Shown: one piece after another, positions 1-29,252 of the stretch | Position numbering within the stretch: the first letter of the stretch is position 1 | How the letters are laid out: every line of letters begins with the position of its first letter | Assembly (NCBI GenBank): GCA_020850025.1 | Contig: JADZFI010000045.1 | Span: forward strand, 1 to 29,252 | DNA length: 29,252 bases | Direction: 5' to 3' | Origin: Saprospiraceae bacterium | GTDB lineage: Bacteria; Bacteroidota; Bacteroidia; Chitinophagales; Saprospiraceae | The notes under the pieces: generated by a model | Database searches by the model: none | Told to the model about the DNA's origin: nothing | Seen by the model: the letters and a program-made list of their open reading frames with translations, nothing else | Program-made: the position numbers and the translations under genes

Positions 1-2
1 TC

Positions 3-1334
3 GACTCTGAGGGAAACCTTTGGGCTACCCACCCCAATCGCGGACTTTACCGCCTGAGGCTGAATGCGGAGCTGACGCAGGTGCAGGAGTTCAAGAAATT
101 CGGAAAGGAAGACGGGCTTACCTCCGATTACCAACTGGGATTGTGCGCAGTAGAGGAAGGTGGGCAAAAGCAAATGCTCGTAAACGCGCATCCTTCCGCT
201 TTCCGATTGAAAAATACGGCGGGAAAAACGACCCTCGAGCCACATTGGGGTAAAAAATGGATTTCGGGGGAGGGAGAAGAGGTATTCGTGCTGGACAGCA
301 GCGGGCTGTGGTTGCGCACCACCGGCAAAAAACCGGAAAAAATACCCCTGAATCTGGTTCCGGCTTACGAAAATGTAGAGTGCCTCGGGCCGGATGTTTA
401 CCTATTTTGTCTCGAAAACGGGTTTGCACTACTCCATACCCCCGACTTGCAGGCACAGGATTCCATCCGCAGCCTGCCTCCTACAATGGTCAGACTGGTC
501 ACTACAGCCGATCAGGAAACGTTTTTGCCGGGCGCTACGCTCCGTTTCCCATACCGACAGAACAGTCTGGAGTTTCAGTTTGCGCAGCCGGTTTACGGGC
601 AACCCAATCGGTTTTCCTGGTTTTTGGAAGGGTTTTCCAAGAGCTGGTCGCCCTGGAGCGCCACCGGGGAGAAGGAGTTTACGAATCTGCCGGAGGGAAG
701 GTATGTTTTCCGGGTGCGCAGTGAGGCCGGAGGCGAGGAAGCTACGGTTGTTTTCCGGATAGCTCCGCCCTGGTACCGCTCTTATTGGGCCATTGGCGCC
801 TATGGAATCTTATTCATCGCCCTGGCGGCATGGCTGGAATCTGTGAATCGCAAACGACTGGAACGGCACCGGCAACGTTTGGTGGCGGAAAAGGAGCGGG
901 AGATCCTGCAATTGGAAGTGGAAAATAAGAGCAGGGAGCTGTCGAACGCCGCATTCAACCTGATCCGCAAGAACGAGGCATTGCAGAGTCTGAAAGACCA
1001 TCTCATAGACGCCCATAATGAGCCCCGGGCCCTGTCTAAAATCGTTCGGGAGATAGACGCCCATCTGGAAGGTGATCACGATTGGGAAATGTTCGAGGCG
1101 TCCTTCAACCGGGTGCACGACGATTTCTTCAAACGCCTGATGCAAGCCTATCCAGACCTCACGCCGGGCGACCTCCGATTGGCGGCTTATTTGAAGATGA
1201 ACCTGTCTTCCAAGGAAATTGCCCCCCTGCTGAACATCTCCATTCGGGGCATTGAAAACAAACGATACCGCTTGCGCAAGAAACTCGGCTTGCCTGAAGA
1301 GGCCAATTTGACTGAATTTATTATGGCTTTTTAA
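3..1334 (+). CDS. Membrane-spanning sensor/transcription regulator with Y_Y_Y domain and C-terminal LuxR-type HTH (5'-partial)
   Basis: Frame is open from position 3 (DSEGNLWATHPNRGLYRL..., beta-propeller-like), so the true start lies left of the window and the track start at 81 is internal. Y_Y_Y motif FSWFLEGFSKSWSPW...FTNLPEGRYVFRVRS; TM helix WAIGAYGILFIALAAWL; LuxR HTH LTPGDLRLAAYLKMNLSSKEIAPLLNISIRGIENKRYRLRKKLGL. Confidence 0.9.
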   Translation, partial: DSEGNLWATHPNRGLYRLRLNAELTQVQEFKKFGKEDGLTSDYQLGLCAVEEGGQKQMLVNAHPSAFRLKNTAGKTTLEPHWGKKWISGEGEEVFVLDSSGLWLRTTGKKPEKIPLNLVPAYENVECLGPDVYLFCLENGFALLHTPDLQAQDSIRSLPPTMVRLVTTADQETFLPGATLRFPYRQNSLEFQFAQPVYGQPNRFSWFLEGFSKSWSPWSATGEKEFTNLPEGRYVFRVRSEAGGEEATVVFRIAPPWYRSYWAIGAYGILFIALAAWLESVNRKRLERHRQRLVAEKEREILQLEVENKSRELSNAAFNLIRKNEALQSLKDHLIDAHNEPRALSKIVREIDAHLEGDHDWEMFEASFNRVHDDFFKRLMQAYPDLTPGDLRLAAYLKMNLSSKEIAPLLNISIRGIENKRYRLRKKLGLPEEANLTEFIMAF

Positions 1335-1420
1335 GCGCTCATTGCTGATTTTTTACATGGCGTAGTATTGGTGAGGTGCGTTTTTCTTTCAAAAATTGTT
1401 TGTTGTCCTAATTTCATCCT

Positions 1421-1460
1421 GCGAATTTCGCTAATCTCCCAATTTTACCGTGAATTGGGA
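1421..1460. promoter_or_regulatory. Two short inverted repeats upstream of the first PUL enzyme gene (candidate operator or leader hairpin)
   Basis: GCGAA-T-TTCGC at 1421-1431 and TCCCAATT-N8-AATTGGGA at 1437-1460, ending 17 nt before the ATG at 1478. Function is inferred only. Confidence 0.3.
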
Positions 1461-1477
1461 AAAGCTACTGTTCAACC

Positions 1478-3343
1478 ATGAGGATGTTTGCCCGAATCCG
1501 TTACGCTTGTCTTTTCTATGCCCTTTTCGTGCTTGGGTCTGCCCAGGCCCAGGTTCCCTCTGCACCGCAGGGGCTGGAGGCCGTCGGGTATGAAAAGCAT
1601 GTTGCCCTGAGCTGGAAGCCTAATACCGAAGCCAATGTCACGGGCTACAAAATTTACCGCTCTGTCAACGGGGGGGCATCCTTTGCCTTTCTTAAGCAAG
1701 TGGGCAAAGAAGCCCTGGCGGTTGACTGGACGGGCGATGAGGCGGAAGGGCTCGTAAGACACTACCGCGTTACGGCCTTTAGCGCAGCAGGTGAGAGCGG
1801 ATTTTCTACAGTAGATTCAGCTCAGTGCTTGCCCATGACCGACGAGGAACTGCTGGAAATGACTCAGCGCGCCACGTTTAGGTATTTTTGGGATTACGGT
1901 CACCCGGTGAGCGGTATGGCCCGCGAGCGCAGCAACGGAGATGCGAATATTGTGACCACGGGGGGCTCCGGTTTTGGCATCATGGCCATTCTGGTGGGCG
2001 CCGAACGCGGCTGGGTCAGCAGAACAGAAGCCTTGAACCGCCTGATACAAATAGCCTCCTTCCTGCAGTTTGCCGACCGGTTCCACGGCGTGTTCCCACA
2101 CTGGATGAACGGCACCAATGGCAATGTAATTCCATTCAGCCAGTTCGATGATGGCGGTGATTTGGTGGAAACGGCTTTTTTGATACAGGGATTATTGGCA
2201 GCTCGTCAGTATTTCAATCAGGACAACCCCCTGGAAAACGCGCTGCGCGACGTGATCACCGGTTTGTGGGAAGAAGTGGAGTGGGATTGGTATCGCAGAA
2301 ATAACAGCGGGGTACTTTACTGGCACTGGTCGCCGAACTACGGATGGCAGATGAACTTCCCTTTGCGGGGCTTCTACGAGGCACAGTTGGTGTACATTCT
2401 GGCGGCGGCTTCGCCTACGCATTCTGTGCCGGCCAGCTTGTATCAAACCGGCTGGACCTCCGGCAATTATGCCAACAACAGCACCCATTTTGGCTACAAG
2501 ATCTATTGTGGCCCGTTTGGCGGCGGTCCGCTGTTTTTTGCCCATTACTCCTACCTGGGCTTCGATCCTCGCGGGAAGCGGGATGCTTTCTGCAATTACT
2601 TTGTGCGCAACCGCAATCACTCCCTTATACAGCAGGCCTATGCGATTGCCAATCCGGAGCAGCACGCCGGATACGGTGCAGACTGTTGGGGGTTGACCTC
2701 CAGTGATGGGCCAAACGGTTATTCGGCGCACGATATCTGGCCAACCAACGATCATGGCACTATTGCTCCCACAGCTGCTCTTTCCAGTATGGCCTATACA
2801 CCGGAGGAGAGTATGGCTGCGCTGCGCCATTTCTACCGGGTGCGTGGTGAAAAACTCTGGGGCGTAGATGGTTTTTACGATGCATTTAATCTGAACCAGA
2901 ACTGGATTGCTCCTTCCTACCTGGCCATAGACCAGGGGCCTATTGTTGGCATGATAGAAAATTACCGCACGGGTTTGCTCTGGAACCTGTTCATGCAAAA
3001 TCCGGAAATCGCGCCGGCTTTGACCGCCGTCGGTTTTGTGCCCGACAACACCCCGGTTTCTGAACCGGAGGCAGATCATTCGCTTGACATAACCGTGACG
3101 CCCAACCCTGTCGTGGATGGGGTAGTGTCTTTGGACATACATTTAACTGAGGCTCAGGTGTTGAGTGCACGCTTGCGGGATGTTCGGGGTAAAATGGTGC
3201 AGGAACTTTTTTCTGCAGTGCCTTTCCCGGCAGGCGATATTCGCCAATCCTGGCCGCTAAAAGAACTCTCTTCCGGATTGTATTTCCTGGAAATCATCCA
3301 GCCCTCGGGTCGCGTTATCATACAAAAAGTGATACTCCATTAA
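1478..3343 (+). CDS. GH144-like (DUF3131/'glucoamylase' family) endo-beta-1,2-glucanase with N-terminal Fn3 domain and T9SS C-terminal sorting domain
   Basis: Signal peptide ending SAQAQ; Fn3 (PSAPQGL...LSWKPN...GYKIYRS...YRVTAF...GES); GH144 motifs GFGIMAILVGAERGW, FDDGGDLVETAFL, GGPLFFAHYSYLGFDP, WGLTSSD, YLAIDQGPIVGMIENYRTGLLW; CTD TPNP...LSSGLYFLEI...KVILH. Confidence 0.88.
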   Translation: MRMFARIRYACLFYALFVLGSAQAQVPSAPQGLEAVGYEKHVALSWKPNTEANVTGYKIYRSVNGGASFAFLKQVGKEALAVDWTGDEAEGLVRHYRVTAFSAAGESGFSTVDSAQCLPMTDEELLEMTQRATFRYFWDYGHPVSGMARERSNGDANIVTTGGSGFGIMAILVGAERGWVSRTEALNRLIQIASFLQFADRFHGVFPHWMNGTNGNVIPFSQFDDGGDLVETAFLIQGLLAARQYFNQDNPLENALRDVITGLWEEVEWDWYRRNNSGVLYWHWSPNYGWQMNFPLRGFYEAQLVYILAAASPTHSVPASLYQTGWTSGNYANNSTHFGYKIYCGPFGGGPLFFAHYSYLGFDPRGKRDAFCNYFVRNRNHSLIQQAYAIANPEQHAGYGADCWGLTSSDGPNGYSAHDIWPTNDHGTIAPTAALSSMAYTPEESMAALRHFYRVRGEKLWGVDGFYDAFNLNQNWIAPSYLAIDQGPIVGMIENYRTGLLWNLFMQNPEIAPALTAVGFVPDNTPVSEPEADHSLDITVTPNPVVDGVVSLDIHLTEAQVLSARLRDVRGKMVQELFSAVPFPAGDIRQSWPLKELSSGLYFLEIIQPSGRVIIQKVILH

Positions 3344-3402
3344 GCCGAAAACTATTGTAACTAAATCATTTTCACACATAACCAATGCTAAAAGAAGTGC
3401 TT

Positions 3403-6400
3403 ATGAAAAATTTGTTTATCACTGCCCTGCTTTTATTTTTCGGCAGTCTGGGCGTAAATGCTCAGGTTACCTACGAGGATTTTGAGGGCGGTACGCCCGA
3501 CCTCACCTGGACCGGCCTGAATGGCACCTATAATGGTGCGGTTCAAAATCCGGATCAAAGTGGCGTAAATATCAGTGAGTGGGTGGGTTCCTATACGAAT
3601 GCCCCAAATTTCGATTTCTGTTTTGCGTTGCACACTTTCCCGACCACCCTGGACATCAGTGAGTTCAACCAGTTCAAAATGAAAATCTGGTCGCCCACAG
3701 CCCCCAGTAAGGCTTTGCTGAAACTGGAAGGTCCGGGTGGCCCGGCGGTGGAAAAAATTGTGGATATTACCATTGCCAACCAATGGGTGGAGTACACCTT
3801 CGACCTTTCTGCGGGTGCCGGTTATACAAACCTGAAGACCATACTGGTGTCTTTCAATTCTTTCGTATTGGGAGACGACAAGACCTATTACTTCGACGAC
3901 ATTCGTGCTGAAAAAGCAGAAAACTGTTTGGCGGATTTTGAAGGACCGGGACTCAATTTTCAGGGCATTAACGGAATCCTCCTCGCTCCTGTAGACAATC
4001 CTGTTCCCAATTTTGTGAACAACAGTGCTCACTGCGCTGAATATGTCAAATCCCCTTTGCATGCTTACAGCCTGCTACTGGCAGATAATGGTACGCCCTT
4101 TGATCTCTCTGTGTACAATCAGTTCAATATTGACATCTTTGCCACTGCTCCAACACAGATTCTGTTCAAACTTGAAGGCGCAGGCGGTGGGTTTGAACAA
4201 ATAAAAAACATTGCAGTAACAGGCGCCTGGCAGACCTATTCCTTTGATTTTAGTGCCCAGGCTGCCAATACCGGACTAAGCAAGATCGTCATGTTCTTTG
4301 ACCCCGGGGTGGAAACAAGTGGAGATACCTATTACTTCGACAATGTTTGTGTGGTGCCGAGTCCTTGTAAAGATGTGGTGCCGGATCCTGACATTATTGA
4401 TGATTTTGAATGTAACCGGAATGCGACTTACACCGGTGATTGGAGCTTTTTCTCTGTTGTATCCAACCCGGCGCCAACGGGAGACAATAACTCTCCAAAA
4501 GTTGGACGTTTTGAGGACCCAAGCGGCCAGGGAACAGAATGGTCCAATCTTCAACTTGACTACGAAAATCCGATTGATCTTTCGGTGCGCAATCAATTCT
4601 CCTGCCAGTTATGGGCGCCCAAGGCCGGCAAATTGCTGATGAAAATTGAAGGTGGACCGAACCCTCCCAAAGAGGTCTTTATAGATGTAACAGAGCTCAA
4701 TAAATGGGTGACCTATACGGCCGATTTTTCCGATCAGGTAGGAAAGGGACACAAAAAAATTGTCCTGTTCTTTAATGCAGGCGTAAATGGCGAGCCCGGA
4801 GATGTGTACCATATTGACAACATCAAATTGTCTGCTCCAACCGCCGCTCCGCCGCTGGAAGATTTCCAGGACGGTATTCACCTCGGCTGGCAGCCACTTG
4901 ATCAAAACGAGCCTATTCATGGCGTTTTCCAGGGGCCGGTGAACAACCCAAATCCTAACGGCGTAAACAACTCCACTCAGGTGGGTTGCTACACAAAGGG
5001 TAGCTCTGCTTTCTCCACCTTGCAGGGCATTTCCCTGACGAATCTGGATCTCTCCATTTATGCGCAATTTAACCTCGATGTATTGAGCCCGGCCGTTGGC
5101 GGTACGGTGACGCTGATCCTGAATTCTCCTACCCAGGGCAATAAAGAGGCGGAAGCTGAGATTACTACGCCTGGTCAATGGGAGACACTCAGCTTTGACT
5201 TTTCTGCATTTAACGGCATCACCGACTTCGGTGAAGTGCGCATTATTTTCAATGCGGGAGTTGCTGCATTAGGTCAGGTCTGGTATTTCGACAACCTCCG
5301 TCAAACAGAAATTACCATCGACCCCTGTGCCGGTGTGGTACCAATTATTAATATCATTGACGACTTTGAGTGCCAGCGTAACTACACCCAGATCTTCTAC
5401 GGTGCAGATGATATTTCGGTGGTAAACAACCCGCACCTGACACCGGAAAACGGCTCACTAAAGGTGGGTGAATACAAGGATCCTGCGGGTGGAGGTACGG
5501 AATATGCCGGCATCGGTATTGAATTCCCTGCGGCTCCGGACCTGAGCGTGTACAACCACCTGTCTATGCTTGTTTGGTCGCCGGTTGCCAATGCTCCGTT
5601 CCTGTTCAAGCTGGAAGGCAACGGACCTGCAGTAGAGATTTTTGATACTGTGCCGGTAGCAAACGCCTGGTACAAGTTTGATATTGATTTCAGCGGAGCT
5701 GTGGGCACTGCGCACAACAAACTGGTTATTTTCGCTAATGTAGCCAGCGCCGTAGGTGGTGGTACTTATTATTACGACAATATCCGTTGGGCACGCGCCG
5801 GCTACAACGGCTGTATCGTGGATCACGAAGCGCCACAAACAACGCTTGGATTCAAATACTTCGCCAATGGATATCTGGAGGCTGCTGCCTATCAATTCGA
5901 AGTAATTGACAACCCAAATGCTTCCGGCATCAATACCAGCGGTAAGGTGGGTAAATTTGTTAAAGCAAAGGATGCCCTGCCATTTGCAGGTATCTACTCC
6001 TTCCCGGATCTGGAATCTCCTATCGACTGGAAAGGCGTGAAAACCGTTAAAGCCAAGGTTCACATGGACCACATCGGCAACTTTGCCGTGAAAGTGGAAG
6101 GTTCAGCTACAGGCGCTCCGGCATTTGAAATTCCGGTGGCCAATACCAAGATCAATGAGTGGGAAGAACTCACTTTCAACTTTGCCGCAGTACCGGACAA
6201 CGGAGAATACCGCCGTTTGACCCTGTTCTTCGATCTCGGAATTGATGCAACAGGACAAGACGTAACATCCTACTTCGATGATATCGTGATTGGCGACGGC
6301 AACTGTATCTCGGTTGGAACCTTCAGTCCGGAAGATATTGTGGCCATGCGCGTATCACCTAACCCAACCACAGAATGGCTGCTGGTGGAGAACATGGAAG

Positions 6401-6576
6401 AGGTAAGTCGTCTGGAAGTGTACGATATGTACGGACGCCGCGTAGCAGTGGCCAATACTTCCGGCGATACTACTACTGACCTGAATGTATCCCGTTTCCC
6501 TGCCGGCATGTACCTGTTGAATGGCTTTAACCGCCAGGGCATGCTGATAAGCAAGGCCAAGTTTGTGAAACAATGA
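3403..6576 (+). CDS. T9SS-secreted protein with six tandem ~150-aa CBM-like beta-sandwich repeats and no recognisable catalytic domain
   Basis: Likely start MKNLF at 3403 (alternative 3385), signal peptide ending VNAQ. Repeats share DFE, NP..xxN.S..VG, K(L/I/V)EG, W..(Y/L)xFDF and Y(Y/F/H)xD(N/D)(I/V/L) motifs. CTD VSPNP...PAGMYLL...KFVKQ. The CBM function is inferred. Confidence 0.8.
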   Translation: MKNLFITALLLFFGSLGVNAQVTYEDFEGGTPDLTWTGLNGTYNGAVQNPDQSGVNISEWVGSYTNAPNFDFCFALHTFPTTLDISEFNQFKMKIWSPTAPSKALLKLEGPGGPAVEKIVDITIANQWVEYTFDLSAGAGYTNLKTILVSFNSFVLGDDKTYYFDDIRAEKAENCLADFEGPGLNFQGINGILLAPVDNPVPNFVNNSAHCAEYVKSPLHAYSLLLADNGTPFDLSVYNQFNIDIFATAPTQILFKLEGAGGGFEQIKNIAVTGAWQTYSFDFSAQAANTGLSKIVMFFDPGVETSGDTYYFDNVCVVPSPCKDVVPDPDIIDDFECNRNATYTGDWSFFSVVSNPAPTGDNNSPKVGRFEDPSGQGTEWSNLQLDYENPIDLSVRNQFSCQLWAPKAGKLLMKIEGGPNPPKEVFIDVTELNKWVTYTADFSDQVGKGHKKIVLFFNAGVNGEPGDVYHIDNIKLSAPTAAPPLEDFQDGIHLGWQPLDQNEPIHGVFQGPVNNPNPNGVNNSTQVGCYTKGSSAFSTLQGISLTNLDLSIYAQFNLDVLSPAVGGTVTLILNSPTQGNKEAEAEITTPGQWETLSFDFSAFNGITDFGEVRIIFNAGVAALGQVWYFDNLRQTEITIDPCAGVVPIINIIDDFECQRNYTQIFYGADDISVVNNPHLTPENGSLKVGEYKDPAGGGTEYAGIGIEFPAAPDLSVYNHLSMLVWSPVANAPFLFKLEGNGPAVEIFDTVPVANAWYKFDIDFSGAVGTAHNKLVIFANVASAVGGGTYYYDNIRWARAGYNGCIVDHEAPQTTLGFKYFANGYLEAAAYQFEVIDNPNASGINTSGKVGKFVKAKDALPFAGIYSFPDLESPIDWKGVKTVKAKVHMDHIGNFAVKVEGSATGAPAFEIPVANTKINEWEELTFNFAAVPDNGEYRRLTLFFDLGIDATGQDVTSYFDDIVIGDGNCISVGTFSPEDIVAMRVSPNPTTEWLLVENMEEVSRLEVYDMYGRRVAVANTSGDTTTDLNVSRFPAGMYLLNGFNRQGMLISKAKFVKQ

Positions 6577-6643
6577 GTTTAGTTAGATTGGTTGCCCGTT
6601 GTCAGGCGGGCTCTGTTCCAAATTAAAACGATAAAACAATCGT

Positions 6644-6677
6644 ATTCGGGCGGCAGTACTAAGCCTGCCGCCCGAAT
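6644..6677 (+). other. Perfect 13-bp GC-rich intergenic hairpin (terminator-like or RNA-stabilising)
   Basis: ATTCGGGCGGCAG (6644-6656), loop TACTAAGC, CTGCCGCCCGAAT (6665-6677); only a short U run follows. Confidence 0.6.
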
Positions 6678-6722
6678 TTGGACAGCTTTCTGAGTGAAAT
6701 GAAGATCTTACTAAACCATGTT

Positions 6723-8891
6723 ATGAAGCATTTCCTCTTTTTAATTTTCCTGCTTTGGGGGGCAATGGCACACGCTCAGTCGCACTATGCCGGCATTGGC
6801 GCAGAGAACCCTCACTTCTCCCTGGACGAGGTACAAAAGCGGCATTTCCTCTATTTTTGGGAACTGGCGCACCCGGTCACCTTTCAGGTGCCCGATCGGT
6901 ATCCAACCGATCATTTTTCCAGTATTGCCGCCACCGGATTTGGTCTGTCGGCTTATCTGGTAGGAGCCGAACGCAAGTGGATTACCCGCGCACAGGCCGC
7001 TGAACGCGTACTACGTACGCTTGAATTTTTAAAAAACCTGCCTCAGGGTCCGGACGAATCCGGAACGGCAGGATACAAGGGGTGGTTCTACCATTTCCTG
7101 AAAACACAAGACGCGCTCAGATTTAAAAATGTTGAGCTCTCCAGCATAGACACCGGCCTGTTGATGGCAGGCGTGTTGTCGTGCATGACCTACTTCGACC
7201 GCAATACACCTACAGAAGAGGCCATCCGCAAAACTGCTGATTATCTATACCGCCAGATCGATTTCGGCTGGTTTATGAACGAACAAACGCGCCTGAGCAT
7301 GGGCTGGTTCCCGGAGCGCGACGGAGTCCTGGCTGCTGATTGGCGGGGGTACAACGAAGCCATGATCCTGAACATCATGGGTTTGGGTTCGCCCACCCAT
7401 CCACTACCCACCGAAACCTGGGAAAAATGGTGCGAGCCTTATTTCCGGGCTACGTTCATGGGGCAGGATCACGTCAACTTCGGCCCGATGTTCGGACATC
7501 AGTACAGCCATTGCTGGATTGATTTTCGGGGCATCCAGGATCCCTACATGAAAAAGATGGGAATAGATTATTTTGAAAATTCCCGTCGCGCCGCCCTGGC
7601 GCAACGCCAGTACTGCATTGAAAATCCCGGCCGGTTTAAGGGATATGGTCCCGAGATTTGGGGGCTTACCGCAGGCGATGGTCCGGATACCGATATGATG
7701 CATGAGGGCAAAAAAATCTATTGTCCGGGATATGGCGCCCGTGGCGTGGCCATTGATTATTTGGAAGACGATGGAACCATTGCCCCAACCGCCGCCATCG
7801 GTTGCATGCCTTTTGCACCGGAGGTGTGTTTGCCCACCCTGGAAGCTATGTGGAAACGCTGGCCGGTGGGTAAATATGGTTTTTTTGACGGGTATAATGA
7901 AACCTTCACCGAAATAGCGCGATCTCCCAAGGCGCAGCCCGGATATCCGTTCTGGGTGGATAAAGACTACCTGGGCATTGATCAGGGGCCTATTGTACTC
8001 ATGCTGGAAAATTACCGGTCCGGATTCTTATGGGATCTGATGAAGCGCAATCCGTACATCGTACGCGGCCTCAAGCGGGCAGGTTTCACCGGGGGCTGGC
8101 TCGATAAGGCAACCGCCGACCGAAGCGTTGATTTTTCCGGACAGGAGGCCAAGGTTGCCAGTCCAAATAAGCAAGTGCCGCTCGATCAGCACGGATTTTT
8201 CCAACGGGCCATTTATCAGGACAAGGAAGGCCACGCTCTGCCTTATCAGTTGATGACGCCCTGGCAAAAAAACTCTCCTAATGGTAAATATCCCCTGGTC
8301 ATTTTCCTGCATGGATCGGGCGAAAGAGGGAGTTTTAACCATGAACAAATGCGCAATGGCGTTCATGCCTTTTGCGAAACATGGGTGCGCGAAAAACATC
8401 CGCATTACCTGCTGGCCCCACAATGCCCGCCCGATATGCGTTGGGGCGGCAGCAGTAAAGACTGGCAAACCCTCTATCAGGAGAATCCCACTGTTCCCGG
8501 CCGCATGGTACTGGAACTGATAGAAAAGACCCTGGCCGAGCATCCTGATATTGATCGAAACCGAATTTACCTCACCGGCCTGAGCATGGGCGGGTTCGGT
8601 ACTTTTGATTTGTTGATGCGCAGGCCGGATTTGTTCGCTGCCGGGATGCCGCTGTGCGGTGGTGGCGATCCGCGTTATGCCGACAAAATTAAAAACATCC
8701 CCTTGTGGGTATTTCATGGTGCTCTGGACGATGTCGTGTATCCACGATGCTCCAGACAAATAGTGCAAGCGCTTAAAAAATCCGGCGGGAGAGTGCGTTA
8801 CACCGAGTTCTCTACGCTGTATCACGACATTTGGAATGTGGTGTATTACAATCCGGAAGTATTGGAGTGGTTGTTTGATCAACACAAGTGA
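6723..8891 (+). CDS. GH144-like glycoside hydrolase fused to a C-terminal alpha/beta-hydrolase serine esterase
   Basis: Likely start MKHFLF at 6723 with signal peptide ending AHAQ (track start 6678). GH part: SSIAATGFGLSAYLVGAERKW, GWFYHFL, ELSSIDTGLLMAG, WRGYNEAM, GPMFGHQYSHCWIDFRG, WGLTAGDG, LGIDQGPIVLMLENYRSG, ending AGFTGGWLD. Esterase part: FLHGSGERG, YLTGLSMGGFGT (GxSxG), FHGALDDVV, TLYHDIW. Confidence 0.85.
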   Translation: MKHFLFLIFLLWGAMAHAQSHYAGIGAENPHFSLDEVQKRHFLYFWELAHPVTFQVPDRYPTDHFSSIAATGFGLSAYLVGAERKWITRAQAAERVLRTLEFLKNLPQGPDESGTAGYKGWFYHFLKTQDALRFKNVELSSIDTGLLMAGVLSCMTYFDRNTPTEEAIRKTADYLYRQIDFGWFMNEQTRLSMGWFPERDGVLAADWRGYNEAMILNIMGLGSPTHPLPTETWEKWCEPYFRATFMGQDHVNFGPMFGHQYSHCWIDFRGIQDPYMKKMGIDYFENSRRAALAQRQYCIENPGRFKGYGPEIWGLTAGDGPDTDMMHEGKKIYCPGYGARGVAIDYLEDDGTIAPTAAIGCMPFAPEVCLPTLEAMWKRWPVGKYGFFDGYNETFTEIARSPKAQPGYPFWVDKDYLGIDQGPIVLMLENYRSGFLWDLMKRNPYIVRGLKRAGFTGGWLDKATADRSVDFSGQEAKVASPNKQVPLDQHGFFQRAIYQDKEGHALPYQLMTPWQKNSPNGKYPLVIFLHGSGERGSFNHEQMRNGVHAFCETWVREKHPHYLLAPQCPPDMRWGGSSKDWQTLYQENPTVPGRMVLELIEKTLAEHPDIDRNRIYLTGLSMGGFGTFDLLMRRPDLFAAGMPLCGGGDPRYADKIKNIPLWVFHGALDDVVYPRCSRQIVQALKKSGGRVRYTEFSTLYHDIWNVVYYNPEVLEWLFDQHK

Positions 8892-8926
8892 TAAAGCTCC
8901 GGACGATCTCATTTTACTCAATCGAT

Positions 8927-11161
8927 ATGCAATCAATCAAATCATTATCAACCACTGTAATAGTGCTGCTTTGCTGTTTAACCGGTTTGTTGGCACAGCC
9001 CTACAGGCCCTCTGCTGCCATCAATGCCCGGGTAGAAACCCTCCTTTCCAAAATGACGCTGGAGGAGAAGATCGGGCAACTCACCCTGTACACCACCGAT
9101 TGGGGAAGCACAGGCCCCACCATACGCGAGGGTTATAAGGACGATATTCGCAAGGGCGCCTGCGGGAACCTGTTCAACAGCCACTCCACGGCTTTTGTGC
9201 GCGAATTGCAAAAGGTGGCGGTGGAAGAAACACGCCTGAAAATTCCGCTGCTGTTTGGCTTTGATGTCATTCACGGCTACAAAACCATTTTCCCCATTCC
9301 CCTGGGAGAGGCTGCCAGCTGGGATCTGGAGGCTATCGAGAAATCGGCCAGGGTAGCCTCTACCGAGGCCAGTGCGGCCGGCCTCAACTGGACCTTTGCT
9401 CCGATGGTAGACATCAGCCGCGATCCGCGCTGGGGTCGCGTCATGGAAGGCGCCGGCGAGGACCCCTACCTGGGCAGTCGCATAGCCGAGGCACGCGTGA
9501 AGGGCATTCAGGGCAAAAAATTAGGCGATCCGGATGCCATGCTGGCCTGCGTGAAACACTTTGCCGGCTATGGCGCGCCCATGGGAGGCCGCGATTATAA
9601 CACGGTGGATATGAGTGAAAAGTATTTCCGGGAATTTTATTTACCGCCCTACCAGGCCGCCATCAATGCCGGTGCCGCCACGGTAATGACCTCTTTTAAC
9701 GATTACGATGGCATTCCAGCCTCCGGAAGCAAGTTTCTGCTCGATCAGATCCTGCGGAAAGAATGGGGATTTGAAGGCTTTGTGGTAACCGATTACACCA
9801 GCATCAATGAAATGGTGATGCACGGGGTGGTGGCCAACGATAAAGAGGCCGGTGAACTGGCTTTGAACGCCGGCGTGGATATGGACATGCAGGGCGGCAT
9901 TTATCAGGCCTATTTGAAAAAATCGCTGCAAGAGGGCAAAGTGACCCAGGCGCAAATTGATGAAGCCGTGCGCCGTGTGCTACGCCTGAAATTTGAACTC
10001 GGCCTGTTTGAAGATCCCTACAAGTTTTGCAATGCCGAGCGCGAAAAAAATACCCTGCTTGCGCCCGCCCACCGCGCAGCCGCACGTGAGGTGGCACGAA
10101 AATCCATTGTCTTGTTGAAAAACGACCAGGAGGTGCTTCCATTAAAACCATCACAGAAAATTGCCTTGATTGGCCCACTGGCCGATAACAAAACGGAACT
10201 CATCGGCAACTGGAACGGCGCCGGTAATTTCAATGATTGTGTCAGTCTCAAAGAAGGATTAAGTGGTGCAAACATGCAATATGCCAAAGGCTGCGAGCTG
10301 GACGGCGCCGATCGTTCCGGATTTCAGGAGGCCCTGCGCATTGCCGGACAATCAGATATTATTGTGGTGGCAGTGGGTGAAAAAGCCAATATTAGCGGAG
10401 AGGCAACTTCCAAAACACAGATCAACCTGCCTGGCGTTCAGGAGGAACTGGTGCTGGAGCTCTGCAAAACCGGCAAACCGGTGGTGGTCGTGCTGATGAA
10501 TGGTCGCCCGGTGGTGATACCGGGCATTGCCGAAAAGGCAAATGCTATTTTGGAAACCTGGTGGCTGGGCACCGAAGCCGGCAATGCCATAGCCGATGTG
10601 TTGTGGGGAAAATATAATCCTTCCGGCAAACTCCCGATGTCGTTTCCGCGCTCGGAGGGCCAGATTCCGGTGTTTTACAATGAGAAAAGCACCGGCCGCC
10701 CCTTCGACCCCAATTCCAAGTGGACCAGCAAATACATTGACGAATCAAACAGTCCGCAATGGCCCTTTGGCTACGGCCTGAGCTATACCAGCTTTGCTTA
10801 CACTACGCCCAAAGCGAGCGTTGAAACCGCCACCACTCGCGGTATTCCATCCGGTAAACAGGTGAAAGTGTGGGTGAGTGTAACCGTAAGCAATACCGGA
10901 AAAGTAGCCGGCGAAGAAGTGGTGCAGTTATATATCCGCGACCTGGTGGGCTCTACCACCCGCCCGGTGAAGGCATTAAAAGGATTCCGCAAAATCATGC
11001 TGCAACCCGGAGAAAGTCGTGAAGTCCGTTTCGACCTTACGGCCGACGACTTGAGTTTTTACCGCAGTGATAATACATTTGGCATGGAACCCGGAGAGTT
11101 CGACATCATGGTGGGCGGCAGCTCCAATGATGTGAAATCGGTGCGTATCAGAGTGAATTGA
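8927..11161 (+). CDS. bglX: GH3 beta-glucosidase (BglX type), secreted/periplasmic
   Basis: Likely start MQSIK at 8927 (GTG at 8888 is the alternative). Motifs DVIHG, RDPRWGRVMEGAGEDPYL, CVKHFAGYG, GFVVTDY (nucleophile Asp), SGEA, PFGYGLSYT and a C-terminal Fn3-like domain GEEVVQLYIRD. Confidence 0.93.
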   Translation: MQSIKSLSTTVIVLLCCLTGLLAQPYRPSAAINARVETLLSKMTLEEKIGQLTLYTTDWGSTGPTIREGYKDDIRKGACGNLFNSHSTAFVRELQKVAVEETRLKIPLLFGFDVIHGYKTIFPIPLGEAASWDLEAIEKSARVASTEASAAGLNWTFAPMVDISRDPRWGRVMEGAGEDPYLGSRIAEARVKGIQGKKLGDPDAMLACVKHFAGYGAPMGGRDYNTVDMSEKYFREFYLPPYQAAINAGAATVMTSFNDYDGIPASGSKFLLDQILRKEWGFEGFVVTDYTSINEMVMHGVVANDKEAGELALNAGVDMDMQGGIYQAYLKKSLQEGKVTQAQIDEAVRRVLRLKFELGLFEDPYKFCNAEREKNTLLAPAHRAAAREVARKSIVLLKNDQEVLPLKPSQKIALIGPLADNKTELIGNWNGAGNFNDCVSLKEGLSGANMQYAKGCELDGADRSGFQEALRIAGQSDIIVVAVGEKANISGEATSKTQINLPGVQEELVLELCKTGKPVVVVLMNGRPVVIPGIAEKANAILETWWLGTEAGNAIADVLWGKYNPSGKLPMSFPRSEGQIPVFYNEKSTGRPFDPNSKWTSKYIDESNSPQWPFGYGLSYTSFAYTTPKASVETATTRGIPSGKQVKVWVSVTVSNTGKVAGEEVVQLYIRDLVGSTTRPVKALKGFRKIMLQPGESREVRFDLTADDLSFYRSDNTFGMEPGEFDIMVGGSSNDVKSVRIRVN

Positions 11162-11284
11162 CATTGGACTGTTAGACAATGGACGATGGACTTGGGCTCG
11201 GTAAGCTTGAAATGATTATTTACCCCGAGCCCAAGTCCATCGTCCAATATCCAACAGTCCAACGTCCAACAGTCCAACGTCTAA
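11157..11284. repeat. Inverted-arm 7/8-mer array element, TGGAC family, copy A (between bglX and susC)
   Basis: Left arm ATTGACA TTGGACTG TTAGACA ATGGACG ATGGACT; right arm AGTCCAT CGTCCAA TATCCAA CAGTCCAA CGTCCAA CAGTCCAA CGTCTAA. Perfect 22-bp stem 11180-11201/11225-11246 around the core TAAGCTTGAAATGATTATTTACC. Confidence 0.92.
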
Positions 11285-11299
11285 AATTAACCATTCAAT

Positions 11300-14230
11300 A
11301 TGAAGCACTTATACAAAAAAAACTCTTTGCTTGCCTTGTTTGTGACGTTGCTTGCTGCAACCTCGTGGGCCCAGGTCAAAGTTACCGGCCGTGTGGTGGA
11401 CGAACCCGCCGGCGATGCGGTTATCGGCGCAACGGTCCGTGAAAAAGGCGCTCCCAATGGCGCCATCACCGATTATGACGGCAACTTCAGCATCACGGTG
11501 AAAGACCTCAATGCCACGCTCGTGATCAACTACACCGGCTATCTTGCTCAGGAAGTACCGCTCAATGGCAGAAGTACTGTAGAGGTAAAACTGCTGGAAG
11601 ACGATGGTATTCTGGAAGAAGTAGTGGTGGTGGGGTATGGCATTCAGCGCAAAAGCGACCTCACCGGATCGGTGGGGTCAGTGAAGGCCAAGGAGCTGGA
11701 GCGCATTCCCACGGCATCGCTGGAACAGGCGCTTCAGGGTAAAATGGCCGGCGTATACGTATCTCCCTCCAGCGGCGAGCCAGGCGCCGGCGCTGTCATC
11801 CGTATTCGCGGTACCGGTACGTTGAACAATGCCAGTCCGCTGTTTGTGGTAGACGGGATGTTGCTCGACGACATTTCCTTCCTTAACCCACAGGACGTTG
11901 CCAGCGTGGAGGTTTTGAAAGACGCCTCTTCGACGGCTATTTACGGCAACCGTGGCGCCAACGGGGTAATCATCATTACCACCAAACGTGGTCTTACGGA
12001 TACCAAAGCATCGGTTACGCTCAATTCCTATTATGGTACCCAGCAGATTGCCAGAAAACTGCCCCTGGCCAATGCTTCCCAGTTCGCGGAGATGTACAAC
12101 GAGCTCAAGGGCAATAATTTTTATCCCGATCCGGCGGCGCTGGGAACGGGCACAGACTGGCAGGATGTCATTTTCCGCGATGCCCCCATGGCCAGTGTGC
12201 AATTGGGCGTAGGCGGTATCTGGAAGAAAATCAACTACAACGTTTCCGGAAACCTCTTCGATCAGCAAGGTATTATGGAGGAAACCGGATTCCGCCGTTA
12301 CACCGGACGCCTGAATGCAGAATATCCGGTGTTGAAAACCCTTCGGGTTGGAACCAACCTGGCTTATTCCAACAGCAAATTCAATACCGTTGGCGGCGGC
12401 GTTCTGGGAGGAATGTACCGCATGCCTCCTGTCTTTGGCGAGCGCGACAGCACCGGCAAGTTCACCGATCCAACCTTTTTCGGACAGTCGATCGGTAATC
12501 CTGCCGCTGATTTGTTTTACAAAAATGATCAGCACACACGGTCCAATCGCTGGGTAGGTACTGTTTATGCCAACTGGACCTTCCTGAAGTATTTCACCTT
12601 CCGCACCAATTATGGTTTCGACAGCCGAAAGGATTATTTTTATGGCTTTGAACCCATCTTTATGGTGTCGTCTTCCCAGTTGAACAACCTGGAGCGCACT
12701 TCCAGAGATTCGTCCAGGTTCCAAAACTGGCTCTGGGAAAACACCCTCACTTACGACCGCAGTTGGGAAGATTTTCGTTTGAATGTACTGGCCGGGCAAA
12801 CGGCGCAGGAGTTTACCTTTAAGAAGCGCCGTACCATTAATAATGTTCTTCAGCCCAATGGGGAAGAGTTTAGCGACTGGGCCATGCTCAGCTATCTGGG
12901 TCGGGTAAATGCTACCTTCTTCGACCGTTATCTGCTTACGGCTTCTTTGCGCGCGGATGGCTCCTCCCGTTTCAACAAAAACAACCGCTGGGGCTATTTC
13001 CCTTCCGTTGCGGCCGGCTGGAATATTTCGCAGGAACCCTTTATGCGCGGGTTCAAACTGTTTGACCGCCTGAAATTGCGCGCCTCCTGGGGGGTAACCG
13101 GTAACGACAAAATCCAGAACTATCCATCGCTCGGTATCATCACGCCGGAGCTGTATGGGGCATTCAATGATACCATACAATCCGGCGCCACGCTTACCAA
13201 TTACGCCAATGCCGATGTTCGCTGGGAAACTACCGAGCAAACAGATATTGGTTTGGAGTTTGGCCTGTTTAAAGGCCGCTTTACAGCAGAGATTGACTGG
13301 TTCAGGAGGTTTACGTATGATATTTTGGGCGATTTGCCCATTCCGGACGATGTGGGCTCCGGCAGCAATCCGTTTGTGAATGCAGCACAAGTAGAGAACA
13401 TAGGCTGGGACTTTACAGTGAACTGGCGCGAAGTGAAGCGCAAGTTTTCCTACAATCTGGGTATAAACGTTTCTCCCATTCAAAACAAAGTGCTCAAACT
13501 GAACGACGGAAAATCTGAAATCTTTGAGGCACGCACTGCCCAGGGCGACTTCGCCACGCGGACGGTAGTGGGGCAGCCTATTGGCGCTTTCTACGGATAT
13601 CAGGTAGCCGGTGTGTTCCAGAACCAGGAAGAAATAGACAGCTCCCCAAATTTCGGCAACGAGCAGCCGGGCGATTTTCGTTTTGCCGACCTGAATGGCG
13701 ATGGAGTGCTCTCGGCCGACGACCGTACGTACCTGGGCAGCCCGATTCCTACCCTGATCTACGGCTTTAACGCCGGATTTGAGGTCTCCGGGTTTGATGT
13801 GGCTTTTGATTTCTTCGGTGTGGAGGGCAACAAGGTGGTGAATGCCAAGGCAGTGGCCCGTTTTGATACGCCCAACTGGGAAGCCCTCTGGTACGAGAAC
13901 CGCTGGACCGGAGAAGGCGCCAGTAATTCCGTTCCGCGGGTTACCAATGGTGGACACAACTACAGAATGTCGGACTTCTTGGTGGAAGACGGCGGCTTTT
14001 TCCGTCTGCGCAGCGTGGTGCTGGGATATACCCTGCCTAAAAAATGGCTGAGTGCAGCGGGCATCAAGGCAGCCAGACTGTATGCCAGCGGCACTAATTT
14101 GTGGACCAAACAGGCATATTCAGGCTTCACGCCGGAATTCCCCAACGACAGCGTGTTCCGAGCCGGGATGGACTACCTGAACTATCCAATGGCAAGAACA
14201 GTGTTATTTGGTTTGAACGTAACCTTCTAA
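11300..14230 (+). CDS. susC: SusC/RagA family TonB-dependent outer-membrane transporter
   Basis: Signal peptide; N-terminal carboxypeptidase-regulatory-like domain; plug motifs EEVVVVGYG, DLTGSV, PLFVVDG, LKDASSTAIYGNRGANGVIIITTKRG; ends GLNVTF; immediately followed by a SusD gene. Confidence 0.96.
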   Translation: MKHLYKKNSLLALFVTLLAATSWAQVKVTGRVVDEPAGDAVIGATVREKGAPNGAITDYDGNFSITVKDLNATLVINYTGYLAQEVPLNGRSTVEVKLLEDDGILEEVVVVGYGIQRKSDLTGSVGSVKAKELERIPTASLEQALQGKMAGVYVSPSSGEPGAGAVIRIRGTGTLNNASPLFVVDGMLLDDISFLNPQDVASVEVLKDASSTAIYGNRGANGVIIITTKRGLTDTKASVTLNSYYGTQQIARKLPLANASQFAEMYNELKGNNFYPDPAALGTGTDWQDVIFRDAPMASVQLGVGGIWKKINYNVSGNLFDQQGIMEETGFRRYTGRLNAEYPVLKTLRVGTNLAYSNSKFNTVGGGVLGGMYRMPPVFGERDSTGKFTDPTFFGQSIGNPAADLFYKNDQHTRSNRWVGTVYANWTFLKYFTFRTNYGFDSRKDYFYGFEPIFMVSSSQLNNLERTSRDSSRFQNWLWENTLTYDRSWEDFRLNVLAGQTAQEFTFKKRRTINNVLQPNGEEFSDWAMLSYLGRVNATFFDRYLLTASLRADGSSRFNKNNRWGYFPSVAAGWNISQEPFMRGFKLFDRLKLRASWGVTGNDKIQNYPSLGIITPELYGAFNDTIQSGATLTNYANADVRWETTEQTDIGLEFGLFKGRFTAEIDWFRRFTYDILGDLPIPDDVGSGSNPFVNAAQVENIGWDFTVNWREVKRKFSYNLGINVSPIQNKVLKLNDGKSEIFEARTAQGDFATRTVVGQPIGAFYGYQVAGVFQNQEEIDSSPNFGNEQPGDFRFADLNGDGVLSADDRTYLGSPIPTLIYGFNAGFEVSGFDVAFDFFGVEGNKVVNAKAVARFDTPNWEALWYENRWTGEGASNSVPRVTNGGHNYRMSDFLVEDGGFFRLRSVVLGYTLPKKWLSAAGIKAARLYASGTNLWTKQAYSGFTPEFPNDSVFRAGMDYLNYPMARTVLFGLNVTF

Positions 14231-14343
14231 TTGGACGTTGGACTGTTGGACGATGGACGTTGGACTTTTGCTCGTTAAGCTTGAGATGATCATTTACCCC
14301 GCGCCCAAATCCAACGTCCATTGTCCAACTGTCCAACGTCCAT
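14231..14343. repeat. Inverted-arm 7/8-mer array element, TGGAC family, copy B (between susC and susD)
   Basis: Begins at the base after the susC TAA: TTGGACG TTGGACTG TTGGACG ATGGACG TTGGACT; core TAAGCTTGAGATGATCATTTACCCCGCGCCC; right arm AATCCAA CGTCCAT TGTCCAA CTGTCCAA CGTCCAT. Same core and orientation as copy A. Confidence 0.92.
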
Positions 14344-14371
14344 CATCTATAAATTGTAAACGATCAGGCTT

Positions 14372-15862
14372 ATGAACAAGCTTTTAAAATATCTCAGCGC
14401 AGCAGTTATGGTGCTGCTTTCCATCACCAGTTGCCAAAAAGACTTCCTGGAGCGCCGGCCGGAGGGTCGCCTCACTTTCGAGGAATTCTTTCAAATAGAG
14501 GCACATGCCATAGAGGCCACCAATGCCGTGTATGCTCAGTATCGGGAATTTGATCTGGTTGCTTTGCCTTATCTGGCTTGCACCGATATCCTGAGCGATG
14601 ATGCGGATAAAGGTTCTACCCAGAACGACGCTCCCTTGATCAGCGACCTGGATAATTTCACCCTGGATGCCACCAATCCTTATGTGGCGCCCGTGTACCG
14701 GGGCCATTACCGCGCCATTGCCAGGGCTAATCTGGCCATTGAAAACATACCGAACATTGAGATGGATGCTGCTCTGCGTGACCGGCTGGTGGGGGAGTGT
14801 AAGTTCCTCAGGGCGTATAGTTACCTGCTGCTGGTACAATGGTTTGGCGATTTGCCGCTCATCACCAGAACCCTTCAGGGCGACGAGTACTACTCCCAGA
14901 CCCGCCAGGATAAAAGTCTGATATATGATCAGATTGAGGCTGATCTCAAAGATGCCATCAATGCACTGCCCGATAAAGCCGGATATGCACAGGCAGATAA
15001 GGGTCGCGCTACCAAGGCGGCCGCACAGGGTCTGTTGGCCAAGTTGTACATGATCAAACACGATTGGGCGGCTGCGGAAACACAGTGCATGGACATCATC
15101 AACAGCACTCAGTACAGCCTGTTGACACGCTATGCCGACAATTTCCTGCCCGTGGGTGAAAACGGCGCAGAATCTATTTTTGAAATGCAGGCGGTGGCTC
15201 TGCCCACCCAGCAAGCTGCCGGGCCGGGCGCTTCTCCTTTCAATATGGTGCAGGGAGTGCGCGGTATTCCCAATTTGGGCTGGGGCTTTAACCGGCCTTC
15301 TGATAACCTGGTGTCTGCCTATGAAAATGGCGATCCAAGGCGGGAGGCCACGATCATTTATGTTGGGGAAATTCTGCCCGATGGGTCCACTCAGGTACAG
15401 GACAATCCTGAGATCATCAACGAGCGTTTCAACCAGAAAGCATGGGTGCCGGCCCACCCCGGTTTGCAGGACAATGGTCCGGGCAATATCCGGGTACTTC
15501 GTTATGCAGACATCCTGCTGTTGGCTGCCGAGGCTAAAAACGAACTCGGCAAATCCGGCGAAGCCTTGCCGCTCCTGAACCAGGTGCGCAAACGCGCCCG
15601 TGGTACCAATAACTTCATTCTGCCGGATATTACAGTAACTGACCAGGCCATGCTGCGCGAACGAATTTACCGCGAGCGCCGGGTGGAACTGGCCATGGAA
15701 CAACACCGCTGGTTTGATCTGCTGCGCTGGGGCCGGGCCGCTCAGGTGATGCAGGCAGTGGGCAAAGCCAATTTTGTGCCCGGCAAACATGAACTGCTGC
15801 CCATACCGCAAACTGAAGTGGATTTGACCAGCGGTCGAATTACGCAGAATCCGATGTACTAA
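14372..15862 (+). CDS. susD: RagB/SusD family glycan-binding lipoprotein
   Basis: Lipobox ITSC; SusD motifs IARANLAI, GECKFLRAYSYLLLVQWFGDLP, RYADILLLAAEA, ERRVELAMEQHRWFDLLRWG, QNPMY. Confidence 0.95.
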   Translation: MNKLLKYLSAAVMVLLSITSCQKDFLERRPEGRLTFEEFFQIEAHAIEATNAVYAQYREFDLVALPYLACTDILSDDADKGSTQNDAPLISDLDNFTLDATNPYVAPVYRGHYRAIARANLAIENIPNIEMDAALRDRLVGECKFLRAYSYLLLVQWFGDLPLITRTLQGDEYYSQTRQDKSLIYDQIEADLKDAINALPDKAGYAQADKGRATKAAAQGLLAKLYMIKHDWAAAETQCMDIINSTQYSLLTRYADNFLPVGENGAESIFEMQAVALPTQQAAGPGASPFNMVQGVRGIPNLGWGFNRPSDNLVSAYENGDPRREATIIYVGEILPDGSTQVQDNPEIINERFNQKAWVPAHPGLQDNGPGNIRVLRYADILLLAAEAKNELGKSGEALPLLNQVRKRARGTNNFILPDITVTDQAMLRERIYRERRVELAMEQHRWFDLLRWGRAAQVMQAVGKANFVPGKHELLPIPQTEVDLTSGRITQNPMY

Positions 15863-15922
15863 ACGGCTGACGGCCTACGGCCTACGGTTGACGGCTTACG
15901 GTTGACGGCCTACGGCTTACGG
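15860..15922 (+). repeat. Nine-unit degenerate heptamer array NNNACGG (single arm) starting in the susD stop codon
   Basis: TAAACGG CTGACGG CCTACGG CCTACGG TTGACGG CTTACGG TTGACGG CCTACGG CTTACGG, in exact 7-nt phase. Confidence 0.93.
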
Positions 15923-15984
15923 AGCCCCGGCGCTTTGATATCTACCGGGAAGGTGGTATGAGGCGCCGGGGCTTTTTGTTTTTT
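15923..15984 (+). terminator. Intrinsic terminator closing the PUL
   Basis: AGCCCCGGCGC (15923-15933) / GCGCCGGGGCT (15963-15973), an 11-bp stem with a 29-nt loop, followed by TTTTGTTTTTT. Confidence 0.8.
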
Positions 15985-16348
15985 GAGGGTAAAATGCATC
16001 CGGGAAACCCCTTATTTATGGTGAAAACGCAGGTTTTTGCTCCTTTTGTCAGATGGGCGGCATTTTGCCGATTTCGAAAATGCTCAGGCAATAATCCATG
16101 TGGCCCGAGGGTTTTACTATTGTTCCATTCATGATTACTTGCAAAAACCGACTACACACCGCTCTCCTGTTTGCGCATGATTGAAATGCTACCATTAACC
16201 TAATCCATAACCCAAGGCTGTTTTACACAGCCCGTTTTCTCCTACAGTTGAATGCCAGAAATTGCCGGGCTACTTCTCCCGGCATGGAGAGCGCTTGCGC
16301 TTTCTGAACAGACATTCTCATTTTTAACCTTCTAACTCATTTTCAATC

Positions 16349-17293
16349 ATGAACAGATCAAAATTTCAATGGCTCTTGCCGGTCTTCGCTTTGTTGACTT
16401 TTGGCATTATTTCCTGTTCAAAGGATCAGGATACCGATCAGGATAAAGCCCGACTTCAAATGGAAATTACTGATGGGCCCTGCGATGATCCCAACGTAAA
16501 AGCTGTTTATGTGACCATTGCGGAAGTCAAAGTGGACGGACAAACCTTCAGCGGGTTTACCACAAAAAAAACCATTAACCTCCTGGCATACCAGAAAGGG
16601 GAGGTAGCCGCTCTGGGGCTGGGTGAATTGGAGGCAGGCGCTTACCAAAACATTACCCTCGTGTTGGATGCCCAGACAGATGCTCAGGGGAATGCGCCTG
16701 GCTGCTATGTGGAAACCTTTGACAATGTGAAACACGCGCTTACCAGTAATGCGACTATGACCATTACTACCGCAAAAGACTTTACGCTGTCGGCCGGTTC
16801 CACCACACAACTAGTGCTTGATTTCGATTTGCGCAAGGCAGTTCAATATTCAGGCGGAAGCGCTTCGGATCAGTTTGATTTTGTGACATCCGCCAATCTC
16901 CAGACAGCTCTCCGCGCAGTGGTTAAAACGCAGTCCGGACATGTGCAGGGTACCTGCCAGAATGCCATTGTGAATACCGATAAAATTGTAGCATTCGTGT
17001 ATAAAAAAGGCACATTTAATCGCAATGTGGAGCTTTCCTCAGAAAACGGCATTGCGTTTAAAAATGCTGTGGCCAGCGCCTCAGTAGAAGCCAACGGTTC
17101 CTTTAAAGTGGCTTATCTGGAAAGCGGCGACTATGAAGTACACTTTGCAGCGTATAAAGACCTTAACAGCGACGGGAAACTGGATTTCCAGGGAACCCTC
17201 ATTCTGAACAGCCTGTTAGACCTGGAGGATTTGCAGGTGGGCGCTAATGCTGAAGTGCAGCTGAGCCTGACGGTCATAGGAATCTTGCCCTGA
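16349..17293 (+). CDS. DUF4382-domain lipoprotein
   Basis: Lipobox IISC; DUF4382-type motifs ITDGPCDD..VKAVYVTI.EV.VD, INLL, LEAG.Y..I.L.L and LVLDFDL.KAV. Confidence 0.8.
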   Translation: MNRSKFQWLLPVFALLTFGIISCSKDQDTDQDKARLQMEITDGPCDDPNVKAVYVTIAEVKVDGQTFSGFTTKKTINLLAYQKGEVAALGLGELEAGAYQNITLVLDAQTDAQGNAPGCYVETFDNVKHALTSNATMTITTAKDFTLSAGSTTQLVLDFDLRKAVQYSGGSASDQFDFVTSANLQTALRAVVKTQSGHVQGTCQNAIVNTDKIVAFVYKKGTFNRNVELSSENGIAFKNAVASASVEANGSFKVAYLESGDYEVHFAAYKDLNSDGKLDFQGTLILNSLLDLEDLQVGANAEVQLSLTVIGILP

Positions 17294-17340
17294 TTTTTCC
17301 TGCCTTAATGTTCGCAGTTTACTGTAAGTGGTTTAAAAAC

Positions 17341-17376
17341 AAGCCATCCCGGTGTCCATCGGGGTGGCTTTGTTTT
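17341..17376 (+). terminator. Intrinsic terminator after the DUF4382 gene
   Basis: AAGCCATCCCG-GTGTCCAT-CGGGGTGGCTT (one G-U pair) followed by TGTTTT. Confidence 0.7.
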
Positions 17377-17671
17377 GTGTAGGAAGCATTTGTTGTGAAT
17401 ACGGTGTGGTCGTTCAGCGACAAAATCAGTACGTTGGTCTATGCCGAACATTTTCATGCAGCCTTCCTGTAACATGCAGCTCTTTGCCAGAGTCTGATTT
17501 GGCAGAGTTGAATTTTGATGGGGTTCAGAGGTGCAGCAGCAGAAGGCTTTTCCGTTCATCCTGAAAAAATGGCCTTTCATACATGAGAACTGGGTATTGG
17601 TAGGTTCTATGTTTTGCAAGTTACCGAAAGACTTCATCTTTGTATCGAAAACAAAAACACCCCTGCTATTT

Positions 17672-17714
17672 CTGGACATTGGACGTTGGATTTTTAGACG
17701 TTGGACATTGACGG
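17672..17714 (+). repeat. Orphan TGGAC-family array arm upstream of the TonB-dependent receptor gene
   Basis: CTGGACA TTGGACG TTGGATTT TTAGACG TTGGACA TTGACGG; no complementary arm seen nearby. Confidence 0.8.
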
Positions 17715-17748
17715 AGATTCGCGTTCGGCAGGGACAACTAATTAAGCT

Positions 17749-20214
17749 ATGAAATCAAATTACTTTCTGCCACTGGTGGTGGTAGTGCTCACCTCTTTGG
17801 GGGTTTCGGCACAAAAAATTGCCGGAACCGTGCTGGAAGCCAGTGGCCAGCCTGCCGGATATGCTACTGTGACCCTCCATCAGGTAACTGATTCCGTGCT
17901 GGTTAAAGGCGCCATCACCGGCGACGACGGGTCTTTTGAAATTCAGGGCGCTGCCGTCGGAAGATACTTTCTAAAAGCCAACCTTATGGGCGCCGGCGGT
18001 GAATCTACACCTGCTTTTGACTATGATGGCGGAAATAAGACCATAGAAGCCATTTCTCTCCGGTCTGATGAAAATAAATTGGCTGAAGTTACGGTCGTTG
18101 CCCGCAAACCTCCGGTAGAAGTAAAAGCCGACAAAACCATTCTCAATGTAGAAGGTACGGTCAATTCCACTGGTTTGAATGCCCTGGAATTGCTCCGTAA
18201 AGCGCCGGGCGTTACCGTTGATAACAATGAAAATGTAAGTGTCCGTGGTAAAAATGCCGTGAAAATCATGATCGACGGCCGGGATGTGCCGCTCGACGGT
18301 AAAGAGCTGGCGGCATTGCTGAAAGGCACTCAGGCTTCAGATATTGCCAATATCGAGATCATTTCCAACCCCTCTGCCAAATATGATGCAGCCGGTAATG
18401 CCGGGATCATCAATATCCGGATGAAGAAAAACAAGGCTTTCGGCACCAATGGCAACTTCGGGCTGGAAGGTATCTATGGCGAAACTTTTAAAGCCGGCGG
18501 CAACGTCAGCCTGAACCACCGGGCAAAGAAATTCAATGCCTTCGGGAGTTTTAATGCACACCATGGCGACTGGCACAACACCCAATACTTCCATCGGGAA
18601 CAATATCTGGATGACTTGCGGTCCGATGGACAGCAGGGAGAGGACTGGCGGGTATTTGAACAGAGCAACAAAGAATACAGCGAAAACAGATACCGGGGGT
18701 ATCGCGCCGGTGTAGACTGGTTCCTTAACAGCAAACACACGGCGGGGGTACTGGTAAACGGCAGCATGAACCCGGGAGGCTGGCACTCCAGCAGCATAAC
18801 AAAGATAAGCGATCTGCACAGCATTAACAGGATAGATTCATTGCTGGTGGCCACCAACGACATGGAAAACGACCGGAATGACCTGAACATTAACCTGAAC
18901 TATCGCTTTGCCGATACTGCCGGCCATACCCTGAATATTGACCTGGATAAGGGCTCTTATCGCATTCGCGGCGCCAGTTTCCAGCCCAACTATTACCGCT
19001 CTGCCGACAACTCCGAAATCCTGCGCGAGGCCATTTACCGAAATAGCACACCCACCGACATCAACATCATGACAGCGCGGGTGGATTACGAGCAGAAACT
19101 TTGGAAGGGTACGCTGGGCCTGGGTGGCAAGATTTCGGATGTGGAAACCTTCAACACCTTTGATTTTTTCAATGTGCAAAACGGCATTCCGGTGAAAAAC
19201 GAAACCCAGAGCAACTCTGTGGATTACAAAGAACGAACCAATGCGGCTTATATCAACTATAACCGGGCATTTGGTAAAAAATGGAACATTCAGGCCGGAT
19301 TGCGACTGGAAAACACAGATTACAAGGGTATAGGGAAGGATTCTGTGTTCACCAACAACTACACGGAGTTGTTCCCGAGTGCAGCTGTAACCTATTCCAT
19401 CAACAAAAAACTGGGTTTGAATGCTACCTACAGCCGTCGTATTGACCGGCCGAGTTACCAGGATTTGAATCCGTTTGAAAACAAGTTGGATGAACTGACC
19501 TACCAAAAAGGCAATCCCATGTTGTTGCCGCAGTTCACCAACTCTATCGAACTCAGCCCTACGTTTAACGGATTCCCGGTGCTTACCATCGGGTATAGCC
19601 ATACCAACGATGTATTCACCCAAATCCTGAAACGAGATGTTCGCGACACCCGGGCCACCTTCATGACACAGGAGAATCTGGCAGACCAGAGAAACTGGAC
19701 CATCAGCCTGAACGCCCCAACCCCAATAGCCAAATGGTGGGATGGCTTTGTGAGCATCACCGCATTCCGCAGCCATTTCCGGGCCGATTTCAGCACGCCG
19801 GAAACCCCGGATTTTGTGGTGGATCAGGCGTATAATGCCTTCAATGCCTTCGCGGAACAAAACATAAAGCTGCCCAAAGGCTTTGGCCTGCAAATTTCAG
19901 GCTGGTACAACAGCCGCGCTTTCTGGGGCACGCTGCGCAGCAAACCACAAGGCGCTATGGACATCGGCTTGCGCAAGAAAGTGCTGCACGACAAAGGCGA
20001 ACTGCGCTTGCGCGTAGGCGATGTGCTCGGAACAGCAGGCTGGGGAGGCGAAAACCTGTTCAGTCCCGGACTCAAAATGCTGGCCAACGGCACATGGGAA
20101 AGTCAAACGGTAACCCTCAATTTCTCCTACCGTTTCGGCTCCACCGAGGTAAAAGACGCCCGCCAGCGCAAAACAGGCCTCGAAGACGAGAAGAACAGAG
20201 TGAAAGGAAAGTAA
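17749..20214 (+). CDS. TonB-dependent receptor (outer-membrane beta-barrel family) with N-terminal carboxypeptidase-regulatory-like domain
   Basis: Signal peptide; LAEVTVVARKPPVEVKADK, LELLRKAPGVTVD, IMIDGR, IEIISNPSAKYDAAG..GIINI, QAGLRLENT, YSRRIDRPSYQDLNPF, GNP.L.PQFT, TLNFSYRFG. Confidence 0.9.
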   Translation: MKSNYFLPLVVVVLTSLGVSAQKIAGTVLEASGQPAGYATVTLHQVTDSVLVKGAITGDDGSFEIQGAAVGRYFLKANLMGAGGESTPAFDYDGGNKTIEAISLRSDENKLAEVTVVARKPPVEVKADKTILNVEGTVNSTGLNALELLRKAPGVTVDNNENVSVRGKNAVKIMIDGRDVPLDGKELAALLKGTQASDIANIEIISNPSAKYDAAGNAGIINIRMKKNKAFGTNGNFGLEGIYGETFKAGGNVSLNHRAKKFNAFGSFNAHHGDWHNTQYFHREQYLDDLRSDGQQGEDWRVFEQSNKEYSENRYRGYRAGVDWFLNSKHTAGVLVNGSMNPGGWHSSSITKISDLHSINRIDSLLVATNDMENDRNDLNINLNYRFADTAGHTLNIDLDKGSYRIRGASFQPNYYRSADNSEILREAIYRNSTPTDINIMTARVDYEQKLWKGTLGLGGKISDVETFNTFDFFNVQNGIPVKNETQSNSVDYKERTNAAYINYNRAFGKKWNIQAGLRLENTDYKGIGKDSVFTNNYTELFPSAAVTYSINKKLGLNATYSRRIDRPSYQDLNPFENKLDELTYQKGNPMLLPQFTNSIELSPTFNGFPVLTIGYSHTNDVFTQILKRDVRDTRATFMTQENLADQRNWTISLNAPTPIAKWWDGFVSITAFRSHFRADFSTPETPDFVVDQAYNAFNAFAEQNIKLPKGFGLQISGWYNSRAFWGTLRSKPQGAMDIGLRKKVLHDKGELRLRVGDVLGTAGWGGENLFSPGLKMLANGTWESQTVTLNFSYRFGSTEVKDARQRKTGLEDEKNRVKGK

Positions 20215-20356
20215 GTGTTTGAGTTTACGAGTGTTCGAGTGTTCGGGTTGGCGCTCGGCTTGGTAGTTCAAGGAGTCTTTGCAAAAAGGCGTCAGCCTTA
20301 GAAAATACCAGGCCGAACGCCAACTCAAACACTCGAACACCCAAATACTCGAACAC
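20215..20356. repeat. Inverted-arm octamer array element (GTGTTYGR family) directly after the receptor stop codon
   Basis: GTGTTTGA GTTTACGA GTGTTCGA GTGTTCGG + inner arm GTTGGCGCTCGGCTTGGTA (20247-20265); 40-nt loop; inner arm TACCAGGCCGAACGCCAAC (20306-20324; 17/19 Watson-Crick complementary) + TCAAACAC TCGAACAC CCAAATAC TCGAACAC. Confidence 0.92.
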
Positions 20357-20399
20357 TTTTCAAGATAATGAAAGTTTGATTTGGTTTATCGGAGAAAGT

Positions 20400-20433
20400 A
20401 ACCCCGCCGTCGGAAAGATGCGCGGGGTTTTTT
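20400..20433 (+). terminator. Intrinsic terminator between convergent genes
   Basis: AACCCCGC (20400-20407) / GCGGGGTT (20422-20429) followed by further T residues. Confidence 0.7.
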
Positions 20434-20485
20434 ATTGATGTTATTATACCATACCGTATCGGGAAAATCGCCTTTGCAATAGTCT

Positions 20486-22978
20486 TTACCCAGAAGTCAC
20501 CACCCATTTTACCAGCCAGCGATTCCCATTGGTGCTGGTACATTCCATCCAATACACGCCGGGTGGCCAAATTGCTTTCAGGGTTATTTCCGGTGTGCCG
20601 GGGTTTGTATTTTCATACATCAGGGCGCCTGTTGATGAAAATACCCGGATGTTGGCCGGTTGTGCACCGGTGAGTCTGAGATAAGCGGTTTCGCCCGATA
20701 CTACCGGATTAGGCCAGTATTGGAAGGTCTCTTCCGACTGAATATCTATGGCGTCAACAGTTACACCAATGGTATATTGCAATACGGCATAACAACCCGC
20801 CTGATCAGTGATGGTAGTGGAGTATGATCCGGGGAGCAGGTTAAAAAGCGAATTGGGCAGTGGCGGATTAACGCCTCCCGTGATGCTGTCGAACACGATG
20901 CTCCCATCTGCGCAGGTGGGACAGGAAGCATTTTGAATGGCGTAATGCCACTGAAAAGGTTCAGGCGAGGTGATGGTGGCGGAGGTAGTGGCGGTGCAAC
21001 CGTATGCATCAGTAACCGTCAGATAATAGTTGCCTGCCTGAAGGTTATAGGGGAACCAGGGGCTTGGGCCGGAACCCTGATAAAAATACGGGGAGGTGCC
21101 GCCGGAGGCATTGCCTTCTATCCAACCGTCGAAGCCGCCATAGCAGGAAACGTGGTGTACGATGGGATCCATTACGATGGGGTCAGGTTCAACGATCACT
21201 ACGGTATCTGTAACCTCCACATTATTCGAACTGGTGGCAAAGAGCACATAAGTGCCTGCAGCGAGTTGGGAGAGCGATGTGCCGGTTGTATCCCCATTGT
21301 CCCAATATACTGCATAGGGTGGGCACAGATCCGGAGCCAGATGTATGGAGCCGGAGTTAGAGCCCGGACAGGGAGAGGTTTCGCTTTGGTTGGCATTCAG
21401 CGAAAGCAAATGTTCGAAAGGGCCAATGTCTGCGATACCGTTTGCTATACGGGGGCGACCATCGGAGTCAAACATGAGGTTCAAACTGTCGGGAACCGCA
21501 TTATTGCCGGCATTGATAAGTGGCGAGCAAGCTGATACATGAAAATCGGCCTGAAGCGTATCTGCAAACAGGGGGTCTACCTCAAACAGATTTCCCTCGT
21601 GACAATAAACATTCTGAGCTGCCCCATCAAATTTGTGACATTCGGAATGATTGAACAAGGAATGGTAGAGGTGATACTCGGCTCCTCCTGAAAAAAATAC
21701 GCCACTTTGAGAAGTTTGTGGCCGCTCAATCAGAATGGAATTGACAAGAAAGACGTCTATTGTAGGTGTTGCACTGATTTCCCAACCGAAGTTTTTATAG
21801 AACAAACAATGGTTAAAATACGCATCATTCTCAGGTGCATCAGTTTTGAGGCTCATAGTGGGGGTGTTAGAAGGGTTTTGGCCGGCATTTTCATTAAAAA
21901 TACAGTGATTGAATTGCACGTTCAATGGCGTTTCATTAAACACATGCATAAAGACTGTGGGCTGCCCGTTTTGCTCAAATTCACAGAATTCAAATAAAAA
22001 AAACGGCTCCTCCAGAATGGCGCCAAAGCCCTGGTATAAATACCAAATCGTAAAATCGCTGTTACCTTTGAATACGCATTTGGAAAACCGAACAGAATAC
22101 GGACTGTCCATTTTTTCAATCCCGACGGTTGCCCCCCGGAGGTTGCGGTTATCAAAGAATTGACAATTGTCAAAAGCGACGTCCTGATGGACTCTGAGCC
22201 ATACAGCTATTCCGGAGGCCGGAGCAAAATTCTCCCGGAAAACGCAGTTTTTGACCTCCAGATCAAAAGGCTGTTCGAAGTAATTTTCCATGCAGAATCC
22301 ACCTCCATAGGTTTTGGAAATATTTTGTTCAAAAACACAATCATTCAGGCGCACAATAGCCATTCCGCCTTCGCGTCCATTGGCGAACAAACCGCCGCCC
22401 TGATAGGCTGCCCGGTTTCGCCTGAAAACACAATGCTCTATACTCAACTCTGCATAGCCAAAATGCTCTCCATCCACATACACCCCGCCTCCGGATCGGG
22501 TAGGGCGGTGTGCATCGGCGGCTGGATCTGGATCGTTAGCGTTGCCTTCCTCAAAAATGAGTCCGTCCAGCCGTGTTTTGTCGTTCGGACTATAGGTGTA
22601 CAGGATGGTGAAGGAATTGTCGGTGGTGTCGTTTGGCGTCCCGATATCGCCGCTCAGGATGGTGGGATTTTCAGTCCAGTTGCGCTGTTCCAGGGCGGTT
22701 TCCGTACCGTTGAAGCCGCCGTATACGGCTACACCGCTGGGCAAATCGAAATAGGCAAAGCGGTCGTTGTTGGTGGTGGGTTTGTAGGCGCCTTCGGCCA
22801 CCCAGATCTGGTCGCCATTTTTCGCGACGGTAAGCGCTTGTTGTAAACGGATAAACGCATTGTTCCAGGAGCTGCCGGTACCGGCGCCGGTGGCGTTTTG
22901 GTTAACGTAATAAATGGTTTGAGCGGAAAGCAGTTGCCCAACACAGCAGGCAATACAAATGAGCAGGGATTTTTTCAT
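20486..22978 (-). CDS. T9SS-secreted surface protein: right-handed beta-helix domain, SprB-like repeats and CTD (adhesin-like)
   Basis: Likely start MKKSLL at 22978 with a signal peptide (track start 23020). N-terminal YVNQNATGAGTGSSWNNAF...IWVAEGAY...LYGGF-type motif; GGG and xxCxFxxN beta-helix repeats; SprB-like VSCYGGFDG...GGTSPY...LQAGNYYLTVTDAYGC; CTD WPNP...PGVYWM. Confidence 0.8.
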   Translation of the reverse strand: MKKSLLICIACCVGQLLSAQTIYYVNQNATGAGTGSSWNNAFIRLQQALTVAKNGDQIWVAEGAYKPTTNNDRFAYFDLPSGVAVYGGFNGTETALEQRNWTENPTILSGDIGTPNDTTDNSFTILYTYSPNDKTRLDGLIFEEGNANDPDPAADAHRPTRSGGGVYVDGEHFGYAELSIEHCVFRRNRAAYQGGGLFANGREGGMAIVRLNDCVFEQNISKTYGGGFCMENYFEQPFDLEVKNCVFRENFAPASGIAVWLRVHQDVAFDNCQFFDNRNLRGATVGIEKMDSPYSVRFSKCVFKGNSDFTIWYLYQGFGAILEEPFFLFEFCEFEQNGQPTVFMHVFNETPLNVQFNHCIFNENAGQNPSNTPTMSLKTDAPENDAYFNHCLFYKNFGWEISATPTIDVFLVNSILIERPQTSQSGVFFSGGAEYHLYHSLFNHSECHKFDGAAQNVYCHEGNLFEVDPLFADTLQADFHVSACSPLINAGNNAVPDSLNLMFDSDGRPRIANGIADIGPFEHLLSLNANQSETSPCPGSNSGSIHLAPDLCPPYAVYWDNGDTTGTSLSQLAAGTYVLFATSSNNVEVTDTVVIVEPDPIVMDPIVHHVSCYGGFDGWIEGNASGGTSPYFYQGSGPSPWFPYNLQAGNYYLTVTDAYGCTATTSATITSPEPFQWHYAIQNASCPTCADGSIVFDSITGGVNPPLPNSLFNLLPGSYSTTITDQAGCYAVLQYTIGVTVDAIDIQSEETFQYWPNPVVSGETAYLRLTGAQPANIRVFSSTGALMYENTNPGTPEITLKAIWPPGVYWMECTSTNGNRWLVKWVVTSG

Positions 22979-23004
22979 CGGTCGGCGGATTTTAAAGGCC
23001 CGAT

Positions 23005-23037
23005 CAAAATTAGGCCACACTACTCTCCTTCCCCGAA
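23005..23037 (-). promoter_or_regulatory. Candidate Bacteroidota sigma-70 promoter for the beta-helix gene
   Basis: Minus-strand TAATTTTG at 23012-23005 matches the TAnnTTTG -7 box, 26 nt before the ATG at 22978. The -33 box is only a partial match (TTCG, 21-nt spacer). Confidence 0.45.
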
Positions 23038-23064
23038 AAAAATGAGCTTATGTCGGATTTGCGG

Positions 23065-23172
23065 CTTACGGTAGACGGTGTATCCCGGAACTCCGTTCCG
23101 GGCAAACTAGCAGGGTCCGTCCACTGTAAGCCGTCCACCGTAAGCCGTCCACCGTCTACCGTTCATCGTTCA
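23065..23172. repeat. Inverted-arm NNNACGG heptamer element overlapping the 3' end of the adenylate cyclase gene
   Basis: Plus-strand arm CTTACGG TAGACGG (23065-23078); core with hairpin CCCGGAAC-TCC-GTTCCGGG; eight complementary units 23117-23172 that read TGAACGA TGAACGG TAGACGG TGGACGG CTTACGG TGGACGG CTTACAG TGGACGG on the minus strand. Confidence 0.9.
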
Positions 23173-25543
23173 CAATGAAATACATATCCACCTGTCCTTT
23201 GTTGTGTACGTCTTTTTGGCCGCGGTGTTCTGCTTTGTACAGGTGTTTGACAGCTTCTGCGGTGGCGTTGGAAATATTTACCCGCCCGGGTTCGCCGTGT
23301 TCTTCGAGGCGGGCTGCCAGGGTAACGGCATCTCCCCAGATATCGTAGGCGAACTTGTTTTTGCCAATTACACCAGCCATTACAGGGCCGGTGTGTATGC
23401 CGATGCGCATTTCGGTCAGGAAGGAGTCCGGGTTGGCCTCGCGACGATTTTTCAGCCATTCCGACATTTCAAGGGCGGCGCGTACGGCATCTGCGGCGTG
23501 GGTATCGTTGGGGATGGGCAGCCCTCCGGCACACATATAGGCGTCGCCGATGGTTTTGATCTTTTCCAGCCCATGGCGTTCGCATATTTCATCGAAAGCC
23601 AGGAAACATTCGTTGAGCTCGTCAATCAATTGTTCTGGAGTTAGTCGGGCAGATAAACTTGTGAAATTGACAAAATCACTGAACAGTACGGTGGCAGCAG
23701 GGTAAAAGCGCGGGGTGGCTTGTCCGCTGGTTTTAAGCTCGGCGGCAACCTCTTCCGGCAGGATATTGCGCAACAGGCTGTCGCTTTTCCGTTTTTCCTC
23801 TTCGATTTGGCGTTTTTGGGCCTGAATTTGCCGATTCTGACTTTCCACGCGGCGTTTGGCTCTGCGGGTAAACCACCAGGAAATACCTACCACTATAAGG
23901 AATAGTAACAGGGCTAATCCAAGAATATAGGCAAAGCGGCGGAAGCTGGCTTCCTGCTCGGTTTGGTAGGCTTGTTCCCTTTGGATGCGTTCCAGTTCCT
24001 GGGAGCGTCGTGTACTGTCGGCCTGGTTTTGGGCTCGTTCAATTTGTTCTTTTTCCCGCAGTTCAAGAATTACCCGGCTTTGTTTTTCGGCATTCAACTG
24101 CTCAGCTGCCAGTCGTAGCTGGGCTCGTGCCTGTAGCGCCTGCAGGGTTTGCTCCCGCAGTTTGGCCTGGTCGGCATCTTTTTGCGCTTCAAGCAGCCGC
24201 ACTTCGTCCTCCTTGCGTCGCGCTTCGAGCTCCAGATTTTTGTTTTGAAGTTCAAGTCGTTCCCTTTCAAATTTGACCTGATTCAATTCAAGGTCTTTAA
24301 AGTTTTGCCGGGCAATTAAAAACTTGATTTGTCCTTCGGCCGCAGAAAGCAGGGCGCGCTGTTGCGTCAAGCGTTGCTCCCGGCTCATGTCTTCCTGGCG
24401 TATTTCGTCCAGGACATTCAAATACGCCTGATAATATTCAAACGCTTTTTCGAAGTCATAAAGGTCGTGGTACAAATCAGCGCCAGTGCGGTAAGCCTCT
24501 GCAAGCACTTGTTTCTGTTTGGTATCTTTGGCGTATTGAATGGCTAGCTGGTTGTGGGAGAGGGCATTGTATATGTCGTTACTACTAAAATACACTGAGG
24601 CAAGGAGGTGTTCCAGATTGGCCAGGGAGGTGTAGTCTTTTCTGGATGCCAGCAGTTTCTGGGCTTTGAGCAGGTATTCAATGCCGCGTTTTGTTTCGCC
24701 GGTATTGTGAAGGGCTATGCCCATATTGGCCCATAAAACTTCCGGATAATCACAGGGGATATAGCTGCATTGCATCTCGGATTTCCGGAAATATTCCAGC
24801 GCCTTTGGGTAGTCTTTTAAACTGGCATATTGTCGGCCGAGGTTGTTGTAAAGAACTGACTGCTCCTGGGTGGTGCCGGAGGTTTCAATAATATCCTGGA
24901 GCAACAAATAGTAGTACAGACTTTTGCCGGCATCCCCGGCGATATCGTACGCTCTGGCGCGTTTCTGGTAGATTTGAACCAAACGCGGATTGTTTCTCTG
25001 CTCTTTGAATTTGGAGATCAGCCCCTTGTAAAGGATTTCCGCACTGTCGAAGCGCATGTCGTACAAACAGGCATCTGCAGCTTTTTCCCTTGTCTCGTCA
25101 TCTTCAGGCTTTAAGGCCAGCACATCCCGGTAATATCTGTGGGCTGCGGTGTACAATTTTTCCCCGAAGAACAGGTCGCCAATAGCGGTTTTGACGGTCA
25201 ATTGCATGGCAGTATTGCCGGAATTTTCCAGTTTGGCTTCGGCCTCCAGATAGTATTGAAGCGCCTCCTGCGGCCTGCCGGTGCGGGCACACACTTCGCC
25301 AATCATGACAAATGCGCGCACAATACCGCCATCATATCGCAAACTACGGGCCATGGAGAGACTGCGCTGAGCCAGGCTTTCCCGTTGAGAATCGCTGTGG
25401 GTGCGACGAGCCTGCTCCAAAACCTCATCCACCTCTGCCGTAATACGCTCAATATCTTCCGGCGTTTGGGCAAAAGCGGTAAAGGGGATGCTCCATAAAA
25501 GGCAATATGCCAGAGCAATTCTCGCTATAAGGAGTGGATTCAC
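23156..25543 (-). CDS. Class III adenylate/guanylate cyclase with N-terminal extracytoplasmic TPR region, coiled coil and single TM helix
   Basis: Signal peptide; TPR-like helices (LYNNLGRQYASLKDYPKALEYF); TM FAYILGLALLLFLIVVGISWWF; SDSLLRNILP; LFSDFVNFT; LEKIKTIGDAYM; RIGIHTGPVMAGVIG.NKFAYDIWGDAVTLAARLE. Confidence 0.92.
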   Translation of the reverse strand: MNPLLIARIALAYCLLWSIPFTAFAQTPEDIERITAEVDEVLEQARRTHSDSQRESLAQRSLSMARSLRYDGGIVRAFVMIGEVCARTGRPQEALQYYLEAEAKLENSGNTAMQLTVKTAIGDLFFGEKLYTAAHRYYRDVLALKPEDDETREKAADACLYDMRFDSAEILYKGLISKFKEQRNNPRLVQIYQKRARAYDIAGDAGKSLYYYLLLQDIIETSGTTQEQSVLYNNLGRQYASLKDYPKALEYFRKSEMQCSYIPCDYPEVLWANMGIALHNTGETKRGIEYLLKAQKLLASRKDYTSLANLEHLLASVYFSSNDIYNALSHNQLAIQYAKDTKQKQVLAEAYRTGADLYHDLYDFEKAFEYYQAYLNVLDEIRQEDMSREQRLTQQRALLSAAEGQIKFLIARQNFKDLELNQVKFERERLELQNKNLELEARRKEDEVRLLEAQKDADQAKLREQTLQALQARAQLRLAAEQLNAEKQSRVILELREKEQIERAQNQADSTRRSQELERIQREQAYQTEQEASFRRFAYILGLALLLFLIVVGISWWFTRRAKRRVESQNRQIQAQKRQIEEEKRKSDSLLRNILPEEVAAELKTSGQATPRFYPAATVLFSDFVNFTSLSARLTPEQLIDELNECFLAFDEICERHGLEKIKTIGDAYMCAGGLPIPNDTHAADAVRAALEMSEWLKNRREANPDSFLTEMRIGIHTGPVMAGVIGKNKFAYDIWGDAVTLAARLEEHGEPGRVNISNATAEAVKHLYKAEHRGQKDVHNKGQVDMYFIVNDER

Positions 25544-25566
25544 AACGCGAAGAAAAGGAATTTTTA

Positions 25567-25594
25567 CTTACGACTTACGATGTACGACTTACGA
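25567..25594 (+). repeat. Left heptamer arm of the four-helix-bundle cassette
   Basis: CTTACGA CTTACGA TGTACGA CTTACGA. Confidence 0.9.
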
Positions 25595-25601
25595 TTGGGG
25601 T

Positions 25602-25633
25602 GTTGCTTATTCCAGGGTTTTGGAATAACTTTG
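25602..25633 (+). promoter_or_regulatory. Candidate Bacteroidota sigma-70 promoter inside the cassette
   Basis: GTTG (25602-25605), 20-nt spacer, TAACTTTG (25626-25633), matching TTTG-N19-21-TAnnTTTG; ATG 21 nt downstream. An overlapping inverted repeat TTATTCCA-N6-TGGAATAA lies at 25607-25628. Confidence 0.6.
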
Positions 25634-25654
25634 GAAAATATTCAATTTATCCAA

Positions 25655-26050
25655 ATGAAAGAAGATCAGTGGAATCACAGATCCAAGCATTTTGCCTTGG
25701 CGGTTATTGAATTGGTAAGGCAATTTCCCAAAGATCCAGCTTATTGGACCATAGGCAGACAACTAATAGATGCTGCAACTTCCGCTGCAGCTAACTACAG
25801 GGCAATTAAGAGAGCCAAGTCTACTAAAGACTTTATCAACAAGCTTAAAATTGTTGAAGAGGAACTAGACGAAAGTATGTTCTGGTTGGAACTTACTGTA
25901 GGGGTTTCCACAGAGTGGAGAACTTCAGTTGCCCCGATTTATAAAGAGGCCAATGAGCTCTTAAGCATCACCATAGCCTCCATTAAGACCTCCCGTAACA
26001 AACAGAATAATGTACCAGGTACATCGTACATCGTAAGTCGTCCGTCGTAA
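25655..26050 (+). CDS. Four-helix-bundle protein (TIGR02436 / 23S rRNA IVS-protein / bAvd-like family)
   Basis: Likely start MKEDQ at 25655; the track ATG at 25580 lies inside the repeat arm. Family motifs RSKHFALAVIELVRQFP, IGRQLIDAATSAAANYRA..RAKS.KDFINKLKIVEEELDESMFWLEL, EANELLSI.IASIKT. Confidence 0.9.
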   Translation: MKEDQWNHRSKHFALAVIELVRQFPKDPAYWTIGRQLIDAATSAAANYRAIKRAKSTKDFINKLKIVEEELDESMFWLELTVGVSTEWRTSVAPIYKEANELLSITIASIKTSRNKQNNVPGTSYIVSRPS

Positions 26051-26065
26051 GTCGTCCGTCGTTAC
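26024..26065 (-). repeat. Right heptamer arm of the four-helix-bundle cassette
   Basis: Plus strand TCGTACA TCGTAAG TCGTCCG TCGTAAG TCGTCCG TCGTTAC, the reverse complement of left-arm-type units. It contains the stop codons of both adjacent genes (26048-26050 and 26062-26064). Confidence 0.9.
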
Positions 26066-27588
26066 TTTCCATTCCAGATCCTCATCTGAAGCGATTGCAA
26101 CACCATATCCCAAAGAACTTCGTAGGGGACAATTTCAATTTCATGAGCCTGGCTGGCTGAGTCGAGAGGTACCGTTCTGAGCTGCTTGTAATATCGTTCT
26201 GCTTTTCTGCTGGAGGCTTCCCGGTGGAAATTGGCCTGTGGCACCTGAAGCAGCATTTTGATGAAGCAATTGCTTCGGAAGGTGGCATCGCCTTTCAGGT
26301 AACGGCTGCAGTATTTTTCGATGCCTTCAATTCGTTCGGAGGATTTTTTGTAATCTTTTTCTGCAATAGCGTACAGGATTTGAGCAATGAGAACACTGAT
26401 ATTCATTCCGCTGCGGTCTTTGGCGAACAAGTTGATTTCGTTGATGAACTTGCCCATCTTGAACCGCCTTGATCGTTCGCTGAGGATATTATCCGGTATT
26501 TTGCCTATTTTTATCAGGTAGAAGATGTAAGCCTGGAAGATGCGCCACATTTCAACAATCTGGATTTGCTTCTCCTCAAATTTCGGGTAATTGGTTACCT
26601 TCTCATGCAGATGGTAGGCTTCCTCCCAGTGTTGGGTGCGCATGGCTAGCAGGAAAAACAATTCCTGTAATTTGAACCAGTTAAAGGAGCCTTCCTCAAA
26701 GAAGTATTCGCAACGCTCAATGGCTTTTTGCCCTTTCTCGAATTCGCCCAGCTGGAGGTAGCAAACAATCAGGTTGTAGTAAAAAACCTGTAGTGGCAAA
26801 CCGCTGTCGTAATCCTTTTTGTCAAAAAAGGCAATGGCTTCCTCACAAAGTTTGGCGGTATTGACGTAATCGTTGATGCTGTTGTAGATCAGCAAGTGCA
26901 CCATTCGGCCGAAAAGATGCAGTTTGAAGGAAGAACAGACGGCCATGAATGGCTTTAGCTCTGCATAAAACTCCTCCGCCTGCTGGGTTACTTCTTCTTT
27001 GGTGGCTTTGCTGTTGGTGTATTGCGCCATCAGTTCAGAGTAAAAAAACTCCGCCTTGCTTTCCATTTGCCAAATCTTCTCGTATTCGACATACTGCGCT
27101 TTAACCTCCTCATATTTGTCGAGATCACCGTCAACTGTGCTGTATTGTAGCCGTAAAACCCTCAGGATATCCAGAGTAAGCTCCGTAAATTCAAAATGCT
27201 TGGCATGCCTGAGCAAACGTTCCAGCACATCAATGCCGGTGATTTTGGCATTCCGTATCAGCAGGGTCATGGCTGCCGACCACTTTTTGTAACACTCAAA
27301 AAATGCTTTTTGCCGGTTGGTAAAGTTGGCGTCCTTAAAATCCAGCAGGAAAATGGCGTCGAGGAGTCGTTCCTTCAACTTATTTTTCAAGCTGGTAAGG
27401 TTCACATCGTCGCCGCCGCTTTTTTTGAACAAAGCTTTGGCATCTTCGTCCGTTTCTATTTTTTTATCAAGTAGGGCGTTAAAAAGGACCTCCATCTTTG
27501 AGTCAGGCTCAATGATGAATTTCAAAATTCCGCTTCCTTTTAACTTGGTCTTATTGACCAATCCCACAAGTTCCACGAGATCACGCAT
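26062..27588 (-). CDS. Hypothetical cytoplasmic all-alpha protein with TPR-like helices
   Basis: Long ORF with normal protein composition, likely start MRDLVE at 27588 (track start 27624); no signal peptide or TM; TPR-like FYYNLIVCYLQLGEFEKGQKAIERC. Confidence 0.8.
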   Translation of the reverse strand: MRDLVELVGLVNKTKLKGSGILKFIIEPDSKMEVLFNALLDKKIETDEDAKALFKKSGGDDVNLTSLKNKLKERLLDAIFLLDFKDANFTNRQKAFFECYKKWSAAMTLLIRNAKITGIDVLERLLRHAKHFEFTELTLDILRVLRLQYSTVDGDLDKYEEVKAQYVEYEKIWQMESKAEFFYSELMAQYTNSKATKEEVTQQAEEFYAELKPFMAVCSSFKLHLFGRMVHLLIYNSINDYVNTAKLCEEAIAFFDKKDYDSGLPLQVFYYNLIVCYLQLGEFEKGQKAIERCEYFFEEGSFNWFKLQELFFLLAMRTQHWEEAYHLHEKVTNYPKFEEKQIQIVEMWRIFQAYIFYLIKIGKIPDNILSERSRRFKMGKFINEINLFAKDRSGMNISVLIAQILYAIAEKDYKKSSERIEGIEKYCSRYLKGDATFRSNCFIKMLLQVPQANFHREASSRKAERYYKQLRTVPLDSASQAHEIEIVPYEVLWDMVLQSLQMRIWNGK

Positions 27589-27833
27589 AGGCCTGGAGTA
27601 ATTGATTATAAACAAATAAGGCACAAAGAGGTGGCTGTTGCTGTGTTTGTTGTTTCAGCATCAGGAACCTTGTTGGGCCCAGTGGACCCTAAATCGGATG
27701 GGAATAAAAAACGGGGTGAAGAAGAAAACGGGAATTTAAAAGGTTGCTCTTTTCCGTTTCATCATACTACCGAAGGCCGGATTAAAATGCATACGGGATG
27801 CAATAAAAAGTTCGGATTATGTAAATCTAGCCA

Positions 27834-27866
27834 CAAAGGTACTTTTTCTCTTTAAAAGTGTTCCAA
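27834..27866 (-). promoter_or_regulatory. Candidate Bacteroidota sigma-70 promoter for the hypothetical/cyclase genes
   Basis: Minus-strand TACCTTTG at 27841-27834 matches TAnnTTTG; TTG at 27866-27864 has a slightly long 22-nt spacer; implies a leader of about 240 nt. Confidence 0.4.
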
Positions 27867-27952
27867 CTTTATGCCAACGTCTTTTAAACGTCAGCAAGAA
27901 TACAATTAACGGCGTGAAATGACGTTGAAGCGGTCGTATTGTTAAAAAATTA

Positions 27953-29143
27953 TTATAGAAAACTGAGCGTCGGGAAGCTGTTTTTCAAAATTTTTTGGTC
28001 ATCTGCTCCCAACCACTGCCGAAGCAAAGTTGCATAAACTTGCCGAAAGTCAACAAAAAATTTTAAATCCCCATCCTGAAGGTCGCCTAAATCCGGCATC
28101 GCATTGAGTAGTCCCTTCTCCCGAAGGCTGCCACCAAGAAATAGCATGCAATTGGCCGTACCATGATCGGTGCCTCCGGAAGCATTCTGCGCCACCCTTC
28201 TGCCAAACTCGGAGAAGGTTACAACCAGCACCTCGTTCCACTTGCCATTGGCTTTCATATCGGCTGCAAAAGACAAAAGCGCATCGTTCAGCTCCTGAAA
28301 CAGGCGCTTCTGCTGTCCATCCTGATTGATATGGGTGTCAAAACTTCCCAGTGAAGCGTAATATACAGAGGTGTCGGTATCTGCCAGAATCAGGGAGGCG
28401 ATGGTTTTGAGATCCTTGCCAAGGCCGGTGGCAGGGTAGGTGACCGTGCTGGGGCGCTTTTTACTCTGCTCAAATAAATAATCGGCTGAGGACAAAGTTT
28501 CGGCCATGGTTTTATACAGGTAGTCCACGGGCGCTTCATCACTTTCCGACTTGCCCCTTGCCGCACTATAGGCAGAGAAATACGGACTCCGCGTACTCTC
28601 ATGCAGCCGCCTGGCATCCTGAAATGCGAGTCCTTTGGCGTTTTCTCCCTTGAGCGCCAGACTTAAAGTATCGTCCAGCTCCAGCCCCGCAGCCGGCCGA
28701 CCGGCACAGTGGGCATCCAGATAGCGCCCCAGCCAGCCCGTTTCCCAGTAGGCATCAGAAGGGCTGCCGCTGTGCCAAATGTCCATGCTACGGAAATGAG
28801 AGCGGTCGGGATTGGGATACCCCACACTGTTTAGCACTGCCATGGCGCCATCGTCCCATAGCGACTTAAGGCCGCTCAAGGTTGGATGTATGCCGGCCTC
28901 GTCCGTGAGCCTGAGGGCTTTGTCCGGCTTGATGGCCAGGCGCGGTCTTTCCCGGTAGTACACATCATTGCGTAAGGGAATAATGGTATTTAACCCGTCA
29001 TTTCCACCACTCAACTGAATGATAACCAGCTTGCGACCATTCACCGGCATTGCCCCGGGCGTTTCCAGGGCTTTGAGGAACTGTGGCATCATCAGGGCTG
29101 CCGTTGCCAGAGAGCCAGACTTGAGAAAATCGCGACGAAACAT
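27953..29143 (-). CDS. DUF1501-domain protein with twin-arginine (Tat) signal
   Basis: Likely start MFRRDFLK at 29143; the track extension to 29203 runs through the repeat arm. Motifs LVIIQLSGGNDGLNT, GYPNPDRSHFRSMDIW, GWLGR, GSFDTH..Q, SEFGRRVAQNASGGTDHG, VDFRQVYATLL..WLG. Confidence 0.92.
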   Translation of the reverse strand: MFRRDFLKSGSLATAALMMPQFLKALETPGAMPVNGRKLVIIQLSGGNDGLNTIIPLRNDVYYRERPRLAIKPDKALRLTDEAGIHPTLSGLKSLWDDGAMAVLNSVGYPNPDRSHFRSMDIWHSGSPSDAYWETGWLGRYLDAHCAGRPAAGLELDDTLSLALKGENAKGLAFQDARRLHESTRSPYFSAYSAARGKSESDEAPVDYLYKTMAETLSSADYLFEQSKKRPSTVTYPATGLGKDLKTIASLILADTDTSVYYASLGSFDTHINQDGQQKRLFQELNDALLSFAADMKANGKWNEVLVVTFSEFGRRVAQNASGGTDHGTANCMLFLGGSLREKGLLNAMPDLGDLQDGDLKFFVDFRQVYATLLRQWLGADDQKILKNSFPTLSFL

Positions 29144-29151
29144 GATTGAGA

Positions 29152-29200
29152 GTGTTTGAGTGTTTGGGTGTTTGAGTGTTCGAGTTGGCGTTCGGCTGGG
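29152..29200 (+). repeat. Second octamer-family arm, just upstream of the DUF1501 start
   Basis: GTGTTTGA GTGTTTGG GTGTTTGA GTGTTCGA followed by GTTGGCGTTCGGC, which matches the inner arm of the element at 20215-20356. Confidence 0.88.
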
Positions 29201-29252
29201 CATTTGGGGTAGTCATGAAATAAACTAACCTGTTTCACAAAGGGCGTAAGCA

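Follow-up and report, generated by a model that had tools for sequence, protein, structure and literature searches.

The window analysed here is a stretch of 29,252 nucleotides from the MAG of an uncultured sludge bacterium of the Saprospiraceae. It contains a Bacteroidota polysaccharide utilisation locus (PUL), with adjacent SusC and SusD, two GH144 genes, a GH3 gene and a regulator, all on the forward strand. The first gene is the regulator (81–1334), which has a Y_Y_Y domain and a LuxR-type HTH and heads the locus in 11 MAGs; its reading frame may run past the start of the window. It is followed by the second GH144 gene, of the CpSGL-like subfamily and with a T9SS C-terminal sorting domain (1478–3343), which encodes a predicted secreted or surface endo-β-1,2-glucanase, and by the gene for a 1063-aa T9SS-sorted protein with CBM-like modules (3385–6576). 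The latter is a predicted glucan-binding protein that is conserved in the fused loci; profile searches found no catalytic domain in it. Next are the GH144-esterase fusion gene (6723–8891) and the gene for a BglX-type GH3 β-glucosidase (8888–11161, assigned by profile and PDB matches), whose listed GTG start overlaps the stop codon of the fusion. Among the best PDB matches of the GH3 protein is 5XXL ("periplasmic beta-glucosidase"), which we take to be BT_3567 of B. thetaiotaomicron. The two halves of the outer-membrane import pair, SusC (11300–14230; TIGR04056, E = 4e-265) and SusD (14372–15862; SusD Pfam matches), complete the order. This entire layout is kept in at least eight MAGs.

The fusion gene lies in an open reading frame that is uninterrupted from 6678 to 8891. 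The ATG at 6723 is the likely start, TTG 6678 and ATG 6699 being other possible starts further upstream; from there to the TGA stop codon (8889–8891) the gene encodes 722 amino acids and has full-length homologues. The protein consists of a type-I signal peptide, a GH144 domain, a linker of about 28 amino acids and an α/β-hydrolase domain. The signal peptide, recognised from the sequence, is 19 amino acids long (6723–6779) and ends in AHA, followed by QS. It has no lipobox cysteine, and the protein has no T9SS C-terminal domain, since Por_Secre_tail does not match it; both genes upstream of the fusion do have this domain. A signal peptide without a lipoprotein cysteine points to the periplasm as the predicted site of the fusion protein. 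The motif AGFTGGWLD, at which the original prediction had let the GH domain end (about 8105), ends exactly there, its last nucleotide being 8105. The linker (approximately aa 463–490, 8109–8192) is modelled with lower confidence (pLDDT about 72) and varies in length among homologues. The motifs HGSGERG (H530), GLSMGG (S621), GALDDVV (D669) and LYHDIW (H701) share one frame. A GH144 domain, a linker and a complete Ser-Asp-His esterase in a single frame had been predicted; Pfam and PDB matches and the presence of all motifs bear this out.

The GH144 and esterase domains

The GH144 domain (aa 35–462, 6825–8108) was assigned by Pfam, PDB sequence search, fold and conserved residues. PF10091 matches aa 206–444 (E = 3e-79), and 8XUL, the GH144 enzyme XcSGL, matches aa 35–462 (E = 2e-138). 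The domain also matches CpSGL (E = 1e-53), which reportedly comes from a Bacteroidota GH144/GH3 locus and is said to have been described by Abe et al. in 2017. Foldseek aligned the AlphaFold model (pLDDT 88.8) with 8XUL over 441 columns (TM 0.94, rmsd 2.0), and identity to XcSGL in the structural alignment is 48%. The domain is predicted to fold as a single (α/α)6-barrel of the XcSGL-like subfamily and to be catalytic. The clan-defining residues E212 (7356–7358), F257 (7491–7493) and Y337 (7731–7733) correspond to E239, F286 and Y367 of XcSGL and do not vary among 34 fused homologues with 53–87% identity. The Q in the general-acid column of the 8XUL alignment is there because the crystal contains the XcSGL E239Q mutant. 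XcSGL has been characterised as specific for β-1,2-glucan, and both GH144 subfamilies include members shown to have this specificity (PMC12102758). Its sequence places the first head of the fusion in GH144 and makes it a candidate β-1,2-glucan-cleaving enzyme.

The esterase domain (8193–8888), identified by Pfam, PDB sequence search, fold and triad, is TmEstA-like and belongs to the ESTHER family Abhydrolase_5. Pfam α/β-hydrolase matches cover aa 524–705. The T. maritima esterase EstA (3DOH) matches aa 497–721 with E-values of about 8e-55 to 8e-56, and 3WYD and 4Q82 match with 4e-23 and 4e-11. Structural Z-scores are 33.9 for 3DOH (43% identity), 24.9 for 3WYD and 24.4 for 4Q82, and the next unrelated matches reach about 21. 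The HG oxyanion motif is H530-G531 (H530 at 8310–8312); the nucleophile S621 within GLSMG (8583–8585), D669 (8727–8729) and H701 (8823–8825) form the triad, which is invariant in the same 34 homologues. These three residues align with the EstA triad columns, 3DOH chain positions 271, 319 and 359, which, with a chain offset of +15, presumably are Ser286, Asp334 and His374 in the numbering of Levisson et al. (2009). Of 120 fused cluster representatives, more than 110 contain GLSMGG, and more than 110 contain the catalytic-His motif. TmEstA's Ig-like domain at the N-terminus (PF18435) has no match in the fusion, where GH144 takes its place; it is particular to TmEstA, as LC-Est1C and most relatives do without one.

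Two other family assignments were rejected. A peptidase S9 identity conflicts with a Pfam match restricted to aa 579–660 (profile positions 30–111 of 213), with the absence of a β-propeller and with an identity of only 16–20% to S9 peptidases. For the CE1/PHB-depolymerase type, the NCBIfam models esterase_phb and e_dPHAscl_type1 fall short with 39 bits (cut-off 108) and 54 bits (cut-off 150), respectively. No close characterised relative was found among Swiss-Prot structures, none exceeding 19% identity. To our knowledge, the only characterised relatives, TmEstA and LC-Est1, are known from artificial esters. The TmEstA gene, TM0033, presumably adjoins a β-glucan utilisation cluster in T. maritima, which we did not use as evidence. 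Abhydrolase_5 is a large family, promiscuous in its genomic context; it stands outside CAZy and its activity is listed as "undefined" (PMC12103068, 2025), in agreement with the earlier description of the esterase family as poorly characterised.

Conservation of the fusion and esterase genes beside GH144

The junction was found again in sequencing runs from three different studies. One 1557-nt contig of run X1 spans 7700–8700 without gaps, and contigs of runs X2 (8008–8502) and X3 (7700–8182 and 8160–8547) also cross the fusion point. The same uninterrupted fusion is present in at least 120 protein clusters and in 20 species-level MAGs of Saprospiraceae and Lewinellaceae, and it is intact among homologues down to 52% identity. 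The two nearest "stand-alone" representatives were tried as a Rosetta-stone control, and neither proved to be a natural fission: P0126 is a gene truncated at the end of a 980-nt contig, and P0131 is a fused gene with a single in-frame stop within the GH144 part. The fusion is thus confirmed as genuine.

Stand-alone members of the esterase family were surveyed in a sample of 401 Bacteroidota genomes, 100 of which carry such an esterase. At least 29 of these 100 genomes, from eight families, have the esterase gene no more than about 6 kb away from a GH144 gene, against a chance expectation of about 0.6 (two GH144 genes in a 4-Mb genome). The usual gene order is GH144-esterase-GH3, and the SusC-SusD-GH144-EST-GH3 locus holds a stand-alone esterase in all 21 loci fetched for inspection. 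Nearly all of the GH144-adjacent esterases have type-I signal peptides. The association of this esterase with GH144 that had been anticipated therefore exists in fused as well as in adjacent form. GH144 loci of gut Bacteroides are mostly without the extra esterase gene, which suggests that deacylation is dispensable for the use of β-1,2-glucan as such. Because the neighbourhood recurs across families, the fusion mirrors a widespread and previously unnoticed gene arrangement.

The stand-alone esterases beside GH144 belong to at least two clades besides the fused one. The fusion pairs an XcSGL-like GH144 with its own separate esterase clade; most other loci combine a CpSGL-like GH144 with other esterase clades, which does not support the idea that the fusion simply arose from the neighbours seen elsewhere. 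P0143, the nearest stand-alone relative of the fused clade, lies outside any glycan locus. A single clade of all GH144-linked esterases, put to an AU test, gave p = 0.047 for a group that was defined after seeing the tree, which is no more than suggestive of an independent recruitment of three esterase clades.

The substrate and alternative explanations

We propose that the fusion is a periplasmic two-headed enzyme within a β-1,2-glucan utilisation locus. The T9SS-secreted CpSGL-like GH144 would act extracellularly together with the CBM protein, binding and nicking β-1,2-glucan released by other Gram-negative bacteria, and the fragments would enter via SusC/SusD. In the periplasm, the EstA-type esterase head (Ser621/Asp669/His701) would remove O-acyl esters, most likely succinyl and/or acetyl groups, from the glucose units. 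The XcSGL-like head with Glu212 as general acid would then produce short sophoro-oligosaccharides, and the GH3 β-glucosidase of the next gene would convert these to glucose. Fusing the heads would set a 1:1 ratio and hold together activities for which other Bacteroidota have separate genes side by side. We infer in which order these steps follow and, most of all, which ester is cleaved, the latter from genomic context. The same context suggests that the esterase family probably strips acyl groups off β-1,2-glucans, and makes the removal of succinyl or acetyl groups coupled to cleavage the best reading. A periplasmic GH144-esterase that deacylates and cleaves acylated β-1,2-glucan is the explanation we favour as a whole, with somewhat better than even confidence.

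The original prediction had listed succinyl, acetyl and phosphoglycerol substituents of natural β-1,2-glucans. Those with phosphoglycerol are phosphodiesters and not plausible substrates for the α/β-hydrolase fold of the esterase head. Succinyl and acetyl esters do occur on β-1,2-glucans (PMC11842490), which agrees with the proposal. In its favour, too, a β-1,2-glucan cluster of Streptomyces griseus includes an uncharacterised "acetyl-esterase" (PMC12369401), and in a few Bacteroidota loci another esterase, of the GDSL type, is present as well.

The locus might instead target a more complex glycan with β-1,2-glucan stretches, in which the esterase would cleave another ester, for example in a side chain. 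Among related loci with a stand-alone esterase, 14 of 22 also have a GH43 that bears an F5/8-C domain, and some or a few contain GH2, a metallophosphoesterase, a GDSL-type second esterase or DUF4886. GH43, GH2 and the metallophosphoesterase suggest that the natural glycan may be more decorated than, or different from, a plain OPG or cyclic glucan. A PULDB cluster "GH144 GH3 GH43_28" exists, with a sulfatase in marine versions, from which a decorated polysaccharide has been deduced (Lapebie et al. 2019, PMC6499787). A GH35 β-1,2-galactosidase lies within a Bacteroides GH144 locus. In the fused Saprospiraceae loci, however, a similarity search with the additional PUL genes of other loci found no glycosidase besides GH144, the GH144-esterase and GH3, and the β-1,2-glucan specificity in both GH144 subfamilies also argues against such a glycan. 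We regard this alternative as unlikely, yet as the one to be taken most seriously.

The esterase head could also be a general carboxylesterase, lipase or peptidase that hitch-hikes in the locus or has another periplasmic task. Database names such as "prolyl oligopeptidase family serine peptidase" and "dienelactone hydrolase", the unrelated contexts of many family members and the wide variety of their other multi-domain architectures would agree with this. Such a role is nevertheless improbable: the arrangement beside GH144 and GH3 is repeated in eight families and at least three esterase clades, a single fusion has stayed intact down to 52% identity, the S9 match comprises 82 residues only and comes without the β-propeller, and the closest solved structures are carboxylesterases. 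Still less probable, and in our view to be given very little weight, is a non-hydrolytic binding or scaffolding module or a transacylase, because the fused homologues show no variation in the triad, the GxSxG elbow or the HG oxyanion motif, which indicates selection on catalysis. That assembly or gene calling joined two neighbouring genes, as a fragmented MAG (531 contigs, 76.5% complete) might lead one to suspect, is refuted to near certainty by the gap-free contigs of three studies and by a frame that runs through uninterrupted in 120 or more clusters and in 20 MAG species, the sole apparent split copy (L031) being the in-frame stop described above.

In Proteobacteria, β-1,2-glucans (OPGs and cyclic glucans) serve as factors in symbiosis, virulence and osmoprotection, and it is common for them to bear succinyl or acetyl groups. 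Enzymes attaching these groups are known; we found no report in the literature of a deacylase that removes them. GH144 loci are among the commonest PUL types in Bacteroidota, and the gene located between the GH144 and GH3 genes has had no name so far because it stands outside CAZy. What is new beyond the fusion is the GH144-esterase neighbourhood across eight Bacteroidota families, and together they turn a vague "peptidase/phospholipase" annotation into a concrete, testable hypothesis. We tentatively suggest, with slightly less than even confidence, that the GH144-linked esterases, fused and stand-alone (Flavobacteriia-, Cytophagia- and Chitinophagia-type loci), are the first β-1,2-glucan deacylases, acting as de-succinylases and/or deacetylases. 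If so, the structurally solved Abhydrolase_5 family would gain its first natural substrate and probably become a new carbohydrate esterase (CE) family. Environmental Bacteroidota would then routinely forage on acylated periplasmic and cyclic glucans of Proteobacteria, which would account for the recycling of decorated bacterial glucans in sludge, soil and water, and the enzymes would be a tool for producing defined, deacylated cyclic glucans.

Comparison with known systems

The N-terminal domain of the fusion resembles XcSGL (XCC2207 of Xanthomonas campestris, 8XUL; Protein Sci 2025, PMC12102758), with which it shares the general-acid Glu, the Phe and the Tyr. XcSGL lacks an esterase and has nothing but a disordered extension at its C-terminus, its host is a glucan producer and its gene does not come from a SusC/D locus. 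The esterase domain shares the triad, the GLSMGG elbow and the HG motif at equivalent positions with TmEstA (TM0033, 3DOH/3DOI), LC-Est1 (3WYD) and HoEst (4Q82), whose natural substrates are listed as undefined (PMC12103068); TmEstA differs in having the Ig-like domain N-terminally. The locus as a whole resembles the Bacteroidota GH144/GH3 PULs (PULDB cluster "GH144 GH3", PMC6499787), which have SusC/D, one or more endo-β-1,2-glucanases and a GH3 β-glucosidase. In contrast to these, the enzymes in the window stand ahead of SusC/D, two proteins are T9SS-sorted rather than lipoprotein-anchored, and an XcSGL-type GH144 carries the esterase in fused form. PULDB lists the esterase as "unk", for instance in the string "GH144 GH144 unk GH3" of cultured carriers such as Cellulophaga algicola, Marivirga tractuosa or a Chryseobacterium, and we found no discussion of it.

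The xylanase-feruloyl esterases XynY and XynZ of C. thermocellum likewise join a backbone-cleaving GH and an ester-removing α/β-hydrolase in one polypeptide, and the XynY esterase domain is among the distant structural matches of the fusion's esterase domain. These enzymes belong to other GH and esterase families, act on xylan and are extracellular or cellulosomal, whereas the fusion is predicted to be periplasmic. EstG of Caulobacter crescentus is a periplasmic esterase with a genetic link to OPG metabolism (OpgH, BglX) and cyclic hexaglucan as its proposed substrate (bioRxiv 10.1101/2022.04.12.488081). EstG has a beta-lactamase/transpeptidase fold rather than that of an α/β-hydrolase, and it concerns the cell's own glucan and envelope homeostasis, not foraging.

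Fusion gene and its two catalytic heads

One uninterrupted reading frame spans window positions 6678..8891 (+) and gives a 722-aa product when read from the ATG at 6723. The N-terminus is a hydrophobic signal peptide with the cleavage end AHA-QS; the protein sequence contains no lipobox cysteine, and a Pfam/NCBIfam profile search detected no T9SS sorting domain in it, while both upstream genes have one. PF10091, the 'Glycoamylase' family that includes GH144, matches aa 206-444 (Pfam, E 3e-79), and several alpha/beta-hydrolase Pfam families overlap at aa 524-705. The original prediction described a GH144-like glucanase fused to a complete serine esterase, and all motifs quoted there lie in this frame where they had been placed: the last nucleotide of AGFTGGWLD is 8105, and the esterase head carries HGSGERG (H530), GLSMGG (S621), GALDDVV (D669) and LYHDIW (H701). 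The spacer 5′ of the gene is 146 nt long (6577-6722) and contains a GC-rich hairpin (~6643-6676) between the stop of the CBM-like protein and the fusion start, which may be a terminator, an attenuator or one of the dispersed hairpin repeats of this genome.

The junction of the two heads is crossed by contigs from three sequencing runs belonging to three separate studies: an activated-sludge contig of 1557 nt, which spans 7700-8700 with 17 substitutions and no gaps, and contigs from a freshwater run and a second sludge run. A word-indexed protein search identified at least 120 protein clusters (90% identity) with identical architecture and identities down to 52%. Full-length matches (67-87% identity) were also found in 20 MAGs in a scan of species-representative genomes, all named Saprospiraceae, Lewinellaceae, Chitinophagales or Bacteroidota; among 401 sampled Bacteroidota genomes the fusion is present only in the window's own genome. 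The contigs from three studies and the architecture conserved in clusters and MAGs show that the fusion is not an assembly artefact, and the observation of a GH144-esterase fusion is correct. A fused gene on another metagenome contig (L031:3-1979, +) has a single in-frame stop within its GH144 part, and gene callers make two ORFs of it; either the gene is a pseudogene or the stop is an error of sequencing.

In a PDB sequence search the glucanase head finds its closest solved structure in 8XUL, the Xanthomonas campestris enzyme XCC2207 (XcSGL), with E 2e-138 over aa 35-462; the Chitinophaga CpSGL and Bacteroides structures score much weaker (about 1e-50 to 1e-60). Residues conserved clan-wide in SGLs are E239, the acid catalyst, F286 and Y367 (PMC12102758). 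Their counterparts by alignment count are E212, F257 and Y337, which are unchanged in 34/34 fused homologues; the aligned 8XUL residue facing the window Glu is Gln because the crystal protein is the E239Q mutant. An AlphaFold model (pLDDT 88.8, pTM 0.86) superimposes onto 8XUL with a TM of 0.94. From the similarity to 8XUL, the clan residues and the model fold, the glucanase head therefore has every computable feature of GH144.

Among solved structures the esterase head is nearest to 3DOH, the Thermotoga maritima esterase EstA (TM0033; 43% identity, E 8e-56), and after it to LC-Est1C (3WYD) and a Haliangium carboxylesterase (4Q82). Modelled on its own (aa 480-722, pLDDT 91.7), this head gave VIA Z-scores of 33.9, 24.9 and 24.4 with these three; below them, generic lipases, feruloyl esterases and S9 peptidase catalytic domains form a plateau at ~21. 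S621, D669 and H701 align to 3DOH chain positions 271, 319 and 359, which with the +15 chain offset correspond to Ser286, Asp334 and His374, reportedly the EstA triad (Levisson et al. 2009). Two alignments show no variation at the Ser, Asp and His residues or in the HG motif, and GLSMGG and His-x-x-Trp each occur in >110/120 fused cluster representatives. TmEstA, LC-Est1 and HoEst belong to ESTHER Abhydrolase_5, a family that is 'not listed' in CAZy and whose activity is given as 'undefined' (2025 paper, PMC12103068). A structure search found no Swiss-Prot relative above 19% identity. Two database names do not fit: for 'prolyl oligopeptidase family serine peptidase' the propeller is missing and the S9 match covers only 82 residues, and for 'PHB depolymerase' the respective models score far under their cut-offs.

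Locus of the fusion and GH144-esterase pairs in Bacteroidota

As far as their contigs extend, the MAGs share the gene order regulator, CpSGL-like GH144 with T9SS tail, CBM-like T9SS protein, fusion, GH3, SusC and SusD; the arrangement with enzymes first and SusC/D last is conserved. The window's second GH144 enzyme is of the other, CpSGL-like subfamily (E 1e-142 vs CpSGL, 1e-51 vs XcSGL). Best matches of the GH3 include 5XXL ('periplasmic beta-glucosidase') and Lin1840, both of them enzymes active on beta-1,2-gluco-oligosaccharides. The outer-surface parts are T9SS-sorted, namely the CpSGL-like GH144 with a Por_Secre_tail (1478-3343) and the 1063-aa CBM-like protein (3385-6576); the usual PUL design has lipoproteins at the surface. 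No SGBP lipoprotein follows SusD in the window locus. The listed GTG start of the GH3 overlaps the TGA stop of the fusion (GTGA, 8888-8891), and since alignments to homologues begin only at about residue 10-48 of the GH3, translation may actually start downstream of this GTG.

One evenly drawn sample of 401 Bacteroidota genomes was searched twice, with the esterase domain and with PF10091. At E <= 1e-20, an esterase of the family is present in 100/401 genomes and GH144 in 144/401. Coordinate comparison showed that in at least 29 genomes from 8 families the esterase adjoins a GH144 gene directly or within ~6 kb on the same strand, so the predicted genomic association does exist; about 0.6 such cases per 100 genomes are expected by chance (one esterase, two GH144 genes, 4-Mb genome), related genomes not being independent. 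All 20 survey loci inspected have the order SusC-SusD-(LamG protein)-GH144(x1-2)-esterase-(GH43)-GH3, and one further locus among 18 comparison loci shows the same SusC-SusD-GH144-esterase-GH3 pattern. The stand-alone esterases there are ~260 aa long and usually have a type-I signal peptide (a lipoprotein signal in two copies). In PULDB (Lapebie et al., PMC6499787), strings of cultured carriers, for example Cellulophaga algicola, Marivirga tractuosa or a Chryseobacterium, read 'GH144 GH144 unk GH3', and the esterase seems to be hidden under this 'unk'; those of gut Bacteroides mostly read 'SusC SusD GH3 GH144'.

A LamG-type protein often follows SusD in the stand-alone-esterase loci, and 14 of 22 (L052-L071, L088, L089) encode a GH43 with an F5/8 type C domain. 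A second esterase (GDSL/SGNH) occurs in L052, L088 and L089, a calcineurin-like phosphoesterase (metallophosphoesterase) in L065, DUF4886 in L067 and GH2 in L068 and L071. These extra genes suggest a decorated or composite natural substrate. An 855-aa protein in L064 (8156-10723, -) has both a T9SS sorting domain and an esterase domain from this family; because its gene adjoins two XcSGL-like GH144 genes, it may represent the same pairing in secreted instead of periplasmic form.

Family tree of the esterases

The family comprises 17,923 clusters (50% identity) at E <= 1e-3. Many members are stand-alone; other architectures include tandem esterases, SGNH esterases, an Ig-like domain, CBM9 and GH28. 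A 75-domain tree groups the fused copies in one clade (support 95), whose nearest stand-alone relative, P0143, has an unrelated genomic context. The stand-alone esterases nearest the query in sequence (41-48% identity) lie outside glycan loci, and those adjacent to GH144 are spread over at least two other clades. Forcing every GH144-linked esterase into a single clade lowers the log-likelihood by 37 units (p-AU 0.047), which is only suggestive of repeated recruitment because the group was chosen after the tree was seen. CpSGL-like GH144s pair with two esterase clades, and for XcSGL-like GH144s the esterase is encoded either next to them (L068, L071) or in the same protein. However it arose, the pairing has been maintained or formed anew across much of the phylum. 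More distant family members are fused to other domains (L086:10001-10687 and L087:9947-10705; ORFs of 712 and 539 aa). Both genes adjoin divergent GH3 genes and one also lies beside a SusC/D pair, so the family may serve other glycan loci too.

Putative function

Proteobacterial beta-1,2-glucans, cyclic as well as linear, are decorated with O-succinyl and O-acetyl esters, and also with phosphoglycerol and phosphoethanolamine (PMC11842490). A Ser-Asp-His carboxylesterase could be suited to the removal of succinyl and acetyl groups, not of phosphodiesters. Judged from genomic context, the most economical putative function is deacylation of beta-1,2-glucan coupled to its cleavage, as originally predicted; this reading survived both refutations that could be computed, a junction artefact and an absent genomic association. 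Decorated glucan fragments would be imported into the cell, the esterase head would remove their acyl groups in the periplasm, the GH144 head would then cut the deacylated chain, and the GH3 would finish digestion. The supporting context consists of the joining of both heads in one protein, the conserved order GH144-EST-GH3, the GDSL esterase or metallophosphoesterase in related loci (three and one, respectively), and an unclassified 'acetyl-esterase' within the beta-1,2-glucan cluster of Streptomyces griseus (PMC12369401). A complication is that gut Bacteroides GH144 loci are mostly without an esterase. The non-fused loci may target a more elaborate glycan, since GH43, GH2 and other genes are frequent there.

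GH-esterase fusions are a familiar enzyme design. The present one suggests a specific, testable candidate for what an orphan esterase family acts on in nature, and the survey reveals that one of the most common PUL types has a core component that had been overlooked. No beta-1,2-glucan deacylase emerged from our literature searches, in which the nearest case was Caulobacter EstG, an esterase of beta-lactamase fold that is tied to the cell's own osmoregulated periplasmic glucan.

Follow-up and report, generated by a model that had tools for sequence, protein, structure and literature searches.

Polar short-unit arrays at ORF boundaries of a Saprospiraceae genome, most likely arms of four-helix-bundle cassettes

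What kind of element leaves arrays of 7- and 8-nucleotide units next to one stop codon after another along a single contig? The stretch of DNA analysed here, called the window, is the 29,252 nt of contig JADZFI010000045.1 (assembly GCA_020850025.1) from a Saprospiraceae bacterium, an uncultured sludge organism. A preliminary description listed eight intergenic sites with phased arrays, six of them meeting stop codons, and proposed a REP-like system placed by a mechanism that targets gene ends and acting at the RNA level. Tandem Repeats Finder recovers phased 7/8-nt arrays at all eight sites: 11231-11281, 14231-14265 with 14310-14342, 15863-15922, 17668-17710, 20214-20245 with 20323-20357, 23117-23173, 25566-25595 with 26024-26062, and 29150-29185; at the first, the left arm is recognisable in the sequence from 11157 onward. 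Six of the eight sites do begin in or directly after a stop, and the reported polarity, with the ACG-type arm 5' of its complement, is without exception in the window. The other two, at 17668 and 29150, lie upstream of start codons and have no stop anchoring.

The hairpin at 11157..11284 runs from within the stop codon of bglX (TGA at 11159-11161, part of TTGACAT) to 16 nt before the ATG of susC. It belongs to the GGAC family, with units TGGACGA, TGGACTGT and TAGACAA, and its conserved core GGGCTCGG...CCGAGCCC is common to a 22-member cluster of loops; it folds at -65.5 / -80 kcal/mol (z -11.6 / -13.8). The bglX-susC junction is mostly empty in relatives and holds another family in genome G006. 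A second GGAC-family hairpin, at 14231..14343, begins at +0 after the TAA of susC (z -12.6 / -12.2) and retains a native spacer of about 27 nt before the ATG of susD. The same junction is an empty spacer of 25 nt in G006, which aligns with the residual spacer of the genome of the window (G000): the element is inserted between the stop and an intact spacer, and no target-site duplication is visible at this one clean empty/filled pair. Among orthologous susC-susD junctions, 68 of 77 contain no element, and their spacers have a median length of 38 nt.

The solo array at 15860..15922 (plus strand) consists of nine NNNACGG units, the first of which takes the TAA of susD as its variable triplet (TAAACGG), and it runs directly into the stem of a terminator-like hairpin at 15923-15984. 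In close relatives the number of ACGG/ACGA units in this slot ranges from 0 to 10; more distant ones have arrays of other families there. Another solo array, of GGAC type (TGGACAT, TGGACGT), occupies 17668..17710 on the plus strand, 38 nt upstream of the ATG of a receptor gene; it touches the minus-strand ORF 17305-17679, which is unsupported as a gene. At +0 after the TAA of that receptor stands an octamer hairpin, 20214..20357, with GTGTTYGR units, inner stem GTTGGCGYTCGGC and energies of -83.1 / -79.5 kcal/mol. G011 and G004 have other unit families in this slot, and the right-hand flank TTCAAGA is common to G000 and G011.

On the minus strand, the element at 23064..23173 is of the ACGG family and has unequal arms, with 8 units beside the stop of an adenylate cyclase gene and 2.5 units opposite, around a palindromic core CCCGGAAC..GTTCCGGG. 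Its array codes for the last residues of the cyclase (NDER) and for the TAG, which is part of TAGACGG; orthologues of the cyclase end in ...IVSA* or ...VEA*, and the same site in G006 bears an ACGATGG array. Folding gives this asymmetric hairpin z-scores of -3.3 to -4.8; for three other window hairpins the energies are -65 to -83 kcal/mol and the z-scores -11.6 to -13.8. The last site, 29150..29200 (plus strand), is the left arm of an octamer element (GAGTGTTT octamers) followed by an inner stem, GTTGGCGTTCGGC, identical to that of the octamer hairpin at 20214-20357. This element, cut by the contig end, stands 6 nt upstream of a DUF1501 gene's start and is C-rich in the sense of that gene. Public contigs likewise break at this element.

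One site differs from the seven others, all gene-less, in being a complete cassette. At 25566..26065, inverted arms enclose a plus-strand gene (25655-26050) for a four-helix-bundle (4HB) protein of 131 aa: the left arm, at 25566-25597, is made of ACGA units, and the right arm, at 26019-26065, begins at the TAA of a minus-strand gene of 520 aa, where that stop is part of GTAACGA, and also codes for the tail of the 4HB protein. The protein matches Pfam family PF05635 above the cut-off (E 8.4e-11) and PDB entry 2RLD, the closest solved structure, at E 1.7e-13; that entry has five chains. The cassette is absent from this junction in G004, and other hairpin families follow the stop of the 520-aa gene in G006 and G004.

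How far does the window represent its genome? With periods of 7, 8 or 9 and at least 3 copies, the 337 kb of spacer DNA hold 467 arrays, against 1 in a first-order Markov simulation, and 645 of 1029 arrays lie in the non-coding 10% of the genome. About half are solo and the rest paired, with some 189 hairpins genome-wide; an arm comprises 2 to 18 tandem units, each of 7-9 nt, and arms differ in length and unit order, with a median of 3-6 units depending on the family. Clusters of 22 and 10 copies share loop cores. The idea of a genome-wide system of elements, with arms of phased units and loops able to carry cargo, is borne out.

The consensus NNNACGN originally drawn for the units fits those then listed, but it has only three informative bases, and the genome contains at least nine family cores, with 8- and 9-mers besides heptamers. 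Among period-7 arrays, about 31% have no ACG (GGACATT, GGACAAT and the like), and it is absent from every 8- and 9-mer family; core, loop and cargo vary from family to family. The design of a unit is a fixed core of 4-5 nt plus about three variable bases low in information, and spacing is strict: 7 nt in 457 of 475 cases for ACGG cores, 8 nt for GTGTT and AAGGCRC cores. Polarity of the arms, counted by family over the genome, is 26:0, 19:0, 11:0, 11:0, 21:1, 8:0 and 7:0, the AATGTCC family being the only one with a C-rich 5' arm. The main units TGGACGT, CTTACGG, CTTACGA, GGTGTTTT and AAGGCACG contain no G3 run, which among the families occurs in AATGTGGGG only; since most families lack G3-4 tracts, they have no G-quadruplex potential.

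The bias towards stop codons is real on the scale of the genome: in G000, from which this statistic comes (sampled pieces of three other genomes held too few arrays), 40-48% of elements begin within 2 nt of a stop, and about 40% still do where at least 100 nt of spacer remains. It depends on orientation, with 42-44% of abutments in one and 4-10% in the other, and the mirror image is found at starts. The rule is thus symmetric: the C-poor strand reads away from the adjacent ORF boundary, be it stop or start, and the anchoring at stops is the downstream half of this rule. Arrays occupy 15% of divergent, 17% of tandem and 22% of convergent spacers, and empty spacers have medians of 29-51 nt. Gene ends need not be targeted by any mechanism: divergent spacers, which contain none, are occupied, and start codons obey the polarity rule too.

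The stops themselves are native, orthologues retaining their position (susC ..VTF*, susD ..Y*). After the susD stop of relatives, 14 of 21 arrays, of at least 8 unit families, begin within 9 nt; after the susC stop, 7 of 7 hairpins begin at -1 to +6. The stop is also in phase with the first unit in 22 of 30 ACGG arrays, TGA becoming TGACGG and TAG becoming TAGACGG.

What ties the arrays to the gene found in one cassette? Inverted arrays flank every one of the four PF05635 genes in the genome, 32 of the 33 sampled across the genus, and one GxxExxY gene of the genome. Placed on the tree of 4HB proteins, the arm units require 4 label changes, the minimum possible, against a mean of 9.7 for shuffled labels (0 of 200 shuffles as low as 4), and protein identity is 57% in same-unit pairs and 26% in other pairs. 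In four species the cassettes of the ACGG clade occupy different loci; their leaders have diverged, their units are the same. An intact gene of this clade is present in 5 genomes, all five with ACGG arrays, and in none of about 21 genomes lacking ACGG matches; the fragmented assemblies of four genomes each contain more than 130 ACGG pattern matches but show no gene of the clade. No copy of GGAC, the largest family of G000, carries a gene in this MAG, which is 76% complete, and gene-less hairpins and solo arms outnumber gene-bearing cassettes by about 100 to 1.

Could the hairpins be selected as RNA, stabilising the upstream mRNA or modulating termination, as REP-like elements directed to gene ends? 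Native stops abutted far above the expectation of uniform placement, stops in phase with the first unit and very stable stems all speak for it, REPs near stop codons are known to influence termination, and most repeats of this kind are transcribed in Xanthomonas (PMC4692102). Yet no sense signature of action at the RNA level was found: neither strand folds more stably than the other (41 vs 43 loci), with 367 G-U pairs in sense and 415 in antisense, and solo arrays favour neither orientation to transcription (62 vs 56). Just 25 of 333 hairpin ends (8%) have a TTTT in the following 12 nt, and we rejected intrinsic terminators on this ground. Arms match their own partner at 0.84-0.92 and the arms of other copies at 0.79-0.91; own arms being barely better matched than foreign ones, there is no element-specific compensation. 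Moreover, roughly one array in two is solo and unable to form a hairpin, divergent spacers, which contain no gene end, are occupied, and a machine acting on DNA cannot distinguish an in-frame stop from any TRR triplet. As to membership among REPs, the three RAYT-type genes (PF01797) of the genome are flanked by unrelated GC-rich, REP-like repeats of about 37 nt and not by 7-9-nt arrays. We consider this reading improbable.

The arrays might instead serve the host as dispersed binding sites for a 4HB ring multimer on single-stranded RNA or DNA, marking or insulating the edges of ORFs, for instance for polymerases that run out of a gene on one strand or the other; hairpins would then be a by-product of two boundary arrays facing each other. 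The analogy is with TRAP, which binds spaced GAG/UAG triplets. Such sites would suit the strictly spaced core-plus-variable-spacer units with their median of 3-6 per array, the symmetric polarity at stops and starts, solo arrays as frequent as paired ones, the lack of arm-specific covariation, the tracking of units by 4HB clades, and the five chains of 2RLD. But conserved loop cores indicate that some hairpins are copied as whole elements, occupancy of junctions is patchy in close relatives, as would not be expected of a conserved regulatory site, and arrays abound in assemblies from which no cognate gene was recovered; this host-serving role is, in our view, unlikely. Ordinary minisatellites, growing by slippage and drifting wherever unconstrained DNA exists, would account for the numbers of units after susD in close relatives (0, 3.5, 4, 9 and 10), for assemblies that break at arrays, and for positions in compact spacers. 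They would not account for a few unit vocabularies recurring at hundreds of loci with fixed polarity, for conserved non-repeat cores between copies, for placement that depends on orientation, or for 32 of 33 4HB genes bracketed by arrays whose units match the protein clades; this explanation, already disfavoured, is very improbable.

In our view the arrays most likely represent arms of four-helix-bundle cassettes, either paired or solo. They would form a multi-family system of short-unit arms, which occur in pairs, giving a long hairpin, or alone; full copies would be cassettes with a PF05635 gene, or sometimes a GxxExxY gene, in the loop, and the gene-less hairpins and solo arms appear to behave as their non-autonomous derivatives. 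Elements are gained and lost between species, with different families alternating in one slot. No transposase was found in any long-loop copy. We infer that the 4HB protein recognises its cognate units, each clade keeping its own unit at about 60% protein identity, and a multimer binding one core per subunit would suit the core-plus-spacer design; co-inheritance of gene and arms would also yield the match between clades and units.

As for position, the base after the stop may be the first unconstrained one in very compact spacers, and because of this insertion, array growth and spacer loss would all end there. A permissive slot is thus the most likely source of the stop anchoring, and a mechanism that recognises stops is less likely. 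Alone, this slot leaves unexplained both the phase lock between stop and first unit and the 40% abutment where much spacer remains. Once transcribed, paired arms must be expected to form stems of 30-60 bp, and no selection for such stems was detected. Taken as a whole, this account, with its arm system, 4HB cassettes, unit recognition and permissive slot, seems to us evenly balanced between right and wrong. A bolder version, which we regard as possible but doubtful, would make the 4HB proteins sequence-specific multimers on the 7-9-nt units of their own clade, spreading or maintaining polar arrays, with placement at stops coupled to leaving the ORF and not a matter of mere tolerance.

To our knowledge, bacterial heptamer repeats have been on record since 1990 with no mechanism attached, and PF05635, the "23S rRNA intervening sequence protein", has been given no function in the 30 years since it was named. 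In this genus the one is linked to the other, nearly all 4HB genes being flanked by arrays with clade-specific units. If 4HB multimers do act on these units, a single undescribed protein-plus-repeat system would unite STRR, rRNA intervening sequences that bear an ORF, and the heptamers found in Xanthomonas, Nostoc, Acidobacteria and CPR bacteria. There are also practical consequences: arrays break short-read assemblies, rewrite the C-terminal and stop codons of some genes, as in the cyclase here, and add double-stranded stems of 30-60 bp to operon transcripts, for instance in the glucan-utilisation locus of the window.

Among known systems, a REP is one palindrome, 20-40 nt long, associated with a Y1 transposase. 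The present elements resemble REP/BIME in being extragenic palindromic repeats, frequent after stop codons, but we rejected that class, arms here being tandem arrays and not a single 20-40-nt palindrome with a conserved head. MITEs offer a parallel in population structure, with many short non-coding copies sharing inverted ends and a core, few gene-bearing ones, and presence or absence between relatives; they have fixed terminal inverted repeats, whereas here the arrays vary in length and neither transposase nor target-site duplication is seen. The Pfam name 23S_rRNA_IVP derives from ORF-bearing intervening sequences of 23S rRNA in Coxiella and Leptospira, whose inverted flanks likewise form a long stem with a small PF05635 gene in its loop. 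The present arms are tandem short-unit arrays between protein-coding genes, and insertion in a 23S rRNA helix was rejected for the window copies, all of which lie between protein genes.

The nearest relatives are heptamer repeats. Cyanobacterial STRR and long simple-sequence heptanucleotide repeats (Mazel 1990 and Mrazek 2007, as cited in PMC4679880) are reportedly also abundant intergenic tandems with a patchy, lineage-specific distribution, but they are described as simple arrays, and hairpins, cargo and an ORF-boundary rule are outside their definition. MacGregor (2015) described direct repeats of TAACTGA in Beggiatoaceae, Cyanobacteria and five Bacteroidetes (PMC4679880): they too are mostly intergenic heptamers near starts or overlapping upstream stops, but with one exact unit, mostly a few nt before starts, and almost no inverted pairs. 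Rehm et al. (2015) reported the heptamers GGGAATC in Xanthomonas and GGGGA(C/T)T in Nostoc, stop-proximal and placed according to strand, the G-rich strand being sense near or overlapping a stop or antisense just upstream of a start (PMC4692102). Neither paper offers a mechanism; with these reports of placement and of Bacteroidetes heptamers, the earlier remark on Bacteroidota, taken as saying that there is no description, was too strong. The Saprospiraceae arrays share with those of Rehm et al. intergenic 7-nt tandems far above chance, in hundreds of copies, the same strand rule at stops and starts, and many convergent inverted pairs with fewer between divergent genes. They differ in having at least nine families in one genome, degenerate units, 8- and 9-mers, G3-4 runs only in the AATGTGGGG family, and conserved loop cores and a tie to PF05635 that are absent from PMC4692102. 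With these differences, the arrays are a variant of an established but mechanistically unexplained class of heptamer repeats, of the STRR/Xanthomonas type.

Besides a GH3 (bglX)-susC-susD locus, the window carries genes for a DUF4382 protein, a TonB-type receptor, a T9SS beta-helix protein, a TPR adenylate cyclase, a 520-aa protein that matches no Pfam family and a DUF1501 protein. Phased arrays of short units are borne out by Tandem Repeats Finder and on direct reading at all eight spacer sites of the preliminary description (11157, 14231, 15860, 17668, 20214, 23064, 25566-26065 and 29150), and so is the contact with a stop codon at six of them. Hairpins form at three sites, with folding energies of -65 to -83 kcal/mol and z about -12 whichever strand is folded; in the hairpin at 23064-23173 the arms are of unequal size, and z is -3.3 to -4.8. 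The site at 25566-26065 is a complete cassette: the loop between its inverted arrays holds a gene for a four-helix-bundle (4HB) protein of 131 amino acids, matching PF05635 (E 8.4e-11; nearest solved structure 2RLD). The 124-aa open reading frame at 17305-17679 on the minus strand, which overlaps a terminator-like hairpin (17343-17372) and a solo array, is probably not a gene, and upstream of the receptor gene lies a 450-nt spacer otherwise without explanation. Comparison of the window with Rfam gives no family match, even with E up to 1.

The window is contig C45 in its full length. The metagenome-assembled genome (MAG) that contains it, G000, is fragmented: 3.41 Mb in 531 contigs, 76% complete, with 50% G+C. 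The susD orthologues come from MAGs of uncultured Saprospiraceae and Lewinellaceae (Bacteroidota), and the sequence is present in public runs from activated sludge, wastewater and freshwater; an "RNA" run among the public runs is not proof of transcription. Logan contigs from public runs end at arrays and have no indels; those of four independent runs stop at window positions 11112-11252, 14261-14327, 23103-23220 and 29197, the last being the contig end, where the MAG contig itself also terminates at an array. Apparent joints in the Logan contigs were rejected as repeat artefacts, since their sides are shorter than 30 nt. Because short-read contigs end at arrays, these are under-represented inside long contigs, and any census of them is biased.

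In G000 we count 1029 merged arrays with a period of 7, 8 or 9, or multiples thereof, 645 of which lie outside long ORFs, that is, in 10% of the genome. Spacer arrays with at least three copies number 467, whereas a Markov simulation yields 1. The feature is real, with strong statistics behind it. Period-7 units include GGACATT, GGACGGT, GGACGTT, ACGACTT and ACGGCTT; further units are 8-mers (GGTGTTTT, GAGTGTTT, AAGGCACN, CGCAGAGG) and 9-mers (AATGTGGGG). All families follow a common design, a fixed core of 4-5 nt with about three weakly constrained positions, and an array has a median of 3-6 units, depending on the family. They differ in the fixed core, in its spacing (a strict 7 nt for ACGG and 8 nt for GTGTT and AAGGCRC, a mixture of 7 and 8 nt for GGAC), in the loop core and in the cargo. 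The single consensus NNNACGN that had been proposed for the heptamers of the window does not extend to all families: ACG is contained in about 69% of the period-7 arrays and in none of the 8- and 9-mer families. Given also the different cores, loops and cargo, NNNACGN is a pattern of low information in which three families overlap, rather than a sequence ancestral to them.

About 189 inverted array pairs are found in G000, with a median loop of 58 nt; about half of the intergenic arrays stand alone (260 solo versus 213 paired). Loops fall into clusters with conserved cores, one of 22 members, one of 10 and several of 2-3, so at least part of the hairpins are copies of whole elements. The palindrome CCCGGAAC-NNN-GTTCCGGG (window 23082-23103) is the loop core of the ACGG/ACGATGG hairpins; it also occurs naked, in 2-3 tandem copies without arrays, in the susC-susD spacers of relatives (loci L118 and L123, and L016 in genome G004). 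In the window, the ACG-type arm always lies 5' of its complement. Genome-wide, every family has one fixed polarity, and in all of them except AATGTCC it is the G-rich arm that lies 5'. In a genus-wide sample of 32 bracketed cassettes, which use about 20 unit families between them, the left arm is G/T-rich.

The bias of arrays towards stop codons is genome-wide in G000. Distances from a stop to the next array show a sharp peak, 139 of 516 lying between -3 and +2 nt, where only 32 of the 408 distances between start codons and arrays fall; counted per spacer, the share of elements that start no more than 2 nt from the stop is 48% in tandem and 45% in convergent spacers. An array whose G-rich strand is sense for the upstream gene abuts that gene's stop in 42-44% of cases, versus 4-10% for one whose C-rich strand is sense, and start codons are the mirror image, adjoining arrays that are C-rich in the sense, with start positions that are uncertain because gene calls are crude. 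When 100 to 2000 nt of spacer are left, abutment is still 40-43%, where uniform placement predicts 1-2%. The stop is also phased with the first unit, whose core is at offset 2 or 3 in 22 of 30 ACGG, 16 of 27 ACGA and 12 of 20 GTGTT arrays; five more ACGA arrays have it at offset 10, one unit further, which brings those in phase to 21 of 27. Within the unit, TGA is read as TGACGG and TAG as TAGACGG. The anchoring is genuine, although a polar rule for ORF boundaries describes it better. In 400-kb samples of other genomes, intergenic arrays are too few for this statistic (5 period-7 arrays in G007, 13 in G187, 27 in G006), probably since contigs get long where arrays are absent.

Orthologous junctions show that the stops at array edges are native. 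The susC orthologues all end in ...VTF* and most susD orthologues in ...Y*, and the final residue of the receptor and of the 520-aa protein is that of their orthologues. Only the cyclase has array-encoded residues (2-4): its last four residues (NDER) and its TAG, at 23156-23173 on the minus strand, are encoded by repeat units, its orthologues terminate two residues before this point, in unrelated codons, and in G006 the tail encoded by the array is longer (..MDDGR*). The susC-susD junction is empty in G006, where a spacer of 25 nt can be aligned with the 27 nt located 3' of the element in G000: a clean insertion between stop and spacer. Of 77 susC-susD junctions, 68 are empty (median spacer 38 nt); the seven hairpins all begin between -1 and +6 relative to the stop, and 29-73 nt separate them from the susD ATG. 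An array within 300 nt past the stop is found in 21 of 81 susD orthologues, starting within 9 nt of it in 14 of the 21; these arrays belong to at least eight unit families (ACGG, AGTGATG, TGATGAA, GTTCGTT, GCAGTGG, CAAAGGG, AGTCCTG, GGGTGAA), and the number of units varies from 0 to 10 in close relatives. The receptor slot holds three different families in three species, with identical right-hand flanks in two. At both orthologous junctions studied, either the leftover spacer is as long as a normal empty one, or the array passes from the stop directly into a terminator stem.

A mechanism that targets gene ends, as initially proposed, is not needed to explain these data: divergent spacers, which have no stop, are filled in 15% of cases versus 17-22% for spacers with stops, and a machine working on DNA cannot distinguish an in-frame stop from other TRR triplets. 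Another candidate, that the G-rich arm is tolerated as a supply of stop codons, was rejected: stop triplets have a density of 0.033 on the G-rich and 0.037 on the C-rich strand, against a background of 0.045, and only 12% of arrays carry a stop in each of the three frames. We favour a permissive slot, in which the base after the stop would be the first unconstrained position, the point where insertions, growing arrays and the loss of neutral spacer would all come to a halt. What favours it is the lack of stop recognition at the DNA level, the occupancy of divergent spacers, the shortness of empty spacers in G000 (medians of 29-51 nt) and the normal length of the leftover spacer; the phase lock and the 40% abutment in long spacers are not fully accounted for by such a slot, a step that we infer.

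An action at the RNA level had also been proposed, and nothing in the strand, pairing or T-run tests points to one. In 84 hairpins between co-directional genes, folding energy has no strand bias (sense more stable in 41, antisense in 43), nor do G-U pairs favour the transcribed strand (367 sense versus 415 antisense); solo arrays between such genes have their G-rich strand in sense in 62 cases and in antisense in 56, and the TTTT of an intrinsic terminator follows only 8% of hairpin ends. The arms of an element are barely closer to each other (0.84-0.92) than to the arms of other copies (0.79-0.91), so pairing stems from a shared unit vocabulary, not from compensatory change.

Most likely, the arrays are the arms of 4HB cassettes and of derivatives that lack the gene. 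The MAG has four PF05635 genes, and each is bracketed by inverted arrays, of a different family each time (ACGA, ACGG, GTGTT and ACATGAGT); so is one of its two GxxExxY genes (PDDEXK_3, PF13366). The latter, at C206:2086-2841 and C39:3725-4334 of G000, are an alternative cargo: one is flanked on both sides by inverted arrays with 15-nt units, the other on a single side by 9-mer arrays. Across the genus, PF05635 genes occur in 37 of 41 genomes, and 32 of the 33 4HB loci examined have inverted flanks of 7-9-nt units. On the maximum-likelihood 4HB tree, the five unit labels occurring more than once require 4 changes, which is the minimum; shuffled labels require 9.7 on average, and none of 200 shuffles reaches 4. 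Protein identity is 57% for pairs with the same unit and 26% for other pairs, and sister clades have related units (TTGTTGAT / GGTTGATRA / TGAGGATT; ATTGGTT / TGGTGAT). Cassettes of the ACGG clade are at different loci in four species, with units kept and leaders diverged. Since kin share labels, we read this match between clades and units as co-inheritance and conservation, not as binding.

Pattern counts and protein searches agree only partly on ACGG arrays and the ACGG-clade gene. The five genomes with an intact gene all have the arrays (28 to 353 pattern matches in the relatives), and no array-less genome has the gene; in four array-rich fragmented assemblies (G006, G232, G231 and G234) arrays are present and no such gene was found. 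In genome G011, which has only 5 ACGG pattern matches, the gene at C160:781-1183 is split over two frames, probably by a frameshift.

Among the papers searched, none ties PF05635, TIGR02436 or GxxExxY to such repeats. The likeness to REP elements suggested in the preliminary description is not upheld: a classical REP system coexists in G000 with the short-unit arrays and is separate from them, the three RAYT-like Y1 transposase genes (C254:3996-5140, C409:11572-12260 and C400:10767-11470) each having their own GC-rich REP/BIME-like flanks. On C254, these consist of a unit of about 37 nt containing CGGTAGCC, inverted on both sides of the gene. ORF-bearing rRNA intervening sequences have the design of a gene in a stem in common with the G000 elements, but the latter lie between protein genes. 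The heptamer repeats GGGAATC of Xanthomonas and GGGGAYT of Nostoc (Rehm et al. 2015, PMC4692102) likewise lie close to stops and starts in a strand-dependent way and form convergent pairs, as described without a mechanism; this published class has a G-quadruplex potential that the G000 arrays do not match, and resembles them in abundance, polarity and placement. The G000 arrays are a variant of this known, unexplained class of repeats.

Follow-up and report, generated by a model that had tools for sequence, protein, structure and literature searches.

The two hairpins that bracket the susC gene of this Saprospiraceae genome are likely to be cargo-less members of a genome-wide family of palindromic repeats built from TGGAC units, with effects on the operon message, set out below, that would follow from their presence there. 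We describe the two copies, the family and the wider class to which they belong, the origin of the downstream copy, and the alternatives that we weighed.

Two hairpin elements flank susC

The original prediction, made from the letters of the window (the whole 29,252-nt stretch of DNA that was analysed), had proposed that same-orientation copies of one hairpin lie on both sides of susC. Both copies are real (Table 1). Copies A and B are direct repeats, 86% identical over 112 nt and spaced by 3074 nt, and both fold with very high stability. Copy A measures 128 nt and copy B 113 nt, with arms of 42–45 nt that are 90% complementary in A and 86% in B. The RNA fold of copy A has an energy of -68.2 kcal/mol (z -11.4) and contains a 22-bp inner stem without interruption, and that of copy B (-65.3 kcal/mol, z -9.2) has near-perfect outer arms and a broken inner stem; the perfect 22-bp stem of A and the eroded inner stem of B had both been predicted correctly.

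The copies fill nearly all of the space between genes. Copy A starts at the GH3 stop codon (about 3 nt past it), with the GH3 TGA inside its first, degenerate unit, and ends 15 nt before the susC ATG (11300). Copy B starts immediately 3' of the susC TAA and leaves 28 nt to the susD ATG (14372), so that the coordinates agree with both gaps as first reported. The longest exact run common to A and B is 12 nt, and a motif search with their shared loop motif found no other occurrence in the genome. A search of positions 11000–20500 against Rfam at a permissive threshold returned only sub-threshold look-alikes of eukaryotic microRNA precursors, as any long hairpin yields.

Table 1. Positions of genes and repeat elements in the window.
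Feature	Position	Strand	Basis or remark
GH3 beta-glucosidase gene	8888–11161	+	Pfam
Copy A, TGGAC-unit palindromic element	11157–11284	+	Repeat search, RNA fold, nhmmer E 1.4e-28
Copy A, left arm	11160–11201		Five 7/8-nt NNTGGAC units plus inner stem
Copy A, loop	11202–11224		23 nt
Copy A, right arm	11225–11266		Further right-arm units up to 11284
susC-type TonB-dependent receptor gene	11300–14230	+	Pfam; bracketed by copies A and B
Copy B, TGGAC-unit palindromic element	14231–14343	+	nhmmer E 3.3e-25
Copy B, arms	14232–14274, 14300–14342
Copy B, loop	14275–14299
Native susC-susD spacer, kept 3' of copy B	14344–14371	+	Aligns with the relatives' entire 26–31-nt spacer
susD gene	14372–15862	+	Pfam
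Single-arm ACGG-type heptamer array	15863–15985	+	From the susD stop into a GC-rich stem, then a T-run
Third TGGAC-unit array, single-arm	17668–17710	+	Next TonB-dependent receptor gene ~40 nt downstream; missing at the orthologous place in G031
Element upstream of the next stem	20213–20358
Terminator-like GC stem and T-run	20400–20435		Conserved in G031
PF05635 cassette with heptamer arms	25567–26065		Missing in G031

The TGGAC family lies at gene boundaries across the genome

That the element belongs to a genome-wide family could not be seen by the author of the original prediction. By blastn and an nhmmer profile, the 3.41-Mb, 76%-complete assembly contains 55 family loci. Of these, about 30 score >60 bits, 27 are full-length with the conserved core, and 4 are at contig ends. 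The members share arms made of tandem 7/8-nt NNTGGAC units, and between the arms a ~23-nt loop on a conserved 9-bp inner stem. They start 3–25 nt past a stop codon, and about ten sit between convergent genes. Between same-strand genes, six are oriented with the genes and four against, with no orientation bias; the same orientation of A and B, although correctly observed, thus carries little weight in a family of mixed orientation. Bracketing of a gene is not peculiar to susC, as on contig C124 a DUF4197 gene and a LOG-like gene are each flanked by two family copies. The repetitive nature of the element is also visible in an activated-sludge metagenome, where the k-mer depth over A and B is 11–21x that of susC and contigs break inside the elements. 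With at least 30 copies at gene boundaries across the genome, nothing that we found points to a role specific to susC.

When 185,579 species genomes were searched for the core pattern, 13 matches emerged. Two, both in Bacteroidota, were inspected: L034 (Chitinophagales MAG UWPOB_CHIT8) truly belongs to the family, and L024 (a Cyclobacteriaceae MAG) does not. The other 11 fall in unrelated, mostly GC-rich taxa and are presumed to be chance matches.

A wider class of heptamer-armed palindromes

In a TRF analysis of the genome, repeat periods of 7 and 8 nt stand out as a spike, with 596 arrays in intergenic DNA. A stop codon is no more than 10 nt away for 229 of these arrays, and a start codon for 88. 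Long hairpins (at least 35 bp) made up of various 7/8-nt units occur at 414 of 2307 gene junctions (about 18%) as counted with crude longest-ORF gene calls. The TGGAC family is one of several “dialects” (families differing in the sequence of the repeated unit) of heptamer-armed palindromes, and these occupy gene boundaries throughout this Chitinophagales genus.

Relatives of the class that bear cargo carry, in this genus, the gene for a 23S rRNA intervening-sequence protein (PF05635, 23S_rRNA_IVP). All four such genes in this genome, and all 23 inspected in five relatives, sit between inverted arrays of short units. The cassette in our window is flanked by TTAC, which is also part of its repeat unit, and the empty site in the relative G031 has a single TTAC. 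One PF05635 gene of G031 has ATTGGAC arms, and no TGGAC-armed IVP gene is present in our 76%-complete assembly. This four-helix-bundle gene, not a known transposase, is the only cargo found between such arms, and no mobilising enzyme or transposase linked to the TGGAC family was found in this genome.

Copy B is a lineage-specific insertion between susC and susD

Two relatives, G006 (SusC 88% identical in amino acids) and G031, have susC-susD spacers of 26 and 31 nt and no element. When these empty sites were aligned (alignment A1), copy B fell between the susC TAA and the conserved spacer, and no target-site duplication was visible. Because the gap is merely 26–31 nt in the two related species, copy B is, by this alignment, a lineage-specific insertion of ~113 nt set precisely where the susC stop codon meets the retained spacer. 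The GH3-susC junction is occupied in all three species by elements that differ in arms and cores; this comparison shows that the junction was occupied already in the ancestor common with the two relatives, and that a TGGAC-type element later took the place of the earlier content. Four junctions of contig C124 likewise carry a hairpin element in both relatives, where the arms are of ACGG type and the cores are swapped. Conserved occupancy of a junction across three species could mean that the hairpins are useful rather than merely tolerated.

The nearest family copy to B is A (85% core identity; next best 79%), and copies on the same contig average 0.85 compared with 0.72 for other pairs (permutation p 0.0007). 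These data show that the elements spread into gene boundaries by copying or gene conversion, with neighbouring copies most alike. Judged by core identity, copy B was probably copied from copy A.

Predicted effects on the operon message

Neither copy is followed by a T/U-run, unlike an intrinsic terminator, and the array after susD runs into a stem and T-run that, by sequence, is likely to be the end of the GH3-susC-susD transcription unit. Because of these two features, A and B would be transcribed within the GH3-susC-susD message. Our sigma-70/terminator scanner, whose models do not cover Bacteroidota promoters, reported no terminator-like site at A or B; it also missed the large-loop stem after susD, which we read directly from the sequence. 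In the message, each copy would form a stem of ~45 bp, a possible target of RNase III, the enzyme that cuts the stems of 23S rRNA intervening sequences; cutting at A and B would separate the cistrons and could alter their relative stability. We regard such processing as plausible from the predicted folds. Of 20 genomes of the genus, 19 encode RNase III; its gene (rnc) was not found in this genome, which is 76% complete. Mismatches in the hairpins on the sense strand show a weak excess of G.U (130) over A.C (103; p 0.09), and a count of compensatory changes in the arms revealed no clear coupling of variants. One metatranscriptome, consulted as assembled contigs, contained only short, low-depth contigs over the region. 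We suggest that any RNA effect would be incidental to a repeat, selfish or neutral, that the genome tolerates, and not a device evolved for susC.

Alternative explanations

The original prediction offered the hairpins as possible signals that set a high stoichiometry of SusC/SusD relative to the enzymes. They would then be dedicated signals inside the operon, selected at the borders of susC for cutting by RNase III or for blocking 3' exonucleases, and the susC/susD message would outlast the enzyme genes, like the message protected by the REP hairpin between malE and malF of E. coli. Several features fit: both copies are inside a probable single transcription unit and lack a U-tract, the stems are long enough for RNase III, three species keep the GH3-susC junction occupied, and in 4 of 11 species of the genus the susC-susD junction folds strongly (z of at most -5), by way of unrelated sequences. 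However, the susC-susD spacer is only 0–33 nt in 3 of the 11 species, and the copies show neither a preferred orientation nor a significant sign of selection at the RNA level. The purpose is further undermined because the two nearest relatives lack copy B, because the same element recurs at ~30 other, unrelated junctions, and because unrelated genes are bracketed alike, and we consider it unlikely that the hairpins were selected for this role. More improbable is that they stop or pause RNA polymerase as terminators or attenuators, in which case susC and susD would need promoters of their own. Although about ten family copies between convergent genes occupy the usual place of a terminator, directly past the stop codons, no T/U-run follows A or B, separate terminator-like GC stems with T-runs lie after susD and farther downstream (Table 1), and the susC-susD genes of the relatives are tightly coupled. 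With so few nucleotides left before each ATG, there is also little room for a promoter.

The original prediction also offered the direct repeats as homology by which susC could be deleted or exchanged as a cassette, and this we hold to be very improbable. The arrangement itself, two similar copies in one orientation some 3 kb apart, suggests such a module. RecA recombination usually needs roughly 25–30 bp, and the longest shared exact run of A and B falls below this, so deletion or swapping is not supported. No GH3-susD fusion contig was found in three independent metagenomes, in which both elements were in place; a single joint labelled “skips 3085” was rejected as a fusion, as it carries the loop of a family copy on contig C117. 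GH3, susC and susD are each 77–80% identical to the two relatives, and this equal divergence indicates that susC has had no separate history. In addition, we know of no function for SusD without SusC. Another reading, tentative and compatible with our preferred explanation, takes the phased 7/8-nt units as candidate DNA or RNA sites of a sequence-specific protein, possibly the four-helix-bundle IVP/Avd-like protein of the cargo-bearing elements, which would drive copying of the elements or control neighbouring genes. The units are strictly phased, each dialect is specific, every PF05635 gene examined sits between inverted arrays of one dialect, and arms at orthologous junctions differ between species concertedly and not by scattered point changes; against this, our assembly holds no IVP gene within arms of the TGGAC dialect. 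We would also offer, as speculation, one widespread class of RNase III-cut, dialect-homogenised elements with two forms, a full form with the IVP/Avd-like gene and a cargo-less form such as A and B. Short matches to a repeat unit would seed the precise placement of the cargo-less form at cistron boundaries, by copying or conversion; each newly landed copy, such as B between susC and susD, would through RNase III cuts divide the operon message and could shift the ratios of its cistrons; and a dedicated mechanism would keep the unit dialects uniform within a genome.

Comparison with known repeats

As members of a dispersed palindromic family, A and B can be compared with several described systems. 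Heptameric intergenic repeat arrays are known from Xanthomonas (GGGAATC) and Nostoc (GGGGAYT) (Rehm et al. 2015, PMC4692102). Those of Xanthomonas lie on average 28 nt from the upstream ORF, closer than to the downstream one and often <50 bp from the stop; they form 70–75 convergent inverted pairs per genome, with possible stem-loops, and are mostly transcribed (PMC4692102). The TGGAC family resembles these arrays in its intergenic tandem 7-nt units near an upstream stop and in its inverted arms. In contrast to them, NNTGGAC has just a GG pair and is not a G-quadruplex former, the arms enclose a conserved stem-loop core common to ~27 copies, several dialects exist side by side, with one taking the place of another at orthologous junctions, and the cargo-bearing versions carry a PF05635 gene. 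TAACTGA repeats, known from Beggiatoaceae, cyanobacteria and some Bacteroidetes, are for the most part direct repeats placed immediately 5' of start codons (MacGregor 2015, PMC4679880). Literature on the small dispersed repeats of cyanobacteria yielded nothing usable for comparison.

REP elements are imperfect palindromes of 20–40 bp with 5–13-bp stems and an unpaired GTAG or CGTC tag (PMC3733652). Like REP, BIME and REPIN sequences (PMC3116915, PMC3733652), the TGGAC elements are palindromes with many extragenic copies, both within operons and at the ends of genes; stabilisation of upstream mRNA has been proposed for both, and REPIN doublets form long hairpins. Unlike REP, A and B reach 113–128 nt through arms of tandem units, and where CGTC occurs in them it is paired, within ACGTCC units, and forms no free tag at one end. 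A RAYT link was sought and rejected: the three PF01797 (Y1, RAYT/IS200-like) genes of this genome (contigs C400, C409 and C254) are flanked by other GC-rich repeats, and none of the three by TGGAC arms, although a missing gene is possible in a 76%-complete genome.

In Coxiella burnetii, the 23S rRNA intervening sequence with S23p has a PF05635 ORF, and the stems of the intervening sequence are cut by RNase III (PMC4990558). A and B share with such ORF-bearing sequences the long terminal inverted repeats that form a stem, and the PF05635 genes examined in the genus sit between heptamer arms like those of A and B. Unlike 23S rRNA intervening sequences, A and B have no ORF, lie between protein-coding genes, and are only presumed to be cut by RNase III.

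Correia elements of Neisseria are about 100–150 bp long and insert with duplication of a TA target site, and their terminal inverted repeats are non-repetitive. Our family is like MITEs of the Correia or ERIC type, which span 100–400 bp, in its terminal inverted repeats, in its ~30 dispersed copies of 100–150 nt, in its location between genes, and in presence/absence differences between related genomes, with a recognisable empty site for copy B in G006 and G031. It differs from Correia elements in its arms, which are arrays of tandem units, and from MITEs in that no transposase-encoding parent insertion sequence with the same ends was found; no target duplication is visible at B, and the TTAC that flanks the cassette at 25567–26065 also belongs to its repeat unit. 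Small mobile repeats of the MITE type have been reviewed (PMC3184786, PMC2229807), and Correia (CREE) elements are described as able to bind RNase III and to be cleaved or protected by it (PMC2649163).

Implications

The bracket around susC is the local footprint of a genome-wide repeat and should not be taken for a designed regulatory or recombination device. The comparison with relatives shows that an element can be added exactly at the stop codon inside a working susC-susD pair, and that different species keep an element at a junction even as its arms and cores are swapped. The same arms enclose the gene of a 23S rRNA intervening-sequence protein, and heptamer-armed palindromes are a poorly understood class of repeats. 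Should the message be cut at the hairpins, gaining or losing an element would each time change how a polysaccharide-utilisation operon is divided into stable pieces.

Two hairpins of one family flank susC

The original prediction placed two same-orientation copies of one hairpin around susC, and the sequence bears this out. Elements A (between the GH3 gene and susC) and B (between susC and susD), whose sequence matches the earlier description, form a direct repeat: over 112 nt they are 86% identical, at a distance of 3074 nt. Each also folds back on itself as an inverted repeat, its arms 42-43 nt long. As described, the 22-bp inner stem is unbroken in A (RNA fold -68.2 kcal/mol, z -11.4) and broken in B (-65.3 kcal/mol, z -9.2), and the next ATG lies 15 nt past A and 28 nt past B. 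By Pfam, the locus also has two PF10091 "glucoamylase" (GH144-like) genes. Its enzyme part (window 1478-11161) precedes susC and susD, which close the locus. It encodes this pair (a T9SS sorting domain in one member, a fusion to an alpha/beta-hydrolase in the other), the GH3 enzyme, and a protein that matches CBM_4_9 and also has a T9SS sorting domain.

Coordinates of genes and repeat elements in the window and on other contigs (C) of the same genome
Feature	Location	Basis or remark
GH3 gene	window 8888-11161	Pfam
Hairpin A	window 11157-11284	TGGAC family
SusC-type receptor gene	window 11300-14230	Pfam
Hairpin B	window 14231-14343	TGGAC family
SusD gene	window 14372-15862	Pfam
ACGG-type heptamer array	window 15863-15985	nine phased units, no complementary arm
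Single-arm TGGAC array	window 17668-17710	~40 nt upstream of TonB-dependent receptor gene at 17749
GAGTGTT-unit hairpin	window 20213-20358	
Terminator-like stem and T-run	window 20400-20435	downstream of GAGTGTT hairpin
PF05635 cassette (~495 nt)	window 25567-26065	inverted CTTACGA/TGTACGA heptamer arms
PF05635 gene	window 25676-25969	
Five TGGAC copies at four junctions	C124 6096-8493 and 19566-19713	
Y1 transposase (RAYT/IS200-like) gene	C400 10767-11105	own GC-rich repeats
Y1 transposase (RAYT/IS200-like) gene	C409 11771-12115	own GC-rich repeats
Y1 transposase (RAYT/IS200-like) gene	C254 4395-4739	own GC-rich repeats

The junctions in related species

Alignment of this genome (G000) with those of two related species, G006 (SusC protein 88% identical to that of G000) and G031, revealed B as a ~113-nt insertion exactly between the susC TAA and the retained native spacer; both relatives lack the element there, their susC-susD spacers measuring 26 nt (G006) and 31 nt (G031). 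The closest genomic copy to B is A (85% core identity versus 79% for the next best), and the loop motif described earlier is confined to A and B within the genome. Across the family, pairs on the same contig are more similar than other pairs (0.85 versus 0.72; permutation p 0.0007). We infer from these similarities that A was the template for B, or that a single nearby source gave rise to both, once the lineage had separated from those of G006 and G031.

The GH3-susC junction is filled in all three species with differing content: a TGGAC hairpin in G000, a single CCATCGT-type arm in G006, and ACGG/CCATCGT arms with a ~200-nt palindromic core in G031. At the four junctions of contig C124 that hold five TGGAC copies, both relatives are occupied in the same places by ACGG-type arms; the cores there have been swapped as modules, and one G031 core carries the inner-stem sequence of the G000 TGGAC family. 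Taken together, these comparisons indicate conserved occupancy of a junction and concerted replacement of what it holds. The ~200-nt G031 core recurs in ACGG arms at an unlinked beta-helix/cyclase junction and is an additional dispersed module nested in heptamer arms. In a set of 11 species from the genus, four have strong structure at the susC-susD junction, formed by unrelated sequences, and in three the junction spans 0-33 nt.

It had been proposed that A and B supply homology for deleting or swapping susC. Their longest exact run in common is only 12 nt, and three independent metagenomes show both elements in place; the single joint that seems to skip 3085 nt has the loop sequence of the copy on another contig, C117. 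DNA identity to G006 and G031 is uniform at 77-80% for GH3, susC and susD alike, so that susC has no separate history. The recombination reading fails. The other proposal, that the hairpins act as RNA signals, survives only as a trait of the whole class; a device made for susC is not upheld, since B is missing from the nearest relatives.

A and B belong to a dispersed family

The G000 assembly (3.41 Mb, 531 contigs, 76.5% complete), in which the window is contig C45, contains 55 TGGAC-family loci by blastn and an nhmmer profile, ~30 of them above 60 bits; 27 are full-length copies with a common architecture and four are truncated by contig ends. Tandem 7/8-nt NNTGGAC units make up each arm, and between the arms lie a conserved 9-bp inner stem and a ~23-nt loop. 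In an activated-sludge metagenome, A and B reach 11-21 times the k-mer depth of susC, and contig breaks fall inside them, as expected of multi-copy repeats. A global pattern scan picked up the family in G031 as well, the MAG "Chitinophagales bacterium UWPOB_CHIT8", which puts the G000 organism in Chitinophagales. The single-arm TGGAC array in the window sits in a ~65-nt insertion absent from G031 and is specific to G000.

Copies start 3-25 nt past a stop codon, about ten of them between convergent genes. Between same-strand genes, six are oriented with the genes and four against, and the like orientation of A and B therefore carries little meaning. Bracketing is not peculiar to susC either, since a DUF4197 gene and a LOG-like gene on C124 each have a TGGAC copy on both sides. 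Two C124 copies adjoin the start codons of divergent genes, and thus the class is not solely stop-anchored.

The TGGAC family is one dialect (a set of elements sharing one repeat-unit sequence) of a much larger class. Tandem Repeats Finder (TRF) revealed a spike at periods 7 and 8 in G000. The 596 intergenic arrays comprise several unit types; judged by crude gene calls, a stop codon is no more than 10 nt away from 229 of them and a start codon from 88. Hairpins of at least 35 bp, with G-U pairs disallowed, occur at 414 of 2307 gene junctions (18%). The window itself holds ACGG-, GAGTGTT- and CTTACGA-type elements. The ACGG-type array begins at the susD stop codon and leads directly into a GC-rich stem and then a T-run. 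The GAGTGTT hairpin has a G031 orthologue with identical units and inner stem and a different, longer core palindrome; the terminator-like stem downstream is conserved in both genomes.

Of the known matches, the heptameric intergenic arrays of Xanthomonas and Nostoc are the best described; they lie near the upstream stop codon, often as inverted pairs, and are transcribed (PMC4692102). Definitions of REP/REPIN and MITE elements fit the family only in part.

Possible RNA-level role

Sequence inspection and a terminator scan found no T-run 3' of A or B, and terminator-like GC stems that do have T-runs stand behind heptamer elements elsewhere, after susD and at ~20400-20435. A and B are therefore probably transcribed through within the GH3-susC-susD message, folding into ~45-bp stems. 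In 23S rRNA intervening sequences (IVS) that bear an ORF, RNase III cuts the stems (PMC4990558), and this enzyme is encoded in 19 of 20 genus genomes, although its gene was not found in the incomplete G000 assembly. RNase III cutting of A and B, or protection from 3' exonucleases, is thus plausible. Hairpin mismatches and arm variants gave no clear sign of RNA-level selection: the G.U bias of sense-strand mismatches is weak (130 versus 103, p 0.09), and the arm-variant count shows no clear compensation. The one metatranscriptome examined yielded short fragments only.

Cargo genes

Three Y1 genes were considered as partners of the TGGAC family and rejected, as other repeats flank them (~58-nt tandem units in inverted orientation in the case of C254). 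They look like separate REP-RAYT systems.

A different gene accompanies the class. All four PF05635 genes of G000, encoding a small four-helix-bundle "23S rRNA IVS protein", lie between inverted 7/8-nt arrays, each pair of a different dialect, as do all 23 inspected in five relatives. The arms of one G006 gene are the CCATCGT ones that recur at the G006 GH3-susC junction, and one G031 gene has ATTGGAC arms; no TGGAC-armed PF05635 gene was found in the incomplete (76.5%) G000 assembly. The window's own cassette is missing from the orthologous G031 site, where a single TTAC stands in place of the TTAC on both sides in G000. Given this arrangement of PF05635 genes in G000 and its relatives, A and B resemble a cargo-less version of elements that, in their cargo-bearing form, enclose a PF05635 gene.

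Follow-up and report, generated by a model that had tools for sequence, protein, structure and literature searches.

Anatomy of the locus

The window, i.e., the entire stretch of 29,252 nt of DNA that was analyzed, is derived from contig C45 of a metagenome-assembled genome of the Saprospiraceae (G000; 76% complete, 531 contigs). The same sequence is encountered in public sequencing runs, mostly in metagenomes from activated sludge, sludge, and bioreactors. Two genes on the minus strand of the window are separated by a putative insertion cassette, which comprises a small gene in opposite orientation and the inverted arrays of tandem heptamers (arms) on either side of it. The locus has the following features.

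23156–25543, minus strand: downstream host gene, encoding a protein with TPR and adenylate/guanylate cyclase domains
25564–25569, no strand: left copy of the 6-nt direct repeat TTACTT, which brackets the insert and has one copy in the empty allele of G064
25566–25595, no strand: left arm, four tandem heptamers (CTTACGA, CTTACGA, TGTACGA, CTTACGA; phase ACTTACG/ATGTACG)
25568–26065 (~498 nt), between the two minus-strand genes: putative insertion cassette, gene plus inverted heptamer arrays
25596–25654, plus strand: 5′ part of the loop, which holds a candidate promoter of the Bacteroidota type
25603–25605 (TTG) and 25626–25633 (TAACTTTG), plus strand: candidate promoter with a 20-nt spacer, 22 nt before the ATG
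25655–26050, plus strand: gene of a four-helix-bundle protein of 131 aa (TIGR02436 / PF05635), assigned by profile scores and orthologs
26019–26062, no strand: right arm, ~6 tandem heptamers (TCGTACA/TCGTAAG/TCGTCCG)
26062–26067, no strand: right copy of TTACTT; its first three positions (26062–26064) form the TAA with which the 520-aa gene ends on the minus strand
26062–27624, minus strand: upstream host gene, encoding a hypothetical protein of 520 aa that matches no family

The original prediction of a TIGR02436-type gene of 131 aa lying antisense between two minus-strand genes is borne out by the profile scores of its product (64.3 bits with TIGR02436, cut-off 24; 42.9 bits with PF05635, cut-off 33.8) and by the identity of the flanks, which are the cyclase gene and the 520-aa gene. 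The named proteins nearest to the 131-aa protein are from Saprospiraceae MAGs. The arms also agree with the predicted layout of CTTACGA/TGTACGA units on the left, their reverse complements on the right, and a loop of ~430 nt: the best inverted match comprises 26 nt with 92% identity and 434 nt in between, and the right arm is built from the reverse complements of the left-arm units and the variant TCGTCCG. The arms pair as a stem of ~26 bp that closes the minimum-energy RNA fold on both strands, with z-scores of the arm-paired fold of −7.1 on the minus strand, which is the sense strand of the host genes, and −4.9 on the plus strand. The predicted enrichment in AT is evident relative to the cyclase gene (GC content of 0.40–0.43 in the insert versus ~0.50), but the insert differs only slightly from the 520-aa gene (~0.45).

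The right arm extends outwards to the stop of the 520-aa gene (26062–26064) and also encodes the end of the 131-aa ORF (~10 codons plus the stop), so that the C-terminal tails of the orthologs differ. A TAnnTTTG-like box is present also upstream of the gene in the orthologs L190 and L191. Because the strict TAnnTTTG motif occurs at 8 of 51 loci (16%), compared with 5.8% in shuffled sequences, the promoter is considered a candidate only. No sigma-70-type site was found upstream of the gene; the sole match (25983–26011) falls inside the coding sequence. A search of the window for Rfam families, including rRNA, yielded no match, and neither a transposase nor a recombinase is encoded in or beside the cassette, whose sole ORF is that of the four-helix protein.

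Presence and absence of the cassette at orthologous junctions

Orthologs of the 520-aa gene were found in 60 of the 60 genomes of the genus that were searched. The idea of a cassette implies the existence of empty-site alleles at the junction of the hypothetical gene and the cyclase gene, and such alleles occur in two relatives. In G064, the closest sampled relative with the junction (93% identity of the neighboring gene), the cyclase gene starts ~20 nt past the upstream stop codon, and the intervening ~20 nt contain no repeat; in other relatives, the distance is roughly 40–115 nt. The junction of G072 is likewise without an element. Elsewhere, the junction harbors hairpins of other units, namely TTGGACT in G060 and GGTTTGA in G004. 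Where the neighboring gene is different, the same spot is occupied by a third kind of hairpin (G006) or carries no element (G043).

The junction of G044 contains a gene-less hairpin, which consists of the units TACGACT TGCGAAG TACGATT TACGAGG, a 9-nt loop, and the respective complements; the unit type is that of the cassette arms in the window. This empty hairpin, found in a sister clade, is explained equally well by a hairpin that was already there, by a separate insertion into a hot spot, or by loss of the gene.

The closest homologs of the window protein (90%, 84%, and 82% identity; 82–92% over the orthologs at the junction) stem from other assemblies and are all located at the same junction. 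Two of these junction orthologs have readable DNA, and both possess TTACGA-type arms that differ in the number of units, with variants present in both arms; in L190, for example, TTGGGAC in the left arm is matched by GTCCCAA in the right. Units have been gained or lost in the orthologs, and the changes are mirrored in both arms. Conservation of the gene at this locus without arms, which would have spoken against a cassette, is thus not observed; the relatives that have the gene there also have the arms. In the tree of the neighboring gene, the three loaded genomes form a cluster (support 79/82), the empty G064 is adjacent to it, and G044 falls into the sister clade. The same cassette is found at the same junction in independent assemblies of JGI and NCBI, and contigs from four other runs cover an arm together with the gene; the contigs of the public runs, which were kept as assembled contigs only, break at the arms. 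The comparison of these sequences indicates that the cassette was inserted once at this junction and was then inherited in at least three lineages.

The insert begins immediately after the TAA stop codon of the upstream 520-aa gene, and its ends are defined by terminal inverted repeats and by a presence/absence polymorphism with precise boundaries. The empty allele of G064 has a single TTACTT, compared with two around the insert, and the repeat may represent a 6-nt target-site duplication or microhomology; because the motif overlaps the unit of the arm itself, the repeat is possibly a coincidence or the result of microhomology. At a second hairpin of the window (position 14231), the flanking repeat amounts to at most four nucleotides (TCTA). 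A joint of 25595 to 26019 was rejected as an empty allele of the cassette since it derives from other empty hairpins (three mismatches, 25-nt side).

Arms around other members of the gene family

Arms were detected by a score for inverted matches between the flanks of a gene, with 1500 random segments of 315 nt and 1975 crudely called genes of G000 as controls; the assemblies compared are draft metagenome bins. All four TIGR02436 genes of G000 are armed (scores of 20–37, with the window gene at 20), and each has arms of a different unit (GACGGTN, GTGTTTTG, GAGTACAT, and CTTACGA) that also constitutes an abundant family of arrays in the same genome. A score of at least 13 was reached by 0.27% of the random segments, and a score of at least 20 by 1.0% of the crude genes, with the four TIGR02436 genes all among them.

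Of 31 related genomes, 25 possess the family, with inverted arrays of 7–8-mers at nearly every locus fetched, and nearly all family loci in relatives of the same order have arms. Inverted arrays of short units surround the gene also on plasmids of Cyanobacteria (Planktothrix, Gloeocapsa, Nostoc, Anabaena, and Pseudanabaena) and Chloroflexota (Chlorohelix), where they were recognized at seven of eight loci by eye and at six of eight by score. Arms around TIGR02436 / PF05635 genes therefore occur in three phyla. The expectation that other family members would have flanking arrays thus proved correct for all four genes of G000 and for 50 of the 58 loci with readable flanks on both sides, as compared with 0.27–1.8% of the controls. 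A chance origin of the arms was rejected on the basis of these frequencies (4/4 paralogs and 50/58 loci versus ~1% of other genes).

Among 1208 pairs of non-syntenic loci, the proportion with related arms increases from 1% at less than 35% protein identity over 3% and 15% to 26% at 65% identity or more, and this rise of arm similarity with protein identity is significant in a permutation test (p = 0.002). A homolog with 73% identity to the window protein (L192), situated in a different context, has the related arm units GTACGAG/GTGCGAA. In many pairs of ~70% protein identity, one or two positions of the unit are changed across the whole array, a pattern that indicates concerted evolution. Gene and arms appear to travel jointly, though loosely, as judged from the similarity of arms among non-syntenic homologs.

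Loaded, deleted, and empty cassettes

G000 contains about 480 (strict) to 710 arrays of 6–9-nt units in 3.4 Mb but only four TIGR02436 genes; because contigs are broken by arrays, these array counts are lower bounds. Most arrays are intergenic; of their ends next to a stop codon, 35% are no more than 3 nt away from it. There are 61 pairs of neighboring arrays that constitute inverted hairpins, with loops of 2–270 nt, and some hairpins are nested within the loops of others. A near-identical second copy of the window gene was not found, and a six-frame HMM search detected no gene remnants in other loops of G000.

Within the window, the hairpins at positions 14231 and 17668 have precise ends and are missing from G064 and G043, and the sites at 11231, 20214, and 23117 are occupied in G064 or G060 by a hairpin that is different, nested, or has a longer loop. 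Copies of several window hairpins are dispersed through the relatives.

The relationship between loaded and empty forms is most evident in the case of the GAGTACAT cassette, which is present in full between genes A and B of G000. Behind gene B of this genome lies an empty hairpin that agrees with the cassette in its arms and its inner 3′ segment. In G064, it is the site after gene B that carries a full GAGTACAT-armed cassette, and the copy at the A/B site retains an arm, the leader, ~125 nt from the start of the gene (almost the same sequence as in the full version), and the final ~50 nt. At a second site, the gene of G064 is shortened by an in-frame deletion to 67 aa, and the one of G043 is complete (122 aa). 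A third site has a full cassette in G000, a single arm of the same unit in G064, and a vestige of two units in G006 and G043. Since full and deleted copies share the arms, the 5′ leader, and the inner 3′ segment, the gene was copied together with its arms, and the empty hairpins at these sites stem from loaded copies. At least a part of the gene-less hairpins thus go back to cassettes that lost the gene by internal deletion. The original prediction had interpreted the window cassette as the loaded form of an array element, which is in good agreement both with these sister cassettes (full, deleted, or empty, with the same arms and at the same or neighboring sites) and with the presence of at least 53 other arrays in G000 that share the unit mix of its arms.

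Loops of this kind are also occupied by members of other families, such as PDDEXK_3 and AAA_14/DUF4143, and the genes situated between inverted arrays of the same family include the housekeeping genes purE, lepB, and rsgA.

Array density and gene number

Across 20 related genomes, represented by samples of 40–200 kb from each of 19 relatives and by the whole of G000, the density of arrays is correlated with the number of TIGR02436 genes (Spearman rho = 0.83), a value that is based on small samples of related genomes and is uncorrected for phylogeny. The density amounts to 0–18 arrays per Mb in the seven genomes without the gene and to 0–165 in the 13 genomes that possess it. The partial correlation is 0.67 after accounting for genome size and likewise 0.67 after accounting for the number of Y1 transposases. 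If the empty hairpins are the debris of cassettes, however, such a correlation would arise without any activity of the protein.

Array density also tracks the numbers of PDDEXK_3 genes (rho = 0.77) and Y1 transposases (rho = 0.70), again uncorrected for kinship. A role of the Y1 (RAYT) transposase as mobilizer is not supported, because its correlation with array density drops to 0.34 when the count of four-helix genes is held constant, and because Y1 is missing from G017, G067, and G021, three genomes with four-helix genes; the locus checked in G017 (L025) is armed. Y1 transposases are absent from three array-free genomes. Similarly, PDDEXK_3 is not supported as mobilizer, as it is present in the array-free genomes G003, G010, and G051. 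No match to a reverse transcriptase (RVT_1) was obtained in the whole assembly of G000 and none in the array-rich genomes G043 and G022, and a telomerase-like or other reverse-transcriptase-based origin of the arrays was rejected for this reason.

The four-helix protein

A family profile of 23 sequences, headed by the window protein, matches the structures 2RLD (E = 3e-36) and 2GSC (E = 4e-28), each of which was deposited in the PDB with five chains. No catalytic activity is known for the four-helix fold. The motif GxxRxxxSxxxNxxE is given for this family by Zhang et al. (2014, PMC3936711). In the window protein, Q36, S43, and N47 are present, but R is replaced by D39 and E by A50, and close orthologs possess the same variant.

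The identity of the gene with its orthologs is 74–79% at the DNA level, slightly below that of the flanks (76–90%), and is distributed very unevenly over the codon positions, with 0.47–0.50 at the third position versus 0.87–0.93 at the first and second positions. This difference indicates that the protein has been retained by strong purifying selection since the insertion of the cassette.

Origin and spread of the cassette

Taken together, the evidence favors an IVS-like insertion cassette (IVS, intervening sequence), i.e., a PF05635 gene within inverted heptamer arrays that was inserted once behind the stop codon of a host gene; we assign this explanation a probability of about 0.62. The cassette gene may be read from its own (candidate) promoter. 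In the minus-strand transcript of the host genes, the arms should fold into the ~26-bp stem and loop out the insert, and RNase III would probably cut the stem, by analogy with the intervening sequences of rRNA. Such a cut would allow the insert to be tolerated between co-transcribed genes. The RNase III gene (rnc) is present in all five near-complete relatives (5/5) and was not found in the 76%-complete assembly of G000. In single-stranded DNA, the same hairpin would favor precise loss, conversion from arm to arm, and recombination between elements with like arms. In arm mismatches generally, G:U pairs are about equally frequent on the two strands relative to the gene (68 versus 67, no bias), so that RNA is not singled out over DNA as the level of selection. 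Within the genus, cassettes are copied to neighboring sites and lose their gene by internal deletion, giving rise to at least some of the empty hairpins.

The alternative that survives best, though we regard it as unlikely, reverses this order: array hairpins arise or insert on their own behind stop codons, small selfish genes land in their loops later, and the gene is a passenger. It would explain why the junction carries hairpins of four different units in four species, and G044 one with units of the same type and no gene, why hairpins are nested in the loops of others and are occupied by other gene families, why 35% of the array ends lie no more than 3 nt from a stop codon, and why 480–710 arrays contrast with only four TIGR02436 genes. 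A passenger would not be expected, however, to share its arms, 5′ leader, and inner 3′ segment with its deleted copies, nor should homologous genes at non-syntenic sites tend towards common arm units, and the arms around members of one gene family in three phyla likewise speak against later landings.

A partnership resembling that of RAYTs and REPs, in which the four-helix protein makes, spreads, or protects the arrays in trans and its gene lies between copies of its own substrate, is improbable. It is in line with the correlation of array density and gene count and its persistence after accounting for genome size and Y1 number, the low array density in genomes without the gene, the four paralogs of G000 with four units that each form an abundant family, the purifying selection on the protein, and the five chains in both PDB relatives. 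However, the correlation is uncorrected for phylogeny and is paralleled by those of PDDEXK_3 and Y1, and would be expected also from cassette debris. Moreover, the arms diverge rapidly between proteins of ~70% identity, the most abundant unit families lack a cognate gene in the (incomplete) assembly of G000, and the four-helix fold offers no known catalytic activity. The broader notion that TIGR02436 genes and heptamer hairpins together form a single self-propagating system, with the loaded copies as autonomous elements whose protein acts in trans on its own unit and the empty copies as non-autonomous derivatives, appears similarly doubtful; if it were true, the intervening sequences of 23S rRNA would be just one landing site of such a system, and it would explain why tandem heptamers are in excess in Bacteroidota and Cyanobacteria. 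Finally, a gene that fell between two arrays by chance or a misjoining of repeats by the assembler is most improbable despite the ~1% of crude genes between inverted arrays of the same family and the contigs that break at the arms, given the arms at 4/4 paralogs and 50/58 loci, the recovery of the cassette at the same junction in independent assemblies, and the contigs of four other runs that span arm and gene.

The insertion cassette has consequences beyond the locus, because its different states (element absent, arms alone, gene with internal deletion, and complete gene) can be aligned among relatives, and because the number of TIGR02436 genes predicts the number of repeat hairpins in a genome. 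The notion of a “selfish element” becomes testable with respect to the cutting of the stem by RNase III in mRNA, the binding of the protein, and the dependence of empty hairpins on a loaded copy. For annotation, it is relevant that such inserts sit inside operons, that arms supply C-terminal codons and stop codons, and that metagenome assemblies are broken by them.

Comparison with known systems

Avd (bAvd), the accessory protein of diversity-generating retroelements, was named in the original prediction as a related protein, and one TIGR02436 gene of G065 is located 2.4 kb from a reverse transcriptase. The window gene, by contrast, has neither an adjacent reverse transcriptase nor a pair of template and variable repeats, and an interpretation of the cassette as a diversity-generating retroelement with Avd was rejected because reverse transcriptases are lacking in G000 as well as in the array-rich G043 and G022.

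The REPIN/RAYT system shares with the cassette a single-copy gene flanked by an inverted short repeat that is also dispersed as gene-less hairpins. The window protein differs from RAYTs in being a small helical bundle, for which neither nuclease nor transposase activity is known, and the arms consist of tandem arrays with a unit that changes from one copy to the next. The resemblance is thus one of layout only. G000 also possesses RAYT-like Y1 genes with REP-like repeats of their own (contigs C254 and C409).

Intergenic tandem heptamers (STRR) are described as abundant in Cyanobacteria and some Bacteroidota and as unexplained in two reports (MacGregor 2015, PMC4679880; PMC4692102). The arrays in the former enclose no gene, and the terms “four helix” and “intervening sequence” do not occur in its text, whereas the arrays in the window form an inverted pair around a four-helix gene. 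Genes of the same family (23S_rRNA_IVP) inside cas loci are treated as possibly cas-associated in function in the relevant passages of Zhang et al. (2014, PMC3936711). Like the window gene, they are wedged between the genes of unrelated operons, but these passages are silent on flanking inverted arrays. Among the loci compared here, the family gene lies between cas2 and cas1 in Anabaena, upstream of cas1 in Pseudanabaena, and between the genes of DUF1156 and Swt1-HEPN proteins in Gloeocapsa and Chlorohelix.

A search of the literature for arms around PF05635 members outside of rRNA yielded no report, the nearest being that of Warrier et al. (2016, PMC4990558) on the S23p intervening sequence of Coxiella burnetii, where a PF05635 ORF lies in the loop of a stem formed by terminal inverted repeats. 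The 5′ arm of the Coxiella element contains two to three copies of the heptamer GACAGAT, whose number varies among strains; RNase III was shown to cut at the first heptamer of the 28-bp stem; and the ORF was reported to be probably unexpressed and decaying (PMC4990558). The intervening sequence of Leptospira also bears an ORF (Ralph & McClelland 1993, as cited in the text of PMC4990558). The window cassette agrees with these 23S rRNA elements in having a PF05635 gene in the loop of a stem of terminal inverted repeats with tandem heptamers in an arm, and a selfish or mobile nature has been proposed for both. Unlike the Coxiella element, both of its arms consist wholly of heptamer arrays, its gene is under purifying selection, and hairpins of the same units but without a gene number in the hundreds in its genome. 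How intervening sequences in rRNA arose and spread has been in question since about 1990, and the locus and its relatives tie this question, the function of the ORF, and the excess of heptamers together in a single genus. The cassette is situated outside of rRNA, in antisense orientation between two protein-coding genes; it has the design of an ORF-bearing 23S rRNA intervening sequence yet departs from the location in rRNA by which these elements are defined.

Array hairpins in close relatives

Close relatives differ in the other hairpins (inverted array pairs) of the window.

Other hairpins of the window
11150-11290, hairpin
14225-14345, hairpin
17660-17715, hairpin
20205-20360, hairpin
23060-23175, hairpin

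In the related genomes G064 and G043, the hairpins at 14231 and 17668 are missing with precise ends. At site 20214, the loop in G064 holds a second, nested array hairpin with CACTAAG units, and G060 has a hairpin with a different unit. Hairpins with GACGGT arms and long, nested loops are present in G064 at sites 11231 and 23117.

The contig of the window stops within an octamer array (GAGTGTTT...GTTGGCG; 29150-29252). A TIGR02436 gene of G044 (C228:4604-4921) is located approximately 130 nt past the last aligned position (approximately 29143 of the window), and another cassette may mark the point at the contig end where the assembly broke. The hypothetical 520-aa gene adjoining the window's cassette has an in-frame stop near codon 9 in its orthologs of G006, G043, and G064 (window 27589-27624). 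Because the conserved sequence begins only at MRDLVELV (residue 13), the true start of the gene is probably the ATG at 27586-27588 and not the GTG at 27624.

Genes enclosed by inverted arrays

The four-helix cassette type of the window, here with ATTTTAG-type arms, is located between genes encoding DUF1156 and Swt1-family HEPN proteins on plasmids of Gloeocapsa and Chlorohelix (L084 and L085), which belong to two different phyla. Other plasmid cassettes are placed between cas2 and cas1 (L089, Anabaena) or adjoin cas1 (L088, Pseudanabaena); the plasmid inserts travel with defence operons. In G043 (L178; C17:73296-75508), a stretch recurs after the cassette that comprises the 3'-terminal approximately 40 nt of the gene upstream, the left arm, and the beginning of the four-helix gene. 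Either the cassette was duplicated in tandem, or the repeat is an artefact of assembly at the end of the contig.

A second cargo class of inverted arrays consists of PDDEXK_3 genes (PF13366; C206 of G000 and loci L237-L248), which are flanked by inverted arrays on both sides at 10 of the 12 loci in the genus. A common core (CRCAGAGTT / CACAGATT) unites their array units and varies much less than do the arms around four-helix genes. PDDEXK_3 genes also occur in the array-free genomes G003, G010, and G051. The AAA_14 + DUF4143 gene is bracketed by arrays at 1578-1605 and 3226-3260 of its contig, whose xTRCGA units belong to a unit family shared with the window's cassette.

Enclosed genes in the genome of the window (G000)
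C206:2248-2628 (L063:449-826), PDDEXK_3 gene, 126 aa
C290:1830-2993 (L194:434-1594), minus strand, AAA_14 + DUF4143 ATPase gene, 387 aa

Handedness and other repeat families

Inverted array pairs show a preferred handedness throughout G000: most pairs, on either strand, have a G/T-rich 5' arm and a C/A-rich 3' arm (e.g., TTGGACG...CGTCCAA and GTGTTTTG...CAAAACAC). The handedness is reversed in the AATGTCC...TTGGACA family and the Planktothrix cassette.

At least 10 copies of a MITE-like family with AATGTCC arrays are present in G000. The inner stem is conserved (CCAAGTG..GCGGGCGCCTGGC / GCCAGGCGCC..CACTTGG), and the central loop of approximately 60 nt, which has the same length in nine of ten copies, is hardly alignable from copy to copy.

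MITE-like copies in G000 (with five others)
C268:1402-1569
C329:8317-8497
C28:3514-3681
C368:1116-1297
C77:3434-3629

Y1 transposase genes in G000
C254:4383-4844, IS200-like
C409:11654-12160, IS200-like
C400:10767-11105, third Y1 gene

Inverted REP-like repeats (GCCGCATCGCGGCAAAACATCGGTAGC...) lie on either side of the Y1 genes at C254 and C409. These repeats form a class separate from the heptamer arrays; both genes show the classical layout of RAYT/REP systems.
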